The notes under the pieces are model-generated. The model was not told where the DNA came from. It saw only the letters and a program-made list of their open reading frames with translations, and did no database searches. A stretch of DNA of 64,000 bases from a virus. Taxonomy: Duplodnaviria; Caudoviricetes. Both the position numbers and the translations under genes were made by a program. The stretch is from IMG/VR virus record IMGVR_UViG_3300031088_000758. One strand, given 5' to 3'. Positions 1-64,000 of the stretch are shown piece by piece (positions within the stretch are counted from its first letter, which is position 1; the number at the start of each line of letters is the position of its first letter).

Positions 1-353
1 TTTTCTGGGAAGTCAGGACGGCGAGTAGGAACATTTACAGGATTATTAGAGTCTGTTCGCACATTAGAGGAAGGAGAAGTAGGACTTGTTGGAATACCAC
101 TTGCTCTGTTTGTAGCCTCTTTGTGTGCGTTAGCTTGTTCAGCTGCGAATTCTTCCTCATCTCTTGCTCTCTGTTCGTTTTCTGGGAAGTCAGGACGACG
201 AATAGGAACGTTTACAGAATTAGAACTTGTCTTTACTGGAGCAGAAGGAGATACAAAAGCGTTATCTGGTTTATGAAGCTCATTAGCTTGTTCAGCTGCA
301 AATTCCTCTTCATCTCTTGCTCTCTGTTCGTTCTCTGGGAAATCAGGACGACG
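1..353 (-). repeat. Coding direct repeats RRPDFPENEQRARDEEEFAAEQAN in the VirB6-like tail
   Basis: Near-identical 71-bp copies at 130-200 and 283-353; a third, partial copy at 1-40. Confidence 0.9.
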
Positions 354-3300
354 AGGAATTGGAGTATTACTTATTGAAGGAGCAACTGAACTTACTGACT
401 GTTCTGAATCTGTCTTAGCATTAGCATCATCATTGTCTCTACTTGGTATTACAGGAGCTGCAAAGCTGGATTCTGAATTAGCAGATACTACATTAGATTC
501 ATCATTGTTTTGTTGAGGAATCTCTGTGTTAAGTCTTCCGTCAACAGGTTTAACAAAAGGAACAACAGGGATTTCATCAGCATTAGCATGGTTCTTCACA
601 GCGTCTTCAGCATGTTTGATGTCATCATCTGAAGCTTTCATTTTAACAAGTTTGTCATTGAGATCTCGCTCAATGTTGTTTAAATCGCTGTCTTTCAATG
701 TGTCACCAGGTCGTAGATTTTCAAGTTCAGATTTGTAAACGTTGAATCTAGTCTTAGCGTTATCATACTTTGCGTTTGTTGCTTCTAGATCAAGCTCAGC
801 ATGTTCTTTAGCCTGACCAGCTTTACTTATGATATCATCTGAAAGTTCATTTTGTACATTGAGTCTGACATATTCATTGAAATCTTGTTTATCCATTCTT
901 GAAATTCCATGATCATTCAAATGCTCATTAAGATGTACATTGTATTGGTGACGCATACGTGAAGCATCTTGTGCCCCTATTGAAGCATACAAAGCATCTT
1001 TCTGTGGCTTCAAGTTGTTTATTTCGTTTCTATACTGTTCAACTGCTGCAGTATCCCCAGTAGCTTCTGCTATGTGTAATTTCATCTTAGCATCATGCAT
1101 AGCATTTGAAAGATTCTGATAATTAGCAAAGTCAACAACAAGTTTGTGCTCAGCTTCTACAGCGGCTATCTTTTCTTCCTTTTCAGCAGCGGTTAATGAA
1201 GGATTAGACTCAATTTCTCGTATTTTCTGTGCTCTGCTAATGTTAGAATCGGAAACCATTTCTTCTGTTGTTTCTTTTTCAGCTTCACGGAAATGTGCAA
1301 GTTGTTCTGTCTTATCTTCTAATTGCTGATTTCCAGACTCTTTATTTGCTACTGCTTCATCATACGATTGAGTAGCTGATGCAAGTGTAGCTTCTTCTCT
1401 CTTCTTGTCATTTTCAGCATCAATCATTGTATGCTGAGCCTTTTGTTCCTCAGAGCGAAGTTTTTGCTTATTGCCTGTGCTTGCTCGTTCATACTGAGCA
1501 ACCGCATTACCAAGCACTCCACCTTGACGACGGATACTTCTCTTAGCACTATCCTTAGCACCAGCTTTTGCGGCATCCAACCTATCACCAAGAGTAACAC
1601 CTGATCCAATACCACCACTTGCTACAAGAGCACCAGCTGTTCCAGCAAGAGCTGCAGTTCCAACGTTAGCAGTTTTTTGAGTCAAATTCTTAGTCTTGCC
1701 ACCAATGCCTTGAGCAACATCTCCTAGTTTATTAGACATAGCATTAGACAATTGTTGACCACCCATATTTGCTCGGCCTAGAAGACCCATAAGTTCATTA
1801 CGATACATGAACAACGCCATAGTAACAACGATAACGAATAATAGAGTCATACCAATATTAGATATGTCGGTTAACACAGCACCATAGATTGCTAAGGTAG
1901 CAACTAAGAATACAGCGGATAGAAGATATTTCAAAAGATTTGTGACAATCTTTTCAAGCCACCCTAAGAACAGTTTCTTTCCACGTCCAGGATGAACAGC
2001 AAATAAGAAGAATATAGGCGCAAAAGCCATAAGAATCAAAGTTCCTATATAGTAGACTAATGCGAATATGGCTGTTACTATGATGATGAAAGTTCCCAAA
2101 GCAGAAGTAATAATGGCTAACAATGGCATGAACAAGTTTCCGCTGATGCCTGACCAGTATGACCATGTGTTATCATTAGCTGCCGCTACAGCAACAACTT
2201 TATACCATCTATCATCAATAGAACCACTACGTGGAAGTTCAGAACTTTTTGAGACTTCATCACTCTGTGAAACGGCATTAACTTGAAGATACATTTGATA
2301 TGTCAAAACATTACATATTTTAGCACCACCATTGCTTGTCAAAGTCAATGTCTTATCTCTCATAGAATTATAAGATCCTGATGAGTATAAATCTACACAG
2401 AAATCGCTACTCTTTAAGCCAGCTTCTTCAATGCTGTCTTTTATTCTTCCTGTATTAGCATCTAGCTCATTAAAGCTCATACCAAAAGAACTATGCGCTA
2501 ATGGTTCAAGCACAAAGGCTTTCCATATGCTACATGTTATAGCGTTGGTACGAAGAAGCATTGTATCTGATATGCTAGCTCCAGAAACATTAGATTTACA
2601 AATATTAGTAGAAGTATTGGCTCCCTCTTTAAACTCTAATGTAGCATTAGTTCTACTGGCATCCATACAATTTTCGCCATTGAAAGCGCCAATAACACAA
2701 GTTGAAACAGCATTCGAAAAGGATATAGTTCCTTTAGATAGAATAGACGGATTCAATAGAAGCGCAAGCCCAACAATTACAGAAGCAATTAGCCATATTA
2801 CTCCAAATAAAGCTTCTCTGATTTTTCTCTTCACAAAGCCAATGTAGGCCACCCAAAATGCTGATATAGTCACAGCTATGACTAATAATGGAAGATAAAT
2901 GCTTGCTGTTAACGCTCCAATAATTCCGCCTGTTTGAGAACCTGTGCCACCAATTATTTTTCCTAAATTAAAACAGTTACCAGTAGGCTTAGCGGGATCA
3001 GAACATATAAATTCAGTGTTGAATGCAGTAACCGCAAAGAATTTGGCTAATCCTGTAACTAGGTTTGCTATACCTAGTCCGAGGTTAGTTAATCGTGTGA
3101 AAACTCCACCTATACAGTTACCAGCTGTCCTGCGTTCTTCTAATTTATCGCTATATTGAGAAGCATAGTTCTTGTAATTTTCGCCTTTTGGTTCAGCCTT
3201 GTCTCTAACCCAAAAATCGCCTTCACCTTCACCATGATACTGAACAGTAGTAGCACCTGCGCTAAAAGCTTCTTCAACAGTCCATGTTCTTCCCGATTTA

Positions 3301-3590
3301 TTAGGCAATGGGTAGCTTCCAATTCCATCACTTTCCCAAGAAGAACGATTATCCATGCCAACGCCCATAACAGGGGAGCAAAGAATACCAAAAGCATTAG
3401 CTGAGGTACCGTTATTGTTCTTACCGCTGATTCCTGCGATTAATGGTTGAGCAGTTATCAACATGATAAAAAGAGCGCTAAAAACAGATAGCAAAAATAG
3501 TACAGGGGACATGTTGTTCCCTGAATTCTTTATTTTTGGCAAATACATTTCATCAATATATTTAGAACTGTTTTTCCTACTATTGCCCAT
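1..3590 (-). CDS. VirB6/TrbL-like T4SS polytopic membrane protein with long repetitive C-terminal tail; >1196 aa, runs off the left edge, absent from the ORF track
   Basis: ATG at 3590 with GGAG RBS at 3597-3600 (MGNSRKNSSKYIDEMYLPK...). Spot-translated segments share one frame: hydrophobic LILMAFAPIFFLFAVHPGRGKKLFLGWLEKIVTNLLKYLL (~1920-2040) and PVNVPTRRPDFPE at the window edge. Lies beside other T4SS genes. Confidence 0.75.
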   Translation of the reverse strand, partial: MGNSRKNSSKYIDEMYLPKIKNSGNNMSPVLFLLSVFSALFIMLITAQPLIAGISGKNNNGTSANAFGILCSPVMGVGMDNRSSWESDGIGSYPLPNKSGRTWTVEEAFSAGATTVQYHGEGEGDFWVRDKAEPKGENYKNYASQYSDKLEERRTAGNCIGGVFTRLTNLGLGIANLVTGLAKFFAVTAFNTEFICSDPAKPTGNCFNLGKIIGGTGSQTGGIIGALTASIYLPLLVIAVTISAFWVAYIGFVKRKIREALFGVIWLIASVIVGLALLLNPSILSKGTISFSNAVSTCVIGAFNGENCMDASRTNATLEFKEGANTSTNICKSNVSGASISDTMLLRTNAITCSIWKAFVLEPLAHSSFGMSFNELDANTGRIKDSIEEAGLKSSDFCVDLYSSGSYNSMRDKTLTLTSNGGAKICNVLTYQMYLQVNAVSQSDEVSKSSELPRSGSIDDRWYKVVAVAAANDNTWSYWSGISGNLFMPLLAIITSALGTFIIIVTAIFALVYYIGTLILMAFAPIFFLFAVHPGRGKKLFLGWLEKIVTNLLKYLLSAVFLVATLAIYGAVLTDISNIGMTLLFVIVVTMALFMYRNELMGLLGRANMGGQQLSNAMSNKLGDVAQGIGGKTKNLTQKTANVGTAALAGTAGALVASGGIGSGVTLGDRLDAAKAGAKDSAKRSIRRQGGVLGNAVAQYERASTGNKQKLRSEEQKAQHTMIDAENDKKREEATLASATQSYDEAVANKESGNQQLEDKTEQLAHFREAEKETTEEMVSDSNISRAQKIREIESNPSLTAAEKEEKIAAVEAEHKLVVDFANYQNLSNAMHDAKMKLHIAEATGDTAAVEQYRNEINNLKPQKDALYASIGAQDASRMRHQYNVHLNEHLNDHGISRMDKQDFNEYVRLNVQNELSDDIISKAGQAKEHAELDLEATNAKYDNAKTRFNVYKSELENLRPGDTLKDSDLNNIERDLNDKLVKMKASDDDIKHAEDAVKNHANADEIPVVPFVKPVDGRLNTEIPQQNNDESNVVSANSESSFAAPVIPSRDNDDANAKTDSEQSVSSVAPSISNTPIPRRPDFPENEQRARDEEEFAAEQANELHKPDNAFVSPSAPVKTSSNSVNVPIRRPDFPENEQRARDEEEFAAEQANAHKEATNRASGIPTSPTSPSSNVRTDSNNPVNVPTRRPDFPE

Positions 3591-3667
3591 CAGCAACTCC
3601 ATAAAATTTTAAACTTTGTATTAGTTTATTTTCTATACGATATATAGCATTATCTAAAAACATAGAA

Positions 3668-3705
3668 AGACCTGATTGATACAATAATTAATATCAATCA
3701 GGTCT
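3668..3705. terminator. Inverted repeat, 14-bp perfect arms, downstream of phoH
   Basis: agacctgattgata / tatcaatcaggtct. Confidence 0.55.
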
Positions 3706-3724
3706 CTCTTATAAGAAGACAATA

Positions 3725-5152
3725 TTAGTTTTGTTCTTCAATAAGCTTCGAAGCAATTTCAGCCACTTTTGAACGTTCAGTACGTTTCAAAGAAATATGA
3801 GCGAAAATATCTTCTTTCTTCAAACTTTCAATAACTGACCAAATATCCGCTTTGCTTCCTGCTTGGAGGAATTTGTTGTCCACTTGCATGTCGTCAAAAG
3901 TAAACACAATCTTTGAGCCTTCGCCCGCACGAGAAAGAATATTAAGAATCTCTGAACGAGAAAAGTTCTGAGCCTCTTCAAGAACTAAGTATGAGTTTGC
4001 TAAGCTTCGTCCACGAAGATAAGTAATTGGCGAAATTTCTACCATACTTTTTAACTTATCAGTTTCTGCTTTAAGAGCTGTGTCAGCATGTGGACCTTGA
4101 TTTTTCTTGACATTCTTTTTAGAAGAAGCAATAACGTCAATAGCATCATAAATAGCTCCGGCCCAAGCACCCATCTTTTCTCCTACGTCACCTGGCAAAA
4201 ATCCCATTTCTTGACCGTTTCCCATTTCGTGAAGACTTCTGAATACAATAACCTTTTGATATCTTCCCGCTCTTAATTCGTCAAGACCAGCAGCAATAGT
4301 AACTAATGTTTTTCCACTACCTGCTTTGCCTTGAAGAGAAACAATAGATACTTCATCATATGGCTTCTTCAAGTATTCCATTGCTATGTCTTGTTCAACT
4401 GTTCTCGCAACAATGTTAGAAGCTCTATGCTTACGGTTTAGATTAGTAACTTTATCTCCAAAAACAAGCACATTAGAAATTTCAGCTCCTGTGTCTGAAA
4501 CAATCTTCACATAAGCATTTTTAGCACGAGAGCTAGGCAAAGATTGAAGAACAAACTTATCTAAATCATTTTCCTTGTCTAAAATGTTGCTGTACTCATC
4601 ATCTGATATAACAAGCTCGTAAGTTCCATCAAAAGGCTTAGAAGGAACGATAGCGTTAGCATTAAATTCAACTGCTTCAAGGTTTAAATCAAGTGTAGCG
4701 TGAATTCGCATAGGAACATCGTTTGACATAAGCACTACTTGATTATTGTTTTCATCTGAAAGATTTTTTGCCACTGAAAGAATAGTACTATCCCGAGATT
4801 TTTTATCTTGTAAATGTTTTGGAAGACTAGCTTGTGTTCTATGGTTAGGCTCAACTTTCAAGGTTAAATTATCATACTCTTTTAATTCTACTCCTGTTGA
4901 GAGTTCTTTGCCATATTCGGCACGCAGATTTTCAATTAACCTTAACCATTCTCTTGCTAGGAAGCCAATGCTATTGTGAGTTCTTTTTTCTTCTAGCTCT
5001 CTTACTACAATGGCTGGAATAATTATTAAACAGTTATTTAAGACTTTTAACATTCCCGTTCCCGCCATTAGCAACGATGAAGTGTCTATTACAACCATCT
5101 TTCCCTTCAACTTGTCCGCCAAAACACTTTGATTTTCTACAGATTTAGTCAT
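3725..5152 (-). CDS. phoH: PIN-PhoH (PhoH2-like) protein
   Basis: N-terminal PIN motif VVIDTSSLL; Walker A GKAGSGKT; PhoH motifs YLRGRSL and EEAQN. Confidence 0.9.
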   Translation of the reverse strand: MTKSVENQSVLADKLKGKMVVIDTSSLLMAGTGMLKVLNNCLIIIPAIVVRELEEKRTHNSIGFLAREWLRLIENLRAEYGKELSTGVELKEYDNLTLKVEPNHRTQASLPKHLQDKKSRDSTILSVAKNLSDENNNQVVLMSNDVPMRIHATLDLNLEAVEFNANAIVPSKPFDGTYELVISDDEYSNILDKENDLDKFVLQSLPSSRAKNAYVKIVSDTGAEISNVLVFGDKVTNLNRKHRASNIVARTVEQDIAMEYLKKPYDEVSIVSLQGKAGSGKTLVTIAAGLDELRAGRYQKVIVFRSLHEMGNGQEMGFLPGDVGEKMGAWAGAIYDAIDVIASSKKNVKKNQGPHADTALKAETDKLKSMVEISPITYLRGRSLANSYLVLEEAQNFSRSEILNILSRAGEGSKIVFTFDDMQVDNKFLQAGSKADIWSVIESLKKEDIFAHISLKRTERSKVAEIASKLIEEQN

Positions 5153-5290
5153 ATCTATGGTTTCCTGTCTTCAGTTATCTCAGGATACAAATAATTTACC
5201 TATTCGTATCATTCTTATTTAAAAACATTAAATAACATTTTTAAATCTTGCTTGTACTACTTTCTATAATGTTAACCAAAAGATTATTAA

Positions 5291-5346
5291 AAAAGCTAAA
5301 AGTGCAACATAATTATTTTTCGAATTATGTTGCACTTTTAGCTTTT
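5291..5346. terminator. Perfect inverted repeat, 24-bp arms
   Basis: aaaagctaaaagtgcaacataatt / aattatgttgcacttttagctttt, just past the stop at 5352. Confidence 0.6.
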
Positions 5347-5351
5347 AAGTT

Positions 5352-5969
5352 TCAGATGTCTTCGTTGCTACCAAATGATACAGCTGAAACGGTTGAATGA
5401 TGTGTTTGACAACTTGGCAACCCAAAAATACCCCAGTCATTAGTACTGGAATCATATACTTCAGCATTAATGACTTTATAATTACCAGGAGAAGGTCTTG
5501 CACCATCAATGGTAGAAGTGTTAAAGTTTTCAGAAGTATAGAATGTAGAAGCTGCAGGCTGAGACTCGCCACGCTCATTTCCTAACGTTATTTTAATATA
5601 AGGTGCTTGTCTTTCAATTCCGTCAACCATGACTGTATTACATGTTTCTGATTTAAGAGAAGCTATATCATTAGTATGAGCTGTAGAAGGATTAGACTGA
5701 CGTTTATACTCATTAATAAAAGCGTATACAGTGTTTTTGTTCAAACTACCCGAAGAATCAACAGTGCGGATAGAAGCTTGCGCTGATTCTTGTGCGGAAG
5801 TGCTAAAAACAATTCTTGCGTTAACGTTTTTGTTAAGGTCTGAAACAAAGCCCATCACGATCAGAACAAGAGGTATAGATATCAAAAAAATGATTAATGT
5901 TGAATCAGCTTTGTCTGTTTTTAGCTTAGTGAAAATACTTTTCATCTTGTCCATAATAGACCTCCTCAT
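5352..5969 (-). CDS. TadE/TadG-like pseudopilin
   Basis: N-terminal hydrophobic helix TLIIFLISIPLVLIVMGFVSDL followed by SAQESAQAS; overlaps the TadE-like gene by 4 bp. Confidence 0.6.
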   Translation of the reverse strand: MRRSIMDKMKSIFTKLKTDKADSTLIIFLISIPLVLIVMGFVSDLNKNVNARIVFSTSAQESAQASIRTVDSSGSLNKNTVYAFINEYKRQSNPSTAHTNDIASLKSETCNTVMVDGIERQAPYIKITLGNERGESQPAASTFYTSENFNTSTIDGARPSPGNYKVINAEVYDSSTNDWGIFGLPSCQTHHSTVSAVSFGSNEDI

Positions 5970-6544
5970 CTACGATTAGTGGTATCTGAGTTGGTAAGCT
6001 GAACTTCTGATTCAGCAGATCCAGTAGTTGTGTGTTGTCCACCTAAACCTTTTCCGTCCCCTGAACCTTTCGCAAAACTCATTGCTGATCCTGGTATTCC
6101 ACCATTATCCCAATTTACTTCACAATATGTTCGTTCACCAATAGAACCAGCCACTGAAGGACCACAATTAACATTAGCAATAGTAACGTTAACTAATCCA
6201 CTCTGGCTTGTAAGAGCGCTGACAACATTACATTCAGTAGTGCTCAAACTACTTATGTTGCCCTTGTAAAATTCTGTATTGATTCCAGAACATGCTTCTT
6301 CTTTACTTTGTCCATAAGCAAATTCAAGGTTTGTTGATCTTGTGGAAGTTCCATCTCCACCCATGATAGCTACCGTTCTTGCTCCATCTCTTGCAACAGC
6401 TTGAATTTGCCCTCGATTAGACATGTAAATGCCGAAATCTATCGTAGTAACAAGCATGAAAAAAAGCATTGGAAGGATAAAAACAGCTGAAACAAGTGAA
6501 TCAGCGCGGTCAGAACCAATTCTGTCCTGTAGTTTTTTAATCAT
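5966..6544 (-). CDS. TadE-like pseudopilin
   Basis: LVSAVFILPMLFFMLVTTIDFG...QAVARDGAR matches the TadE LP...DFG...AAREGAR pattern. Confidence 0.75.
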   Translation of the reverse strand: MIKKLQDRIGSDRADSLVSAVFILPMLFFMLVTTIDFGIYMSNRGQIQAVARDGARTVAIMGGDGTSTRSTNLEFAYGQSKEEACSGINTEFYKGNISSLSTTECNVVSALTSQSGLVNVTIANVNCGPSVAGSIGERTYCEVNWDNGGIPGSAMSFAKGSGDGKGLGGQHTTTGSAESEVQLTNSDTTNRR

Positions 6545-6647
6545 TAGTAATCCATCCCCGTTTAATTTATGTTATACATATTTATAATATCAATAGGTTT
6601 TCTAATGAACTTATAAAATCTGTACGATAAGAATCAAATATTCCAGA

Positions 6648-7517
6648 TCAAACAAATCGACGCATTTGTTCAAGCTCTTCACGAAGTCTACGAATTTCTT
6701 CCATATAGTTCATACATTGAGAACATTCATAAACAGTTGGTGGAGTTCCCCACCCGTTTTTAGCCACATCAGCAATAGAAATGTAGAACCTTCGTTTAGC
6801 ATCAAGACTCATGTGAGAGTCAGCGTTAGAATCAGGCTCTAAAGCAAAAATCATCATTCTCAAATAATCACTAGAAGATATACACAATCGTTGTGCTCTC
6901 CATTTTATAGTTTCTGCTTCTGTCATACTCATACGGCCCGAAAGTCTATTATTCCTCTTTTCATTTTGAGCTACAAGTTTGTCTAACTTACGATTTATTT
7001 CGTTAATTTTTATACTATATACGGAGATGACATCCTCATCATCTTCATCATCTAGTAATGTTATCATTTGCTCTTTATCTTTGCGATACTTAGCTTGGTT
7101 CTCATAAGCATCATCTATCTCTTTGAACGCTTTTTCTGCTCTTTCTCTCCAGCCATTTATGTCTACTGAACCTAGAGCACGATTTCTGATAAATTGAGAC
7201 ATAGTGATTTTTTCACCAGCGGTTTTTATTGCTTGTAATTCTTGGTCTAAAGACACTCGCTCCTGAGTGGTTACTGTGATAGAAACACGTTGATCTAACG
7301 GAGCACCACGTTTTTTACGATTAGAAACACGAGGCTTCCAGTCTTTGAAAAGATCAATAAGTTCTGGACGACCTCTTTCTTCGAGAATGCTCAGCTTCTC
7401 TTCAGTAGACATTGCTTCAGCAGCAACAACATAGCGATTATCATTTTCATTAGAATGATCTAAATGCTGTTTTACATTAGTTGCTGCTTTAATCTGTCTT
7501 GTCTTGCGATTACTCAT
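6648..7517 (-). CDS. MobC-like protein with two ribbon-helix-helix-like segments
   Basis: RVSITVTTQE...MSQFIRNRAL and RLSGRMSMTE...SSSDYLRMM separated by a coiled coil; lies in the conjugation cluster. Confidence 0.55.
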   Translation of the reverse strand: MSNRKTRQIKAATNVKQHLDHSNENDNRYVVAAEAMSTEEKLSILEERGRPELIDLFKDWKPRVSNRKKRGAPLDQRVSITVTTQERVSLDQELQAIKTAGEKITMSQFIRNRALGSVDINGWRERAEKAFKEIDDAYENQAKYRKDKEQMITLLDDEDDEDVISVYSIKINEINRKLDKLVAQNEKRNNRLSGRMSMTEAETIKWRAQRLCISSSDYLRMMIFALEPDSNADSHMSLDAKRRFYISIADVAKNGWGTPPTVYECSQCMNYMEEIRRLREELEQMRRFV

Positions 7518-7572
7518 TTTTACTCCTAAAAAATTTTACTAAGTATATTTATTTAAACTGAACTAAAATCAA

Positions 7573-8397
7573 TCAAGCATCACAAGTCCTTAATCCTTTT
7601 TCCAAAGCACGCTTGTCTTTAGCAGTAATTGTGGCATCATATTTATCAGCAGTTTCAACCCATAATTTGCTGTACTCACAGTGAAAATCTTTGTTTTTAG
7701 GCATGTAGTCACCTGGACCAGCATCACCTTTCTTTCTATTTTCAGTTGCAGATACGGCTAGAAGCTGACTTTTATCGTTAGCAAATGTTTCTTTTTGTTC
7801 AGGAGTCCAGTTTTGTCCTCCACGTTGCGCCATTGCTGAAAGAGGAATAACATGGTCTATATCTAGTTTGCTTGCGTCAGTAAACGTTTCATTCGAATAA
7901 GGATCAACCCAAGTTCCAGAAGTTATTTTACAAGTTTTAGCATCCGCTTTAACATCAGTGCCTTGTTCCTTCAACACTTCTTCACGAGTGTTGCAAGGGC
8001 TACCTGTCCAATGCTTCCAATCCGAACGTTCATAATCCACATTTTGAAGTTCCGCTATCTTCAGCGTATCAAGTTTCTTTAAGGATGAATTCTTATCCGT
8101 TCCGCTAGTTGCTGATCCTTGACTACCCTTGCCTTCACCATTACTAGATCCGCCTGAGCTACTGCCACCATTAGACCCACCACCAAAAGGATTAGCACAT
8201 TCCCATTTTATACTGCCATCTGAACATTCCCATATTTTGTCTGAATAAGATTTGAAATACGCAAACAAATCACTAGGACTATTTATATCATTGACCTTAG
8301 CAATTCCAATTAGTCCTGATGCCATTAAAATTAGAGTGATACCAGTAGCAATGAGACCTTTAAAGCCTCCACTGTTATTACCTTTTTTAGCACTCAT
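7573..8397 (-). CDS. Membrane-anchored or secreted HNH nuclease (DUF1524 type)
   Basis: N-terminal TM/signal, Gly/Ser linker, then YERSDWKHW, CNTREEVL, DIDHVIPL, NRKKGD. Confidence 0.85.
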   Translation of the reverse strand: MSAKKGNNSGGFKGLIATGITLILMASGLIGIAKVNDINSPSDLFAYFKSYSDKIWECSDGSIKWECANPFGGGSNGGSSSGGSSNGEGKGSQGSATSGTDKNSSLKKLDTLKIAELQNVDYERSDWKHWTGSPCNTREEVLKEQGTDVKADAKTCKITSGTWVDPYSNETFTDASKLDIDHVIPLSAMAQRGGQNWTPEQKETFANDKSQLLAVSATENRKKGDAGPGDYMPKNKDFHCEYSKLWVETADKYDATITAKDKRALEKGLRTCDA

Positions 8398-8421
8398 AAA
8401 AACTCTCCTATAATCTTATAC

Positions 8422-9858
8422 TTACTTTGCTGATGTTGGATCACCAAAAGTTGGATCACCTATATCGGACGAAAAATTAAAGCCTGAAGTTCCAACCATA
8501 TTCAAAGTAGTAATTTGCTTGAAAGACTTCATTCTATGATGATCACCAGGCATTTGCTCTAAGAACAATGTTTTCTGATCTCCTGCTGTCCATAGCAACG
8601 TTATTCCTTCATCTTCGTATGTTTGTTGTAGAACAGCACAAATTTCTTTTAAAAAGTTTTCGTCAGGTGCTTCAACACACATTCTGTAAGAACCTTCAAT
8701 CCAAGCAGTTTTGTCAGAAGCTACAATTGAGCCTACTTCTTGAACATCATGAAGAGCTTGGCTAAAGTCTTCTGGCATTCCTGAGGTAGCGCTTGTAAAG
8801 CTATCTTGTCCAGCAACAATGTTTTCGAATTCGTCTTTCTGTTCTTTTCTCTTTTTTTCTATATCCTTTTTGATTTTAGCACTGGGGAAAAGAGTGAAAC
8901 GTGAGTAAAGAGTAAAAGGAACGGGAAGAGAAAGCCTAGAAGGAAGGTAAAAGAATGGAAAATTGACAGGAAAGTGCATATCACGAGGGAACTTAGCAAA
9001 TGATAATGTTGCTCGGTATCCTGACATTTCTACGTCACCTACCATTTGAGTCATTTTCAGCCATCTCCATTTATTTTCAATAACAGAAGCACTTTCTAAC
9101 TCTAAATCTCCTGGGCCAACCCTGTTGTCAGGATCAACATTTAAATATGGAACAGGCATAGGATAAGGATGGAATTGTCTTTTGATTAGTAGAAGAAGCT
9201 CTTCAGTGGTTGCCCGTGAAGCCCTTAGATTGCCTGTAGAAAGGATTGTAGAGAAGGCTTGTTCTTTCCTTCGGAAAGATACTTCTTCGGCGGCTGAAAC
9301 CGTGTCTGAGGGAGTTTGAGCTGCTGCAGCTGCCCATTCTTTAAGTGTGTCAAAAGCACCTCTAAGACCTACTTCTAAAAAGTTCAAGTTAGTTGAATCT
9401 AATGCACCTCTTTTGCCTAAATGAAGTCCAATATAAGTAACTTTCTTCATATATTCTTGTTCTGCTAAATGATTAAATTGTTCATCCAAGAAATCTTCAA
9501 ATCGAGGTCCAGTGTTCCAGTTTTCAGATACACTTAACATTTGTTGTGCCCAAGCATCTACGTCAAAAGGTAGAGAAGTTTGAACTATATGCCCATCAAG
9601 AGGATCTTGTCTATTAGACATAAGATTGTTTAAAGCATTAGTTGTTTTTAAACCCAAAGAAATTTTTTGATCATTAGACAAGAAATCAAACACATCATTA
9701 CTTAGTCTGTAATAAGCATAAACATCTGTCTTGCTGAACACCATATTGTCAACAATACTTCGTGGGGATATATTTAACTTCTTTTCTTTTCGTTCGCTTT
9801 TACCAAGAGACGATAAAAAACTCGACTTTTCTTTTGGTTTTGCTTTGTCCTTAGCCAT
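8422..9858 (-). CDS. VirB4 (TcpF/ConE-like) N-terminal domain, no P-loop
   Basis: IVDNMVFSKTDVYAYYRL start and GDQKTLFLEQMPG...SSDIGDP end resemble the N-terminal half of Gram-positive VirB4s; no Walker A. Confidence 0.6.
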   Translation of the reverse strand: MAKDKAKPKEKSSFLSSLGKSERKEKKLNISPRSIVDNMVFSKTDVYAYYRLSNDVFDFLSNDQKISLGLKTTNALNNLMSNRQDPLDGHIVQTSLPFDVDAWAQQMLSVSENWNTGPRFEDFLDEQFNHLAEQEYMKKVTYIGLHLGKRGALDSTNLNFLEVGLRGAFDTLKEWAAAAAQTPSDTVSAAEEVSFRRKEQAFSTILSTGNLRASRATTEELLLLIKRQFHPYPMPVPYLNVDPDNRVGPGDLELESASVIENKWRWLKMTQMVGDVEMSGYRATLSFAKFPRDMHFPVNFPFFYLPSRLSLPVPFTLYSRFTLFPSAKIKKDIEKKRKEQKDEFENIVAGQDSFTSATSGMPEDFSQALHDVQEVGSIVASDKTAWIEGSYRMCVEAPDENFLKEICAVLQQTYEDEGITLLWTAGDQKTLFLEQMPGDHHRMKSFKQITTLNMVGTSGFNFSSDIGDPTFGDPTSAK

Positions 9859-9938
9859 TAATTCTCCCTTAAAACTTATATTTATAATACGTTTTTAATA
9901 TCAATAAAACGCACACCTATAAAACAAATGAATACATA

Positions 9939-9976
9939 AAAGAGTAGAGTGAAGACAATTCTTCACTCTACTCTTT
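9939..9976. terminator. Perfect inverted repeat, 17-bp arms
   Basis: aaagagtagagtgaaga / tcttcactctactcttt. Confidence 0.6.
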
Positions 9977-10001
9977 GTTTAACGCTATTTAGTGGTTATT
10001 C

Positions 10002-10400
10002 TCAATCGCTGTAAGGATTTTCTAGCTCAGCAAATGTTGCAACGCCTCCTGCTGTATTAACTGTGTTAATGTCATCAGCTAACTTTTTAGCAGTTCCTGT
10101 AAGTCCCTTGTTTTTGCCACCGAACAAGTCGCCACCAGCAAATACAAGCACACCTACAACCGCAGCAATACCAACAAAGCCAATAAGTTTCATCCAAGCA
10201 CGATCTTTAATAAAGAACAACGCAAAGATAGCAACCATAGCAATGAAGATTGGAGTGATCCAGTTTGAAAGAATATTGTTCCAGAAACCATTAAGTCCTC
10301 TGTTTCCAATAATCTCAACAGTATCAACACCGCCAACCATGTGAACTACTGACGAATTAACGCCCGCAATTAAATCTACAATGTTATCCATAATTTTCAT
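10002..10400 (-). CDS. TcpD-like small T4SS membrane protein
   Basis: Two TM helices WITPIFIAMVAIFALFFIKDRAWMKLIGFVGIAAVVGVLVF, between TcpC-like and VirB4-like genes. Confidence 0.6.
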   Translation of the reverse strand: MKIMDNIVDLIAGVNSSVVHMVGGVDTVEIIGNRGLNGFWNNILSNWITPIFIAMVAIFALFFIKDRAWMKLIGFVGIAAVVGVLVFAGGDLFGGKNKGLTGTAKKLADDINTVNTAGGVATFAELENPYSD

Positions 10401-10575
10401 CTACTCCGTGGATAGTAATTATTTTTTTTCTGATCAGATATTGATATCCACTTTCAGCGACGTGTAAACCACTAAAAGTAAATTCATTTATAATATCAGA
10501 ATGCTTTTCTAAAACAATTAAAGTAACATTCCTTAACTAATATCATTTCTATCTAATTTTAAATATTTTTATATA

Positions 10576-12402
10576 TTATTCCGTAGCTTCTTCAGCATTT
10601 TCTTCAGCTTCAGCTTCTTGCTCAGCCGCTGCAGCCTCTTCGTCTTGAACAAAATACAAAGGTTGGAATTTAGCAACAAGGAACATTCCATTTGATTGTT
10701 CTTGCAAAGTAGCAACATAAGTAGAAGTCATTTGAATATTTGAGTTTTCGTTAATACCTGTACTCCATGTTACATTAGTCAAAACTTTCATCACATTAGG
10801 ATCTTCAGGATCAGTATACACAGTATAAGTAACAGCGTTTTCTACACTTCCACCCATAAAATCATAATTACTATTTAATCCTTGAGTCAATGTGGCAGGA
10901 GGATTGCTAACTACATATTGGTCAAGAGTAGAATGATCATCCGCAGAAGATTCACGATAACCATTTAAGAAACCGTAAAGAACAGGCTGAACTCTATCTA
11001 TAACTTCAGGGTCACTCACTTCTTCGCCCAAAGATTGTTGAGCTGGCAATTCAGCTCCATTGCCCACAGAACTTGTAGGTAATATAGAAGGTGATTCAGG
11101 AGTAATAGTGAATTTATCTGTGTCAACATCATAGTATACGTTGACATTCAAGAATATCCATTGTGAAACAGCTGCATTTGCTTCTTCACCTTCTACTTGT
11201 TGCGCTGATGATTCTACTACTGCACCAATAGTATATCTAGCAGAATAATCGGTAAGTGCAACAGATTCATAAACTGTGGGTCCATAAACCACTGATTGGT
11301 TATAGCCAGAACCTATAACTCTATTGGATTCTGATTGATCTTCAGCTGTAAGCTCACCTGTGTAGAAGTAAGATAGCACACTCGAATTTATTGCTCTACC
11401 TTCAGTGTCAGTACTTAAATATGCTTGTGCAAAATCTGTAGCAAAACCTTCACCACGTTCTAGTGGGAAGCTCGTAAGATTAACGGTATTTTGTATCGTT
11501 GCTACAATTTCATCTTCTGAAAGTTGAGGCTCAGGGAAAAATGTGTTCTTAGCACCTAATCCTAATAAACCTACAAGTGCAGCGATAATAAACAGACGTG
11601 TTATATTAGCTGCTGTTCTCATATTTTTTCGTTCATCGTATTCATGTTCTTTGGTTTTTAGCTTTTTGCTCTTTTTGCCACCGAAAGGAAGCAACTTACC
11701 GTTTTTTTCGTCTATGAAAACATCTTGTCCATATTCATCTTTGACATTATCTTCAAACATACTCTTTTTATTTGATTTCTTTTTTCTTGAAGATTCTTCA
11801 TGAACCATTTCGTCGTTTTCTGGAGAAGAGTCTTCATCAGAAGAAATCTCATCCTCAAAAGAATTATCAGTGTCATCAAAGTTAATATCTTCTGTTTCAG
11901 GCTCAGGTTTACCTAAATTCATTTCTTCTTCTAAAGCTTTACGACGTTCAGCTCTTACACGTTCAGCTTGTTGTTTAGCTCTACGTTCTGCTGATTGTCT
12001 TTTAGCATCACGACGTTTTTGCTCTTCTTCTTCCTGGGTATCATACTCTAACTGTTCATCAATAGATAAACTTTCGAAAGTATCATCATTTTCGTCATCA
12101 TACTGATTTACTACTGGTTCTGGCTTTCGTCTTTTATTAACTTCTCTTAGTCTATCCCTTAACTGTGCTTGAGCAACATTAGGGTCTACATGAGCTGTTC
12201 CTTTTACCTCAAGTTCTTCGTCAAAGTCAGGCTCCAGCATTGGATTTACTGGGTTAACATCCTGTCTTTGTTGAGATTGTGGCAGTCCGTTGTTTGGTCT
12301 GCGCTGATCAGATTGTTGAGGGTTTTGGTTAGGACGTGGCAAACCCTGCCCTGGTCCCTGAGGACGCTGATTAGGCAAACCAGGCTTGTTAGGTAATGGC
12401 AT
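10576..12402 (-). CDS. TcpC/VirB8-like conjugal transfer protein with long disordered N-terminus
   Basis: One TM (LFIIAALVGLLGLGA), then GFATDFAQAYL and a second FLNGY-type helix consistent with tandem NTF2-like domains. Confidence 0.7.
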   Translation of the reverse strand: MPLPNKPGLPNQRPQGPGQGLPRPNQNPQQSDQRRPNNGLPQSQQRQDVNPVNPMLEPDFDEELEVKGTAHVDPNVAQAQLRDRLREVNKRRKPEPVVNQYDDENDDTFESLSIDEQLEYDTQEEEEQKRRDAKRQSAERRAKQQAERVRAERRKALEEEMNLGKPEPETEDINFDDTDNSFEDEISSDEDSSPENDEMVHEESSRKKKSNKKSMFEDNVKDEYGQDVFIDEKNGKLLPFGGKKSKKLKTKEHEYDERKNMRTAANITRLFIIAALVGLLGLGAKNTFFPEPQLSEDEIVATIQNTVNLTSFPLERGEGFATDFAQAYLSTDTEGRAINSSVLSYFYTGELTAEDQSESNRVIGSGYNQSVVYGPTVYESVALTDYSARYTIGAVVESSAQQVEGEEANAAVSQWIFLNVNVYYDVDTDKFTITPESPSILPTSSVGNGAELPAQQSLGEEVSDPEVIDRVQPVLYGFLNGYRESSADDHSTLDQYVVSNPPATLTQGLNSNYDFMGGSVENAVTYTVYTDPEDPNVMKVLTNVTWSTGINENSNIQMTSTYVATLQEQSNGMFLVAKFQPLYFVQDEEAAAAEQEAEAEENAEEATE

Positions 12403-12466
12403 ATATACTCCCGAATCATCGAATAAAAACTACATTAATAATATCTGACAATTATTTATTTAAGAA

Positions 12467-14986
12467 TTAAAAATTAAAATCAGGTAGAGCATCATCTAAG
12501 TCATCATCATCATCTACGATAGGTGGACGTTCTTTTCTTCTTTTTGCTGGTTTAAAACTGTCTGAACCTACAATAGAGCTGAATGAATCTCCGGCACTAT
12601 TGTTCATTGAAGAAACATTAGAACTTTTAGGTGGACGAACAGGTAATTTAGTGCTCTTTGAAAGTTGCGGGGTTTTAGATTTATTAAAATTTTCTCTTTT
12701 TTCAAAATTATCAAGGGTTTTATTTTCTTTTCGCTCAATTACATCATCTTCTGGAAAATCAATGTTTATATTATTTGATAAATCATCATCTTCTTCATCT
12801 ATAACCGAGAATTCGAAATCTCCATCAGTAACTTCCTCATTGTCTATATTCTCCTGAGAAAATTCATCTAACTCATCTTGACGATCTTCAAAAGGTTCTT
12901 CTTCGTAGCTAGCATGATGCATATAATCAACAGGTGGTTCAGGAATATTGAATTCTTTTTCTTGGAGAAAGTTATCAATATTCTCATCATCTTCTATTAC
13001 TTCGGGAGATATTTCTTCATCATAAACAACTTTTGCCTCTTCTTCTTCAATGGAGGAATGCTTTTCTAAAACACGATTAGTAGGTATCATCCATACTTTT
13101 TTAATCACTACACCTTCTTTTCCTCTGTTATTCGGTTCATCAGAAGATTTCTTTACAATAATAGCTTCAGTCTTGTAATTATTTGAAGATTTAGGCATTG
13201 ATAGATTCATAAATTTACTAGGTGGTGCTATCCAATCTTTTTCAGTGCTTGTATGCACCATTTGATTTCTTCGGTTTTTCCAGTTTAAAGAGAATATGAA
13301 ACTTTGATTTTGATTAGCTTGTCTATAGATGGTTTTAGTTTCTTGACCAGCAATATTAGAAAGTCTTTGTGCTGATTTCTCAGTTGCTCCAGCATGAACA
13401 ATAAAGTTAGCACAAGTGTCTAGAATACTGTTGAGTTGTGCTTCCCCGTTTGATTCAGCAGCTGATATGATTTGTTCATAAGATTGTGAAGCCATAGTTG
13501 TTCCAAATCCTGATGCTCTTGATTTTTCAAGCAGTGGAGCAAGAGAAGTTGGTGAAACCGCTTGGAATTCATCAATATACACATTAACATGGTCATCTAT
13601 GCCATTTCTTAACCTCATAGCTGATACTGCGCTAAGATCACTGAGTATTAAGGAACCCATATATCTTGCAAAGTCTTTTTCTGAAAGGCCATCCATTGAG
13701 AACAAAATAACATTCCCAGGTTCTTTAAGAAGCTTATAAAGATCAATGTTTCTATCATTCTTTTCGTATTTCAACCAGCGTCCATATTCTGAATTGACTA
13801 ATGTGCTCATCTGTCCCTGTAAAGCAATAAATGCTTGGTTAAGTCCACTAGTTTTCTTTTTAACCTTCAACTCAAAATCCCTAGCGACTGACTCTGCCTC
13901 AGTTCCTGAAGTAGCATCAATAAGTTCCATTAAGTTGCCTTCAGCGCTTCCGTTTAAACCGTTAACTATGGAGTTAATCTTGTAAATTTCGCCTTGGTCC
14001 CATTTAATGTTTTTTGTTTTCTTCTTATCAGCATATTTCATTATAAAGAACAATGTTTGTAAAAGTTCACGCATGTTCTGTTTATATACTGCAGCAGCTG
14101 TGTCGTATTCGCGCATACCTAAAATCATGTCAGCTTTTGCTGAACCTGAATTTTTTAAAGGATCGTAAAATGCATGCCCTGGAGAGCCTTCTACTTTATA
14201 TTCTTCGGGCGCACCATTGTCAAAATGGTAAAAATCTCTACCCTGTTCATTAGCCCATTGAGCGAGTTTTGTAGAAAATTCTTGCGAACGCTTAAAGTCA
14301 ATAACAATTATCGAAATGCCATTAATGATGTCACTCAACATCGAATTTAGCATAGTAATAGTTTTTCCTGAACCTGTTGTTCCAGAAATTAAAGTGGACT
14401 GATGCATTTCAGTATTGTAGCGATAAACAATGTTATCTTCTTCGTCAATACCTATTGCTATTTTCTCTTCAGAGTGGTATTTCCCTTCCATTAATCCTTT
14501 GATTTTCTTCTTTCGTTTGTAATATTCCCAAGGAGTTCGACGGAATTTAAACTTATACATCCAACTTCCTTCAAGTTGGACCCTATGTGGATTAGACTTT
14601 ATCTGTCTTACTTCCCAAAGGATAAGGATAAAACCGAATAAGCTCCCCAATAGAATATTTACAGAAACAAAAGCGGGAACTAAATCAACCCAATAAACAT
14701 TGATGTATCGCCAATTTTCTATTACCCCTAGAAACTTAATACCAGCATCAGAAAGGTACCACACGATTAATGACAAAGAACCAATAATAGATGATACAAC
14801 AAAAGAGACAGAAATTCTTTGTCTTAGCTTTCTTAGCAAAATAGCATACATAAGAAGACCTAACACAAAAGCTGGAAGAAATAACAAAAGTATAAGACTT
14901 AATACCAGCTTGCCCGGAACACTACTATCTTTTTTAGTGCTAGAGCTATTATTGTTAGATTCTCTTTCTTGCTCTTCTTCAGCCAT
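12467..14986 (-). CDS. Type IV coupling protein (VirD4/TraD-like)
   Basis: N-terminal TMs, Walker A GTTGSGKT, IIVIDFK, Walker B YIDEFQ, SRASG; acidic C-terminal tail. Confidence 0.85.
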   Translation of the reverse strand: MAEEEQERESNNNSSSTKKDSSVPGKLVLSLILLLFLPAFVLGLLMYAILLRKLRQRISVSFVVSSIIGSLSLIVWYLSDAGIKFLGVIENWRYINVYWVDLVPAFVSVNILLGSLFGFILILWEVRQIKSNPHRVQLEGSWMYKFKFRRTPWEYYKRKKKIKGLMEGKYHSEEKIAIGIDEEDNIVYRYNTEMHQSTLISGTTGSGKTITMLNSMLSDIINGISIIVIDFKRSQEFSTKLAQWANEQGRDFYHFDNGAPEEYKVEGSPGHAFYDPLKNSGSAKADMILGMREYDTAAAVYKQNMRELLQTLFFIMKYADKKKTKNIKWDQGEIYKINSIVNGLNGSAEGNLMELIDATSGTEAESVARDFELKVKKKTSGLNQAFIALQGQMSTLVNSEYGRWLKYEKNDRNIDLYKLLKEPGNVILFSMDGLSEKDFARYMGSLILSDLSAVSAMRLRNGIDDHVNVYIDEFQAVSPTSLAPLLEKSRASGFGTTMASQSYEQIISAAESNGEAQLNSILDTCANFIVHAGATEKSAQRLSNIAGQETKTIYRQANQNQSFIFSLNWKNRRNQMVHTSTEKDWIAPPSKFMNLSMPKSSNNYKTEAIIVKKSSDEPNNRGKEGVVIKKVWMIPTNRVLEKHSSIEEEEAKVVYDEEISPEVIEDDENIDNFLQEKEFNIPEPPVDYMHHASYEEEPFEDRQDELDEFSQENIDNEEVTDGDFEFSVIDEEDDDLSNNINIDFPEDDVIERKENKTLDNFEKRENFNKSKTPQLSKSTKLPVRPPKSSNVSSMNNSAGDSFSSIVGSDSFKPAKRRKERPPIVDDDDDLDDALPDFNF

Positions 14987-15019
14987 GCCTTATACCCCTC
15001 CTACTTATACATTCATCTA

Positions 15020-16636
15020 TCAAGCACTTAAAATATCTTCAAAAGGGTTGCCATACTCTTCTACAAGTTTGAAAAACAAAGGTGTTTGAGTCAAAGTGTA
15101 TTCTTCTTTTTTAATTGCTTCAACAGCTGCATCTTCTGAATAGATTTCATCATCTTTAGCTGTATGTAAGGCTTTATTCAAGACGCTATCTATAGCTTCC
15201 AGTTTTTGGTCAATTAAATAAATTATTTCTTGAATATTTCCTTCATCGAAATTCGAAATCATACTCTTGATTTTGTGAAGAACATTTTTCCTATCTTTTC
15301 CAATAATAGAACGTTCAAACTCTAACTCATATAGATCTTGAAAAATATCATTAGATTCAGATCGTATCTCATCCAATTTTTCATCAGTAATATTTTCGTT
15401 TTCGTTGAAATTTTTATCTACTGCTGTATACTGGAATTTATGAAACGCCTCTTCATATGTATTTTGAGCTGATAAAATTTCTTCGTCAATAGTATCAGTT
15501 TCTTTTTCAAGCGCACTATTCTTGCGAAGAAGCTCAGACACATTTTTAATAGTTTCTTTATCCTGTATATTGTCGCTCATACATTTTTTCACTATATTTT
15601 CAAAATCATCAAGAATATTTGACGTTCTGCCTGTTTCCAACTTATTCAATTCTTCATACTCAAAGTCTCCATCATCAGTATCAGAGTCAGAAGGTTTAGC
15701 ATAGTCCCATTCTTCTTCGTCTGGTTCCTCTAAATCAGAGAAAGCAGCACCTGGGATTTCTGGAAGATCTTCTTCAATCGTTTCTTCTTTTTCTTCGGAG
15801 TTTGATCCAGAAAGAAAAGAGGGAAGAGCATCATCCTCAGGTATTGTTTCTTCATATGAAGGATCATTAACTGAAATGTACCCAATTTTAGCCAGTTCTT
15901 GAGCACGATCTAAAATATTAGCAAAAATAAAACCTTGAGACAGGTTTTTTACATCTTCCAAACTTGAATTACTTTCAGCAGCTGCATAAATAATTCTATC
16001 TATATCGTTAAGGCAATCGAAATCTTCAGTCTTTAAATGAAGAGTTGTGATATCTAATGGGCTGCTAGTAATTTGATCTACTCTGTCTTTTTCAAAATCG
16101 TTTTTTTCATTAACAAACTTTTCCAGTTCTCTAATGTCTATACTCATGTATTGCGTATCTTTAACAATTTTTTCAGCTTGTCCAAGAAGGATATCCAGAC
16201 TTACATTTTTAATTTCTTCATTAATGTGTAAGAAGATTGTCTCTACACTATAACTGTAAAGTATATCATTCAATATTTCTACATAATCAGGATAAGTATT
16301 TTTAACTTTTGAGTAGAAAACTGGGATTTCATTTTCTTGTGCCAATGAGGCAATATTTGTCAAAACTGTTTCATCATAGTTGCTTTTATCCAACCAATAG
16401 AAACGTTGGAAAAGCTCTAAAGGTAATTGTTCGCTTTCAACAATTCTCAGCAATCCACTGTCAAAGAAATAAGTTACTTTATCCTCTTCATATGTAACAA
16501 CTACTTTTTTAACATCGCTTGAACCGACTCCAATAGTTTTCAAAAGAGTAGTTGGGAGGTTCTCTTCATACGTAACTTCGGGTACATACAATTTACGTGG
16601 ATCAAAGTCGTTCTTTTTTCTGCTGAATAATCCCAT
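15020..16636 (-). CDS. Hypothetical acidic, coiled-coil protein
   Basis: 538-aa ORF co-oriented with neighbours; no motif recognised. Confidence 0.6.
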   Translation of the reverse strand: MGLFSRKKNDFDPRKLYVPEVTYEENLPTTLLKTIGVGSSDVKKVVVTYEEDKVTYFFDSGLLRIVESEQLPLELFQRFYWLDKSNYDETVLTNIASLAQENEIPVFYSKVKNTYPDYVEILNDILYSYSVETIFLHINEEIKNVSLDILLGQAEKIVKDTQYMSIDIRELEKFVNEKNDFEKDRVDQITSSPLDITTLHLKTEDFDCLNDIDRIIYAAAESNSSLEDVKNLSQGFIFANILDRAQELAKIGYISVNDPSYEETIPEDDALPSFLSGSNSEEKEETIEEDLPEIPGAAFSDLEEPDEEEWDYAKPSDSDTDDGDFEYEELNKLETGRTSNILDDFENIVKKCMSDNIQDKETIKNVSELLRKNSALEKETDTIDEEILSAQNTYEEAFHKFQYTAVDKNFNENENITDEKLDEIRSESNDIFQDLYELEFERSIIGKDRKNVLHKIKSMISNFDEGNIQEIIYLIDQKLEAIDSVLNKALHTAKDDEIYSEDAAVEAIKKEEYTLTQTPLFFKLVEEYGNPFEDILSA

Positions 16637-16739
16637 GTCAGTCCATTCTCTATAATTGTTCCTAAATAACGTTGTTTTTTCTTAATATCTACTAAACCGC
16701 ATATCCAACGTTTTATTGTTCACTTAAAATATCAGCCTT

Positions 16740-18638
16740 TCATTCAGATACTTCAAGCATTTTCTTTTCTTTTTTCAGCGCTTTTTCTAATAACTCTACA
16801 GGACTGTCAACATTGCTAGACTTTTGCAAGACTTTAGCAATGTTGCTACGTACATAATCAGCTTTTTCCTCAGTTTCTATCTTTTTCAAAAAGCTCATTA
16901 AATATTTAAAATGTTTCTTTTGATGTTCGACGTTCATAAGATGCGAAAAAGGCAATAAGTTTGAGTTTACAATAAAATTAACAACATCTGAACGATCAAA
17001 CAACTCAGGAATTAAAGTTTCCTTATCTTGAAGAGTTTTTAAATCTTCAACGATTGACTCAAACCCTAATGGCATTAACTTTTCATTGTGCAATAAAGCC
17101 GGTATAAATCTTGGTTCCGAAAGAGTTAAACTAAGGATTTTTGCAGCTGCTGAATAAGAGTTGTCATGTTTTATAAGAGAAACTAAATCTTCATATGATA
17201 CATAAGATTCTTTTTCAGTTTCTTCTACAGCAGATTCTTCGTAGTTTCTAGCAGCAAAATATTCCTTTTCTTTTGAATCATCTTGAGGGGTATCATTCTG
17301 ACTTATATTGATCTGTTCAACAGCCTTTTCAGGAGAAACAGATTTGCTTTTAGAGACTATTTCTCTAACCACTTCAACAGGTGTGAAGCTGTCTAATGAG
17401 ACTCTTCTAATGTAACTTTCACGTAATGGAATGTTTGAAATTGTTATTAATGTTTTTGCTACTTCTTCCACATAATTGCTTCTATCCAAAGCTGATTCTA
17501 GCTTATATTTTGAAGCAATATTGTTAATTACGAACTCTACTAAGGGAATTTGCGTTTCTTGAATATGCTTTACTAATTCTTCTGAACCATACTTATCTTT
17601 GTAATCACAGGGATCCATGCCTTCTGGAAAGGAAACCACATAAGATTGAGAGTGAATAGCAGGAGTGTTTTTGAATACTTTCAAAGCAGCTTCGATTCCG
17701 GCTTTGTCACCATCAAAACAAAAAACAATTTTTCCTGAATCCGATACTAGTCTTCTACACATTAAAGCTTGATTTGTTGTAAAAGCTGTTCCTGAACTTG
17801 CCACAACATTGCTTAATCCAGATTCGACTAATGCTACAACATCAAATTGTCCTTCATTCACATAAATTATTTGCTCATCAGACGCTTGTTTTTTTGCTTT
17901 TTCGATGTTAAACAAAGCATTTCCTTTATCGAACAAAGGCCCATCTGATGAATTCACATATTTACCCATCGTATCAGTTTCGTATAGCTTACGACCCGAA
18001 AAGCCGATAGGACGACCTGAAATGTCAGTTATGACAAACATTAAGCGACCCTGCCAAAAGTCTCTTACATAGCCCGTTTTGTCCGATTTACGGCATACTC
18101 CAGTCAGAAGTATAGTTTCTTCTGTAAAACCTTGTTCTTTCAAAAAATTGAATAAAGTATTGCGACCCTCAGGTGCATAACCATATAAAAAGCCACGAGT
18201 AGACAAACCTCTATTAGTTATTTCCAACTTTGCAGGATGATCTTCGTTTAGTTTACGAAACTCTTTTACAAAAAAATTTGCCGCTGAACGTATACAGGAT
18301 TTTAATGATTTATAATCAATTGTAGAATCAGAATTTATTTCAATTGCAATGTTCTTATCTTCTGCAAGTTTTCTAACGGCTTCCATAAAATCTAATCGTT
18401 CGTATTTTTCTACAAAAGAAATTAGATCACCATGTTCACCGCAGCCAAAACAACGGTAATTTTGAAAATGGCTATCCACTGTAAAGCTTGGAGATTTTTC
18501 GGAATGAAAAGGACAAAGACCAAGGTTCTTGTTTCCTCGCTGTTTAAGTGTAATTCCTGACTGTTGAATATAATCAACTATATCATACGCTAACTTTACC
18601 TCAGCTACTACTTTTTTAAAGTCTTTAGTCTCACTCAT
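16740..18638 (-). CDS. dnaG: DNA primase DnaG
   Basis: Zn finger CPFHSEKSPSF...CFGC; KYVNS; TOPRIM EGQFD and FDGDKAG. Confidence 0.95.
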   Translation of the reverse strand: MSETKDFKKVVAEVKLAYDIVDYIQQSGITLKQRGNKNLGLCPFHSEKSPSFTVDSHFQNYRCFGCGEHGDLISFVEKYERLDFMEAVRKLAEDKNIAIEINSDSTIDYKSLKSCIRSAANFFVKEFRKLNEDHPAKLEITNRGLSTRGFLYGYAPEGRNTLFNFLKEQGFTEETILLTGVCRKSDKTGYVRDFWQGRLMFVITDISGRPIGFSGRKLYETDTMGKYVNSSDGPLFDKGNALFNIEKAKKQASDEQIIYVNEGQFDVVALVESGLSNVVASSGTAFTTNQALMCRRLVSDSGKIVFCFDGDKAGIEAALKVFKNTPAIHSQSYVVSFPEGMDPCDYKDKYGSEELVKHIQETQIPLVEFVINNIASKYKLESALDRSNYVEEVAKTLITISNIPLRESYIRRVSLDSFTPVEVVREIVSKSKSVSPEKAVEQINISQNDTPQDDSKEKEYFAARNYEESAVEETEKESYVSYEDLVSLIKHDNSYSAAAKILSLTLSEPRFIPALLHNEKLMPLGFESIVEDLKTLQDKETLIPELFDRSDVVNFIVNSNLLPFSHLMNVEHQKKHFKYLMSFLKKIETEEKADYVRSNIAKVLQKSSNVDSPVELLEKALKKEKKMLEVSE

Positions 18639-18652
18639 AGTATCTCTCCTTC

Positions 18653-18694
18653 ATTAAAAAGATTGGATAACTCTCATTATCCAATCTTTTTAAT
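18653..18694. terminator. Perfect inverted repeat, 18-bp arms, abutting the dnaG RBS
   Basis: attaaaaagattggataa / ttatccaatctttttaat. Confidence 0.55.
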
Positions 18695-18742
18695 AATCTG
18701 TTCATGTTTACTACACTATCTTATCAATGACACTGAAAAAAC

Positions 18743-19033
18743 TCAGAAATCCCAAGTATCATCTTCAGTATCATCTTCTTGAATTGCTACACCTGCAAGA
18801 GCTAAGATTTTTTCGGGCTTGTGACCACTCCAACTATCTTCATTATTACCTACAATAACAACTGGGGCTTCAGAAAATCCCATACCCTTAACTTTCTTCA
18901 ATGCTTCTTTGTCATGAGACATGTTTTTCGTAGTAAAAGATACACCAAGTTCTTTCATCAAATCTTCAGTATCTCTGCAATTACCACAATCATCCTTGTC
19001 ATATACAATGACATCTTTTACTTCTTGTTCCAT
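18743..19033 (-). CDS. nrdH: NrdH-like glutaredoxin
   Basis: VYDKDDCGNC, APVV, WSGHKPEKI. Confidence 0.8.
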   Translation of the reverse strand: MEQEVKDVIVYDKDDCGNCRDTEDLMKELGVSFTTKNMSHDKEALKKVKGMGFSEAPVVIVGNNEDSWSGHKPEKILALAGVAIQEDDTEDDTWDF

Positions 19034-19141
19034 AAAACTAACTCCTCTTTAAAATTTAAAAACCGAACGCTAACATGTTTTCATACATCTTAACATCTAA
19101 AAACTGTAACAATATTTTTTCGAAAATATTTCATCAAGAAA

Positions 19142-19747
19142 TTATACAATATTTTTTACACAACTAAGATAATACCTATACTCTAAAACAGAATCTTGAG
19201 CATCCAACAAAGCTCTATGTGCTTTTTGTTTTTTATAAGGACCCACTAACGTATTAGACTGCAAAGCAATAGAAAGTGAAGTAACGTCAATTGAACGGTG
19301 AGATATTTTTCTATAAAAATTAGGTAAGTTCAATCTTACAAAATTTCTGTCCAAAGTTATTGAGTTGCCACCAAAATATAGAACAGTTTCAGTATCAACA
19401 TGTGTTTCCAGCCATTCAATAATGCTACACTCAATTTGATGCACATCAAAAGTCTTTTTATTCCAGAGGTCAAACCAAAGACCAGATTTTTCATGAATAT
19501 TTATTACATTTTGAGATGTTTTGGATAGAACTTCTGGTAAATTGCTTAAAGTAACTAATGATTCAAAATTGTTTCCGATGTTTCTGCCGGACAGGTCTGT
19601 AATACAAGCACCTATTTCTAATAATTCATCTGTCTCAGGAGACTCTCCCGAGGTTTCAACATCAATCCAAATTATAGCTTCAGCTAATTCTGTTTTAGTG
19701 TTAAAAGTGTCAGGATATTCAGACGCAATAGTAGTGTAATTCAACAT
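19142..19747 (-). CDS. orn: Oligoribonuclease (DEDDh exonuclease)
   Basis: IWIDVETSG, HEKSGL, GNSITLDRNF, RSIDVTS, HRALLDA. Confidence 0.85.
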   Translation of the reverse strand: MLNYTTIASEYPDTFNTKTELAEAIIWIDVETSGESPETDELLEIGACITDLSGRNIGNNFESLVTLSNLPEVLSKTSQNVINIHEKSGLWFDLWNKKTFDVHQIECSIIEWLETHVDTETVLYFGGNSITLDRNFVRLNLPNFYRKISHRSIDVTSLSIALQSNTLVGPYKKQKAHRALLDAQDSVLEYRYYLSCVKNIV

Positions 19748-19801
19748 AACGCCTTTCTTTCCGTCTGCTTCTTGAATAGTGTCTTATTATTGTATTATGA
19801 T

Positions 19802-20089
19802 TTAGTTTTCATCATCGTATTCTTCTGATGACTTTAGTTCTTCTATAAAAAATCTCATTTCTTCAGCTGAGTAACCTTCTTTGTCCCCTAAAATTATAAG
19901 ATTGATAACAGTTAAATCAGAAAACTCGTCAGAATTAGCTCCATTTTGAACTTCAATAACAGTTTTCTTTAAAGCTTTCATAAAAAGCACACCTAAATCT
20001 TCTCTGTCATCAGTTTTTTGAGAGATTAAAGCAGATTTAGTCAAAATAACATTAATTAAATCATGGAAAGAATCAGAAGACATTACCAA
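19802..20089 (-). CDS. Hypothetical protein
   Basis: 95-aa ORF filling an intergenic gap, co-oriented. Confidence 0.5.
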   Translation of the reverse strand: MVMSSDSFHDLINVILTKSALISQKTDDREDLGVLFMKALKKTVIEVQNGANSDEFSDLTVINLIILGDKEGYSAEEMRFFIEELKSSEEYDDEN

Positions 20090-20174
20090 ACCTCAAATTT
20101 CTTTGAATAAATAAAATACATTATCTATATCAATTAAACATTGTAATAACAATTAAAAATCTTTTCAATGGTTA

Positions 20175-21368
20175 TTACGCCACTCTTCTTGCTTTTATGT
20201 CATTAAACCAAGGTTCTACTGTTTTAGTAATATACTCTTCCATATTGACACCAGAGCCAGGAACTACCTCATCATCTTTGTGTAGTCTATATTCAAAAAC
20301 TTCGTTATCATTAATTAATGCTCTTACATCTGCGTATTCAAGACCTGTTGTGTTTAAATAATACAAAGTTTGCGCTCTGTAGTTATTCGGCACACCATTT
20401 TTCCAAATATCCGAATTGCTCCCAGTTTTAATTTCTAATATTCCGTTGGGGACTCCATCTTCTCTATCTGAAATTAGACCATCAAAATTAACTTGTTGCC
20501 ACTCGCGTTCAGGGTGAGAAAATTGCCCTTCCACAGAGTACACTTTTCTTTCGGGGTGCTCTTCAGCGTAGTTCTCTCTGATTCTATCTTCCCATACAGT
20601 CCCTCTATAAAGAGCTCCTTTACGCTGTGCAAATTTAAGATCGTTTTCTTTTTTGAAATCTTCATCTGTGAATGCATTAGTCTTTGTTTTAACTATTTTA
20701 GAATACCCAGCTTTTGTGTAACCAGCTGGTTCTTCTTCGAAATGTATAGAAGCCAAAGTTCCAACATCCGATCCACCAATTGTGTTGTATCTTGCTTCAT
20801 ACCATTCTCTTGAATGAGCAGGGTGTGATTCAGAATTTACAGCAATCCCTATGTTCTTTTCGGTCCAAGAATCTACTTTTGAGTTTAAAAATCTACTATC
20901 ATTAGTTGCTTCTACTAGCTCAGCAGTTAGATTTCGATAATCGTCATAATCTCTTTTATGAGACTTAACTGTTTTAGGGTCTATGAGCTTTCTTTCTTCA
21001 ACTCTTTTAATTGCTTCATTTCTTTGTCTCGTCTTTAAAATTCTATCTTCAATTATTTTATTAACTTGCTTATAGTTAGCAGCACTTTCATTAACAAAAT
21101 CTACTATCTCACTAACACTCTTTTTCTCAAGCTCTTTAATAAATGAATTTCTCACAGAAGTCTTTTTATTTCTAGCAACTTTTGTTGTTGTCAAAGTTCC
21201 ATACTTTTCTGATAATTGATCTTGCAAAGAGTTTTCTGCTTCTTCCTTGGTTTCATAGTGTGCTACTGTATCCCCTGAGATAATAGAAAACTTACAATTC
21301 TCTGGAGTCTGTGCCGAACAGGCACCTATCTTGCCTGTATCAGGATTAATATGAAACTTAACAGCCAT
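20175..21368 (-). CDS. YqaJ/lambda-exonuclease-family protein with N-terminal HCCH module
   Basis: EWYEARYNTIGGSDV, RGTVWE, NFDG, LEIKT, YRAQTLYYL; N-terminus KFHINPDTGKIGACSAQTPENC...HY. Confidence 0.85.
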   Translation of the reverse strand: MAVKFHINPDTGKIGACSAQTPENCKFSIISGDTVAHYETKEEAENSLQDQLSEKYGTLTTTKVARNKKTSVRNSFIKELEKKSVSEIVDFVNESAANYKQVNKIIEDRILKTRQRNEAIKRVEERKLIDPKTVKSHKRDYDDYRNLTAELVEATNDSRFLNSKVDSWTEKNIGIAVNSESHPAHSREWYEARYNTIGGSDVGTLASIHFEEEPAGYTKAGYSKIVKTKTNAFTDEDFKKENDLKFAQRKGALYRGTVWEDRIRENYAEEHPERKVYSVEGQFSHPEREWQQVNFDGLISDREDGVPNGILEIKTGSNSDIWKNGVPNNYRAQTLYYLNTTGLEYADVRALINDNEVFEYRLHKDDEVVPGSGVNMEEYITKTVEPWFNDIKARRVA

Positions 21369-21468
21369 TAGATTACCAACCTTATCATGTTCTAAAATAC
21401 TTATAGTCGCTTTTCTAAAACATTTTATTGAATAAATTGATTTACTAAAAAATATTTTTGATACAATA

Positions 21469-21517
21469 AAATAGAAAATACCCCAACAAGTTTTAAATGT
21501 TGGGGTATTTTCTATTT
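21469..21517. terminator. Perfect inverted repeat, 20-bp arms
   Basis: aaatagaaaataccccaaca / tgttggggtattttctattt. Confidence 0.65.
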
Positions 21518-21524
21518 AAGAACG

Positions 21525-21737
21525 TCAAAGAATTTCAATCTCTTCCATGCTGTCATAGGCAAACCTTCGATAGTCATCCTTATCCAAGTCAATCGCAACT
21601 AAAACATTTCCAGAAATAACTTCCACTGGACGAACATGTCGCTTTGAAACTTTGTTCTTATTCAGATTTGAATATGTAAAAACCAAATCCGAATTGTTTT
21701 GAATAGCAGCTTCAACTACTTTTTGAACATTCTTCAT
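21525..21737 (-). CDS. Stand-alone WYL-domain protein
   Basis: AAIQN...FTY...RHVRP...LVAIDLDKDDYRRFAYDSM. Confidence 0.7.
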   Translation of the reverse strand: MKNVQKVVEAAIQNNSDLVFTYSNLNKNKVSKRHVRPVEVISGNVLVAIDLDKDDYRRFAYDSMEEIEIL

Positions 21738-21738
21738 A

Positions 21739-24333
21739 TCATTTCACCTTATCTTCTTCTAAAAATTCGCCTACAATTTCGTCAATTCTTTTGCCCAAAG
21801 CTTCTTTAAGGTAATCCTGCTTAGAAAGTAAAAATGCTTTTACCATTGACCTAAGTTCATGAATCTCCTTGCTATCTCCGTATCGTGAATAACCCGGATC
21901 TTTAATAGCATGAATCAATTCAAGCTTCTTAGAAAACTCGTTTTGAACTTCCACAGAGAGACTTGAAAAGACACGAGAAGGATTAACTAGCTCTGTAGTT
22001 GTAGTATACTCCATACTCAATACATTTGTCAAGACACTAGAAATTTGATCCATATTTCTAGAACCTGCAGGAACGTTGCTAGAAATATTATCCATAACTT
22101 TTAGCAATCCTTCAACAGGATTATCATTGTTATTATTTTTGATAAATGAATTAACGTATTTTTCGTAATGTGTCTGATGAACATTATTCAAATAATAAAT
22201 AGCTAAACGTTCTTCCTCTGGAATCCTTGAGATTTTATCTTGAACAATATCCCGACTAAACACTCTTCCTTCAAGCCTGCTCTGAGCAGATTTGCTACGA
22301 GCAGTGTATTTAGGCCCAAAAGCATACAACGTATTATCCGTCACATAGTCAAAGAAATCTTTTTTAGGATCCGCAACAACAACAATGGACCTGCCAAACA
22401 AAGAATCGCCTTCTTCATGGTATACACCATTAATAATAGAGGGAATTTCGTATAAGGCCCTTCCCTGAACAGGAATGAACAAAGCATTCTGCTCAACATA
22501 TTCATCTACTTCTATGGCTGAATATGTATTAGCATAGCCACCATCAAGAGAATAAAGCTCATCTAAACTATTTACTGCTTCTATCACTTTTCCAGCAACA
22601 GTGAACGACTCAGATCCACTCTCACTTAGTGAATTTTCGGCAATCTTTGATTTCCTGACTTCTTTAACATGATCACTGAAAGTTTCAAAATCATAAAACT
22701 TAACAGTATTCAAATCAGTAAGTCTAAAATCAATAACCTTTTGTAAATCACTGCTTATAGTATCCTTAACGAAAATAATAGATGAAACCGAGTCTAAATT
22801 GTTTCTATTCCTCATAGCACTAGACACTTTTTTATCATTATCTACGCCGCTAATCACAACTACATTGCTGAGACGATACTTCATGAGATCTTTCTTAAGC
22901 TTTTCAATACTTGACAAGAAATGAATACTCTCCGAAGAAGAATTGTGTAACTGTTTCTCTAATTTCTCATTAGCAGATGAAATTTTTAGATTTGAATGAA
23001 CAGTGAGTTTGTCATTAGCTTTTGAATCCTCATTAAGACCTAACAAGTCGAACTTTTTGCGATCATAAGTCAAAGGAAGCACAGCTCCTAAAAGAATGCC
23101 TTCTGATTTGAAGCTGACATTTTCCATGAAAGGATTATAGCTATTTTCTGTATTTAAATCTTTCAAATCTACTGAATAACTAAACTCTTGAAAACGGTTG
23201 TTAGGGAACTCAAAAGACACCTTATTATCAACCAAGTTGTAGTTAATTTTCTCGCTGAATTCATATGCTTCATAATTATTGGTTAAAGTTTTATAATACT
23301 GAACAAGATTTTTGAACATGTAATCACTCTTGAACAGTTGACCTTTAACAAGAGAGTCAAAATTCTCTAATCTATCATCTTTCATGATCTGATCACGTGA
23401 AGAGGAAAACTCAACAATACCTGGTTTTAGCTCTACAATCAAATCATGTTCTTCAGATCCATATGAATTATAAGAATTGAAACCTTTAGGGTCATTATAC
23501 AAAAACCCAGAAAGCACATATCCTACTTTTAGTTCAGCTTTTTGATAATCATAACTACTGATAGCTTTCAAAACATTGGAAAGATTTTTCTTATTGAACC
23601 ACACTTGTCCCATGATATTGAACTCTTGTTCAATAAGAATTTCATCAAAACTGACAAAATCATCATTATGCGAATATTCTACTTCATCAATAATGATTGG
23701 CTCATCCATGGTAAAAGCGTATGCTTTGTACATGTCAATAGTTTCTTTGAACCTATCAAAATCATATTGAGTGTTGCGCACAGGAACTTTCACTAATGTC
23801 CCTGGCTGTTTGTTAGTCAGTTCTACATTCAAAATATTAGTCTCAGGTCCAGTGTCAAGACGCGAAATAACGTTTTCTGAGGTTTCACCATCACGTGTAC
23901 TTGTGAAGTAGAATTCGTTGCAATAAGCCAGAGGAGCTTTAAAACCAAGTCCATAAGCACCAACTTGATTAAAAGAGGTTTCTTTAGTAGAAGCACCATA
24001 TTCAGCAACAACTTCTTTAATGATCTTCTTAGACATTCCCATCCCATTATCCTCAACAGAGAACACAGGGTCAAAAGCATTAGGAGTGCTAATTTTAACA
24101 GGCTGAGGGTTTTTACCATTAGCCCGCGCTTCAGCAGTAGTATCCAAAGCGTTTGAAACAATTTCCCTCACAGTTGCTTGGATAGGATCATTATAAAGAT
24201 CTGTCAGACGATCCATAATTTTGCCAACAGCTGAAGCATTCAAGCTCATTACGATTCGCTCACTTTTGCTAACATCAGGGAACAAGTCTACAACATTAGA
24301 CTTACCTTTATTTCCACCTTTTGAAAGAGCCAT
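21739..24333 (-). CDS. GHKL ATPase protein, phage rIIA-like
   Basis: LYNDPIQATVREIVSNALD, VEDNGMGMS, YGASTK, GAYGLGFKAPLAY, GTLVKVPV. Confidence 0.75.
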   Translation of the reverse strand: MALSKGGNKGKSNVVDLFPDVSKSERIVMSLNASAVGKIMDRLTDLYNDPIQATVREIVSNALDTTAEARANGKNPQPVKISTPNAFDPVFSVEDNGMGMSKKIIKEVVAEYGASTKETSFNQVGAYGLGFKAPLAYCNEFYFTSTRDGETSENVISRLDTGPETNILNVELTNKQPGTLVKVPVRNTQYDFDRFKETIDMYKAYAFTMDEPIIIDEVEYSHNDDFVSFDEILIEQEFNIMGQVWFNKKNLSNVLKAISSYDYQKAELKVGYVLSGFLYNDPKGFNSYNSYGSEEHDLIVELKPGIVEFSSSRDQIMKDDRLENFDSLVKGQLFKSDYMFKNLVQYYKTLTNNYEAYEFSEKINYNLVDNKVSFEFPNNRFQEFSYSVDLKDLNTENSYNPFMENVSFKSEGILLGAVLPLTYDRKKFDLLGLNEDSKANDKLTVHSNLKISSANEKLEKQLHNSSSESIHFLSSIEKLKKDLMKYRLSNVVVISGVDNDKKVSSAMRNRNNLDSVSSIIFVKDTISSDLQKVIDFRLTDLNTVKFYDFETFSDHVKEVRKSKIAENSLSESGSESFTVAGKVIEAVNSLDELYSLDGGYANTYSAIEVDEYVEQNALFIPVQGRALYEIPSIINGVYHEEGDSLFGRSIVVVADPKKDFFDYVTDNTLYAFGPKYTARSKSAQSRLEGRVFSRDIVQDKISRIPEEERLAIYYLNNVHQTHYEKYVNSFIKNNNNDNPVEGLLKVMDNISSNVPAGSRNMDQISSVLTNVLSMEYTTTTELVNPSRVFSSLSVEVQNEFSKKLELIHAIKDPGYSRYGDSKEIHELRSMVKAFLLSKQDYLKEALGKRIDEIVGEFLEEDKVK

Positions 24334-24375
24334 ACTACTAACCTCACTTAACTATACTGAAATGTTCTAAAATAC

Positions 24376-24405
24376 AGTATAACATGAGATTATAATCAAA
24401 GTCAA
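24376..24405 (-). promoter_or_regulatory. Sigma70/SigA-type promoter for the rIIA-like gene
   Basis: TTGACT-N18-TATACT with TG extension on the minus strand. Confidence 0.55.
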
Positions 24406-24431
24406 GCCTTTAATCCAATAATACGAAGTGT

Positions 24432-26513
24432 TTAAGAAGAATTATTCAACACCCATTCAGAATTAAAGCTCTCTTCGTTATCAACCGAATCGTTATCCTC
24501 AATTAAATCAAAAAGCATATCAAAACCGTCCTCTTTAAGGGAATTTTGGTTCTTTTTGTATGTAGGCTCAACAATCTCTCCAGTTAAAGTGTTGATTTCA
24601 GAACCATCTTCTTCATAAATATAAGTAGGTTCATCTTTGTCAAAATTCGAGTCAGTGTGAGTAGAAGAATCAGTTGATTCCTTGTTTTTATTGTAACCTA
24701 AAGCTTCCCTTTCAGAGACAAGATATCTTTCAGCAGCACCAGCTCTATAATCTTCTAAAACAAGACTTTCGGGAAGATTATTTGAAATAGTGTCCAACCA
24801 GGAAGTAAAATCAGATAATGGTTCTACTCTTTGATTAGTAAACACAGTCTCGAATTGTTTTTTCACAAAGTTAAAGTATATAGGATGAGGGTAATCGTAA
24901 TATTCTTCACTGTTGTACTTTCCCCAAGCTAATCTCAATGCTTTGCTTAAGAATGTATGAGAATATTTTTCAGGAACAGAATAGGTTGCCGCTAAACCTG
25001 TCCTCTGTTTCTGCTCAATACGAATAACCTCATTTTCTCTGAGTATTCTCATTGCTTGACTCACACGGGAACTACTGATGCCTAATCTTTCAGAGATGTC
25101 AGAATGAGCAAGTAGAATTCTAATGGCACCAACATTTGACAAAGGCTGAATATAGTAATTAACAATGTTCATCGCATCTTTATACTGTTGAGACAGCTTT
25201 TTCTTCCTGGACTCCTTGATAAGATCTTCACTAATTTTTGAAATATCCAATACTCTTGGTTTGGCGAATTTTGAGTTATTAGCTCTTTGTATTTTCTTTT
25301 TCTCTGCTAGCTTTTTTTTGTTGTATTCACGATAGTCCTCAGAAGTGAAAGAAGACTTCTGAAATTCTTCTTTTCCGTTAGCAAGTTTCTGTTGCTTTAA
25401 GTCTTTGAGCCTCTTTTTACCTTCGTAGCAGTAGTTATTGTGATATCTTTTCAATAATTTAAAATGATTTATATCGTTGATTAAATGACGAAAACCTAAT
25501 GATTCTTTTCGGTAAGAATCTTTATCTACACCTAATTCAATACAAGCCATAGCAATAGAGTAATTATCATAACAGCAGTGGAGAGAAGCCTTGATAACAG
25601 CCCTAGCTTGATGGAAAGTATCTATGTCTTTATTAGCTAGATTCTTTCTTAAGGAATTTATAATGTCAGGAGATGGAATAGCATGAATAAGATCAACAGT
25701 TTCATTTTCTCCAACTGTCATTTCATTCAGTATTTCTTTTTCAACAAAAGAAGAATCATATGAGAGGGGTTTTTTCACAGTGTTGATAGCATCTTTAACG
25801 TCGATTTTGTTGGAAGTTTTATTTGTTGATGAATTACGAGAGTCAGACTTAGATTGCTTGTAGAAAGAAACTATACGGTTTAGGTTCTCCATAGAAGAGT
25901 TATCCACTGTAAGTATTTCGTATGATGGATTCTTGAAGCCAAAGGATTCATTAGCAAGGAAATATCTTTTATATTGTGTTTTCTGTTCAGGATTAACAAA
26001 ATTTCCTGGGCCTACAACATATCCATTTGAAAAACCACTTCGTATGTCAGCATCTACTCGGACATCATATCCAGAAGTGTATGTAAAAGCATCGTTATAA
26101 GAGCGTAGAGAGCCTTTGGGTATTAGTTCAGCAATTTGTTCATTGCTGTATTCTGAGGGGAATTTAAGGTAAATATGGACACCACCAGAAGGAGTAATGA
26201 CAGCCAAAGATTCTCTCAGGTTAACCTTAAAAAAATCACTGAAGAAATCGATCTGCTGGTCCAGATCCCAATAACCTTCACGATGTTGATCAAGATCAAG
26301 TATGAACAGTTTATCTTGCGGAATGACTCCATAGCTGTGATCTTTTGGAATTCTTACATATCTGTTTCTCTTGCCAGGCTTGAAGCTTCCTTTGGGGGTT
26401 TTGCTGTTTAGTTTTAGTTTAGCATACTGTGCGCTTTTCCCTAGTGCTTTTTGAAATTTCTTCAGTATCTCTTGCTCAGGAGTGAGGTCAGTGGATGAGT
26501 AGTTCGAAGGCAC
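24432..26513 (-). CDS. Bifunctional primase-polymerase (Prim-Pol) with C-terminal HTH; candidate replication initiator
   Basis: YGV...FILDLD, ITPSGGVHIY, DIR...GYVVGPG; HTH ISERLGISSSRVSQAMRIL; GTG start with GAAAGGGG RBS. Confidence 0.7.
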   Translation of the reverse strand: MPSNYSSTDLTPEQEILKKFQKALGKSAQYAKLKLNSKTPKGSFKPGKRNRYVRIPKDHSYGVIPQDKLFILDLDQHREGYWDLDQQIDFFSDFFKVNLRESLAVITPSGGVHIYLKFPSEYSNEQIAELIPKGSLRSYNDAFTYTSGYDVRVDADIRSGFSNGYVVGPGNFVNPEQKTQYKRYFLANESFGFKNPSYEILTVDNSSMENLNRIVSFYKQSKSDSRNSSTNKTSNKIDVKDAINTVKKPLSYDSSFVEKEILNEMTVGENETVDLIHAIPSPDIINSLRKNLANKDIDTFHQARAVIKASLHCCYDNYSIAMACIELGVDKDSYRKESLGFRHLINDINHFKLLKRYHNNYCYEGKKRLKDLKQQKLANGKEEFQKSSFTSEDYREYNKKKLAEKKKIQRANNSKFAKPRVLDISKISEDLIKESRKKKLSQQYKDAMNIVNYYIQPLSNVGAIRILLAHSDISERLGISSSRVSQAMRILRENEVIRIEQKQRTGLAATYSVPEKYSHTFLSKALRLAWGKYNSEEYYDYPHPIYFNFVKKQFETVFTNQRVEPLSDFTSWLDTISNNLPESLVLEDYRAGAAERYLVSEREALGYNKNKESTDSSTHTDSNFDKDEPTYIYEEDGSEINTLTGEIVEPTYKKNQNSLKEDGFDMLFDLIEDNDSVDNEESFNSEWVLNNSS

Positions 26514-26763
26514 TGTATCCCCCTTTCTGAGTAGTAGCTGATTAGTAGGTTCGAGAGCTTAGTTTATCAATAATTTTTTACATATTAAGTTAGATCACAG
26601 CTTGTGATGAGGACTAGGTTCAAGCCGTCTTGATTCAATATCTTTTCTAAAATGTAAAAAGCTTACCCGACAAGCTTATTTACATACCATGTAAGATTCA
26701 AACCAGACTTTTAGGGCAAAACGGACATTAACCAGTCCATAGCAAGGTGGCTGAGTGTTTAAT

Positions 26764-27594
26764 TTAGTCTTTTGTTAGAGGGGTTTTTTCGACGTAGACA
26801 GTATAAGGTTGAGGGATACTACTTATCAGTTCTCCCTCAACCGGGATGTCTAAAGCTGTTATCTCTTCGTTATCTTTTATAAAATGTGAACCGTAAGTTC
26901 TATACAAAATTTTTTCAGCATAATGGTAAGGCGAGAATTCAGCATTTATAAAGCTTCGGCCTATCTTACTGTTAAGTGTATTGCCACTGTGAATTTGAGA
27001 AAAGGGGAGAGGATGCGGAGCGGTCAACCATGATGGGTAAGTTTCTAGAACAGGATCAGCCCAGATAGGGTTCGCTGAGTAATTTGGTGCCCCTCCTAGC
27101 AAGACAGAAGAGCCTTGGTGAAGAGTTCCAGCATATTTCTCATTAAGCCTTTCAGAGGCCGTTTGAGCGGTTTCAGGAGAGCCTATGGACAACCATTCTC
27201 CATAAGTAAGTCCACCATGTGTCAGTAATCTTCCATTATGAACTTCTGAGGTAAGCATAGTTGGGGTACTACTGAGCCAACTATTCCTGAGCACCTGTCT
27301 GCTTCGCTTGTTTGTCCATTCTTCAGGTAAGTTCAGTGCTGCAATTTCATTTGGGCCTGCTAATTGAATCCAATTTTCTTCAGTAGCACGATACAGTAAA
27401 AGGTATTTCAGTACACTTTCATTAGCTCCAAAGTCTTTCTTGTCCTTGACAAAATCATTACAACCTATGACATTCCCGAATTGAATAATCTTGTCAGCAT
27501 AATTACAGTATTGGGCGAGTTCGTTTTTCCATAATTTGTATTGACCATGTATGCCTGTTAAAAAAACTGTTTTAAAAAAGTTCTGTCGTGCCAT
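26764..27594 (-). CDS. Degenerate calcineurin-like metallophosphoesterase
   Basis: TGIHG, FGNVIG, GPNE, THGG in place of DxHG, GDxxD, GNHE, xHAG; similar to 39727-40590 (WIQ.., PIWA). Confidence 0.6.
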   Translation of the reverse strand: MARQNFFKTVFLTGIHGQYKLWKNELAQYCNYADKIIQFGNVIGCNDFVKDKKDFGANESVLKYLLLYRATEENWIQLAGPNEIAALNLPEEWTNKRSRQVLRNSWLSSTPTMLTSEVHNGRLLTHGGLTYGEWLSIGSPETAQTASERLNEKYAGTLHQGSSVLLGGAPNYSANPIWADPVLETYPSWLTAPHPLPFSQIHSGNTLNSKIGRSFINAEFSPYHYAEKILYRTYGSHFIKDNEEITALDIPVEGELISSIPQPYTVYVEKTPLTKD

Positions 27595-27640
27595 AAAAAA
27601 TCTTCTTTCTCAACTTTTGTTATAAGCAAATGCGTTGAGT

Positions 27641-28849
27641 TCAGCTGAAGATATTAAGTATGTCTTTTATCGTACCTGAGTTATTCTTTCCGTAAAGGCT
27701 TGTTTTGGACCTTCTTTGGATAAGTTCAGCTTCTTCTTTTGCATCGCGGATTTCTTTTTTCTTGATGAAGTTTGTTACTGCTAGATCAATATCTGTTATG
27801 AGATCAGATGCGTAGCTTGCTTTTTTATGGGCAGTTTTGTCATCATTAGTTCTCATGTAGTTTTTGATATATGAATTTAAGTATCCATAAGCTTCATCTG
27901 CTGAATTTACTGGCTGGTGATGAAACTCGTTATTCACGCGAGTTTCGATATACCATTGTCCTTGATTGTATCGAACACCCCAAGAATTACGAGATTGATT
28001 CGTTTCATTATCGTATACTCTTACATCAATTTCTGGTGTCAAAGCTTGGTAGTATCCATTTTCGTTAAGGAATTGTTCAAAAATTTTGCCTCTAAAAGCA
28101 GAGTGTTGGTAATCAGCATTTACGATCAAAGAAGTAGGGTCGCTTTTAGCAAAGGTTCCATACCCATCTGTTCTAGCCCACAGTTTTTGAGGGCCTTCGG
28201 TTTCTTCTTCCACCATGAAGTAAGCATCAATTAACTGTCGTTTTAAGAATTTAGTTTGTCGCTCGATATCTTCTGAGTTTGTGTTTACAGTAGAATTAGA
28301 TATGACGGACTCACGAATGATATCTTCTGCACGAACAATTTCTCTTTCAAAATCATTGTGTAAATCTAAGTCATGTTTAACGGTTTTTCTAGCATAATTG
28401 TTGTTTGGTAGCTCTGTTTCTAGGAACCATTTGCTAGTAATTACTCCGTCATCGTAATCGGGAACGGGAATCCTTTTGATGAAGATTTTATGAGATGAGT
28501 CATTGTAATACATATTGTTCTGTTTTAACTGAGAATGTAAAGAATAAAATTCAGGTTCTTTTCCTGTTGAATAAAATTCATGATCTACTTTATCAGCAAA
28601 GTCTCTCATAGTTTCTTTTTGATTGATTCCGCTAAAATCGGTGAGAGCAACCATCCTTTTTGTGTCTGGATTAGAGAAAGCTTTCTTAACGTTTTCTCTA
28701 GCAGTTTCAAGGTCAGTTGCGGCTTTTTGCAAGAATAAAGCTGCACTGGCAGCTTCTACGGTACTGTAATCAGTTCTAGGGCAGCCTCTTAACTTGGCAC
28801 GACATTCAACAATGTCTCCATTAACGTCAATATGGTATTTCTTTGCCAT
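27641..28849 (-). CDS. Hypothetical protein with N-terminal HCC module variant
   Basis: KKYHIDVNGDIVECRAKLRGCP; GGAG RBS. Confidence 0.7.
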   Translation of the reverse strand: MAKKYHIDVNGDIVECRAKLRGCPRTDYSTVEAASAALFLQKAATDLETARENVKKAFSNPDTKRMVALTDFSGINQKETMRDFADKVDHEFYSTGKEPEFYSLHSQLKQNNMYYNDSSHKIFIKRIPVPDYDDGVITSKWFLETELPNNNYARKTVKHDLDLHNDFEREIVRAEDIIRESVISNSTVNTNSEDIERQTKFLKRQLIDAYFMVEEETEGPQKLWARTDGYGTFAKSDPTSLIVNADYQHSAFRGKIFEQFLNENGYYQALTPEIDVRVYDNETNQSRNSWGVRYNQGQWYIETRVNNEFHHQPVNSADEAYGYLNSYIKNYMRTNDDKTAHKKASYASDLITDIDLAVTNFIKKKEIRDAKEEAELIQRRSKTSLYGKNNSGTIKDILNIFS

Positions 28850-29422
28850 AACTAATACTCCTAAATCCTTACCGATTACCTAATCTTTTTCTAAAAGATT
28901 TTGTTTAGTATTTCTTTTTGTAATCTCATAATTCTATATATCTTTTAGATTAACAAAATTTTATTAAAAAATCAAGTTTTTAAGGTAATTTTCTCGAATC
29001 CTCTTAAATATAATATCCATATTTCAAAGTTAAAAGAGTATTTTTAGAATACCAATTACAATTTGTTTAGTAAAATATAGGCACACGATTATGCAGGAAA
29101 GTATCGTCAAAATAGTTGACTACAAACCTAAAATAGCAGTTTAAAAGCATGTATGGTTTTTATTTAGGTTCTTAAAATGTGCGTTAAATTCTATGTAATT
29201 TTAATAAAAATATTTGTCAGTATTATTTTGAGTGTTCTATGGTAAGTGAAAGCCAAAAGAAGTCGTGTTTCTGCGATTTTTTTAGAAAATGATGTAAAAA
29301 TTACTAGAAACCTGAGTTTTTGCTGAGAAAAAATGTTGTGTAAAGTTTGAAACTTTGTCAAGTGCTTATTGAGTGTATGCAAATATGATAAATATTGATT
29401 CTTGTTTTTGATTAGTAATCAC

Positions 29423-29480
29423 ATGAAATGAGAACACCCCAGAAGCTTTGTATTTTCATTCTGGGGTGTTCTCATTTCAT
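29423..29480. terminator. Perfect inverted repeat, 22-bp arms
   Basis: atgaaatgagaacaccccagaa / ttctggggtgttctcatttcat. Confidence 0.65.
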
Positions 29481-29486
29481 ATATTC

Positions 29487-29852
29487 TTATAGTTTTTCGT
29501 TCAATATTTTATGTTGTATGGACCACTGAGTTCCGTTAATAAATATTACAGAAAAAAGCTTTCTGAAAGGAGTGTGAAAAGAATCTTCTATAATTTCTTC
29601 ACTACTTTCGGAGAATACTAGATTGCTATGAATGTTCATCAATTCTATTTCGACCTCTAATGTAGTAGTTTCTTCGTCTACTTCTAGTCCATACCTAACA
29701 CCTTCAAGAAAATAGTTCCTGATTTGTTCAGCCACATCAAAAGTAGTCAAAGAATTCATATGATTAACTAAATTAGATAATTCTAAACTTTCTAAATTTG
29801 TGTCAATTTCAAGTCGTGCGATAAGTTCTACTTCTTCAAAGCTAAGGCTCAT
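29487..29852 (-). CDS. Hypothetical acidic protein
   Basis: Probable start ATG 29852 (MSLSFEE) with GGAG RBS. Confidence 0.55.
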   Translation of the reverse strand: MSLSFEEVELIARLEIDTNLESLELSNLVNHMNSLTTFDVAEQIRNYFLEGVRYGLEVDEETTTLEVEIELMNIHSNLVFSESSEEIIEDSFHTPFRKLFSVIFINGTQWSIQHKILNEKL

Positions 29853-29886
29853 ATACACTCCGTTTCTTCGTTGTTGCTGATTATTA

Positions 29887-30390
29887 TCAATCACCAGTAG
29901 TGTCATTCCATTCAGCTCTTCGTGCTTCTTGCTTAGTTGGAAGTACCATAAATACTAATAATATTAGCCCTCCGATAGAAGGAATGAATGACAAGAAATA
30001 AAAAGCACCAGAGAATCCAGCATCATGCAATCTTCTCCAGCATATTGCTAATGATGGAACTATCATGGCTAGCCACAGCAAGAAGAATACTATAAAACCA
30101 GCTACCATGAGGAAACTCCCTAGTGGGGATCCAGAATATTCGTAAGTTCCATAGCTGGTTTCTTCCATTGGGGACATTACAGCCCCAGCAATGACAAGTA
30201 TGCTTGGAATTATAGACAACAGAAAAGTGAATAATGTTGCCCACCAGTATTCACTTCTAGATGCATAACCACTAAATCTTGCATATTTTTTAAAAAACCT
30301 TTTAACAGATTGACTAAATGATGCTCCGTATAATGGTTCGCTAAGTGGCGGAGAAATTCTGGAATTTTGTTCATTATTTATAGCGTTCAT
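29887..30390 (-). CDS. DUF805 inner membrane protein
   Basis: PLYGASF...KKYARFSGYASRSEYWW...RRLHDAG; probable start ATG 30390 with GGGAG RBS. Confidence 0.85.
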   Translation of the reverse strand: MNAINNEQNSRISPPLSEPLYGASFSQSVKRFFKKYARFSGYASRSEYWWATLFTFLLSIIPSILVIAGAVMSPMEETSYGTYEYSGSPLGSFLMVAGFIVFFLLWLAMIVPSLAICWRRLHDAGFSGAFYFLSFIPSIGGLILLVFMVLPTKQEARRAEWNDTTGD

Positions 30391-30410
30391 TATTATCACT
30401 CCCGTATATA

Positions 30411-30454
30411 ATATTATGACAACGCTGATTTTTTAGATAGCGTTGTCATAATAT
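30411..30454. terminator. Perfect inverted repeat, 16-bp arms
   Basis: atattatgacaacgct / agcgttgtcataatat. Confidence 0.55.
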
Positions 30455-30481
30455 ATCAAGAATAGGCTTTGTAGAATACAA

Positions 30482-31321
30482 TTAGTGAGAGAAATATGGT
30501 GAATCAATTATGTCAGTTAGTCTAGGGTTTTCTACTAGTTCTTGAGCGTTTCTTTTGGTCATTTCCCAGTTATACAATAAATTTGGATTTTTTGTATTTC
30601 CAAGTCTGTCAAATTTTTTTAAATCATATGTTAATCTTACGAAAACCCTATCACCATCATATTCGGCAAATCCTGATTCATGTACAGTGTATGCATCCAT
30701 AAAATAAAAAGTATTTGGTTTAGCAATAAATGGCTTTCCGTCAACTTGTAAATCAAAGCCTTTGAAAACATTAAATTTTTCTGGATCTGCTACAACAAAT
30801 GGTTGATTCCAAAATTGAGTTCCCCCGTTAGTAGTGGCAACATAATTTCTTGTAATCTTTGTTTTAGGGTTAATTCTTGTTCCTTGAAAACCATCTACAT
30901 GTAAACCGCCATGTCTTTGCTGTTCTCCAGTTTTTACAGGTTTATTGTCTACCGTGATGTAAGTATAATAGTCTTTCCAATGAGGATTATGATAATGTTC
31001 AACAGAAATCAATTGTTCAAGAGTGTTTTGTAGAGATTTCCATTGTGTGGGAAGCTTATACTCTGATTCATCTGCTAAGCGAATAGGCATATCTAAACAT
31101 CTTTCATTATACGGAAAGTCTAATTTTCCTAGTGTTATTTCCACAGGTGAGTGAACTTCCTCAAAATATCTTTCGTAACTGAAAATTCTTTCATCTTCTA
31201 GTAATCTCTCATGATGAAAAGAAGATTTATTAATGTCTAACAGTATGTATTCATCATTGGCAAATGTTTCAATAATTTCAGCATCAGTGTTTCTCATAAA
31301 TATATTCCTCTCATTAAACAT
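30482..31321 (-). CDS. Putative 2OG-Fe(II) oxygenase-fold protein (phage type)
   Basis: YITVD...QRHGGLHVDG, distal VHES, then RVFVRL: HxD...H...R pattern. Confidence 0.6.
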   Translation of the reverse strand: MFNERNIFMRNTDAEIIETFANDEYILLDINKSSFHHERLLEDERIFSYERYFEEVHSPVEITLGKLDFPYNERCLDMPIRLADESEYKLPTQWKSLQNTLEQLISVEHYHNPHWKDYYTYITVDNKPVKTGEQQRHGGLHVDGFQGTRINPKTKITRNYVATTNGGTQFWNQPFVVADPEKFNVFKGFDLQVDGKPFIAKPNTFYFMDAYTVHESGFAEYDGDRVFVRLTYDLKKFDRLGNTKNPNLLYNWEMTKRNAQELVENPRLTDIIDSPYFSH

Positions 31322-31333
31322 TTGATAATGTTA

Positions 31334-31879
31334 TCAACAAGCGCTTGCTCCACCGCAAGGTCCACCATCATAATATGAATGTCTATAATTAGGTCTAGGT
31401 GTTGTTTTTATTTCTTGCTTCTCGATTTCTTGAGCAATTTCTTTTTGTTCTTTGAGGGAATCTTTTCGTTTTTTGTCAAGAATTAAAATGTCTTCATTCT
31501 GTTGTTTGATTTCTTCATAGATTTTATCTCTATCTTCTTTTGATTTGTCTAAGCTTAAAGATTTGTTAAGGTCTGTTAACTTGAATTTTCGATTTTGTAA
31601 GTTAGATGTAAGATGTTCAACTCGCCTATTAACAATAGCTAACTTTTTGCGGTTTGTTTCTAACGTTTCTTCATTACTAGATGTTTTAGAAGAGGATCGT
31701 TTAACAGTGGAAGTAGTTTTTGTGTCATTCATTTTTTCATAAGCTGCTTTTGCCTCATCTTTTGAATCATAATGTGCAACAACTGTTCCAGCGTCAGTTG
31801 AAAATTTACAGCTTTCGGCTGACGCTGCTGAGCATTTTCCGGCTCTTCCTGTCTCGGGATTAATATGAAATTTATTCAT
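31334..31879 (-). CDS. HCCH-module protein with coiled coil
   Basis: KFHINPETGRAGKCSAASAESC...HY, then coiled coil; C-terminus PCGGASAC. Confidence 0.7.
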   Translation of the reverse strand: MNKFHINPETGRAGKCSAASAESCKFSTDAGTVVAHYDSKDEAKAAYEKMNDTKTTSTVKRSSSKTSSNEETLETNRKKLAIVNRRVEHLTSNLQNRKFKLTDLNKSLSLDKSKEDRDKIYEEIKQQNEDILILDKKRKDSLKEQKEIAQEIEKQEIKTTPRPNYRHSYYDGGPCGGASAC

Positions 31880-32541
31880 TATGTACTCCTGTTTTTGTTG
31901 ATGTTAAAGAACTTTTCTAATTCATATCCAAAAAGAGTCCCATTGAAAAATTCTTTATTAAATTCATAATCAAACAGAGGGTAATCATCTAATGCTTTTT
32001 CGGTAATACTTTCCATACCTTTGTTGTATTTATATCCACCATGATTATCTGTTTCGTCATATACGTTCACTCTGATTGTCATTCCCTGATTTTGAAAAAT
32101 AAAATCTGCTTCGTTAGGAAATCTTAAATCAATTAATACACCAAAATCTAAATCTTTAAGTTGGTCTTCAAGTTTATTCAAAAAATAATTAGCGTTCTGT
32201 TCTCTTCGTATTTCTGTTCCTAAAACGCTTAATGCTGCTCTAAAAAACTCATTTCTTCTAGAATATCCATATACTGGATTCTTCTCACCAATGGCTTCGG
32301 GGTTCAACAATTCAATAAGTTTAAACCCTCTATTGCCAAGATTGTTCTCTTCTATGATTTTTTCATTGGGTACTTTGTCTACAACTTGGTCAGCTATATA
32401 GTTCAGCTCTTCGTATAAAGGCTTTGCTAGTGAGACCAAATCTGCTGAGTAGCCTCTTAACCTCAGCTCTCTGATGATTCTAAAACCATAGAACAGTTTG
32501 TTGCTGCCTGGTTTCCCTGAAATTCCGATTAGTCTACTCAT
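31879..32541 (-). CDS. dNMP kinase-like protein with degenerate P-loop
   Basis: IGISGKPGSNK, LGTEIRR, DLRFPNE. Confidence 0.7.
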   Translation of the reverse strand: MSRLIGISGKPGSNKLFYGFRIIRELRLRGYSADLVSLAKPLYEELNYIADQVVDKVPNEKIIEENNLGNRGFKLIELLNPEAIGEKNPVYGYSRRNEFFRAALSVLGTEIRREQNANYFLNKLEDQLKDLDFGVLIDLRFPNEADFIFQNQGMTIRVNVYDETDNHGGYKYNKGMESITEKALDDYPLFDYEFNKEFFNGTLFGYELEKFFNINKNRST

Positions 32542-32557
32542 ATGTTCCTCATTACAA

Positions 32558-33373
32558 TCATTTTTTGTTATTGCGAATATATTTCAAGTATATTCCATCA
32601 GTGATAAAGCCTGGTTTTTTTAGTAATTCTTCGGCTTTTTGAAGTACAATTTTCGGCTGTTTTTTTACTAAAGCCGGAAGTTCTTTTCTCGTGTCAACGT
32701 TTTTAAACAGAAGAGAAAATTCTTTAGCAAAATCTTTAACCCTATCATCTAGACTGGATACAGTTACATCACTGTTTTTTCCTTTTCCTTTTAAAGTTTT
32801 TTCATAATCGAAGTCTAACTCGTAGCCTGCTTCTACTAATATTTTCTGTGTTAAATAAAGATCCCACATTGCTATTTTGCGAGTTTTCTTCCCAGCACTA
32901 TCAGCATTCATTTCTACAATTGTTGACAAACCTTTATCCATGGCTTCTTGGTTTCCCATTTTTTCTTCATCACGTAATTCCAGTTTATCAAGCCATTTAC
33001 CAATCTGATTAGCGGAAACATTGAAGTATGTTGCAATGACACCTAAACCAACGAATTTAGGTTCTCCATTAGTAGTATCTTTTATTTCTTGGTTAACAGA
33101 TTGTCTTTCAACTTTCATTCCAGACTCATGAAGTTTCTGTTCAACTATATCTATTTTCCAAAGAGCTTTTCTTTCACAACTATCAATGAGGCCATCTTCA
33201 ATGGCTTTTTTAGTTGGTTTATAATCTTCACTGAGATATCCAGCTTTGTTAAAAACGAATAGTAGCGCATTCGAGTCTAAGTTTTTAAAGTTTTTAAAAA
33301 GATTGGAGGTTGAAGAGTGACTTGGTCTTTTTCCTGTTAAATACTTTTTAATGGGAGGTTCTAACTTTTCCAT
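32558..33373 (-). CDS. Hypothetical protein, possible HTH DNA binder
   Basis: LGVIATYFNVSANQIGKWL resembles an HTH. Confidence 0.55.
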   Translation of the reverse strand: MEKLEPPIKKYLTGKRPSHSSTSNLFKNFKNLDSNALLFVFNKAGYLSEDYKPTKKAIEDGLIDSCERKALWKIDIVEQKLHESGMKVERQSVNQEIKDTTNGEPKFVGLGVIATYFNVSANQIGKWLDKLELRDEEKMGNQEAMDKGLSTIVEMNADSAGKKTRKIAMWDLYLTQKILVEAGYELDFDYEKTLKGKGKNSDVTVSSLDDRVKDFAKEFSLLFKNVDTRKELPALVKKQPKIVLQKAEELLKKPGFITDGIYLKYIRNNKK

Positions 33374-33375
33374 AA

Positions 33376-33443
33376 AAATTTAATCCAATCCTTTGTAGGT
33401 TTCTGATAATATTAATATCTTTACAAAGGATTGGATTAAATTT
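33376..33443. promoter_or_regulatory. Perfect inverted repeat, 22-bp arms, covering the RBS region of the 33373 gene
   Basis: aaatttaatccaatcctttgta / tacaaaggattggattaaattt; 24-nt loop. Confidence 0.55.
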
Positions 33444-33458
33444 CGGATAATCTGAAAA

Positions 33459-34223
33459 TTAGTAGATTTTGGCAACAATTTCTTCGGCAACTTCTGAGGG
33501 ATTTAAATGATCTGTCATCACTCGAACATCAAAATTTTCGTAATCATCCAGTGAAGTTTCTGAGGGGTGATTTTTTGCTTCTTCAGAAACAGAAATCCCG
33601 TCTCTATTCTTTATCCGACGAGACTGTTCTTCGTAGCTGACATCTAACCTAATTGTCTTGCCCAAAGCGTTGCTTGCTGCTATTAGTTCATTTGGGAATC
33701 TAGCATCAGTAATATATACGGACTTGCCTAATGCTAATTCATGGTATACGCTTTTCATTGCACGTTTTACCCAATAATCAGGATCTTGCTCACGCCTGAC
33801 TTCTGTTCCCCAATATTGTAATGCTCTACGGATGCCTGATGTTCTACTATAAGCTGTAAGAGAGTGGTCTTTGGACACTTCTTCATGTATAAATGCTACA
33901 GTTTTCAAGGATTTAGCATAAGGCACTTTCATTTCCTTGGATACAACAAAAACTGCTTTTTCAATATTAAGATGGCTTCTTACAATTTTGATGACTTGAT
34001 CTATCTCGCTTTTTAAAGGTCTAGCAAAGAACTCCTGTATGCTATCATCAGGATTTATACCTAAAGAACTTATTACTAAAGGAGCAACAGTGTCTTTGCC
34101 TGACCCAATTTTTCCTGATACAGCAATGAATCTGTTGTTTTTCTGTTGAAGATTCTCTACTGCAGATTCAACAATATTCAGGTCAAGGTCCATCTCTTGT
34201 GAAAATAGTTTTTTGTCAAACAT
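33459..34223 (-). CDS. Deoxynucleoside monophosphate kinase (T4 gp1-like)
   Basis: SGKIGSGKDT, FARPLK, RRALQYWGTEVRR, ITDARFPNE, HPSE; probable start ATG 34223 with GGAG RBS. Confidence 0.8.
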   Translation of the reverse strand: MFDKKLFSQEMDLDLNIVESAVENLQQKNNRFIAVSGKIGSGKDTVAPLVISSLGINPDDSIQEFFARPLKSEIDQVIKIVRSHLNIEKAVFVVSKEMKVPYAKSLKTVAFIHEEVSKDHSLTAYSRTSGIRRALQYWGTEVRREQDPDYWVKRAMKSVYHELALGKSVYITDARFPNELIAASNALGKTIRLDVSYEEQSRRIKNRDGISVSEEAKNHPSETSLDDYENFDVRVMTDHLNPSEVAEEIVAKIY

Positions 34224-34293
34224 CAGCACTCCTATATAGCTTATAAACGTTTTTTCATTATAACAAATAAAGTGTGAGAAATCAAGAATCATA

Positions 34294-34322
34294 TTGACTT
34301 AGGATCTGTTTTATGGTAGAGT
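34294..34322 (+). promoter_or_regulatory. Sigma70/SigA-type promoter
   Basis: TTGACT-N17-TAGAGT with TG extension, upstream of 34370. Confidence 0.5.
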
Positions 34323-34369
34323 TTAAAGACTACCCTTATATGAGAGCATTATGAAGAAAGAGGATCCGT

Positions 34370-34897
34370 ATGGTTTATTTATTTTTAGCTTTTCTATTAG
34401 GAGCTTGTATTTATCTAATAGTTGAAGTTAATGAGTCAATACGAAAAAGAAGAAATGACTTCTGGCAGGAAAAAATTAAAACTCGAGATTTAGGCATTGT
34501 GAAGTGGCATCTTTTCTTGTCTCAGCCGCTTCTTAATAAAAAATTGAATAAATTGATTGAAGAAGCAGCTTCGTCAGATAGTCTTGATGGAAATTATCGA
34601 AATTTTTTCACGAATGAAAAACATTCTGAATTGTATAAGAACAAGTATAAGCATTATCGTTATATTGTGATTCTTAAAAAAGCTGAATCGGATGCTTTCG
34701 AAAATGTAGTGAGTAAAGATTTTAGTTCTGATGTGAATGAGAAAAAGATTTACCAAAAAGCTTATGTAGAAGCTAAATCTAAAATTGAGCAACAGAGCTC
34801 TAGCCCGTGGCAGGATGAAGGTATGAGTGAACCTTCTGAAATCATTGAAGATAAGGTTTTTCAAACACTCTTTGCCAAGAAAGATAAAAAACAATAA
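34370..34897 (+). CDS. Hypothetical membrane-anchored protein
   Basis: N-terminal TM; GAGGA RBS; EKKIYQKAYV similar to the next gene. Confidence 0.6.
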   Translation: MVYLFLAFLLGACIYLIVEVNESIRKRRNDFWQEKIKTRDLGIVKWHLFLSQPLLNKKLNKLIEEAASSDSLDGNYRNFFTNEKHSELYKNKYKHYRYIVILKKAESDAFENVVSKDFSSDVNEKKIYQKAYVEAKSKIEQQSSSPWQDEGMSEPSEIIEDKVFQTLFAKKDKKQ

Positions 34898-34911
34898 CAA
34901 ATATTTAGTCA

Positions 34912-35583
34912 TTGTATAAAATGTACAATAAGATTGAGGTGATAGTTGTGGTAATTAGCACAATAGTTGGAATTGGGATAATTAGTTTTTTTGGGATATG
35001 CGTTTTAGCCTTTGTTTCTATGATAGGACATATGATTTACGTATCGACTACTGATAACTACCTTACAGATGAATGGTATAGCGAATTTGTGAATGATCCG
35101 AAAAATGTTCATTATAAAAAATTTGAAAAAATATCTTGGGTACACGTATTATGTGTCCCTTTTATTCTTGTTAAAGTGGCATTGGACAGAAGAGTAGCAG
35201 TTGTTCAAAAAGCAGAATCTGATTCTCGTAGAAAATACAACAATAATCTAAGTAACAAATATTATAAAAAACTGTATGATAAGACTTTCCAGTCTAGTAG
35301 AGTAGCGCACATCAAGCTTATGGCTCAAGATGATTTCCAACATAGAAACAATAAATATCACATTAATGCTGTTTATGATGACGCTGTGGAACGAAAAATA
35401 TATCAAGATGAGTACGTAAAAATGATTTCTTCGGATGAGGATTTTGCTCTTCAGCTTAAGGAAAATTATAAGAACCTGTACAGCGGCAAAGAAAAGTCAA
35501 AAATTAGTAATGAGCAATTCGAGGAAGTCTTTAAAGTTCAAAATAAAAAATCAAATTATCATGATGAAGATATGTGGCTCTAA
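34912..35583 (+). CDS. Hypothetical membrane protein, possible paralog of 34370
   Basis: TM segments; ERKIYQDEYV; start position uncertain. Confidence 0.55.
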   Translation: MYKMYNKIEVIVVVISTIVGIGIISFFGICVLAFVSMIGHMIYVSTTDNYLTDEWYSEFVNDPKNVHYKKFEKISWVHVLCVPFILVKVALDRRVAVVQKAESDSRRKYNNNLSNKYYKKLYDKTFQSSRVAHIKLMAQDDFQHRNNKYHINAVYDDAVERKIYQDEYVKMISSDEDFALQLKENYKNLYSGKEKSKISNEQFEEVFKVQNKKSNYHDEDMWL

Positions 35584-35663
35584 GCCTTTTTAAAAGAAAA
35601 ATACATACTTCAAGAGAAGTTGATGGTGATATACGGTTTTTGAAAAAATCTTTTATTTTTGTA

Positions 35664-35716
35664 AATTTTACCCCCAAATAAGCAGCGTCTTTTCTGTGTT
35701 ATTTGGGGGTAAAATT
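35664..35716. terminator. Perfect inverted repeat, 18-bp arms, between convergent genes
   Basis: aattttacccccaaataa / ttatttgggggtaaaatt. Confidence 0.65.
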
Positions 35717-35760
35717 GTAAGGGATTTTAGTGAAATATTATACATTCTATTTAAAGCGTT

Positions 35761-35967
35761 TCAAGACGTTGTTTCGTCAAGATCTTCTAATCCCATTTCT
35801 TCAGCAATAAACTCATGTTCCATAGCTAGTTCAATGTATTCGTGAATATCCATATCATAATACTCTGCTTCTTCCGAATATTGATTATATTGAGCTTGAG
35901 TAATTTCGATCAAATGGATTTCGTCTTCTCCATCATTGACATAAGATAAACTGTAATTGTCATTCAT
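35761..35967 (-). CDS. Small, very acidic protein
   Basis: 68 aa, rich in D/E/Y with no K or R; AAGGA RBS. Confidence 0.6.
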   Translation of the reverse strand: MNDNYSLSYVNDGEDEIHLIEITQAQYNQYSEEAEYYDMDIHEYIELAMEHEFIAEEMGLEDLDETTS

Positions 35968-36051
35968 TTTTGTATCCTTGATTTCCTGGCAAAATAAATT
36001 TTTAGTGTATTAATCAATATTTTACTTCTATTGTATTATGTTAACAATATC

Positions 36052-37539
36052 TTAGTTATCTTTTGAAAACAGCTTTGCCCAGAAACTTTTCTTTTTTACA
36101 GGCTCAATTGAAGTTTCTTCTTGAATATGTAAAAAACTAGTCCAGTTGTCTGATAGCATAGGTTTTCCTATCTCGAATTTTTCGCCATTTATTCTAAACG
36201 TTATTCTTTCGCCGTAATCTCTATTTCCTATATGTTCTTCTACTTTGATTAACCCTGAAGGTGTCTTGAATTCTGGTTCGTCAACAGCTATGTACCCATC
36301 ATTAACATTTTTCTTTTTCAAGTTTTCGATATGATTGACAAAATTAAGTAATCCATTTTTAGCCATTTCACCTGGCTTGTCAGTTGTTTTGAATATATCT
36401 ACTACTGCTCTTAATCCTTCCTGGCTGTTTTGAGGTTTTTTGCGAAGGATTTCTTTTTGTATTTCAACAGGAAGATCTTGCAATCCTTTATCCCATCTTT
36501 GTTGCAACTCAATGCTGTCTTCATATTTAGCCATAGGCTTTGTGTTTTTAAACTGGTCTAATTTAGTGACATCATTAACATCATGAGACTGAGTACTGAT
36601 CTTGTTTGAATTGATGTTAGTGTGTGGCTTTGGTTTTGTTTTGTTTAAAGGAACACTACTGTAATTAATTTGTGTTTTGTTTTTACTTGGGGAGGACTTA
36701 ACTTTTAGCTTAGTGTTAATAATATTGTGGTATTTATCAATTTTTTCTGCGTTCATCAGGCTGTCAACAGTTAGTCGAATATAACCTTTGTATTCACTAG
36801 GTCTCTTACTCTCTAAAAATTTTCGTATATCTCGGGCATTGTTATTAGTCAATTTTCCAGAGCCATTGTATTTTTTGGAATAAGTATTGATGAATTTTTC
36901 GATGCTTTTGACTTCACTATCCATTGTAGTGTTTTTATAAGTACTATGCTGTTTCATATGCGCAGTACTATATCCTGCTTGCCTTAATTTTCGAATATAA
37001 TCTTTTTTGTAATATGTTTCATTGTACTTTAAAGTTACTGCATATAAATCATTGTCAGTAGTTAGTAAATTTGACAATGCTGCTTTTCTTACATCAGTAT
37101 ATTTGTTAAGGTAGGCTAATTCAACTAATCTTCTGTTCTTTGTGTTTTGTATGAGATGACCGTTGAAATGAGCACTAAGAGAAGCTATTTTCATTAAAGT
37201 TTTTTCAGAAGTATTATGGTTTTCTGCAATAGCTTTTAAGAATTTTTCTTTTTCTTTTGCTGTACTATGTTCTGACATGACTTCATCAAACTTTTTGTCT
37301 AAGCTCTGTTCTGTCTTGTATTCTTTAATTTTCTTTAAAAGTTTTTTACTATCTTCCTGAAAAGCGCTTTTAGTGATTGTGCCTGTGGCAGAGTGTTCTT
37401 CTGTCAAACGCTCTTCAACAGACTTTTTAGCAGCATCCTTATCTTTAAAGTGCTGGTTACTCCCATAAGGGCATTTACCGTTGTTAGCATAGCACTGTCT
37501 CACCTGACCAGTTGGTGTGGTATGGTAAATTTTCTGCAT
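36052..37539 (-). CDS. HCCH-module protein, basic, unknown function
   Basis: KIYHTTPTGQVRQCYANNGKCPY...HF; C-terminal KKKSFWAKLF amphipathic tail. Confidence 0.7.
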   Translation of the reverse strand: MQKIYHTTPTGQVRQCYANNGKCPYGSNQHFKDKDAAKKSVEERLTEEHSATGTITKSAFQEDSKKLLKKIKEYKTEQSLDKKFDEVMSEHSTAKEKEKFLKAIAENHNTSEKTLMKIASLSAHFNGHLIQNTKNRRLVELAYLNKYTDVRKAALSNLLTTDNDLYAVTLKYNETYYKKDYIRKLRQAGYSTAHMKQHSTYKNTTMDSEVKSIEKFINTYSKKYNGSGKLTNNNARDIRKFLESKRPSEYKGYIRLTVDSLMNAEKIDKYHNIINTKLKVKSSPSKNKTQINYSSVPLNKTKPKPHTNINSNKISTQSHDVNDVTKLDQFKNTKPMAKYEDSIELQQRWDKGLQDLPVEIQKEILRKKPQNSQEGLRAVVDIFKTTDKPGEMAKNGLLNFVNHIENLKKKNVNDGYIAVDEPEFKTPSGLIKVEEHIGNRDYGERITFRINGEKFEIGKPMLSDNWTSFLHIQEETSIEPVKKKSFWAKLFSKDN

Positions 37540-37576
37540 AGTATTTTAACCTTCTACTCAAAGTATGTTCTTATTG

Positions 37577-39070
37577 TCAGTCTTCAATAGCCTTTTTGTC
37601 ATTATCAGTTGTTAATTCTCCTGATAATCGTTGATTTCGTTCACGAGCATACTCATTTGCTCGATTAACTTGCGCTCCTAAAGCATTGATTGTCGTTAAG
37701 AAATTTTGATTTGCTTCATCTCTGAAATTGTCCATATCATCCATGGTTTTGAACATAGTGTCAAAGCTTTCTTGTAGAACTTTTGTGTCAACGCTTTCTG
37801 TTGTAGCTTGTCTTTGAATTTGTAATGCATTTTGTTGAAGGTTTTTAGCATTATCCGTAATAAGATTGTTTGTTGTATTGCGCATAAAGTCAACACCTTC
37901 AAGAATTTTCTTTTGGTGTCCTAAAGATTCAGCAATACGTGCTGAAGTAGCAAGTGCTGTAGCAGTTGTTGTTTTTGTTCTTTCAACATTCTGTGCTAAC
38001 TTATTGTTGTTTTCTTCGATCATACCCATAGCCATGTAACTTTGAACAGTCACAGCAGTTTGAGTCATAACATCTTGATGTCTTTGTCTAATGTTGAACA
38101 ATACGTTTTGTTCAAGAGTTTTCGCTAGTTCACTGTTGCCATTAGATTTTTCTTCATTAATCTTTTCGACTACTTTGTTATCCATAGAACGCAATAATTT
38201 ATCAGCTCTTTGTAATTCTCCTAGATCATTCCATAATTGCTGACGTTCTACTGCCAGTTCCGCATTTTCTTGGCTTAATGTTGCTTGTCCTTTTTCAAGA
38301 CTTTTCATTATGACATCCATTTGCTTTGCGTTACTTTCAAAACGATTAAAGTATTTCTTAACAGCATTTCTGCCAGGTAAAAACGCTAATGCTTTTGCCT
38401 TGAATGTATCTTCTTCAGGAGCCATATCTTCAATAACGTTTCTCAAGCTAGCAAGATCTTTTCCAACTTTTTCAGAAGCGGAGTTTTTTCTTGATGAACT
38501 ATTATTTAAGAAGTTTGTTGAAAGAGATGCAGTAGAGCTGAAAGCCTTGTTAGCGATTTTTGAAATCGCTTGTGTATGTTTAATAAACTTTTGGGAATTA
38601 GGGTTGATTGAAGACATTGTTTTTATCCATTCTGAAGCTTTGTTGTCTAAAGCAACAGCTTTTGAATTTGGCATATCATCAATAAGTGTCAAAGCTTTAT
38701 CTTCATCAATTGTTTCCACAGGAGCTGCTGCTTGATATTCAGAAGGTTTTGTAGGAGCTGATAGTTTTGGGCTAGAATTTTGTTCGTCTTCTTTTTTTTC
38801 ATCATCAATAAATAACTGCGAATCGGCTTCTACAGTGTAGCTATTTTGATTTTGGGTGCCAGTTTTCGCGGAAAAATCATCAATGGGTTCAGGCTTCTTT
38901 AATGTAGAAACAGTTTTATTTTCATTGAATTTTTCATAAGCATCAAGAGCATCATCAATACTATCAAAGTGTTCAGGCAACATATTATTAACAGCATAGG
39001 CACATCCTTTAACTGTAGCTGTACACTCTCCAGGTCGTCCTGTTTCTGGGTTAATGTGGTATTTTGCCAT
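37577..39070 (-). CDS. TelA-like (toxic anion resistance) protein with N-terminal HCCH module
   Basis: VGKDLASLR, KKYFNRFES, LFNIRQRHQD, NNNKLAQNV..TTATAL resemble TelA; N-terminus KYHINPETGRPGECTATVKGC...HF. Confidence 0.8.
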   Translation of the reverse strand: MAKYHINPETGRPGECTATVKGCAYAVNNMLPEHFDSIDDALDAYEKFNENKTVSTLKKPEPIDDFSAKTGTQNQNSYTVEADSQLFIDDEKKEDEQNSSPKLSAPTKPSEYQAAAPVETIDEDKALTLIDDMPNSKAVALDNKASEWIKTMSSINPNSQKFIKHTQAISKIANKAFSSTASLSTNFLNNSSSRKNSASEKVGKDLASLRNVIEDMAPEEDTFKAKALAFLPGRNAVKKYFNRFESNAKQMDVIMKSLEKGQATLSQENAELAVERQQLWNDLGELQRADKLLRSMDNKVVEKINEEKSNGNSELAKTLEQNVLFNIRQRHQDVMTQTAVTVQSYMAMGMIEENNNKLAQNVERTKTTTATALATSARIAESLGHQKKILEGVDFMRNTTNNLITDNAKNLQQNALQIQRQATTESVDTKVLQESFDTMFKTMDDMDNFRDEANQNFLTTINALGAQVNRANEYARERNQRLSGELTTDNDKKAIED

Positions 39071-39181
39071 TTCTTCTCCTTAATTAATATATTAATATTT
39101 TCTAAACAACAGCATAAAGAACGTATATTGATTAGATATTTCATATGTCAATCATATTTTATGATGTAAGGATTAGATCAT

Positions 39182-39688
39182 ATGGATTTTGCTTTTTTCT
39201 CATTGTTTTTAATAACTGGTCTAGCGTGTTTATTGTTTTTTAGACACAAGGTTAATCAGCGCTCTAAAAATAAAATTGAGAACGAATTACAACAAGAAGT
39301 AGACATATTAGAACAACATGCTATACAGGTTACACCGGAAGAGTTTTTCAAACTGGTCAATAGTTTCAAAAACAACAAGAAAAGTTCTATATACTCAGAA
39401 GGGTTGAATTTTGACGGAATATATATTCTTCATAATCTGACAAAAGATAAACATTATGTTGGTCAGTCTGTAAATGTCATAAAACGAGTTACTATGCACT
39501 TCGGTGGTAAGAACAGTGGAAACAAAGACGTTTATAGAGATTATGTAAAAGGCGATCAATGGACCATTAAATTAATAAGTATGAAACAAACTAATTATTT
39601 TAATCTAAATGATCTAGAAAAATATGCTATTAAACTTTACAGAGGATATGACAAAGGATACAATAAAACGAGAGGTAACAAATCTTGA
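39182..39688 (+). CDS. GIY-YIG nuclease with N-terminal TM helix
   Basis: GIYILHN...HYVGQS..VIKRVTMH...LE...GYN. Confidence 0.8.
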   Translation: MDFAFFSLFLITGLACLLFFRHKVNQRSKNKIENELQQEVDILEQHAIQVTPEEFFKLVNSFKNNKKSSIYSEGLNFDGIYILHNLTKDKHYVGQSVNVIKRVTMHFGGKNSGNKDVYRDYVKGDQWTIKLISMKQTNYFNLNDLEKYAIKLYRGYDKGYNKTRGNKS

Positions 39689-39727
39689 ACTACGAATTGT
39701 TCAAGATTTGTTACCTCTCGTTTTATT
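39662..39727. terminator. Perfect inverted repeat, 29-bp arms, between convergent genes
   Basis: aataaaacgagaggtaacaaatcttgaac / gttcaagatttgttacctctcgttttatt. Confidence 0.65.
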
Positions 39728-40590
39728 CAGTTAATGATTAAATAAGGTTGGCAATCAAGACGGGCTTTTTTATCGAAACCAGGATCCATAAAACCAATCC
39801 AAGATTTATCAACAGTAGCATCTTTCTTAAAAGGTGCAATTGTGAATCTTTCCTCATGGTTAAGTTCAGCTATGTTTTTGAATGATTCATCTGTTCCGGG
39901 GAAGTAAGATTTTCTTTCGTAAACATAGGGAGAAATATGACCTACAATTTGATTAAACAGGTGTTGTTCCATGGTGTTCCACATTAGCCATACTTCATGA
40001 ACTCCATGCGCCCAGATTGGTCCAACAGGAGATGAAGGGTTAAAATTCTTTCCCATCATAATACCTGAAGAATGAACATCTACCAATGGTGTGCTTTCAA
40101 TCGCTTTATCGTATTCATGTACTTTATACTGAGATAGATTGTTCAACCAAAAAGAAAGAGATAATCCAGCGTGCGAAAATACTATGGGTCTAGAAGATGT
40201 GTATTGATGGCTAGTAGTTTCAATGTGCAAGAAACCTTTTGATTCAGCTTCAAGAACGTGAATGAATTTCAAGAAACCTTCCTCATACCATTGTGTAAGA
40301 ATTTTTTGTCCAGGAGCATCTACTCTTTTACTCCAGAAAACTTCACCACCGAGATATTGTGCTTCATGGTTCCCCATAATTTGAATCCATTGACCAGGGT
40401 TAAGATGCCTGATAGAATCAATCATTCGTAAAATATCAGAGCTGTATAGACCTTTATGAACCAAATCTCCAAGATGAATAATTCTAGTATCATGAGGTAG
40501 AATATAGTCTTCTGTCATTCCAATATGGCGCAATGATTTATAAAGCTGATTAAAATGACCGCCTGTGTCTCCAAAAATAATATGTTGCAT
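39727..40590 (-). CDS. Calcineurin-like metallophosphoesterase
   Basis: FGDTGG, HLGDLVHKG, MGNHE, SHAG, VGH. Confidence 0.8.
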   Translation of the reverse strand: MQHIIFGDTGGHFNQLYKSLRHIGMTEDYILPHDTRIIHLGDLVHKGLYSSDILRMIDSIRHLNPGQWIQIMGNHEAQYLGGEVFWSKRVDAPGQKILTQWYEEGFLKFIHVLEAESKGFLHIETTSHQYTSSRPIVFSHAGLSLSFWLNNLSQYKVHEYDKAIESTPLVDVHSSGIMMGKNFNPSSPVGPIWAHGVHEVWLMWNTMEQHLFNQIVGHISPYVYERKSYFPGTDESFKNIAELNHEERFTIAPFKKDATVDKSWIGFMDPGFDKKARLDCQPYLIIN

Positions 40591-40735
40591 AATTTAGCCT
40601 TTTCTTTTAGAACATAAGAATAAAATTATATCATAGAGCAAAATTTTTATCAATAGAGACGTATGTATTGTTTTGATTTGGTAAGATATAAGAGAAAGTT
40701 TTAAAAAACGACACAATAGTGATTTGAGGGCAACG

Positions 40736-41716
40736 ATGGAAGAATTAACTGAAAAATTAGTAATTATGGATGAAGCCGGATTGCACATAAAATCTAGAGA
40801 AGTTTCAGAAAAATTAGAGAAAAAGAAACTATCAGCATCTATGGTTACAGGATTGATAGGTAAAGATAGCTGCGCTGCTAGATGGCTGGCTGATACGTTT
40901 GTCCTTAGAGAAATTGTAGAGCAAGAGCCTGATAATGCAGCACGTCGTGGCTCTCTTTTTCATAAGGTCATGGAAGATTTATTCGCATTAGAGCCTGAAC
41001 AGAGAACTAAGGCAGCCGTTACAAAAATTGCTAAGCAAACTCTTCATAGTGAAGAATTTGCTGACCTAAGTGAAAATGAAGACGTTATCATTTGGTTGAG
41101 AGATGCAGTTAAAGGTTATTATGAAATGGGTGCTGATCCGCAAAAAGTAACAGTTGCCGAAATAACTATGGACGAAGAAAAAGGTCCACAAAAGGGTTTG
41201 GAAATTTTTGTCAGAGGACAGATAGGTAACGCAAAACGAGAAACACTCGGTTTTATTGATCGTTTGTCAATTAGTGCGAAAGATGGAACCTCTCTTATTG
41301 TTGAAGATTACAAATCAGGGGCTAAAATAAAACAATGGAAATCTCACACTAAATCAGAAGAAGGTTGGGCTGAACAAAGACAACAATTGATTTATAAAAT
41401 TCTTCTTGAGCAAAAAGGCTTCAATGTTTCAGGTGCTAGATTAATTTATCCTGTTGCTAAAGGTGTTGTCAAAGTAAATGTCAATGATCAAGAATTATTA
41501 GATAAAGTTGTGAGAGACGTTGAAGAAGCTGACAAAGCTCTGGACACAATGATTGAAAACAACACTTTTGAATACACACCTTCTTTCCTTTGTTCCTGGT
41601 GCCCACTAGCAGCTATATGTGTGAAAGCTGATTTAAAACCTTTCCCCAAAGCAAGAGATGCATTCTTATCACAACCACCATCAGAAGTCTTATTAAAAGC
41701 CATTGAACTACGATGA
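40736..41716 (+). CDS. PD-(D/E)XK nuclease, RecB/AddB-like, with four conserved Cys
   Basis: CAARW, RGSLFHKVME, GFIDRL, EDYKSG, QQLIY, CSWCPLAAIC; probable start ATG 40736. Confidence 0.85.
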   Translation: MEELTEKLVIMDEAGLHIKSREVSEKLEKKKLSASMVTGLIGKDSCAARWLADTFVLREIVEQEPDNAARRGSLFHKVMEDLFALEPEQRTKAAVTKIAKQTLHSEEFADLSENEDVIIWLRDAVKGYYEMGADPQKVTVAEITMDEEKGPQKGLEIFVRGQIGNAKRETLGFIDRLSISAKDGTSLIVEDYKSGAKIKQWKSHTKSEEGWAEQRQQLIYKILLEQKGFNVSGARLIYPVAKGVVKVNVNDQELLDKVVRDVEEADKALDTMIENNTFEYTPSFLCSWCPLAAICVKADLKPFPKARDAFLSQPPSEVLLKAIELR

Positions 41717-41776
41717 AACAATAACTGGCTGTTGATATTTTCAATACAATGGTTACCAAATTAGTGAGGCAATAAA

Positions 41777-42190
41777 ATGGCTGATAAAGAGACAGAAAGC
41801 GAAAAGACAACTGATAACTCAGATAACGAATTACATCGTTCTGAGACAGCAGAAAACGCTACTGAGCCTGATTTGGAAACATATGATGACAGTAAAAGTA
41901 GTATTAAAGAAGAGTCAGTTGAAAAAGATGATGACAACAGTGAAGATGAAGAAATTGTCATCATCTATAAGAAAGAACGTAATCCCATTGTAAAATTTGT
42001 GTTGGGGTTTGTGTCTTTTGTCGTTATAGCATATGTTTCTCTGTTTGCTATTGGTTTTACAATGGGATTGATGAAAATTCAACCACCTAATATAGATGAG
42101 CAGGTTTTATCTAATAAATGGAGTGAATTAACAGGAAACGAAGAAGAAACACCTTCAGAGCTGGAGCCAGCTGAAAAAGTTGAGGAATAA
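41777..42190 (+). CDS. Hypothetical acidic single-TM protein
   Basis: GAGG RBS; TM FVLGFVSFVVIAYVSLFAIGF. Confidence 0.6.
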   Translation: MADKETESEKTTDNSDNELHRSETAENATEPDLETYDDSKSSIKEESVEKDDDNSEDEEIVIIYKKERNPIVKFVLGFVSFVVIAYVSLFAIGFTMGLMKIQPPNIDEQVLSNKWSELTGNEEETPSELEPAEKVEE

Positions 42191-42192
42191 AA

Positions 42193-42777
42193 ATGAAAAA
42201 GGCAAGAACAGTTGAAATTCCCGATAATAGAACAGTAGATTTCAAAACTTATATGAAGCTAAATGACCATGCATATAAAAGCGCTCTTTTTTACGCAACA
42301 AATTATAATAAAAACAGTTTTCAAATTAGAGAAAAACTATTGCAAAAAGGCTACATTAAAGAAGATATAACAATTACTTATAATAATGGAAATACAGAAA
42401 ATCACAATATTATTGAAGAAAATATTCAGAAATTGACTGAACAATACATTCTTGATGATTACCAATACGTAGTCAGTTTTATTCAAAATGGAATTGACTC
42501 TGGAAAAAGCCTTCAAACTTTAAAGAATAAATTGTTCATGAATAAAGTCCCTCAACGTTTAATAGAACAAGTTATTGAATCAGAAGATGTTGAAATCAAC
42601 GAAAGTTATGGACTGGACAAAGAAGCATCTAAAATTGCTCGATCATCCAGTTTTGCGAAATTAGATAAATACAAAAAACAACAAAAACTGGTTAGGACAT
42701 TAGTCGGAAAAGGTTTTAATATGGGTGAAGTGTATGATTGGATTAACGAAAATTCAGATATTATAGAAGAAGGCTGA
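42193..42777 (+). CDS. recX: RecX-like regulator
   Basis: ALFY...QIREKLLQKGY, ILDDYQY, KLVRTLVGKGF. Confidence 0.65.
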   Translation: MKKARTVEIPDNRTVDFKTYMKLNDHAYKSALFYATNYNKNSFQIREKLLQKGYIKEDITITYNNGNTENHNIIEENIQKLTEQYILDDYQYVVSFIQNGIDSGKSLQTLKNKLFMNKVPQRLIEQVIESEDVEINESYGLDKEASKIARSSSFAKLDKYKKQQKLVRTLVGKGFNMGEVYDWINENSDIIEEG

Positions 42778-42843
42778 CTTTCTGTTCACTAAATATTTTA
42801 AAAATAGATTGTTCAATAATAACAATGAGGGTAGGCAATTATT

Positions 42844-43413
42844 ATGGCTATGGGATTAGAGGGTTTTGATGTTCGTCCTATATTTGTGTCTAAACTATTG
42901 AATAATTCTGGTGTATCACCTATTACAGGAACAGAAACTTTAATAGCAAAGAATAAAAAGATTCTCTTAAAAATCGAAGAAGACTTTTCTGAATCAATAA
43001 ATGGCACCTTATTAAGCTTGTTGAACAAGGTGTCCCCTTACGTAAATTACCGAGATTCTATATTCTTTTTGCTTGATTGTTATGATGAAGATATGGCACT
43101 GACAGCAGTTCAAGCATTAGAAGCAGCTTATGAGCGTAGGAAAAGCTTAAATGCTAATGATCTTATGGAAATCATTAAAGAATCAATTGAGACAGGAGTT
43201 CCGGCTTCTCTTATAGTTAATCTCTTAGGCAACGAAGAAGATGATAGCATTGAAAATCTTGATTTAGATTCTTTGAGCAACAATTTACATAATCTTAACC
43301 ATCTTAAAAATACAGGTGGGTTAAGCGGATCGAAAACTTCAAAAAATAATTCAACATCAACAGTATTTAATAAATCTGGTTTGAATCTTGATGGGATGAG
43401 AGATTTTAAATAA
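42844..43413 (+). CDS. Hypothetical protein
   Basis: 189-aa ORF, co-oriented. Confidence 0.55.
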   Translation: MAMGLEGFDVRPIFVSKLLNNSGVSPITGTETLIAKNKKILLKIEEDFSESINGTLLSLLNKVSPYVNYRDSIFFLLDCYDEDMALTAVQALEAAYERRKSLNANDLMEIIKESIETGVPASLIVNLLGNEEDDSIENLDLDSLSNNLHNLNHLKNTGGLSGSKTSKNNSTSTVFNKSGLNLDGMRDFK

Positions 43414-44112
43414 GGAAAATTTTAAATATTGTTTTTGAAATATGCTGAAAATAATAGAATGATACGACGGATTTCAAAGCGTTGTTAAAATCTAACAGGA
43501 ATAAAAATTTAGCTGAGAAGAAAAGGCTTGAGTTGATGAACGATTTGAATATATCTACTACATTATTTGAATTGACCATCGAACAGAAAGCTGAGCTTAT
43601 GGAAAAATTTGCATTTAGTATTATCCATGAGTGGGATTTTGAGAAGAACAATGAAGATTTTCCCAATATTTCGATAATGTCAATAAAACCTAAATCTCAA
43701 TATAAGATATGGTGGAAATGTTCTCAGTACAAGCATAGATGGCAAGCCTCAATGAGACATAGAACAGATGGCTCTTTATGCCCAATATGCTCTAACAGAG
43801 TTTTGTTGACTGGATTTAACGATTTTGCTACTAAATTCCCTGAAATGTTAGAAGATTGGAAAAATCAGGAAACAACCCTGATCCTTCGACAATATTATTT
43901 TCAACAAGCAGAATAAAAATTGAGTGGCCTTGTAAAAATGATCATTATTTTATAACTACACCTTCCTCAATTATTAGAGCAAGAGGTTGTAATTATTGTC
44001 ATGGAACAAAAGTACTCAAAGGATTTAATGACTTAGCTTCAAAGTGCTCGGAAAGTTTATTCTGGTGGGATTATGAAAAAAACGATAAAACACCTGAAGA
44101 AGTTAGATGGGG

Positions 44113-45580
44113 TAGCTTCTAATCCCTCAGAATGATAAAAAAATGATAAAAACCAATATTATTTGATAGAATCATAATATAAAATAACTATTAGAGGGAG
44201 AACACAATGAACAATGTCATAACATTGCAATACTCCCTAAACCCTAATAAAAAACAATTAAACCAATTATCCTCACACGCAGGAGCAGTAAGATATGCTT
44301 ACAACTATGCTCTCAACAAAGTGTTATCAAACTGGACTAACGTGAAAAATGGAACAGAAACAGAATACCTTAACACTAGCGCTTACTCTCTAAGGAAAAT
44401 ATTCAATCAAGAAAAAGATAAGATAGCTCTCTGGTGGCATGAGAACAGCAAAGAAGCTTACAACACTGGTTTCGCCAACCTAAATAACGCCCTAAACAAG
44501 TATTTTAAGAAACAATCAGGTTTACCAAAATATAAAACAAAGCACTTCAACGATAATGAAGGTATTACTTTCACCACTGGGGTCAGACGTTTAGAAGAAG
44601 ACCGCAAACACTTCACTATACCTACTATTGGTACAGTAAAACTACACGAACGTGCTACTAAACTTGCTTACTTATTAAGGCATGATGGTCGTATAACAAA
44701 TGTTAGTGTGAAGTATTCAAGAACACGATGGTTTATCAACATTATAGTTCGAGTGAGTGATGAATTATTCAAACAATACCATTTATTAAGAACTAAAAAG
44801 GATAAGAAGAAAATAGTTGGTGTGGATGTTGGTATTAAAAATGCTGCTGTGTTCAGTGATGGAACAGTGATTGAGAATCATAAATCTTACGAGAAACAGT
44901 TGAAGAAACTCCGTAGGTTGAACAAAGAGTTAAGTAGGAGACGTAAGTTTAATAAAGCTACTGGTGAAATAGCATCGAATCGTTATGAGAAAACGAAGAA
45001 AAAACTACAGAAAACGTATGCTAAGGTCACTAACCAAGAAGTTGATTTTGCTCATAAGTTATCTAAACGACTGGTTGATGAGTATAAAATAATTGGTTTA
45101 GAGGATTTGAACGTTGCTGGGATGATAAAGAATAGAAAACTATCGCGTCGTATTGCTCACGCAAGTTTCGGTCGTTTGAAAATTTATGTTAATTATAAAT
45201 CTAATTGGTATGGTAGCAGGGTAGTGATGGTGGATCAGTATTATCCGAGTAGTAAAACGTGTTCTGATTGTGGGGTAGTGAGAGCCAAACTATCTTTGAA
45301 AGAGCGTGTGTTTTATTGTGAGAATTCAGATTGTGGTTTAATATTGGATCGTGATTTGAATGCTGCTGTGAATATTAGGAATTATGCCGCCCAGAGTTGC
45401 GGGGAGGCTTTAAACGGTCAGGGAGACGAGAGCGCTGGTCAGGCAGACCTTCTGCTTGATGAAACTGGTAGTCTGGGAACTGACAAGTCAAACGTTCTTT
45501 TGAGTGTTTGATAACCCAATTAGGGTAGTTGTTATTGTTTTAGATGGTTTTATACTATTTTTTATGATAATAACTAACGG
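44113..45580 (+). mobile_element. Non-autonomous IS607-like TnpB element (no TnpA)
   Basis: GG(T) at both junctions (44111-44113 and 45579-45581); no terminal inverted repeats; TGATA(A) direct repeats near both ends; boundary ambiguous by up to 3 nt. Confidence 0.8.
44207..45511 (+). CDS. tnpB: TnpB RNA-guided endonuclease
   Basis: HAGAVRYAYN, RuvC-I VGVDVGI, RuvC-II LEDLNV, Zn ribbon CSDC...CENSDC, RuvC-III DRDLNAAVNI. Confidence 0.93.
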   Translation: MNNVITLQYSLNPNKKQLNQLSSHAGAVRYAYNYALNKVLSNWTNVKNGTETEYLNTSAYSLRKIFNQEKDKIALWWHENSKEAYNTGFANLNNALNKYFKKQSGLPKYKTKHFNDNEGITFTTGVRRLEEDRKHFTIPTIGTVKLHERATKLAYLLRHDGRITNVSVKYSRTRWFINIIVRVSDELFKQYHLLRTKKDKKKIVGVDVGIKNAAVFSDGTVIENHKSYEKQLKKLRRLNKELSRRRKFNKATGEIASNRYEKTKKKLQKTYAKVTNQEVDFAHKLSKRLVDEYKIIGLEDLNVAGMIKNRKLSRRIAHASFGRLKIYVNYKSNWYGSRVVMVDQYYPSSKTCSDCGVVRAKLSLKERVFYCENSDCGLILDRDLNAAVNIRNYAAQSCGEALNGQGDESAGQADLLLDETGSLGTDKSNVLLSV

Positions 45581-45600
45581 TTCAAAAGTTAAAGTTTGGT
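45380..45600 (+). ncRNA. Probable TnpB omegaRNA scaffold plus flank-derived guide
   Basis: Inferred from general TnpB architecture (scaffold over the gene 3' end and right end, guide from the flank); the 3' end of tnpB is locally GC-richer. Boundaries approximate. Confidence 0.45.
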
Positions 45601-46764
45601 GGAAATGCTTAGAGTATGGACATAGTTATTTTGCCGCTATCAATCATTTTTATAATGGCCGAAGATGTTCTACTTGCGCTGGAAAAACTATTGACGTAAG
45701 CAACAAGTTAAGTATTACTCATCCGCACCTTGTCAAAGAATGGGATTTTACAAAGAATTCTTTTAATCCTGGCGAAATTTCTGCTGGGCATGATAAAAAA
45801 GCGTGGTGGAAGTGTTCACAATGTTCTCACGAATGGACAGCTTACGTGTACAATAGAACAAATAAGAAAAGACCTCAAGGGTGTCCTGAATGTGCAAAAG
45901 GAGCAACAGCATCCAGAGGTGAGAAACAAATTATTGAATTTCTTTCCCAAAACAGTGTATTAGACATCGTAACTCATAAAATCATTAATAACAAAGAAGG
46001 TAGAAAATTTGAAATAGATATATTTATTCCACATCTAAATATAGGTATTGAATTTAACGGTATATATTATCATTCAGAAAAGTTTGTCGATAAAAAATAC
46101 CATTTTAATAAATTTAAAACTTGTCAAGAAAACAACATCCAACTGATTCAGATTTGGGAAGATGATTGGTTTAAATCTCGTGAAACTATTAAACAAATGC
46201 TGTTAAATCAATTAAATAAAAATATTGAATACTGTCCCTTGGAAAAAACAACAATTAAAAAGATTGAAGAAGCTGAAGCGATAAAGTTTTTCAGCGATAA
46301 CTATCCACAAAAAGTTCTTAATGCTTCGCTTTATATAGGATTGTTAAACGAAAAACGGAAGCTTATTGCTGTTGTTGCTGTCCAAGAGAGAAAAAGTAAA
46401 AAAGGACTCAATATATCTTGTTTTGTTTCTGAGTACAATTCTTCTAACAATTTCGCCAAACTTATATCTTATATTGAGAAACATTATGATTTTGAATATC
46501 TTACTGCGATATCTGATAACTGCATTGACAATAATGAATTATATATAAATAATGGATTTAAATTCAAAGAACATATTTCTCCTGACTATACATATTTTGC
46601 GAAAAAACAATACCGTGAAGATAAAACAAAATATTCTAAAAATAAATTCAAAAATGATTTAAATTTAGAATATTTTGATAAAATGAATGAAGAAGAATTA
46701 GCAGAGTTAAATGGTTTTTTGAAGGTTTATGATGCTGGGAAAACAAAGTGGGTAAGGAAGATTA

Positions 46765-48003
46765 TTGATGAATGAAAAAAATAAAAATCCACGAAAAGGT
46801 GTTCCCCGAAACAAAAGAGAATTTATAAAAACTCTTCCAATAGCTAAAGAATGGAACGATGAAAAATCAATTGATGATTACACAGCGGCAAGTGAGTATG
46901 AAGCACAATGGAAGTGCTTAGAATATGGACATATTTATACACTTGCTGTTAATCTTCGTGTTAGGCGCAAAAAACCCGCTTGTCCTTACTGCAATAATAG
47001 AAAAGTTTTAGAAGGTTTTAATGATTTGGCAACGATTCATCCTTATTTGCTTTCAGAGTGGAATGATGAAAAAGAACCAACAGAAGTTTTAGCAAATACA
47101 AACGATAAAATACAATGGAAATGTTTAGCTCATGGTCATAAGTGGAAAATTTCTCCATATAGCCGTATTAAATTTAATTCGAACTGTCCTTATTGCGGAA
47201 ACCAGAAATTGCTACAAGGATTCAATGATTTTGCTACGGTATATCCAGAAATTGCAAAAGAATGGCATCCAACAAGAAATGATACTAAACCTGATACTTT
47301 TATAATGAATTACGGTATTCAATATTGGTGGATATGTACAAAAAACCATGAATACAAAGCTACATGCAGACATAGAGCTGAAAGGAACCAAGGATGTCCG
47401 ATTTGTTCTGGCAGGCAAATTCTTGCAGGTTTTAATGACTTAGCTTCACAGCGTTCTGAGCTTATGAAAGATTGGGATTATTCACAAAATGCCCTTGATC
47501 CAACTAAAATCTCTGTTCATAGAAATGAAAAAGCACAATGGAAATGCTATATTTGCTCTCACAAGTGGGAAGCTTTAATAAGTAATAGATCAAGAGGTTT
47601 TGGATGCCCTAAATGTTCAGGGGCAATTTCAAAACAAGAAAAAACTTTGTTGAAGTTTATTAGAACAATGTTACCAGGAAAAGTTCTTGTTGTAGAAAAT
47701 GATAAGAAAATCATAAATCCAAAAGAAATAGATATTTTTATTCCTTCATTGAACATTGGATTTGAGTACAACGGATTGTACTGGCATGATAAAGAAAGCT
47801 ACCTAAACGATTTAAAAAATAACACTCAATTCAGCAATGAACGAGTGAAAGAAATCCTATGTGCAGAAAAAAATGTTAAACTCTTTCATGTATGGAGTGA
47901 TGAATGGTTGTTGAATGAGGATGAAACTCGCAAAAAAATAAAAATAATTATCAAAAATTCTTTAAACAATCTACCGGATTCCACCGTCAAAACTGTTTCT
48001 TGA
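46765..48003 (+). CDS. Zinc-ribbon-repeat (DUF4379-like) protein with Vsr-type endonuclease domain
   Basis: Four W.C..GH...CPxC repeats linked by GFNDLAT; EIDIFIP..IGFEYNGLYWH...HVWSDEW. Confidence 0.8.
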   Translation: MMNEKNKNPRKGVPRNKREFIKTLPIAKEWNDEKSIDDYTAASEYEAQWKCLEYGHIYTLAVNLRVRRKKPACPYCNNRKVLEGFNDLATIHPYLLSEWNDEKEPTEVLANTNDKIQWKCLAHGHKWKISPYSRIKFNSNCPYCGNQKLLQGFNDFATVYPEIAKEWHPTRNDTKPDTFIMNYGIQYWWICTKNHEYKATCRHRAERNQGCPICSGRQILAGFNDLASQRSELMKDWDYSQNALDPTKISVHRNEKAQWKCYICSHKWEALISNRSRGFGCPKCSGAISKQEKTLLKFIRTMLPGKVLVVENDKKIINPKEIDIFIPSLNIGFEYNGLYWHDKESYLNDLKNNTQFSNERVKEILCAEKNVKLFHVWSDEWLLNEDETRKKIKIIIKNSLNNLPDSTVKTVS

Positions 48004-48118
48004 AAACTTTGAATTTGTTGGGTACAAACTGATATAGAAAACGTTAAGCTTAAAATGACTAAAATTTGGTAGAATTATACTGATACAAAACAGTAAGATG
48101 ATAAGTAAAGGAAGTAAG

Positions 48119-50251
48119 ATGGCAGAAAAATTAGATACTAGCTACACAGCAGATGATTTGCAAAAACTTGAGTACCCGATGTCAATCTGGCGCAGGCCAT
48201 CCATGTACTTGGGTGAAAGAGGCACACAACAGAGTGTTGCCACTCGTGAAATCATTGATAACAGTGTTCACGAAAGCGTTCGTGGGTTTGCGGATAGGAT
48301 TAAAGTAGTATTCGGCAAAGATGGATCAGTTACGGTTCAAGATAATGGTAGAGGTTTGCCAACAGACATTAATAAAAAAACTGGAGTCAATGGAATTATT
48401 TTGACTATGGCTACTTTACATGCTGGAGCAAACTTTGGAAACAACGTAGCCGCTGGAAAAGCTGGTGCAGGGTTGAACGGCGTTGGAGCATCCGCTACTA
48501 ACGCTCTTTCAAAAAGATTTGATGCTATCATTTACAAAGCTGGAAAAAGATATCAACTAAGCTTCCAAGATGGTTTTGCTGGGCATTTTGATGGTGAAAC
48601 TCCTGAAGATTCGTTTAGCAAATCAGATGAAATTCTTGTTTCAAAGGATGAAAGAAAACCTGCTGAGAAAAAAGATTTCAAAACAGGAACTATTATCAAA
48701 CTATGGTTCAATGAAGAAAGATTCCCTGCGGATGAAACAATCGACATTGATGATCTAGTGGACCGTTTAAAGTATACAGCATATATTGCTCCTGGTCTTC
48801 ACATTGACATAATTGATGAAAATCGACAATATGAAGATGGAACAAACTATACATGGGAATTCTTCAGTGAGCATGGTCTTGAAGAAATGGTTGAAGCTAT
48901 TTCAGAAGACGCTTTCTTGCCAGGAACAGAAGCTAAAACTAATGTTTTCACTGAAAAAGGTATTTATACTTTGAAAACAGAGGGGAATTACAATGAGTTG
49001 ACTTCTGATGATGAAGGTAAAGTGAATGAGATCAAGCGTACAGTTACAGCAGAAATTGCTTTCCGTTATGGAACTGGATACGAAAAGAAACTAAACTCTT
49101 TTGTTAATACTATTCACACTCATTTAGGTGGAGTTCATGAGCAAGCTTTTGAGAAAGCACTTGTAGAAGCTTTTGGTGCGAGAATGTCGTCAATGCGTGG
49201 TATTCTTACAGCAAAGGATGAACCACCTATTATTGATGATTTCTTTGAGGGTATGACTGTAGCGTTGTCTGTGAATGTGCCGGAACCACAGTTCGTAGGT
49301 CAGCAGAAGGACAAGTTATCAGGTCCAGAAGTTCGCAAGGCTCTGACTAAGGCTCTTACAGAGTTGTTTACTAAGTTTGCTAATGATCCTAATAATCAAA
49401 AGATATTGAAGCCTATGTTTGAGAAAGTTGCACAAGCTTCTAAGAATAGGCATGATGCAGCTATAGCAAAATTGGCTAAGCGTAAAAATACACAAGTGTC
49501 TTCTTCTTCAATGCCTGCTAAGCTTTCGGATTGCGATTTGACAGGAACTGAAGAATCTGAATTATTGATTTGTGAGGGTGATTCGGCTAAGGGCACTATT
49601 CTAAAAGCGCGTGATGCTACTTATCAGGCAGTTATTCCTATTCGTGGTAAGATTTTGAACAGTTACAAAGCGGATATGAAGCAAATCTTGAATAATAGTG
49701 AGATCACAGATATAGCAAAAGCTATTGGTGCTGGTTTTGGCAAAGAGTTTGACATTGAGAGAATTCGCTATGGTAAGGTTCTTTTTGCGGCTGACGCTGA
49801 TGTTGACGGTTCTCATATTAATATTCTTCTTTACACTGTGTTCAATAGAATGTTTAAGTCTATGATTGAAGAGGGAAGAGTTTATCAAACTGTTCCACCA
49901 TTGTTTGAAATTACTTATGGAACAGGAAAGAGTCAAAAAATTGACTATGCTGCTAATGAGGCTGAGTTGAGTCAAATTGTTAAAAAACTTGAAAAAAGCG
50001 GGAAAAAGTACAAAGTAGAACGTAATAAAGGTCTTGGAGAGATGACCCCAGAGGCTTTTTCCGAGACTGTGCTTGACCCTGCCACTCGTTCATTGCGTAG
50101 AATTACGTTGAAAGATGTTCAAGCTGCGGAAGAAGCTTTGGTTTTGACAATGGGTGATAACTCTCAGGAGCGTAAAGATTTCATTGGTGATAATTTCCAG
50201 ACAGCTATTGATACAGGGCTTGTTGAAGGCTTTGAATCTGGTAACGAGTGA
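48119..50251 (+). CDS. gyrB: Type IIA topoisomerase subunit B (GyrB/ParE)
   Basis: RPSMYLG, EIIDNS, DNGRGLP, GLNGVG, EGDSA, PIRGKILN, DADVDG, KGLGEM; probable start ATG 48119. Confidence 0.93.
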   Translation: MAEKLDTSYTADDLQKLEYPMSIWRRPSMYLGERGTQQSVATREIIDNSVHESVRGFADRIKVVFGKDGSVTVQDNGRGLPTDINKKTGVNGIILTMATLHAGANFGNNVAAGKAGAGLNGVGASATNALSKRFDAIIYKAGKRYQLSFQDGFAGHFDGETPEDSFSKSDEILVSKDERKPAEKKDFKTGTIIKLWFNEERFPADETIDIDDLVDRLKYTAYIAPGLHIDIIDENRQYEDGTNYTWEFFSEHGLEEMVEAISEDAFLPGTEAKTNVFTEKGIYTLKTEGNYNELTSDDEGKVNEIKRTVTAEIAFRYGTGYEKKLNSFVNTIHTHLGGVHEQAFEKALVEAFGARMSSMRGILTAKDEPPIIDDFFEGMTVALSVNVPEPQFVGQQKDKLSGPEVRKALTKALTELFTKFANDPNNQKILKPMFEKVAQASKNRHDAAIAKLAKRKNTQVSSSSMPAKLSDCDLTGTEESELLICEGDSAKGTILKARDATYQAVIPIRGKILNSYKADMKQILNNSEITDIAKAIGAGFGKEFDIERIRYGKVLFAADADVDGSHINILLYTVFNRMFKSMIEEGRVYQTVPPLFEITYGTGKSQKIDYAANEAELSQIVKKLEKSGKKYKVERNKGLGEMTPEAFSETVLDPATRSLRRITLKDVQAAEEALVLTMGDNSQERKDFIGDNFQTAIDTGLVEGFESGNE

Positions 50252-50276
50252 CTTAATTATCTTTATTTGAGAATTT

Positions 50277-50332
50277 AATAAATTAAGCTATAACTATTAA
50301 AACAGGAATTAATAGTTATAGCTTAATTTATT
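50277..50332. terminator. Perfect inverted repeat, 24-bp arms, almost all A/T
   Basis: aataaattaagctataactattaa / ttaatagttatagcttaatttatt. Confidence 0.55.
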
Positions 50333-50339
50333 GCTTGCT

Positions 50340-50369
50340 TTGACATTTCACCTTATCCTTTGATAAAAT
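50340..50369 (+). promoter_or_regulatory. Sigma70/SigA-type promoter of the intergenic endonuclease
   Basis: TTGACA-N18-TAAAAT with TG extension. Confidence 0.55.
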
Positions 50370-50402
50370 GTATCTAAGCGTAATTGAAAAGGATTTGTAA
50401 TA

Positions 50403-51929
50403 ATGATTAGAATATATGCCCGTAATACTGAAGTTAAACGAATAGAAAACAATGAAGCACAAGAATTTGTTGAAACGCATCATTCACAAGGCGCTGCCAA
50501 AGGTAGTTTTAAAAAAGAATCATTAGGTTTATTTTCTTCTCATGAGTTAGTGGGAGTTGCTCAATTTTGCTCACCCCGAACTTCTGGTAAAAAATTAGAA
50601 TATACTACTGAACTATTAAGATTATGTTTTAAAAATGATGTACAGGTTATAGGTGGGGCTAGTAAACTTATTAAGTATTATATTGAAAAATATAATCCTG
50701 CGGATCTTTTCACGTATCAAGATACAACAGGAGACAATAGTGATGTGTATGAAAAATCAGGGATGAAGTTTGTTAAGCAATATAAAGATAAAAAATATCT
50801 CGTAGCTCCGGGGAAGACTTTTGCTACTGCTGATAGGAAAAGTAGAGAGATCCTTACATTCTCTTATGCTGTGAATATGGGGCCAGATAATATTCTTAAG
50901 ACAAAATTAGGTGAACAATTTTATAACAACGGAAGCCGAAAAAGCAATATAGATTTATTTTTGGAATTAGGGTGGAATATTGAAACCACCACGGGAGATA
51001 AAGTGTATGAATGGGTTAATCCAAATTTAAGTTTTTATACTTATAAAATAACCTCTACTGACTCAAAGAAATATTATTATGGCATGTCAAGTGTCAAAAA
51101 ACCTTTTAGAGATATCGCTATTAAAGATTGTTTAAATGATGGGTATTACGGCAGCGGTGGAAATACGTTGAAAAATAATAAATTTAAAAATTGGAAGAAG
51201 AAATATAAAAATACGCTAAAAAAAGAAATTATTCAAATTTTTGAAAGAAAGAGTCAAGCTTATGAACATGAGAAAAAAATAATTGGCGATTTATGGAAGA
51301 CAGATCCATTATGTTTAAATAGTTCTGCAGGTGGAGTTTATACTGGTTTTGGAAAGGGTTGGCGCGAAAATGTGTCTTTGAAAGAGTGTTCTATTCATGG
51401 TATGACTAAGCATCGTGGTAATGCTTGTTATAAGTGTTTTATGAACGAGCTAGTGTCTGTGAAAGTGTGCGAGATCCATGGTGAAACTAAATTTCAAGGT
51501 GAATCGTGTAGTAAATGCGCTGTGAGTAAAACTTTTGTTCAAAAAGAGTGTGAGATTCATGGTTTAACGACTTTTTCAGGAAATTATTGTAGAAAGTGTA
51601 GTGTTGCTAAAACTGTGGTTATGAAAGAGTGTAGTATTCATGGCATGACTAAACATCAAGGTAATGTGTGTAATTCTTGTAATGCTTTAAGTAGCATTTC
51701 TATTAAAACTTGTGAGGTTCATGGGGAGACTAAATTTGTGGGTGATAAATGTAGAAAGTGCATTTCTGCGAAGAACAATGCTTTGAAAGAGTGTGCTGTA
51801 CATGGTTTAGTTAATTATAGAGGTAATTCTTGCATGAAGTGTAGTGCTCAGAAGAGAAAGCATGTCAGGGGTCTACATGATGATAGCCCGGATCATCTGT
51901 GTTATATTTGTTTAGAAGGTAATACATGA
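50403..51929 (+). CDS. Free-standing homing-type endonuclease: Hef/GNAT-like domain, Seg-like GIY-YIG, six CxxHG-CxxC fingers
   Basis: IYARNTEVK...GGASKL; FYTYKIT...YYYGMS...YYGSG...AYEHE...LCLN; six 27-aa repeats. Confidence 0.75.
   Translation: MIRIYARNTEVKRIENNEAQEFVETHHSQGAAKGSFKKESLGLFSSHELVGVAQFCSPRTSGKKLEYTTELLRLCFKNDVQVIGGASKLIKYYIEKYNPADLFTYQDTTGDNSDVYEKSGMKFVKQYKDKKYLVAPGKTFATADRKSREILTFSYAVNMGPDNILKTKLGEQFYNNGSRKSNIDLFLELGWNIETTTGDKVYEWVNPNLSFYTYKITSTDSKKYYYGMSSVKKPFRDIAIKDCLNDGYYGSGGNTLKNNKFKNWKKKYKNTLKKEIIQIFERKSQAYEHEKKIIGDLWKTDPLCLNSSAGGVYTGFGKGWRENVSLKECSIHGMTKHRGNACYKCFMNELVSVKVCEIHGETKFQGESCSKCAVSKTFVQKECEIHGLTTFSGNYCRKCSVAKTVVMKECSIHGMTKHQGNVCNSCNALSSISIKTCEVHGETKFVGDKCRKCISAKNNALKECAVHGLVNYRGNSCMKCSAQKRKHVRGLHDDSPDHLCYICLEGNT
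51375..51860 (+). repeat. Six tandem 81-bp (27-aa) zinc-finger repeats
   Basis: K.C..HG.T...G..C..C pattern six times; units 1/4, 2/5 and 3/6 pair up. Confidence 0.9.
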
Positions 51930-52023
51930 TGTTTTTAATCTTTATATAAAAGGTTTTTTAATGTCTTTGTTGTTAAAATGATATAGATAAAGTAATTTTG
52001 TGAAGTATAAGGAAAGGTAAGAG

Positions 52024-54477
52024 ATGGCTAAACGAGTTAAAATTGATGAAGAAGACTTGAAGGATAAGAAGCTAAAGTTTGAGAAGGTTGCTGATAACCT
52101 TGAGGAAATACCTGTTGATAGGTTTTTGAAAGATAATTTCTTGCCCTATGCTTGGTCGGTTTCATTGGATAGGGCTTTGGTAGACGTAACTGGTTTGAAG
52201 CCGGTTCAGAGGCGTATTTTGTATACTATGTATGGTATGGGGCTTTCACCTAATTCTGGTCGTTCTAAGGTTGCTACTCTTGCGGGTCGTGTTTTGGCTT
52301 ATCATCCGCATGGTGATGCTTCTGTGTCAGATGCGTTGAAGAATATTGCACGTCCTCACGTTTTCCGTGTCCCTTTGATTGATGGTAAGGGTGATTTTGG
52401 ATCTCCAGGAACCCCAGGAGCTGCTGCACGTTATATTGAAGCACGTTTGAATAAAGCTGCTTGGTTGAATGTGGAAGATATTGCTGAACATGCTACAAGA
52501 ATGGTTCCTAACTATGATGACACTAGTGTTGAGCCTGTAAAGATTCCTGTAAAATGGCCTGTTTCTATTGTTAATGGTGGTTCAGGATTAGCAGTTGGTT
52601 ATGCGGCTAATATGCCTTCCCATAATCCTACTGAGATTATGAAAGCATGTAAGGCATTATTGAAAAATCCAGATATGACTCATGATCAGTTGGCTAAGAT
52701 CGTTCTTGGTCCAGATTTTAATATGGGTGGAACGATTACATCTAACGATGGTATTAAGCAGTATTTGAAGACTGGCACTGGTTCTTTTAAAGTTCGTGGT
52801 AATTATGAGGTTACTCCTGGTGCTAGAAGTACTTTCCGTATTGAATTCTATGAGCTTCCTTATGGTACATATCCTGAAAAGATTATTGAAGAAATACAGA
52901 AGAACACTGAAAAAGGTAAGTTTACTGAGATTGCTAGCTTCAAAGATCTTTCTGATTTGAAGCACCCTATTCGTGTAATTATTGATACTAAGCCTAGTGC
53001 TAATCATAAAAAAGTTCTTCAAGATTTATTTAAGTTTACTAGCTTAGAGTCAAACTTCTCAGCTAACATGACAACAATTGTTGATAATCGTCCTACTCAG
53101 TCTTCAATGTTAGACTTGTTGGCTGATTTCATTAATTTCCGTAAAGAATGTGTTGCTAATAAGACAAACTATATTCTTCCTCGTCGTGAGAATCGTTTAC
53201 ATTTAGTTAATGGTATGTTGAAGACTCTCATTGACATTGATAAAGCAATTTCTATTATTCGAGGTTCTGCTGATACAGAAGTAGCTAATGAAAAACTTCA
53301 AAAGGCATTCAAGCTTGATAAAGAACAGGCTGAATATGTACTGTCTCTTCAGTTGAGAAGATTAACTAAAATGGATAGTTTAGCTTTGGAGCAAGAGAAA
53401 TCAGATTTAGAAGACGAAATCAAATATTTGAATAGTTTGTTAAATGATGAAGATGTTCTAAACAATTATTTGATGAACGAGTTTGACAATACTTTAAAGG
53501 TTATTGGTGATGAGCGTAAGACAGAGATCAATGGTATGTCTGCTGATGAGTTTGCAGCTCAAGAAAAAGCTGTGGCTCAAGAATTGAAAAACGCTGATAA
53601 AGATCTTCCATGCTATATTACACGTTTTAATAATGGAAAGATTATGAAGACTATGGAGCCTTTCTCATATCCTGAAAACACTAAGAAATTCTCTGATGGT
53701 TTAGTTGTTGAGCAGATTAAAATGCGAACCCAGGAATCATTAGTATTAGTGGACAACTTTGGAACAGGGTATAAAGTTCCGGTTTCCTATTTCATTGAGA
53801 ATAAAGCAACTGATGCTAAGTCTGCTGGTTTGACATTACCTAAGAGTGCTTCAATTGTTGGTGTTGCTAAATATGAATCTATGAAATCTGATGTTGGTTT
53901 GGCACTTGGTACTAAGATGGGTGCTGTGAAAATCGCTAAAACAGACTTCCCCAAGAATGATCAGTTCCCTGTGATTAATCTTGATGAAGGTGATGAAATT
54001 ATTGGTTCACGTTGGTTAGGTCGTGCCTTGACTAATTCTTACTTTGTATTTGTTTCCAAAGCTGGACAGGTCCTCATTTTTGAGGCTAAGAGTATTAGGG
54101 AAACTGGTTCTAAAGCTGGTGGTGTTAAGGGAATGAAACTTAAAAATGATAAAGATGAGGTTATTCATTTTGGATGGCTTGCTTCTGTTAAAGATCCTGA
54201 GTGTGTGCTTTTGACTTATTCTGGGCACACTATTAAGCGCACTTCTATTCTTGACATTCCAACTAAGGGTAAAGCAGGTATGGGTGTGGCAACACAGTTG
54301 TTCAAGAAAGGTGAGGATAGTCTTATCACCGCTTATGCTGGCTATGATGCTTCTGTAGCAGCTACAGCTAAGACTAATCAAGTTGTTTCTTTGCCTCCTA
54401 TTATCAAAAGATCAGCACGTGGTGTAGACTTTGGTATTGACGTAGCATTTGGGTCATCTCACGTTTCTCCAATGTGA
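52024..54477 (+). CDS. gyrA: Type IIA topoisomerase subunit A (GyrA/ParC)
   Basis: GLKPVQRRILY, YHPHGDASV, catalytic AAARYIEARL, PSHN, GPDF; beta-pinwheel CTD with no clear QxRGGKG box. Confidence 0.92.
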   Translation: MAKRVKIDEEDLKDKKLKFEKVADNLEEIPVDRFLKDNFLPYAWSVSLDRALVDVTGLKPVQRRILYTMYGMGLSPNSGRSKVATLAGRVLAYHPHGDASVSDALKNIARPHVFRVPLIDGKGDFGSPGTPGAAARYIEARLNKAAWLNVEDIAEHATRMVPNYDDTSVEPVKIPVKWPVSIVNGGSGLAVGYAANMPSHNPTEIMKACKALLKNPDMTHDQLAKIVLGPDFNMGGTITSNDGIKQYLKTGTGSFKVRGNYEVTPGARSTFRIEFYELPYGTYPEKIIEEIQKNTEKGKFTEIASFKDLSDLKHPIRVIIDTKPSANHKKVLQDLFKFTSLESNFSANMTTIVDNRPTQSSMLDLLADFINFRKECVANKTNYILPRRENRLHLVNGMLKTLIDIDKAISIIRGSADTEVANEKLQKAFKLDKEQAEYVLSLQLRRLTKMDSLALEQEKSDLEDEIKYLNSLLNDEDVLNNYLMNEFDNTLKVIGDERKTEINGMSADEFAAQEKAVAQELKNADKDLPCYITRFNNGKIMKTMEPFSYPENTKKFSDGLVVEQIKMRTQESLVLVDNFGTGYKVPVSYFIENKATDAKSAGLTLPKSASIVGVAKYESMKSDVGLALGTKMGAVKIAKTDFPKNDQFPVINLDEGDEIIGSRWLGRALTNSYFVFVSKAGQVLIFEAKSIRETGSKAGGVKGMKLKNDKDEVIHFGWLASVKDPECVLLTYSGHTIKRTSILDIPTKGKAGMGVATQLFKKGEDSLITAYAGYDASVAATAKTNQVVSLPPIIKRSARGVDFGIDVAFGSSHVSPM

Positions 54478-54504
54478 TCAGCAAAATTATTGTCTGAACA
54501 ATAA

Positions 54505-54561
54505 AATAGGGGAATATTTCAAACATTGTATTTTTGTGAATGTTTGAAATATTCCCCTATT
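54505..54561. terminator. Perfect inverted repeat, 23-bp arms
   Basis: aataggggaatatttcaaacatt / aatgtttgaaatattcccctatt. Confidence 0.65.
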
Positions 54562-54660
54562 AGCTTTAAATGTAAAATACTATAATTCTGTAAAGTTGTA
54601 CAGGTTGATATTTTTATAGAATATTTAAGAAATATATTTCAGAAAGAAATAGGTGTTTAG

Positions 54661-55545
54661 ATGCATTATTGTGCCACTGAGAGACTTTTAAAAGATAAAG
54701 AAAAAAACAAAGATCGCGCCTTTATGGGATACACTCACGCTTTAAGTGGTGTTGCTGTCAGTCTTGCTTTAATAGCGTTTTTCCCTGGTTTTCTTTCTGA
54801 AATACTTTTAACTTCAAGCGCTTGGGTTTTTGTTCAATTTGTCATAGCAACTACTGGTGCTGCTATGCTTCCTGACCTTGATAATAGTGCTAGCCGTGCA
54901 AAAAGCGATCTTGGTCCTTTTGGGATTATTTTGTCAAGCGTGTTTAGAACAACCTCAGTGATTGCTCAGACAACTATAAGAACTAAACGTGATAGTGATG
55001 AGCCAAACCCTCACCGTGGTCTGTGGCATACTATTCCAGCTGCTTTGTTTTTAGGGTTTTTAGTCTATCTTGGAACTCAAATTGGTGGTGAGATTAATAT
55101 CCCGTTTCTTGGTGTTCAAAGTTGGGGTGTGCTTTTTGCTTTGTTAATTACTTTTGTTCTAACACACTTGACTTTATCTACTTTAGCCAAAGAATTTATG
55201 GATAAAGTTAAAAAATCTAATATAACTGGTGAGTTTGTAGCAATTGCTGTTTCTTTGTCTATTAGTCTATTGCTTTTTGCTATGTTGCCTAAAGATATTG
55301 ATTTTTGGTGGTTAGGGATTTCAGTTGCTTTTGGAATGATTGTTCATTTGTTAGGTGACCTAAATACAACCTCGGGTGTGCCTCTGCTCATGCCAATTTC
55401 AGCTTTTACTCACGGAAAAGTTTGGTGGACATTCCGATTAACAAAAATGAAGGCAGGTGGGTCAGCGGAGAAAATGTTGGTCTTACCTCTTTTGACTGTG
55501 ATTATTATAGTTTCTTTTGTAAAAATAACTATAGGTCTATTCTGA
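54661..55545 (+). CDS. Membrane-bound metal-dependent hydrolase (YdjM-like)
   Basis: MGYTHALSG, LPDLD, HRGLWHT, HLLGD; multiple TMs. Confidence 0.85.
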   Translation: MHYCATERLLKDKEKNKDRAFMGYTHALSGVAVSLALIAFFPGFLSEILLTSSAWVFVQFVIATTGAAMLPDLDNSASRAKSDLGPFGIILSSVFRTTSVIAQTTIRTKRDSDEPNPHRGLWHTIPAALFLGFLVYLGTQIGGEINIPFLGVQSWGVLFALLITFVLTHLTLSTLAKEFMDKVKKSNITGEFVAIAVSLSISLLLFAMLPKDIDFWWLGISVAFGMIVHLLGDLNTTSGVPLLMPISAFTHGKVWWTFRLTKMKAGGSAEKMLVLPLLTVIIIVSFVKITIGLF

Positions 55546-55560
55546 TTAGAGTGTACATTA

Positions 55561-56967
55561 ATGAGAAAAGAAAACTATCCGGGAGTTGAGTTTTTAGAAG
55601 AATTTTGGAATAAACAGAAAAACGGTATTTCTCTTATTGATGCCAAAATTGAAAATAAGTACAAATATTGGTGGTTTTGTCAAGATTTTGATCATTCTTT
55701 TAAAAAAGACATTCGTTTAATGCAGAAAGATCAAAAATGTCAAATTTGTAATGGAAAACAGCTATTGTCAGGTTTTAATGACTTCGAAACACTTAATAAA
55801 AAATATTTATATGAGTGGGACTATGAAAAAAACGCTGTTGGCCCCAGTGAAACTTATTATAGAACGACTAAGTCAATATTTTGGAAATGTACTTTAAAGC
55901 ATTCTTATATGGCTACCGCTTTTGACAAGATGAGAAATCGTGGGGGCTGTCCATATTGCAAAAATATGCGTGTGTTAAAAGGTTTTAATGATTTAGCTTC
56001 AAGGAATCCCGAATTATTAGTTGAATGGAATTATCAGTTAAACGAAAAATTGCCTGAGGAAATCACTTTCTGTAGCGGCGTTAAAGTCCATTGGATATGC
56101 CGAAAAGACAATAGACATAAGTGGGAAGAATCTCCGTTTTTTAGAACTAATAAAGATCGAAACTGGGGCTGTCCCTATTGTGCTGGAAAACGTGTTCTAG
56201 CTGGTGTTAATGATTTATCAACAACCCACCCTCATTGGTTAGATGAATGGGATTTTCAAAAGAACAGTAAGATTGGTTTGAAGCCTACTGAATATACGTA
56301 TGGAAGCTCAAAGGAAGCATATTGGTTATGCAAAGATTATGGACATTCTTGGAAAGTAGAAATTCAAGCACGAGTGAAATATGGTTGTCCTGTGTGTGCT
56401 AATCTTAAAGTTTTGCCAGGGTATAATGATTTTGCCTCACAGGCTCCAGTGTATCTTTTAGAAGAATGGAATTATAATAAAAATGATGTTAAACCCCATG
56501 AAATTTGTTTTAAGACAGACAGATCAGTATGGTGGATCTGCTCGAAAGGTCATTCTTATAGCATGTCTGTTTATAGTAGATCTGTAATGAATTATGGTTG
56601 TCGAAAATGTTCAAATAATGGTGTTTCTAAGATGGAGAAAAGTTTATTGAATTTTATCCAAACATTGTTGCCAATTCACAGCATTGAAGAGAATACAAGA
56701 AATGTTATTAAGCCCTATGAATTAGATATTTATATTCCTGATTTGAATCTTGCTTTTGAATTTAATGGCACTTATTGGCACAGTGATTCTATAATTTTCG
56801 CTCGTACTGGTATGTCAGCTGCTGAGTTCCATCGCATGAAAACAGACATGTGCGCAAAACTTGGCATTAAGTTGATACATATTTCTGAAAAACAGTGGAC
56901 TGAAAATAATAGCCAAGTTTTGCAGATGATTCAATTGGAAACAAAAAATTTATCCACATTGAGATGA
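55561..56967 (+). CDS. Zinc-ribbon-repeat protein with Vsr-type endonuclease domain
   Basis: Five W.C...H...CxxC repeats; ELDIYIP..AFEFNGTYWH...HISEKQW. Confidence 0.8.
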   Translation: MRKENYPGVEFLEEFWNKQKNGISLIDAKIENKYKYWWFCQDFDHSFKKDIRLMQKDQKCQICNGKQLLSGFNDFETLNKKYLYEWDYEKNAVGPSETYYRTTKSIFWKCTLKHSYMATAFDKMRNRGGCPYCKNMRVLKGFNDLASRNPELLVEWNYQLNEKLPEEITFCSGVKVHWICRKDNRHKWEESPFFRTNKDRNWGCPYCAGKRVLAGVNDLSTTHPHWLDEWDFQKNSKIGLKPTEYTYGSSKEAYWLCKDYGHSWKVEIQARVKYGCPVCANLKVLPGYNDFASQAPVYLLEEWNYNKNDVKPHEICFKTDRSVWWICSKGHSYSMSVYSRSVMNYGCRKCSNNGVSKMEKSLLNFIQTLLPIHSIEENTRNVIKPYELDIYIPDLNLAFEFNGTYWHSDSIIFARTGMSAAEFHRMKTDMCAKLGIKLIHISEKQWTENNSQVLQMIQLETKNLSTLR

Positions 56968-57062
56968 TTCATTCTGAAAATTTGTGTAAGAGTGCGTTTA
57001 ATCCTTGTTTTTGTTCATTTTTTATTCGGTCCACGGTAGTTTTAAGCATGATGAGAAAATAT

Positions 57063-57091
57063 TTGACTTTATTTGTGATGTATGTTATTCT
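57063..57091 (+). promoter_or_regulatory. Sigma70/SigA-type promoter
   Basis: TTGACT-N17-TATTCT with TG extension. Confidence 0.5.
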
Positions 57092-57174
57092 TTTTCAGGA
57101 ATTCAGTGGAAACAGTAAGCGTTGTAGAATATGTTAGAAAAGCTTACAGTTAATTACAACAATAGGAGTGTTAA

Positions 57175-57432
57175 ATGAGTAATTCTGTGGATGTTCGCCA
57201 GGTTAGTATGGTTGAAAGAGATGGATATGTGATCCCGCGAGGTTCTAGGGCTTCTACTCGTAAGTTGCTTGCGGTTGATCGTTGTGATTCAAAGCAGTGT
57301 AATGCTGCAGCTCGTGTTAGGGCTGTAAAGAATAGCAGTGAATTGCTTTTCTGTGGGCATCATGCTAGGCGAAATGTGAATTCTCTTGTTGATTCAGGGT
57401 GGCTTATTGATGATCAAAGTGTTGATGCGTGA
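57175..57432 (+). CDS. Small Cys/His protein, actinobacterial DUF7455-like
   Basis: DRCD...CNAAARVRA...ELLFCGHH; AGGAG RBS. Confidence 0.7.
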   Translation: MSNSVDVRQVSMVERDGYVIPRGSRASTRKLLAVDRCDSKQCNAAARVRAVKNSSELLFCGHHARRNVNSLVDSGWLIDDQSVDA

Positions 57433-57446
57433 TATTTTTTAAATCC

Positions 57447-57488
57447 AGAAAAGTAGCGAGAGGCAATTTCACTTCTCGCTACTTTTCT
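57447..57488. terminator. Perfect inverted repeat, 15-bp arms
   Basis: agaaaagtagcgaga / tctcgctacttttct. Confidence 0.6.
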
Positions 57489-57532
57489 TTATAGATAGTA
57501 CAAGTAAGAAATCTTATTATTAGGTGGTCAAA

Positions 57533-59014
57533 ATGGCAAAATACCATATCAGCGACAAAACTGGCAAACCAGAGATATGTAGTGCGAAAGTTCGTGGATG
57601 TTTGTATGGTTTATCAGAAGAAAATCATTTTAAAAGTGTAGAAGAAGCACAATCCGCATATGAAGATAAAATGAAGTCTCAAACTTTTCAAAAAATATCT
57701 AAAAACGTTAATTTTAAAAAGAGCGATTTGGAGCCTGTTTTATCAAACTCTTTGGATTTAGATTTGTTGAACAGAATGATCAGTGATAGGTATATTCTTC
57801 GTAGTCTTCATTCTGATGATGATACTTTACAGATTTTGTGCTACGGTAGAACTACACAGTATGAAGCAAAGTGGAATGATGCTACTAAACTTGCGCGTGG
57901 TTTAATTGTCAGAACTAGTCGTGAAGATTTTGGGGATGCTGTTATTGTTCAGAGACCTTGGAAAAAGTTTTATACTCTTTCGCAAGTTGAGTCAGGCTGG
58001 GCATTAGGTGATGAAGAAGAAGGAGCTAGCTCAGCTGCTAGTAATGAGTTAGATTTGTTAGATTTTAGCGCTCCTGCAGAAGTTACTGATAAAGTTGACG
58101 GGTCCATGGGTGTGTTATATGTGGCACCTGATGGAAAACCAGCTCTTTCTACAAAAGGAAGTTTCCATTCTGAACAAGCTGAGTATTATACAAACTTATT
58201 GAGAAGAAATGATGATTTTTCTGAAGCTTCAGCGAAATTGTTGAATACTCATCCAGATACAACTTTTACGTTTGAATTGATAAGTGGTGGCGAGTATCAG
58301 ATAGTTCTTAATTATGAAAAAGATGATATATCTATGATTGGTGCTATCAAAAAGTCTAATGGTTTGTATTACTCTGTGTCTGACTACTCTGATATATGGA
58401 GTAAGGATAAAGGTTTGACATCAGCGGAATCAATGCCAGCTAAAAATCTTGAAGAGGCTTTTGCTTTGCCAGATAGGGAGAATCGTGAAGGTGTAGTTGT
58501 AAGGTTAATTAATGATGACCCTGAAAAGCAGATGCAGATTAAGATAAAGCAAGAAGACTATTTGAAGCTACATAAGACAAGAACAGCATTTTCTAAGAAG
58601 GACATGCGTGCTCTGATGCGTGAGACAAAAGCAACTTATGGAGATTTATTGAAAATTTCTGAAACGAAAGATATTTCTATTATTCCTGAAATTGCTGATG
58701 AAATTGCTGAAAATCCAAATGCTGGAGCGCAAGCAGAAATCTTCCGTCAGCGTAGAAAAGATACGTATGAGAATGTTCTTTTGAAGAGATCAGCTAAGGT
58801 TTCTGAATCTAGCAAATTTATTGAAGAATTATCTGATGAATGGTTCGAGAAAGATATTAAAGATGCTAAGCGTGATTTTGCGAAGTCTATTGCTAAGGAT
58901 AAATCTAAGGACAAGGCTCTTCTTTTCAAAATGTTTGAGGCTCGTTTCCATGGACAAAATATATCAGAAATGGATGCTAGTGATTTGATGAGGTCAGCTT
59001 CGCAAGAAATTTGA
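57533..59014 (+). CDS. T4 Rnl1-like RNA ligase with N-terminal HCCH module
   Basis: ARGLIV, RPWKKFY, motif I KVDGS, TFEL, EGVVV, KIKQEDYL; N-terminus KYHISDKTGKPEICSAKVRGC...HF; probable start ATG 57533. Confidence 0.85.
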   Translation: MAKYHISDKTGKPEICSAKVRGCLYGLSEENHFKSVEEAQSAYEDKMKSQTFQKISKNVNFKKSDLEPVLSNSLDLDLLNRMISDRYILRSLHSDDDTLQILCYGRTTQYEAKWNDATKLARGLIVRTSREDFGDAVIVQRPWKKFYTLSQVESGWALGDEEEGASSAASNELDLLDFSAPAEVTDKVDGSMGVLYVAPDGKPALSTKGSFHSEQAEYYTNLLRRNDDFSEASAKLLNTHPDTTFTFELISGGEYQIVLNYEKDDISMIGAIKKSNGLYYSVSDYSDIWSKDKGLTSAESMPAKNLEEAFALPDRENREGVVVRLINDDPEKQMQIKIKQEDYLKLHKTRTAFSKKDMRALMRETKATYGDLLKISETKDISIIPEIADEIAENPNAGAQAEIFRQRRKDTYENVLLKRSAKVSESSKFIEELSDEWFEKDIKDAKRDFAKSIAKDKSKDKALLFKMFEARFHGQNISEMDASDLMRSASQEI

Positions 59015-59366
59015 TTTCGATTTCATACGGCTAATTGATGTTTTGGAAATTGATATTCTTCAATGTAGACCGTTGGGGTTTAATGTTTTGTTATAATAAT
59101 TATTAAACAAATTTTAGCTAAGATTTGCTTTATCTTTTTTAGTATGGTATAGTGATGGTCTAAGTCATTAATTGTGATTTTATACTATCGAATTGCGTCT
59201 TAGAATAGTGATTTTTGTTTAGGTTTATTGTGTTTATGTATTTTGGGAGATTAAATGTTTAAAAATATGATATGTCGATTTTCTTATGAATCGTCAGCAA
59301 CGGAGATGTGTTAATTTATGTCAATGAGACTTCTTTGATAAAGAGTCTTTATAGTTAGGAAAATAT

Positions 59367-59906
59367 GTGATGAAAAAGTTAGAACGAGAAGTTAATAAGA
59401 ATAACGTAGTAATTGTAAACTCTGCTATGGAATACCTTGATATGGTTCCTTGGAGTAAAGCTGTGACGCTAATTGTTGCCAAAGAAGCTTACACTTTGAT
59501 TTCACGTTCTGATGGTTCTCTTGTAAGAAGCCCTAACTTGACTATTGAACATCCTTTGATTGTATGTTTGAACAAGTATGTCAACCCATACAGGAACATA
59601 CGTGTTATCGAGAAGAATGACACTGTTTCTAAGAAAACAATTCTTATTCGTGATGACTGGAAGTGTCAGTATTGTGGAAACTACGGTGACACAATTGATC
59701 ACATTCACCCTAAGTCTCGTGGTGGTTTGAATACTTGGGGAAACATGTGTGTTGCTTGTCAGCCTTGCAACTCTGCTAAGGGTGATAACACTCCTGAGGA
59801 GATAGGTTTTAAGCGTCCTGCTATTCCTAAGGCATTGCTTCCTGAGAAAACACGAAGGATTCAAGATGGCATCAATGAAGTTCTTATGGAAATGGTTGTT
59901 GCCTGA
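59367..59906 (+). CDS. HNH endonuclease (McrA-like)
   Basis: RDDWKCQYCG...TIDHIHPKSRGG..TWGNMCVACQPCNSAKG. Confidence 0.9.
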   Translation: MMKKLEREVNKNNVVIVNSAMEYLDMVPWSKAVTLIVAKEAYTLISRSDGSLVRSPNLTIEHPLIVCLNKYVNPYRNIRVIEKNDTVSKKTILIRDDWKCQYCGNYGDTIDHIHPKSRGGLNTWGNMCVACQPCNSAKGDNTPEEIGFKRPAIPKALLPEKTRRIQDGINEVLMEMVVA

Positions 59907-59920
59907 AAAGTTATATACTT

Positions 59921-59983
59921 AACTAGAATAAGCTGGTTCCGAAAATTGATTTTAAAAATTTTCGGAACCAGCTTATTCTAGTT
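59921..59983. terminator. Perfect inverted repeat, 27-bp arms
   Basis: aactagaataagctggttccgaaaatt / aattttcggaaccagcttattctagtt. Confidence 0.65.
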
Positions 59984-60082
59984 GCTTTGTTAAGATATAA
60001 TTTAATGTTAAGTTGTTGAAATCATAGGTTTGATGGATGTTGAACTAGTGTTTCTGTTATTTCTGAATAATGAGGGTTTATT

Positions 60083-60934
60083 ATGGTTGATGATAAAAAA
60101 GAAGAATTACGTGCTGCGCTTAAAAAACAGCGGGAAAGAGAAACTAAAAAAGAGCAGAAAAAGAAGATCCTTATTGGTGCTGCTATATTTATCTTAATAG
60201 CATCTTTGGTTGGTGTGTTTGTATGGAGTTTTTCTCAGACCTCTGACAATCAAACACAAGGAGAACAGCTAGTCCCAACTAAGGTAGATGCTAATGGCGC
60301 TTTTCATGTTTCTAAAGATGGTGTTTTAGAAGATAACGCTCCAACTGGCAATACGAGAGTGGATATATTTTTTGACCCTATGTGTCCCGGATGTGGGTTA
60401 GTAGATAGAGGTATCAGTGATAAAACTAATGAGCTTCTTAACAATGGAGAAATTGATTTATTCATGACTCCTGTGGCATTTTTAGACAATACTTCTTCTG
60501 ACAGGTACTCTACAAGGGCAGTGAATGCAACAATAACTGTTGCTGAAGAATCTCCTGAACATTATCTTGCTTTTGTAAATGATTTGTATGAAGTTGGTCA
60601 TCAACCTTCTGAGGGTTCTAGCTACATTCCTGTAAGTGATGAAATGCTTGCTCAAAGAGCAGTTGATTTAGGAGTGCCGCAAGAAGTGGCAGACAAGTTT
60701 TCTAATGGTCATTATACTGAGTGGATTTCTGAGAACACTAATAAGCAGCTTAATCAAAGAGAAGATCTTTTCCCAGAAGGATTCTCTACTCCTGCTGTAT
60801 TTTTAAACATCCAATACAAAGATACAGAAACACATTCCGGTGAAGTTGAAGATTTCACTAGAGTTACCTTTGACAGTCCCGAAGTTGAAGAAACCTTTGT
60901 CAATGCAATTGAAAGTGAAAAAACAGAAGAATGA
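60083..60934 (+). CDS. Membrane-anchored DsbA/thioredoxin-fold protein
   Basis: TM, FFDPMCPGC, AFLD...YSTRA, FSTP. Confidence 0.85.
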   Translation: MVDDKKEELRAALKKQRERETKKEQKKKILIGAAIFILIASLVGVFVWSFSQTSDNQTQGEQLVPTKVDANGAFHVSKDGVLEDNAPTGNTRVDIFFDPMCPGCGLVDRGISDKTNELLNNGEIDLFMTPVAFLDNTSSDRYSTRAVNATITVAEESPEHYLAFVNDLYEVGHQPSEGSSYIPVSDEMLAQRAVDLGVPQEVADKFSNGHYTEWISENTNKQLNQREDLFPEGFSTPAVFLNIQYKDTETHSGEVEDFTRVTFDSPEVEETFVNAIESEKTEE

Positions 60935-61034
60935 ACATGATGAGGAATTTTTTAATGTTCTTGCTCGTTTGACTGTTTATGATAATTGTGCTATTTTATG
61001 ACTATAGATTAAATACTTAGTTGATAGGAGTTTT

Positions 61035-61259
61035 GTGATGAAAGATATTAGTAGTTATTTTTCTAAGCTTAATGAGAGTAAGACGAAGAACGAGTTTATT
61101 TGGGATGAGCTTCGTTTTAAAGTAATTCTTTTTAAAGATGGTGAGCCTGTTTCTTACTATCCTTTGAAAGATGAAGAGAATAATATGAATGGTGCTTTGA
61201 AGGCTGCTTCTGGCCTTTTAAATGGTGATGGTGTTGTTCTGAACACAGTAGCAAAATGA
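61035..61259 (+). CDS. Hypothetical protein
   Basis: AGGAG RBS; TTGACT-N17-TATTTT upstream at 60969-60997. Confidence 0.55.
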   Translation: MMKDISSYFSKLNESKTKNEFIWDELRFKVILFKDGEPVSYYPLKDEENNMNGALKAASGLLNGDGVVLNTVAK

Positions 61260-61283
61260 TTGACTGTGGTTAGATTCAGTATC

Positions 61284-61343
61284 AAAAAAGTCAAGTAGAA
61301 GAATTATCGAATGAAAAGAAAGATTCTTCTACTTGACTTTTTT
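61284..61343. terminator. Perfect inverted repeat, 21-bp arms
   Basis: aaaaaagtcaagtagaagaat / attcttctacttgactttttt. Confidence 0.6.
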
Positions 61344-61361
61344 ATGTAGGTAGGTTATAAT
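61333..61361 (+). promoter_or_regulatory. Near-consensus sigma70/SigA promoter with its -35 inside the hairpin arm
   Basis: TTGACT (61333-38)-N17-TATAAT (61356-61). Confidence 0.7.
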
Positions 61362-61404
61362 GAATGTATATATTTTTATTCATAGTATTTAGGAGCTGGT
61401 GTAG

Positions 61405-63393
61405 ATGACTACTAAAAGCAATAGTAAGAGCATTGATGAGCTTGTTAAGGAATTGCCACAAGAGAAGCAAGCGATTCTGGAGCAATTTCGGGAAGATATG
61501 AAGAATTCTCCTATTCGCAAGCTGAACAAGTTGGAGCGAGACATTTGGGGTGCTTCAATCACACGTGCTATTGAGTATCTTCCTTCATTCCGAGATGCTA
61601 TTGCTGTACTTAGTCCTTATATGGACGCTTCATCTAGCACTGCTTATACAGATAAGTATGCTCGTGTTGGGCTTTCTTACTGGTTCTTTTACATTGCTGA
61701 TAATGACACAAGGGCTATTGCGTTGCTTCATGAATCAATGCATGTTCTGAATAACCATTTCGCTCGTGGTGCTAACAAGAATATCAAGCCTAGAATGATG
61801 AATATTTCTGGGGATCTTGAAATTAATTCAAATTTGTCTTTGCTTCCTGGTGCTAAAAAGATTCTTACGGATTTCCTTCTTCCTGATCATGAGAATTTTG
61901 GGTTCCCTTATCACAAAACCCTTGAGCAATATTCTATTTTGATTCAGGATAAGCTTAATGAGGAAGAAGAGCAAGAGGATTCAAACTCAAACCAGGAAAA
62001 CGGTGATGGTCAAGAAAGTTCTTCTGAAAATTCCGATCAGAGCGATTCTAGCTCAAATGATAATTCTGAATCCTCAAATGATAACTCTGAATCTGATTCC
62101 GCTGATAGTTCAAGTTCGTCTGATGGTTCAGATTCAAGCGCTGGTGATGAGAGTAGTCAAGAAGCTGGTGGAGAAGGTTCTTCCGATGATTCTAGTGATG
62201 GTGGTTCGGGTTCGGAAGGTTCACCTGATGGAGGTTCTCCTGGAGACTCTAATAATGGTCAAGAAGGTGGAGAAGGAGACAGCGGTTCTCAATCAGGCAG
62301 TGGCTATGGCAATGCTTATGATTCATTTGTGGAGGATTTGCTTGGGAGAAAAAAGAAAGGTTCTTCTAACTTGAAGGATCTACTTTCTGAGAATGAAAAT
62401 GGATCTGAAAAATGTAATGGAAATCATTCTGATAGTGGTGATGGTCAACAATGTGATGGAAGCTGCGACCATTCTAATGATAGTGATGAGAATGGTGATA
62501 GCAGTGGGGAAGGTTCTGGAGATTCGGGTAAAGGTTCTCTAAAAGATTCTCAAAAGAACAGCTCTTCTCAGGGGAAAGCACAACGTGTTCCTACTCCTTC
62601 ACGTAGTTGCGATAGAAACACTGATGCTAGATCAGAAGCAGCTGATAATGCGGAAATTGATAGAAGCTCTATTACTGAACAGAATATTGCCAGAAGGAAT
62701 ACTCGTGCGCGTGTTGTTGATGAGATTAACAACAACAAATCACGTGGAAATGGCTCTAATAATGAATTTTTGAAGGTTGTTTCAGCCCTTATGAGTCCAC
62801 CTAAGGTTGACTGGCAAGAGTTGTTCCGTAGAAAATTCAACGCTGCTTTCAATAATTCTGTTCGTGGTCGTTCGCATTTATCATATAAAAGAATTGATCG
62901 TAGAAGTCCTGGAAAAATAATCTTTCCAGGAAGGATTAGTTTCCAACCTAAGGCTATGATGGGTATTGACACTTCTGGCTCAATGGACAAGAGAGACTAT
63001 GAAGCTGTTTTGATTGAAGCTGAAGGAATCATGAAAAAAGGTCTACGTGCCAAAGGAGCTTTACAGGTATTTTCTGTGGACACAACAATCAAGAATATTG
63101 AACCTGTAAAAAATGTGAAAGACATTAACCTTTACGGTGGTGGAGGAACGGATATGAGCGTTGCTTTTGCTTACGTTAATATGCTACCTGTAAAAGAAAG
63201 ACCTAATATTTTAGTTCTAGGAACAGATGGTGGAACTGATTGGAATAGTATTATTCGTCAATTGCGAAAGTCTGAAGCTACGTATACTCCTATTATCTTG
63301 GTCACTACGAAGTACGGTTATGAATCAGTACCATCAGAATTGCATGAAATTGCTGCTGTGTTAGATGTTTCAGAAGGAAATAATTCTTTTTGA
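61405..63393 (+). CDS. DUF2201-type metallopeptidase plus VWA protein with Ser/Gly/Asp-rich linker
   Basis: TAYTD, HESMH (HExxH), DLEIN, PKVDWQ, IDTSGSM (MIDAS), GGGGTD, TDG. Confidence 0.85.
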   Translation: MTTKSNSKSIDELVKELPQEKQAILEQFREDMKNSPIRKLNKLERDIWGASITRAIEYLPSFRDAIAVLSPYMDASSSTAYTDKYARVGLSYWFFYIADNDTRAIALLHESMHVLNNHFARGANKNIKPRMMNISGDLEINSNLSLLPGAKKILTDFLLPDHENFGFPYHKTLEQYSILIQDKLNEEEEQEDSNSNQENGDGQESSSENSDQSDSSSNDNSESSNDNSESDSADSSSSSDGSDSSAGDESSQEAGGEGSSDDSSDGGSGSEGSPDGGSPGDSNNGQEGGEGDSGSQSGSGYGNAYDSFVEDLLGRKKKGSSNLKDLLSENENGSEKCNGNHSDSGDGQQCDGSCDHSNDSDENGDSSGEGSGDSGKGSLKDSQKNSSSQGKAQRVPTPSRSCDRNTDARSEAADNAEIDRSSITEQNIARRNTRARVVDEINNNKSRGNGSNNEFLKVVSALMSPPKVDWQELFRRKFNAAFNNSVRGRSHLSYKRIDRRSPGKIIFPGRISFQPKAMMGIDTSGSMDKRDYEAVLIEAEGIMKKGLRAKGALQVFSVDTTIKNIEPVKNVKDINLYGGGGTDMSVAFAYVNMLPVKERPNILVLGTDGGTDWNSIIRQLRKSEATYTPIILVTTKYGYESVPSELHEIAAVLDVSEGNNSF

Positions 63394-63452
63394 TCGTTGA
63401 GTGCCGAAAATAACATTGTTTTGAACAGCTTTAAATTTTCTAAAAAAGGCTG

Positions 63453-63509
63453 AGAATATAGCACCTGAAAAGCAACCTTAAAACCGTTGCTTTTCAGGTG
63501 CTATATTCT
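63453..63509. terminator. Perfect inverted repeat, 24-bp arms
   Basis: agaatatagcacctgaaaagcaac / gttgcttttcaggtgctatattct. Confidence 0.65.
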
Positions 63510-63729
63510 TGTTTTAAGCAATTTTTTCTTCAAAGATGTATTTTAGTGTCCCAACCCACGAAAATTTCAATAAGGCGCTTAAAACGCTTCTCATAGTTTC
63601 TAGCTTTGACAATAGCTTTCTTAAAATAAATAATTTTTATAGAAATTATGTAAGTTTAGGTTTTAAATTGTTAAGATACTTATGTTTGATGAACATAGTA
63701 AATTTTAAGAAAGTGAGAAAGAGATTAAT

Positions 63730-64000
63730 ATGGCAAATGAAAAGCAAAAAATGTTTGATGACCTTATTAAAGGAATCAACAGCAGTAAAAAATATAGTAG
63801 TAACGATGCTTCGGGCAAGCTTTTAGCTAAATTGTCAGATAAACCTTTGAATGTTAACACTATTTCAAGTGGTTCAATGGTTTTGGACGAAATTTTAGGT
63901 GGAGGGTTAGCACAGGGGCGTTTAATTGAAATTTATGGTGCGGAAAGTTCAGGTAAAACTTCTATTGCTTTAACCGCTTTGGGAAATGTTCAAAAAGACG
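63730..64000 (+). CDS. recA: RecA recombinase, 5' part, runs off the right edge, absent from the ORF track
   Basis: Manual translation from ATG 63730: [14 protein letters not shown]...[37 protein letters not shown]. Confidence 0.92.

Follow-up and report, generated by a model that had tools for sequence, protein, structure and literature searches.

A His-Cys-Cys-His module at the N-terminus of unrelated proteins in giant plasmid-like elements: a possible docking handle

Six genes in a 64,000-nucleotide stretch of DNA (IMG/VR record IMGVR_UViG_3300031088_000758; hereafter the window, meaning the whole stretch analyzed) open with the same module of about 47 residues with a His-Cys-Cys-His (HCCH) signature. 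The module represents a large domain family that is nameless in Pfam, NCBIfam and PHROGs, and it is heavily expanded in plasmid-like elements of 0.3–0.8 Mb. We propose, with a probability of about 0.45, that it is a docking handle shared by the tagged proteins, the partner being hypothetical. A lineage of giant, T4SS-encoding plasmid-like elements of 0.3–0.8 Mb would have fused the module to the N-terminus of dozens of unrelated proteins per element, and one common partner, binding a conserved face of the module, would gather or route all of them.

The module and its six copies in the window

An earlier note on this DNA had described six dispersed genes sharing an N-terminal H-C-C-H module. 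All six were recovered: when the window was translated in all six frames, an HMM built from the six N-termini matched these six and nothing else (E 1e-17 to 1e-26, against E 0.75 for the frame ranked next), and a broader HMM of 139 sequences revealed no additional copy there. An RBS-like purine run lies directly 5' of each of the six gene starts. The copies are listed below.

21219..21368, minus strand: HCCH module of a YqaJ/RecE-like exonuclease gene (gene 20175-21368, 397 aa)
28730..28849, minus strand: short H-C-C-D variant of the module on an uncharacterised cargo (gene 27641-28849, 402 aa)
31730..31879, minus strand: module of a coiled-coil protein, as labeled in the earlier note (gene 31334-31879, 181 aa)
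37411..37539, minus strand: divergent module on an uncharacterised cargo (gene 36052-37539, 495 aa; E 6e-12 with the 139-sequence HMM)
38930..39070, minus strand: module of a TelA-like protein (gene 37577-39070, 497 aa; PF05816 TelA, 9e-57)
57533..57667, plus strand: module of a T4 Rnl1-type RNA ligase (gene 57533-59014, 493 aa)

The YqaJ, TelA and T4-type RNA ligase identities proposed for three cargos were borne out by Pfam and PHROG matches, which included PF09588 YqaJ (3e-16) and the RecE-like phrog_434 (1e-26) for the exonuclease and PF09511 (4e-12) and phrog_562 (7e-44) for the ligase. Two gene assignments needed correction: the coiled-coil protein is encoded by the 181-aa ORF 31334-31879, which has about 15 orthologous metagenome clusters of 180–204 aa, and not by the adjoining 31879-32541 ORF, and ATG 57533, rather than GTG 57524, is the most likely start of the RNA ligase. 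The cargo of the 27641-28849 protein had no match in Pfam, NCBIfam, PHROGs or PDB sequences; the 36052-37539 protein likewise had no family match (Pfam, NCBIfam, PHROGs) and no PDB match, and its gene adjoins the TelA-like gene both in the window and in the related contig L014.

His5, Cys16, Cys23 and His34 are unchanged in 139/139 diverse module representatives and are probable Zn ligands. The sole ligand substitution seen, His34 to Asp, belongs to one orthologue group: as the earlier note had observed, it is present in the 27641-28849 protein, and it recurs in the orthologues P0042 and P0046. The module core is conserved over positions 3–47, including an Asn-Pro-x-Thr-Gly turn and Glu46, non-ligand positions conserved at 91–97%. 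Conservation drops sharply past about position 49, and a search behind this position found no conserved motif, cleavage motifs included. A candidate cleavage site behind the helix, "T-x-S-L-K-K", was dropped because it fits about one-quarter of the members, in columns of about 1 bit or less. Although Asn-Pro-x-Thr-Gly looks sortase-like, this was judged a coincidence, since the turn occupies residues 7–11 and the proteins have neither a signal peptide nor a C-terminal anchor. The string "HYDSKE" in the module may be read as a T7SS-like Y-x-x-x-E.

According to an AF2 model computed from the 139-sequence alignment (mean pLDDT 76), the module is predicted to be an autonomous mini-domain consisting of a beta-hairpin (residues 3–6 and 13–16), a loop and a helix (residues 38–52). 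The ligands would lie on strand 1 (His), on strand 2 (Cys), in the loop (Cys) and immediately before the helix (His), an order that differs from the classical C2H2 beta-beta-alpha finger, in which Cys-Cys in the hairpin is followed by His-His in the helix. With this short model of moderate confidence (pLDDT 76), the best Foldseek match in the PDB had an E of 0.45 and a Kunitz-like topology, and the best VIA-align wide match had a Z of 3.3. The Kunitz-domain matches (Z about 3) were taken as chance, as was a FinO match (E 2.4), apart from which a PDB sequence profile search with the module found nothing.

Spread, cargo and architecture

The view that this is not a named domain agrees with all searches of family databases. 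The N-terminal 60 residues of the six proteins had no match in Pfam or NCBIfam at E<=1, ten modules had none in PHROGs at E<=0.01, and no Pfam family matches more than 5 of the 139 diverse full-length module proteins. Neither tblastn of two module variants nor megablast of 24 kb of the window gave a match in PLSDB and INPHARED, and Rfam found nothing over the window. No paper contained the motif HINPETG in a full-text search, and a literature search found no paper on the element lineage or on the module domain. When 1.84 billion representative proteins were searched with a profile, 4,282 module clusters (at 50% identity) were returned at E<=1e-3 and 676 at E<=1e-10; with a narrower module alignment as the query, 4 loci were found in species genomes and 4 in IMG/VR.

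Among 185 proteins examined, the module is at the extreme N-terminus in 179, at the extreme C-terminus in 6 and internal in none; frequent internal placement would, according to the earlier note, have counted against a tag. One protein has tandem modules. The statement that the module is always N-terminal thus holds for the window and for these 179 proteins, but not for the six C-terminal cases or the tandem one. Module proteins are 60–586 aa long. Between orthologues, the module is 57–76% identical and the cargo 55–88%, while the linker is just 11–55% identical, a pattern that indicates a clear three-part build in which the module is joined to its cargo by a disordered, fast-evolving linker rich in Lys, Ser and Thr. 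The proposed grafting onto unrelated cargos was supported by the diversity of cargo families found behind this linker. Pfam recognized just 14 families in the 139 representatives, each in 1–5 of them, so most cargos have no Pfam match. ADP-ribosyltransferase PF03496 was found in five representatives, two of which also match PF01129 ART; the other recognized cargos comprise RNA ligases, RNase T, TelA, 2H phosphoesterase, YqaJ, Zeta toxin/kinase and an HD domain. Enzymes of a takeover, repair or anti-defense type account for many of the recognized cargos. Each tagged protein of the window has one recognized cargo family or none, and most of the genes adjoining a tagged gene either carry the tag themselves or are unknowns.

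Several of these cargos (YqaJ, RNA ligases, RNase T and 2H phosphoesterase) act on nucleic acids, and many small zinc fingers have the same general hairpin-plus-helix shape as that predicted for the module. The linker is also mildly basic, averaging +1.55 net charge per 35 residues and 13.8% Lys. These features would suit a nucleic-acid-binding zinc finger that, together with the Lys-rich linker, tethers enzymes to nucleic acid, such as the DNA of the element itself or the RNA of the host, with neither a protein partner nor transport. However, the module core is uncharged on average (mean −0.07, sd 2.0) and reaches −4 in 2 of the 6 window copies, the conserved helix is acidic, and linkers are net-positive in only 61% of module proteins. 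Moreover, the cargos also include TelA, ADP-ribosyltransferases, a Zeta kinase and a two-TM membrane anchor. We consider direct nucleic-acid binding unlikely, and the non-basic core fits protein docking better.

Paralogous modules of one element are only about 21–50% identical and follow cargo orthology, which means that they have not been homogenized by a co-evolving partner. This divergence favors a self-contained structural or regulatory cap that has no common partner and has been spread by recombination as a convenient, well-expressed 5' cassette; such a cap might switch in response to Zn or redox state, act as a nucleus for folding or stability, or mediate oligomerization. Two Cys and two His ligands would be able to sense redox state or metal, and runs of adjacent module genes fit a cassette-like duplication. 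Against a cap, the Asn-Pro-x-Thr-Gly turn and Glu46 are strongly conserved across thousands of cargos, which points to a common recognized surface, and the strict terminal position and flexible linker are more in keeping with a docking unit on a tether than with an integral part of the structure. We hold the cap to be quite improbable and retain the docking handle as the preferred reading.

Host elements and their T4SS genes

Besides the 6 copies of the window, the module has 11 copies in G005 and 13 in G006, two relatives rated 100% complete by CheckV. Nine module genes lie within 21 kb of contig L006, and nine within 21 kb of the high-GC contig L026, eight of them adjacent. The element itself is 727 kb long, and its DNA is present in a phyllosphere metagenome run that may be its source; other runs contain small shares only, and no RNA run is listed among those containing it. 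The window also encodes components of a T4SS.

3..3602, minus strand: large VirB6/TrbL-like T4SS channel protein, running off the window (PF04610 TrbL, 1.7e-7)
6648..7517, minus strand: NikA-like relaxosome accessory protein (PF21983, 6e-6)
10576..12402, minus strand: 608-aa protein, TcpC-like by synteny only, directly downstream of the coupling-protein gene
12467..14986, minus strand: T4SS coupling protein of the VirD4/TraG type (PF12696 and PF10412)

The 10576..12402 protein has no Pfam match, and the gene at the same place in L022 has a weak match to PF12642 TcpC; the position of the NikA-like gene is kept in L022, L023 and L024. In the coupling protein, three TM segments at the N-terminus precede an NTPase core, and the C-terminal tail is very acidic; orthologues of this protein are found on many contigs of 0.3–0.83 Mb, with 47–49% identity in G005 and G006. 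The module and this coupling-protein family occur together on all five large contigs that could be checked (727,572, 681,645 and 300,084 bp, plus G005 and G006), which supports the earlier statement that a T4SS and coupling protein reside on the same element as the module. A VirB4-like ATPase is encoded in both G005 and G006.

It should be noted that IMG/VR, ESM Atlas and BFVD label relatives as viral, including about ten proteins of "Siphoviridae sp. ctHip2". This labeling, the N-terminal position and the ADP-ribosyltransferase cargos, which recall what is generally known of T4 Alt, would fit a packaging tag by which proteins enter a virion or other particle and are then injected alongside the DNA, as for the T4 internal proteins and Alt. 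The T4 capsid-targeting sequence (IPI-III and Alt) is a peptide of 10–19 residues cleaved by the prohead protease; it too is an N-terminal address on unrelated proteins, delivered with DNA, whereas the module is a predicted folded domain that is not followed by a conserved cleavage motif. In addition, HK97 capsid (PF05065), Terminase_6N (PF03237), TerL_ATPase (PF03354) and Phage_portal (PF04860), the four virion families tried, had no match in G005 and G006, although capsids could be divergent, while the coupling protein and VirB4-like ATPase are present; PHROGs and 50,697 phage records contained no module match. Packaging appears very improbable to us.

Conjugative T4SSs deliver plasmid proteins to recipients (PMC8406263, PMC11288057). 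In the leading version of the docking handle, the module would recruit its proteins to the coupling protein and T4SS that the element itself encodes, the transport being hypothetical, and the tagged enzymes would enter the recipient cell along with the DNA. We offer this version tentatively, as a proposal that is more probably wrong than right. The coupling protein at 12467..14986 is an unproven candidate for the module receptor; a co-fold of the module with its residues 135–839 scored 0.00, a value that weighs neither way on binding.

Several observations argue against recruitment to the T4SS. The T4SS signals known to us are C-terminal or internal, whereas the module is N-terminal in 97% of proteins, and a stable folded metal domain would be an odd feature in a T4SS substrate, which must unfold. 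No module was found within 10 kb on either side in three syntenic coupling-protein neighborhoods (contigs of 828, 573 and 491 kb). Furthermore, four high-GC Actinomycetota MAGs have a single module copy fused to two TM helices, and the coupling protein of the window, used as the query, was not found in them, which indicates at least one use of the module outside this T4SS. It is equally conceivable that TelA, YqaJ and RNA ligase work inside the resident cell, and the co-occurrence of the module and the coupling protein may reflect the shared ancestry of one element lineage and not a functional linkage. The earlier proposal of an address label for T4SS delivery therefore keeps the terminal position, the diverse cargo and the T4SS-encoding elements on its side, and has against it an N-terminal location unlike that of T4SS signals and the MAG copies; likewise, regarding genomes without the T4SS, the five large contigs hold both components and the four MAGs show no coupling-protein match. 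The address-label idea is reasonable, with its T4SS version having a minority probability.

Comparison with known systems and significance

Taken further, and doubtful in our view, the HCCH mini-domain would be a new kind of T4SS substrate signal (folded, N-terminal and metal-binding) that marks dozens of enzymes for injection into the recipient along with the DNA. Its users would be giant conjugative elements of the Gram-positive or actinobacterial type, whose arsenal, with its ADP-ribosyltransferases, kinases, nucleases and RNA-repair enzymes, would in effect form a "split polyvalent protein" system.

The BID domain with its basic tail is a T4SS signal on diverse Bartonella effectors (PMC6509941). 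The likeness lies in a folded domain (predicted for the module) and a flexible segment, charged next to BID and net-positive in only 61% of module proteins, common to proteins with unrelated enzymatic parts, and in a VirD4-type coupling protein encoded on the same DNA. However, BID has about 100 residues and is helical, metal-free and C-terminal, with an experimentally shown function, whereas the module has about 47 residues, is probably Zn-binding and is N-terminal in 97%, its role in transport being a proposal. As regards the features of T4SS signals, the module lacks the C-terminal location in 179 of 185 proteins and has a co-encoded coupling protein and T4SS on five contigs.

Polyvalent proteins of phages and conjugative elements contain 2–15 effector domains per polypeptide (Iyer et al. 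2017, PMC5512222); searched for zinc, ZnR and Zn-ribbon, that text yielded only mentions of zincin-like peptidases and no small Zn domain like the module. The enzymatic domains overlap with those found here (ADP-ribosyltransferase, Zeta-type kinase, nucleases and RNA-repair enzymes), as do the type of element and the proposed role, action on entering a new cell. The tagged proteins differ in carrying one cargo each behind a common tag, which gives the arsenal its "split" look.

Polymorphic effectors have N-terminal marker or trafficking domains, namely LXG for the T7SS and MIX and FIX for the T6SS, and the tagged proteins share with them a constant N-terminal domain, variable C-terminal domains and many paralogues per genome. 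The LXG, MIX and FIX systems are found with T6SS or T7SS genes and have immunity genes next to them; to our knowledge, these three domains fold differently and lack a His/Cys metal site.

[quoted passage not shown] By its features, the element studied here resembles them as a giant, AT-rich, uncultured plasmid-like replicon with T4SS genes and a GC-skew switch, but it measures 727 kb and its DNA was seen in the phyllosphere run.

The module offers an easy way of recognizing, from sequence, a little-known plasmid-like lineage of 0.3–0.8 Mb whose members are filed as phages in virus catalogues. If it binds a host machine or nucleic acid instead of acting as an address label, it would still be a new small metal-binding fold and a possible fusion module. 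If the address label is true, the module would supply a ready list of the proteins that each element deploys, most of them uncharacterised, and a testable handle on the poorly understood recognition of substrates by non-proteobacterial T4SSs.

A conserved module at the termini of unrelated proteins

The six open reading frames singled out in the earlier note are present in the window, and each opens with the same module, a domain of about 47 residues with a His-Cys-Cys-His pattern. When the window was translated in all six frames, an HMM built from the six copies matched exactly these six (E-values from 1e-17 to 1e-26), while the best other frame reached 0.75, and no seventh copy was found in the window with a much broader HMM. 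RBS-like purine runs lie directly 5' of all six proposed starts; for the RNA-ligase gene, the ATG at 57533 fits the module family better than the GTG at 57524. The aligned modules have His5, Gly11, Cys16, Ala18, Cys23, and Ala41 in common (residues are numbered as in the TelA-like protein, gene 37577-39070). Family searches bore out the proposed identities of three of the protein parts behind the module, hereafter the cargos, namely YqaJ, TelA, and a T4 Rnl1-type RNA ligase, and returned no identity for the other three.

The module had not been recognized as a named domain. Indeed, the N-termini had no match in Pfam or NCBIfam, even with a cutoff as loose as E ≤ 1, ten diverse modules had no match in PHROGs, and the sole match of a profile search against the PDB (E = 2.4) was taken as chance. 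When 139 diverse full-length members were searched against Pfam, no family was present in more than five. In an AlphaFold2 model computed from a 139-sequence alignment (mean pLDDT 76), residues 3-6 and 13-16 are predicted to form a beta-hairpin, followed by a loop and then by a helix at 38-52. Fold searches with this model gave only weak, generic likeness, with a Kunitz-like topology (Foldseek E ≥ 0.45, VIA Z ≤ 3.3). Searches of BFVD and the ESM Atlas gave, as the nearest models, uncharacterised proteins with a viral label that most likely belong to the same family as the module; about ten come from the metagenomic entry 'Siphoviridae sp. ctHip2', and one of these ten is annotated as a Zeta toxin. 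No description of the domain or of its ligand pattern was found in the libraries and literature searched.

Among 1.84 billion representative proteins, a 32-sequence profile matched 4,282 clusters (E ≤ 1e-3), of which 676 passed E ≤ 1e-10. The proposal that the module is always N-terminal stood for 179 of 185 sequences, where it occupies the extreme N-terminus, but not for the six in which it is found at the extreme C-terminus; an internal position was seen in 0/185. One sequence of this set carries the module in tandem. The His, Cys, Cys, and His residues are invariant in 139/139 representatives, and among the ligand positions only His34 was seen replaced, by Asp, in the protein encoded at 27641-28849 and its orthologues; Asp, too, could coordinate a metal. 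As the tagged proteins have no signal peptide, the sequence pattern is likely to correspond to a zinc site rather than to a disulfide.

By column statistics, the conserved core runs from position 3 to position 47 and includes eight non-ligand positions conserved at 90-99% (Asn7, Pro8, Thr10, Gly11, Ala18, Tyr35, Ala41, and Glu46). Past position 49, the information drops to about 1 bit per column, which led us to discard a conserved cleavage site behind the module. Identity between orthologues is 57-76% for the module, 55-88% for the cargo, and 11-55% for the linker that joins them. This linker is mildly basic (Lys 13.8%, Ser plus Thr 18%), and the module core is uncharged on average. The picture is that of a small folded unit with a floppy linker tethering an independent cargo.

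Only 14 Pfam families were matched across the 139 representatives, each in one to five of them, leaving most cargos without a Pfam match. The ADP-ribosyltransferase family PF03496 was found in 5/139 and another ART family, PF01129, in 2/139; the other cargos include RNA ligases, RNase T, TelA, 2H phosphoesterase, YqaJ, Zeta-toxin kinase, and an HD domain. Tag-free versions of the same cargo families also exist, such as the RNase T encoded at 19142-19747 in the window and RNA ligases in two related loci (L016 and L026), and the tag is therefore modular. That the module is a nucleic-acid-binding finger seems unlikely, given its uncharged core and the fact that some cargos are not nucleic-acid enzymes.

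Elements carrying the module

The window is part of a 727,572-bp contig, and its DNA was found in a phyllosphere metagenome run. Its T4SS-type genes encode a VirD4-type coupling protein, a VirB6/TrbL-like protein, and a NikA-like protein; further genes encode a TadE-like pseudopilin, DnaG, a Prim-Pol, and a gyrB/gyrA pair.

Selected features of the window
12467-14986 (-), VirD4-type coupling protein
39000-41000, change of sign in GC skew near 39-41 kb, where gene orientation turns from the minus to the plus strand
44207-45511, TnpB/IS605 OrfB-type (Cas12f-like TNB) gene within the element
45504-48003 and 55561-56967, three genes for DUF4379 treble-clef zinc finger proteins (2-5 repeats per protein)
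48098-50251, gyrB-like gene
50403-51929, gene for a Mom-like domain protein of 508 aa, flanked by the two gyrase-like genes
52024-54477, gyrA-like gene

The switch region at 39-41 kb resembles an origin or terminus of replication of the giant element. One of the DUF4379 proteins also has weak restriction-endonuclease-like matches, and DUF4379 genes occur again in two related contigs (L022 and L027). A Mom-like gene adjoins tagged genes in another related locus, L006.

The coupling-protein family is found on many contigs of 0.3-0.83 Mb, in a conserved neighbourhood; in the window, conserved genes at 15020-16636 and 10576-12402 lie on either side of the coupling-protein gene. Co-occurrence of module genes with this coupling protein was seen on the 727,572-, 681,645-, and 300,084-bp contigs and in G005 and G006, two IMG/VR relatives rated complete; in four module-bearing Actinomycetota MAGs, the coupling protein was not found with the query used. 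G005 (309 kb) has 11 module genes; G006, which is 345 kb long and ends in inverted terminal repeats, has 13 and may be linear. Their coupling-protein orthologues show 47-49% identity, and both encode a VirB4-like AAA_10 ATPase. Four virion families were tried in both (HK97 capsid, Terminase_6N, TerL_ATPase, and Phage_portal), with no match. IMG/VR files G005 (the source of locus L017) and G006 (the source of L018) as viruses; based on their T4SS genes and the four unmatched virion families, they are probably misfiled giant plasmids. The same absence of matches, together with the lack of a conserved cleavage motif, makes it highly improbable that the module is a particle-packaging tag.

Nine tagged genes lie within 21 kb in L006 (42% GC) and likewise in L026 (64% GC, 79 kb), where eight are adjacent. 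This adjacent run spans 8555-15652 and the ninth gene (20285-20908) follows about 5 kb further; several of the L026 tagged open frames abut or overlap, and Fic-domain and RNA ligase genes are nearby. Neither PLSDB (known plasmids) nor INPHARED (phages) gave a match to the window DNA or in the module searches.

The module is rare in cellular genomes, being present in 1/301 sampled genomes of one carrier's phylum. In the four Actinomycetota MAGs, which are of high GC, a single copy is fused to two TM helices. In this conserved, single-copy protein of 178-185 aa (L001:5986-6522; also in L002, L003, and L004), the module is followed by a helical linker, then by the two TM helices, and finally by a basic tail. 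It is possibly a cellular ancestor or counterpart of the tag.

A docking handle and its candidate partner

Our general reading, to which we give a probability of roughly 0.45, is that the module would be a common docking or address handle, by which one partner would recognise all tagged proteins. It draws on the strict terminal placement combined with a flexible tether, on non-ligand surface positions that are strongly conserved over thousands of unrelated cargos, and on the expansion to dozens of copies per element. A structural or regulatory cap that acts with no partner at all is, in our estimation, a rather improbable explanation of these features. Constant terminal domains attached to variable effectors are already known from BID, LXG, MIX, and the T4 capsid-targeting sequence; the N-terminal position of this domain on a T4SS-bearing element and its 'one tag, one cargo, many genes' arrangement had no description in the libraries and papers searched.

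For the docking handle, the most attractive partner, proposed tentatively, would be the T4SS recruitment machinery of the element itself. One argument against this version is the N-terminal position of the tag, which known T4SS signals do not share; another is that the membrane-anchored, single-copy form occurs in genomes where the coupling protein was not found. Moreover, no module was found within 10 kb on either side of the coupling protein in three syntenic neighbourhoods of higher-GC relatives, and the co-occurrence of the two could reflect shared descent. In its favour, the elements look conjugative rather than viral, conjugative T4SSs carry plasmid proteins into recipients (PMC8406263, PMC11288057), and in Bartonella a folded domain followed by a basic tail is known to act as a T4SS signal (PMC6509941). 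The recognised cargos are also similar to the set of early-acting enzymes in polyvalent proteins (PMC5512222).

Three long homologues of the coupling protein (P0196, P0207, and P0208; 1,280-1,390 aa) have LAGLIDADG or Hint-type Pfam matches, which suggests intein insertions. The coupling protein of the window has a soluble part (residues 135-839) that ends in an extremely acidic tail of about 190 residues (~650-839) with a terminal Asp run, and the last residues, Leu-Pro-Asp, are nearly invariant among 60 homologues. We speculate that this acidic tail could contact the basic linkers of the tagged proteins.
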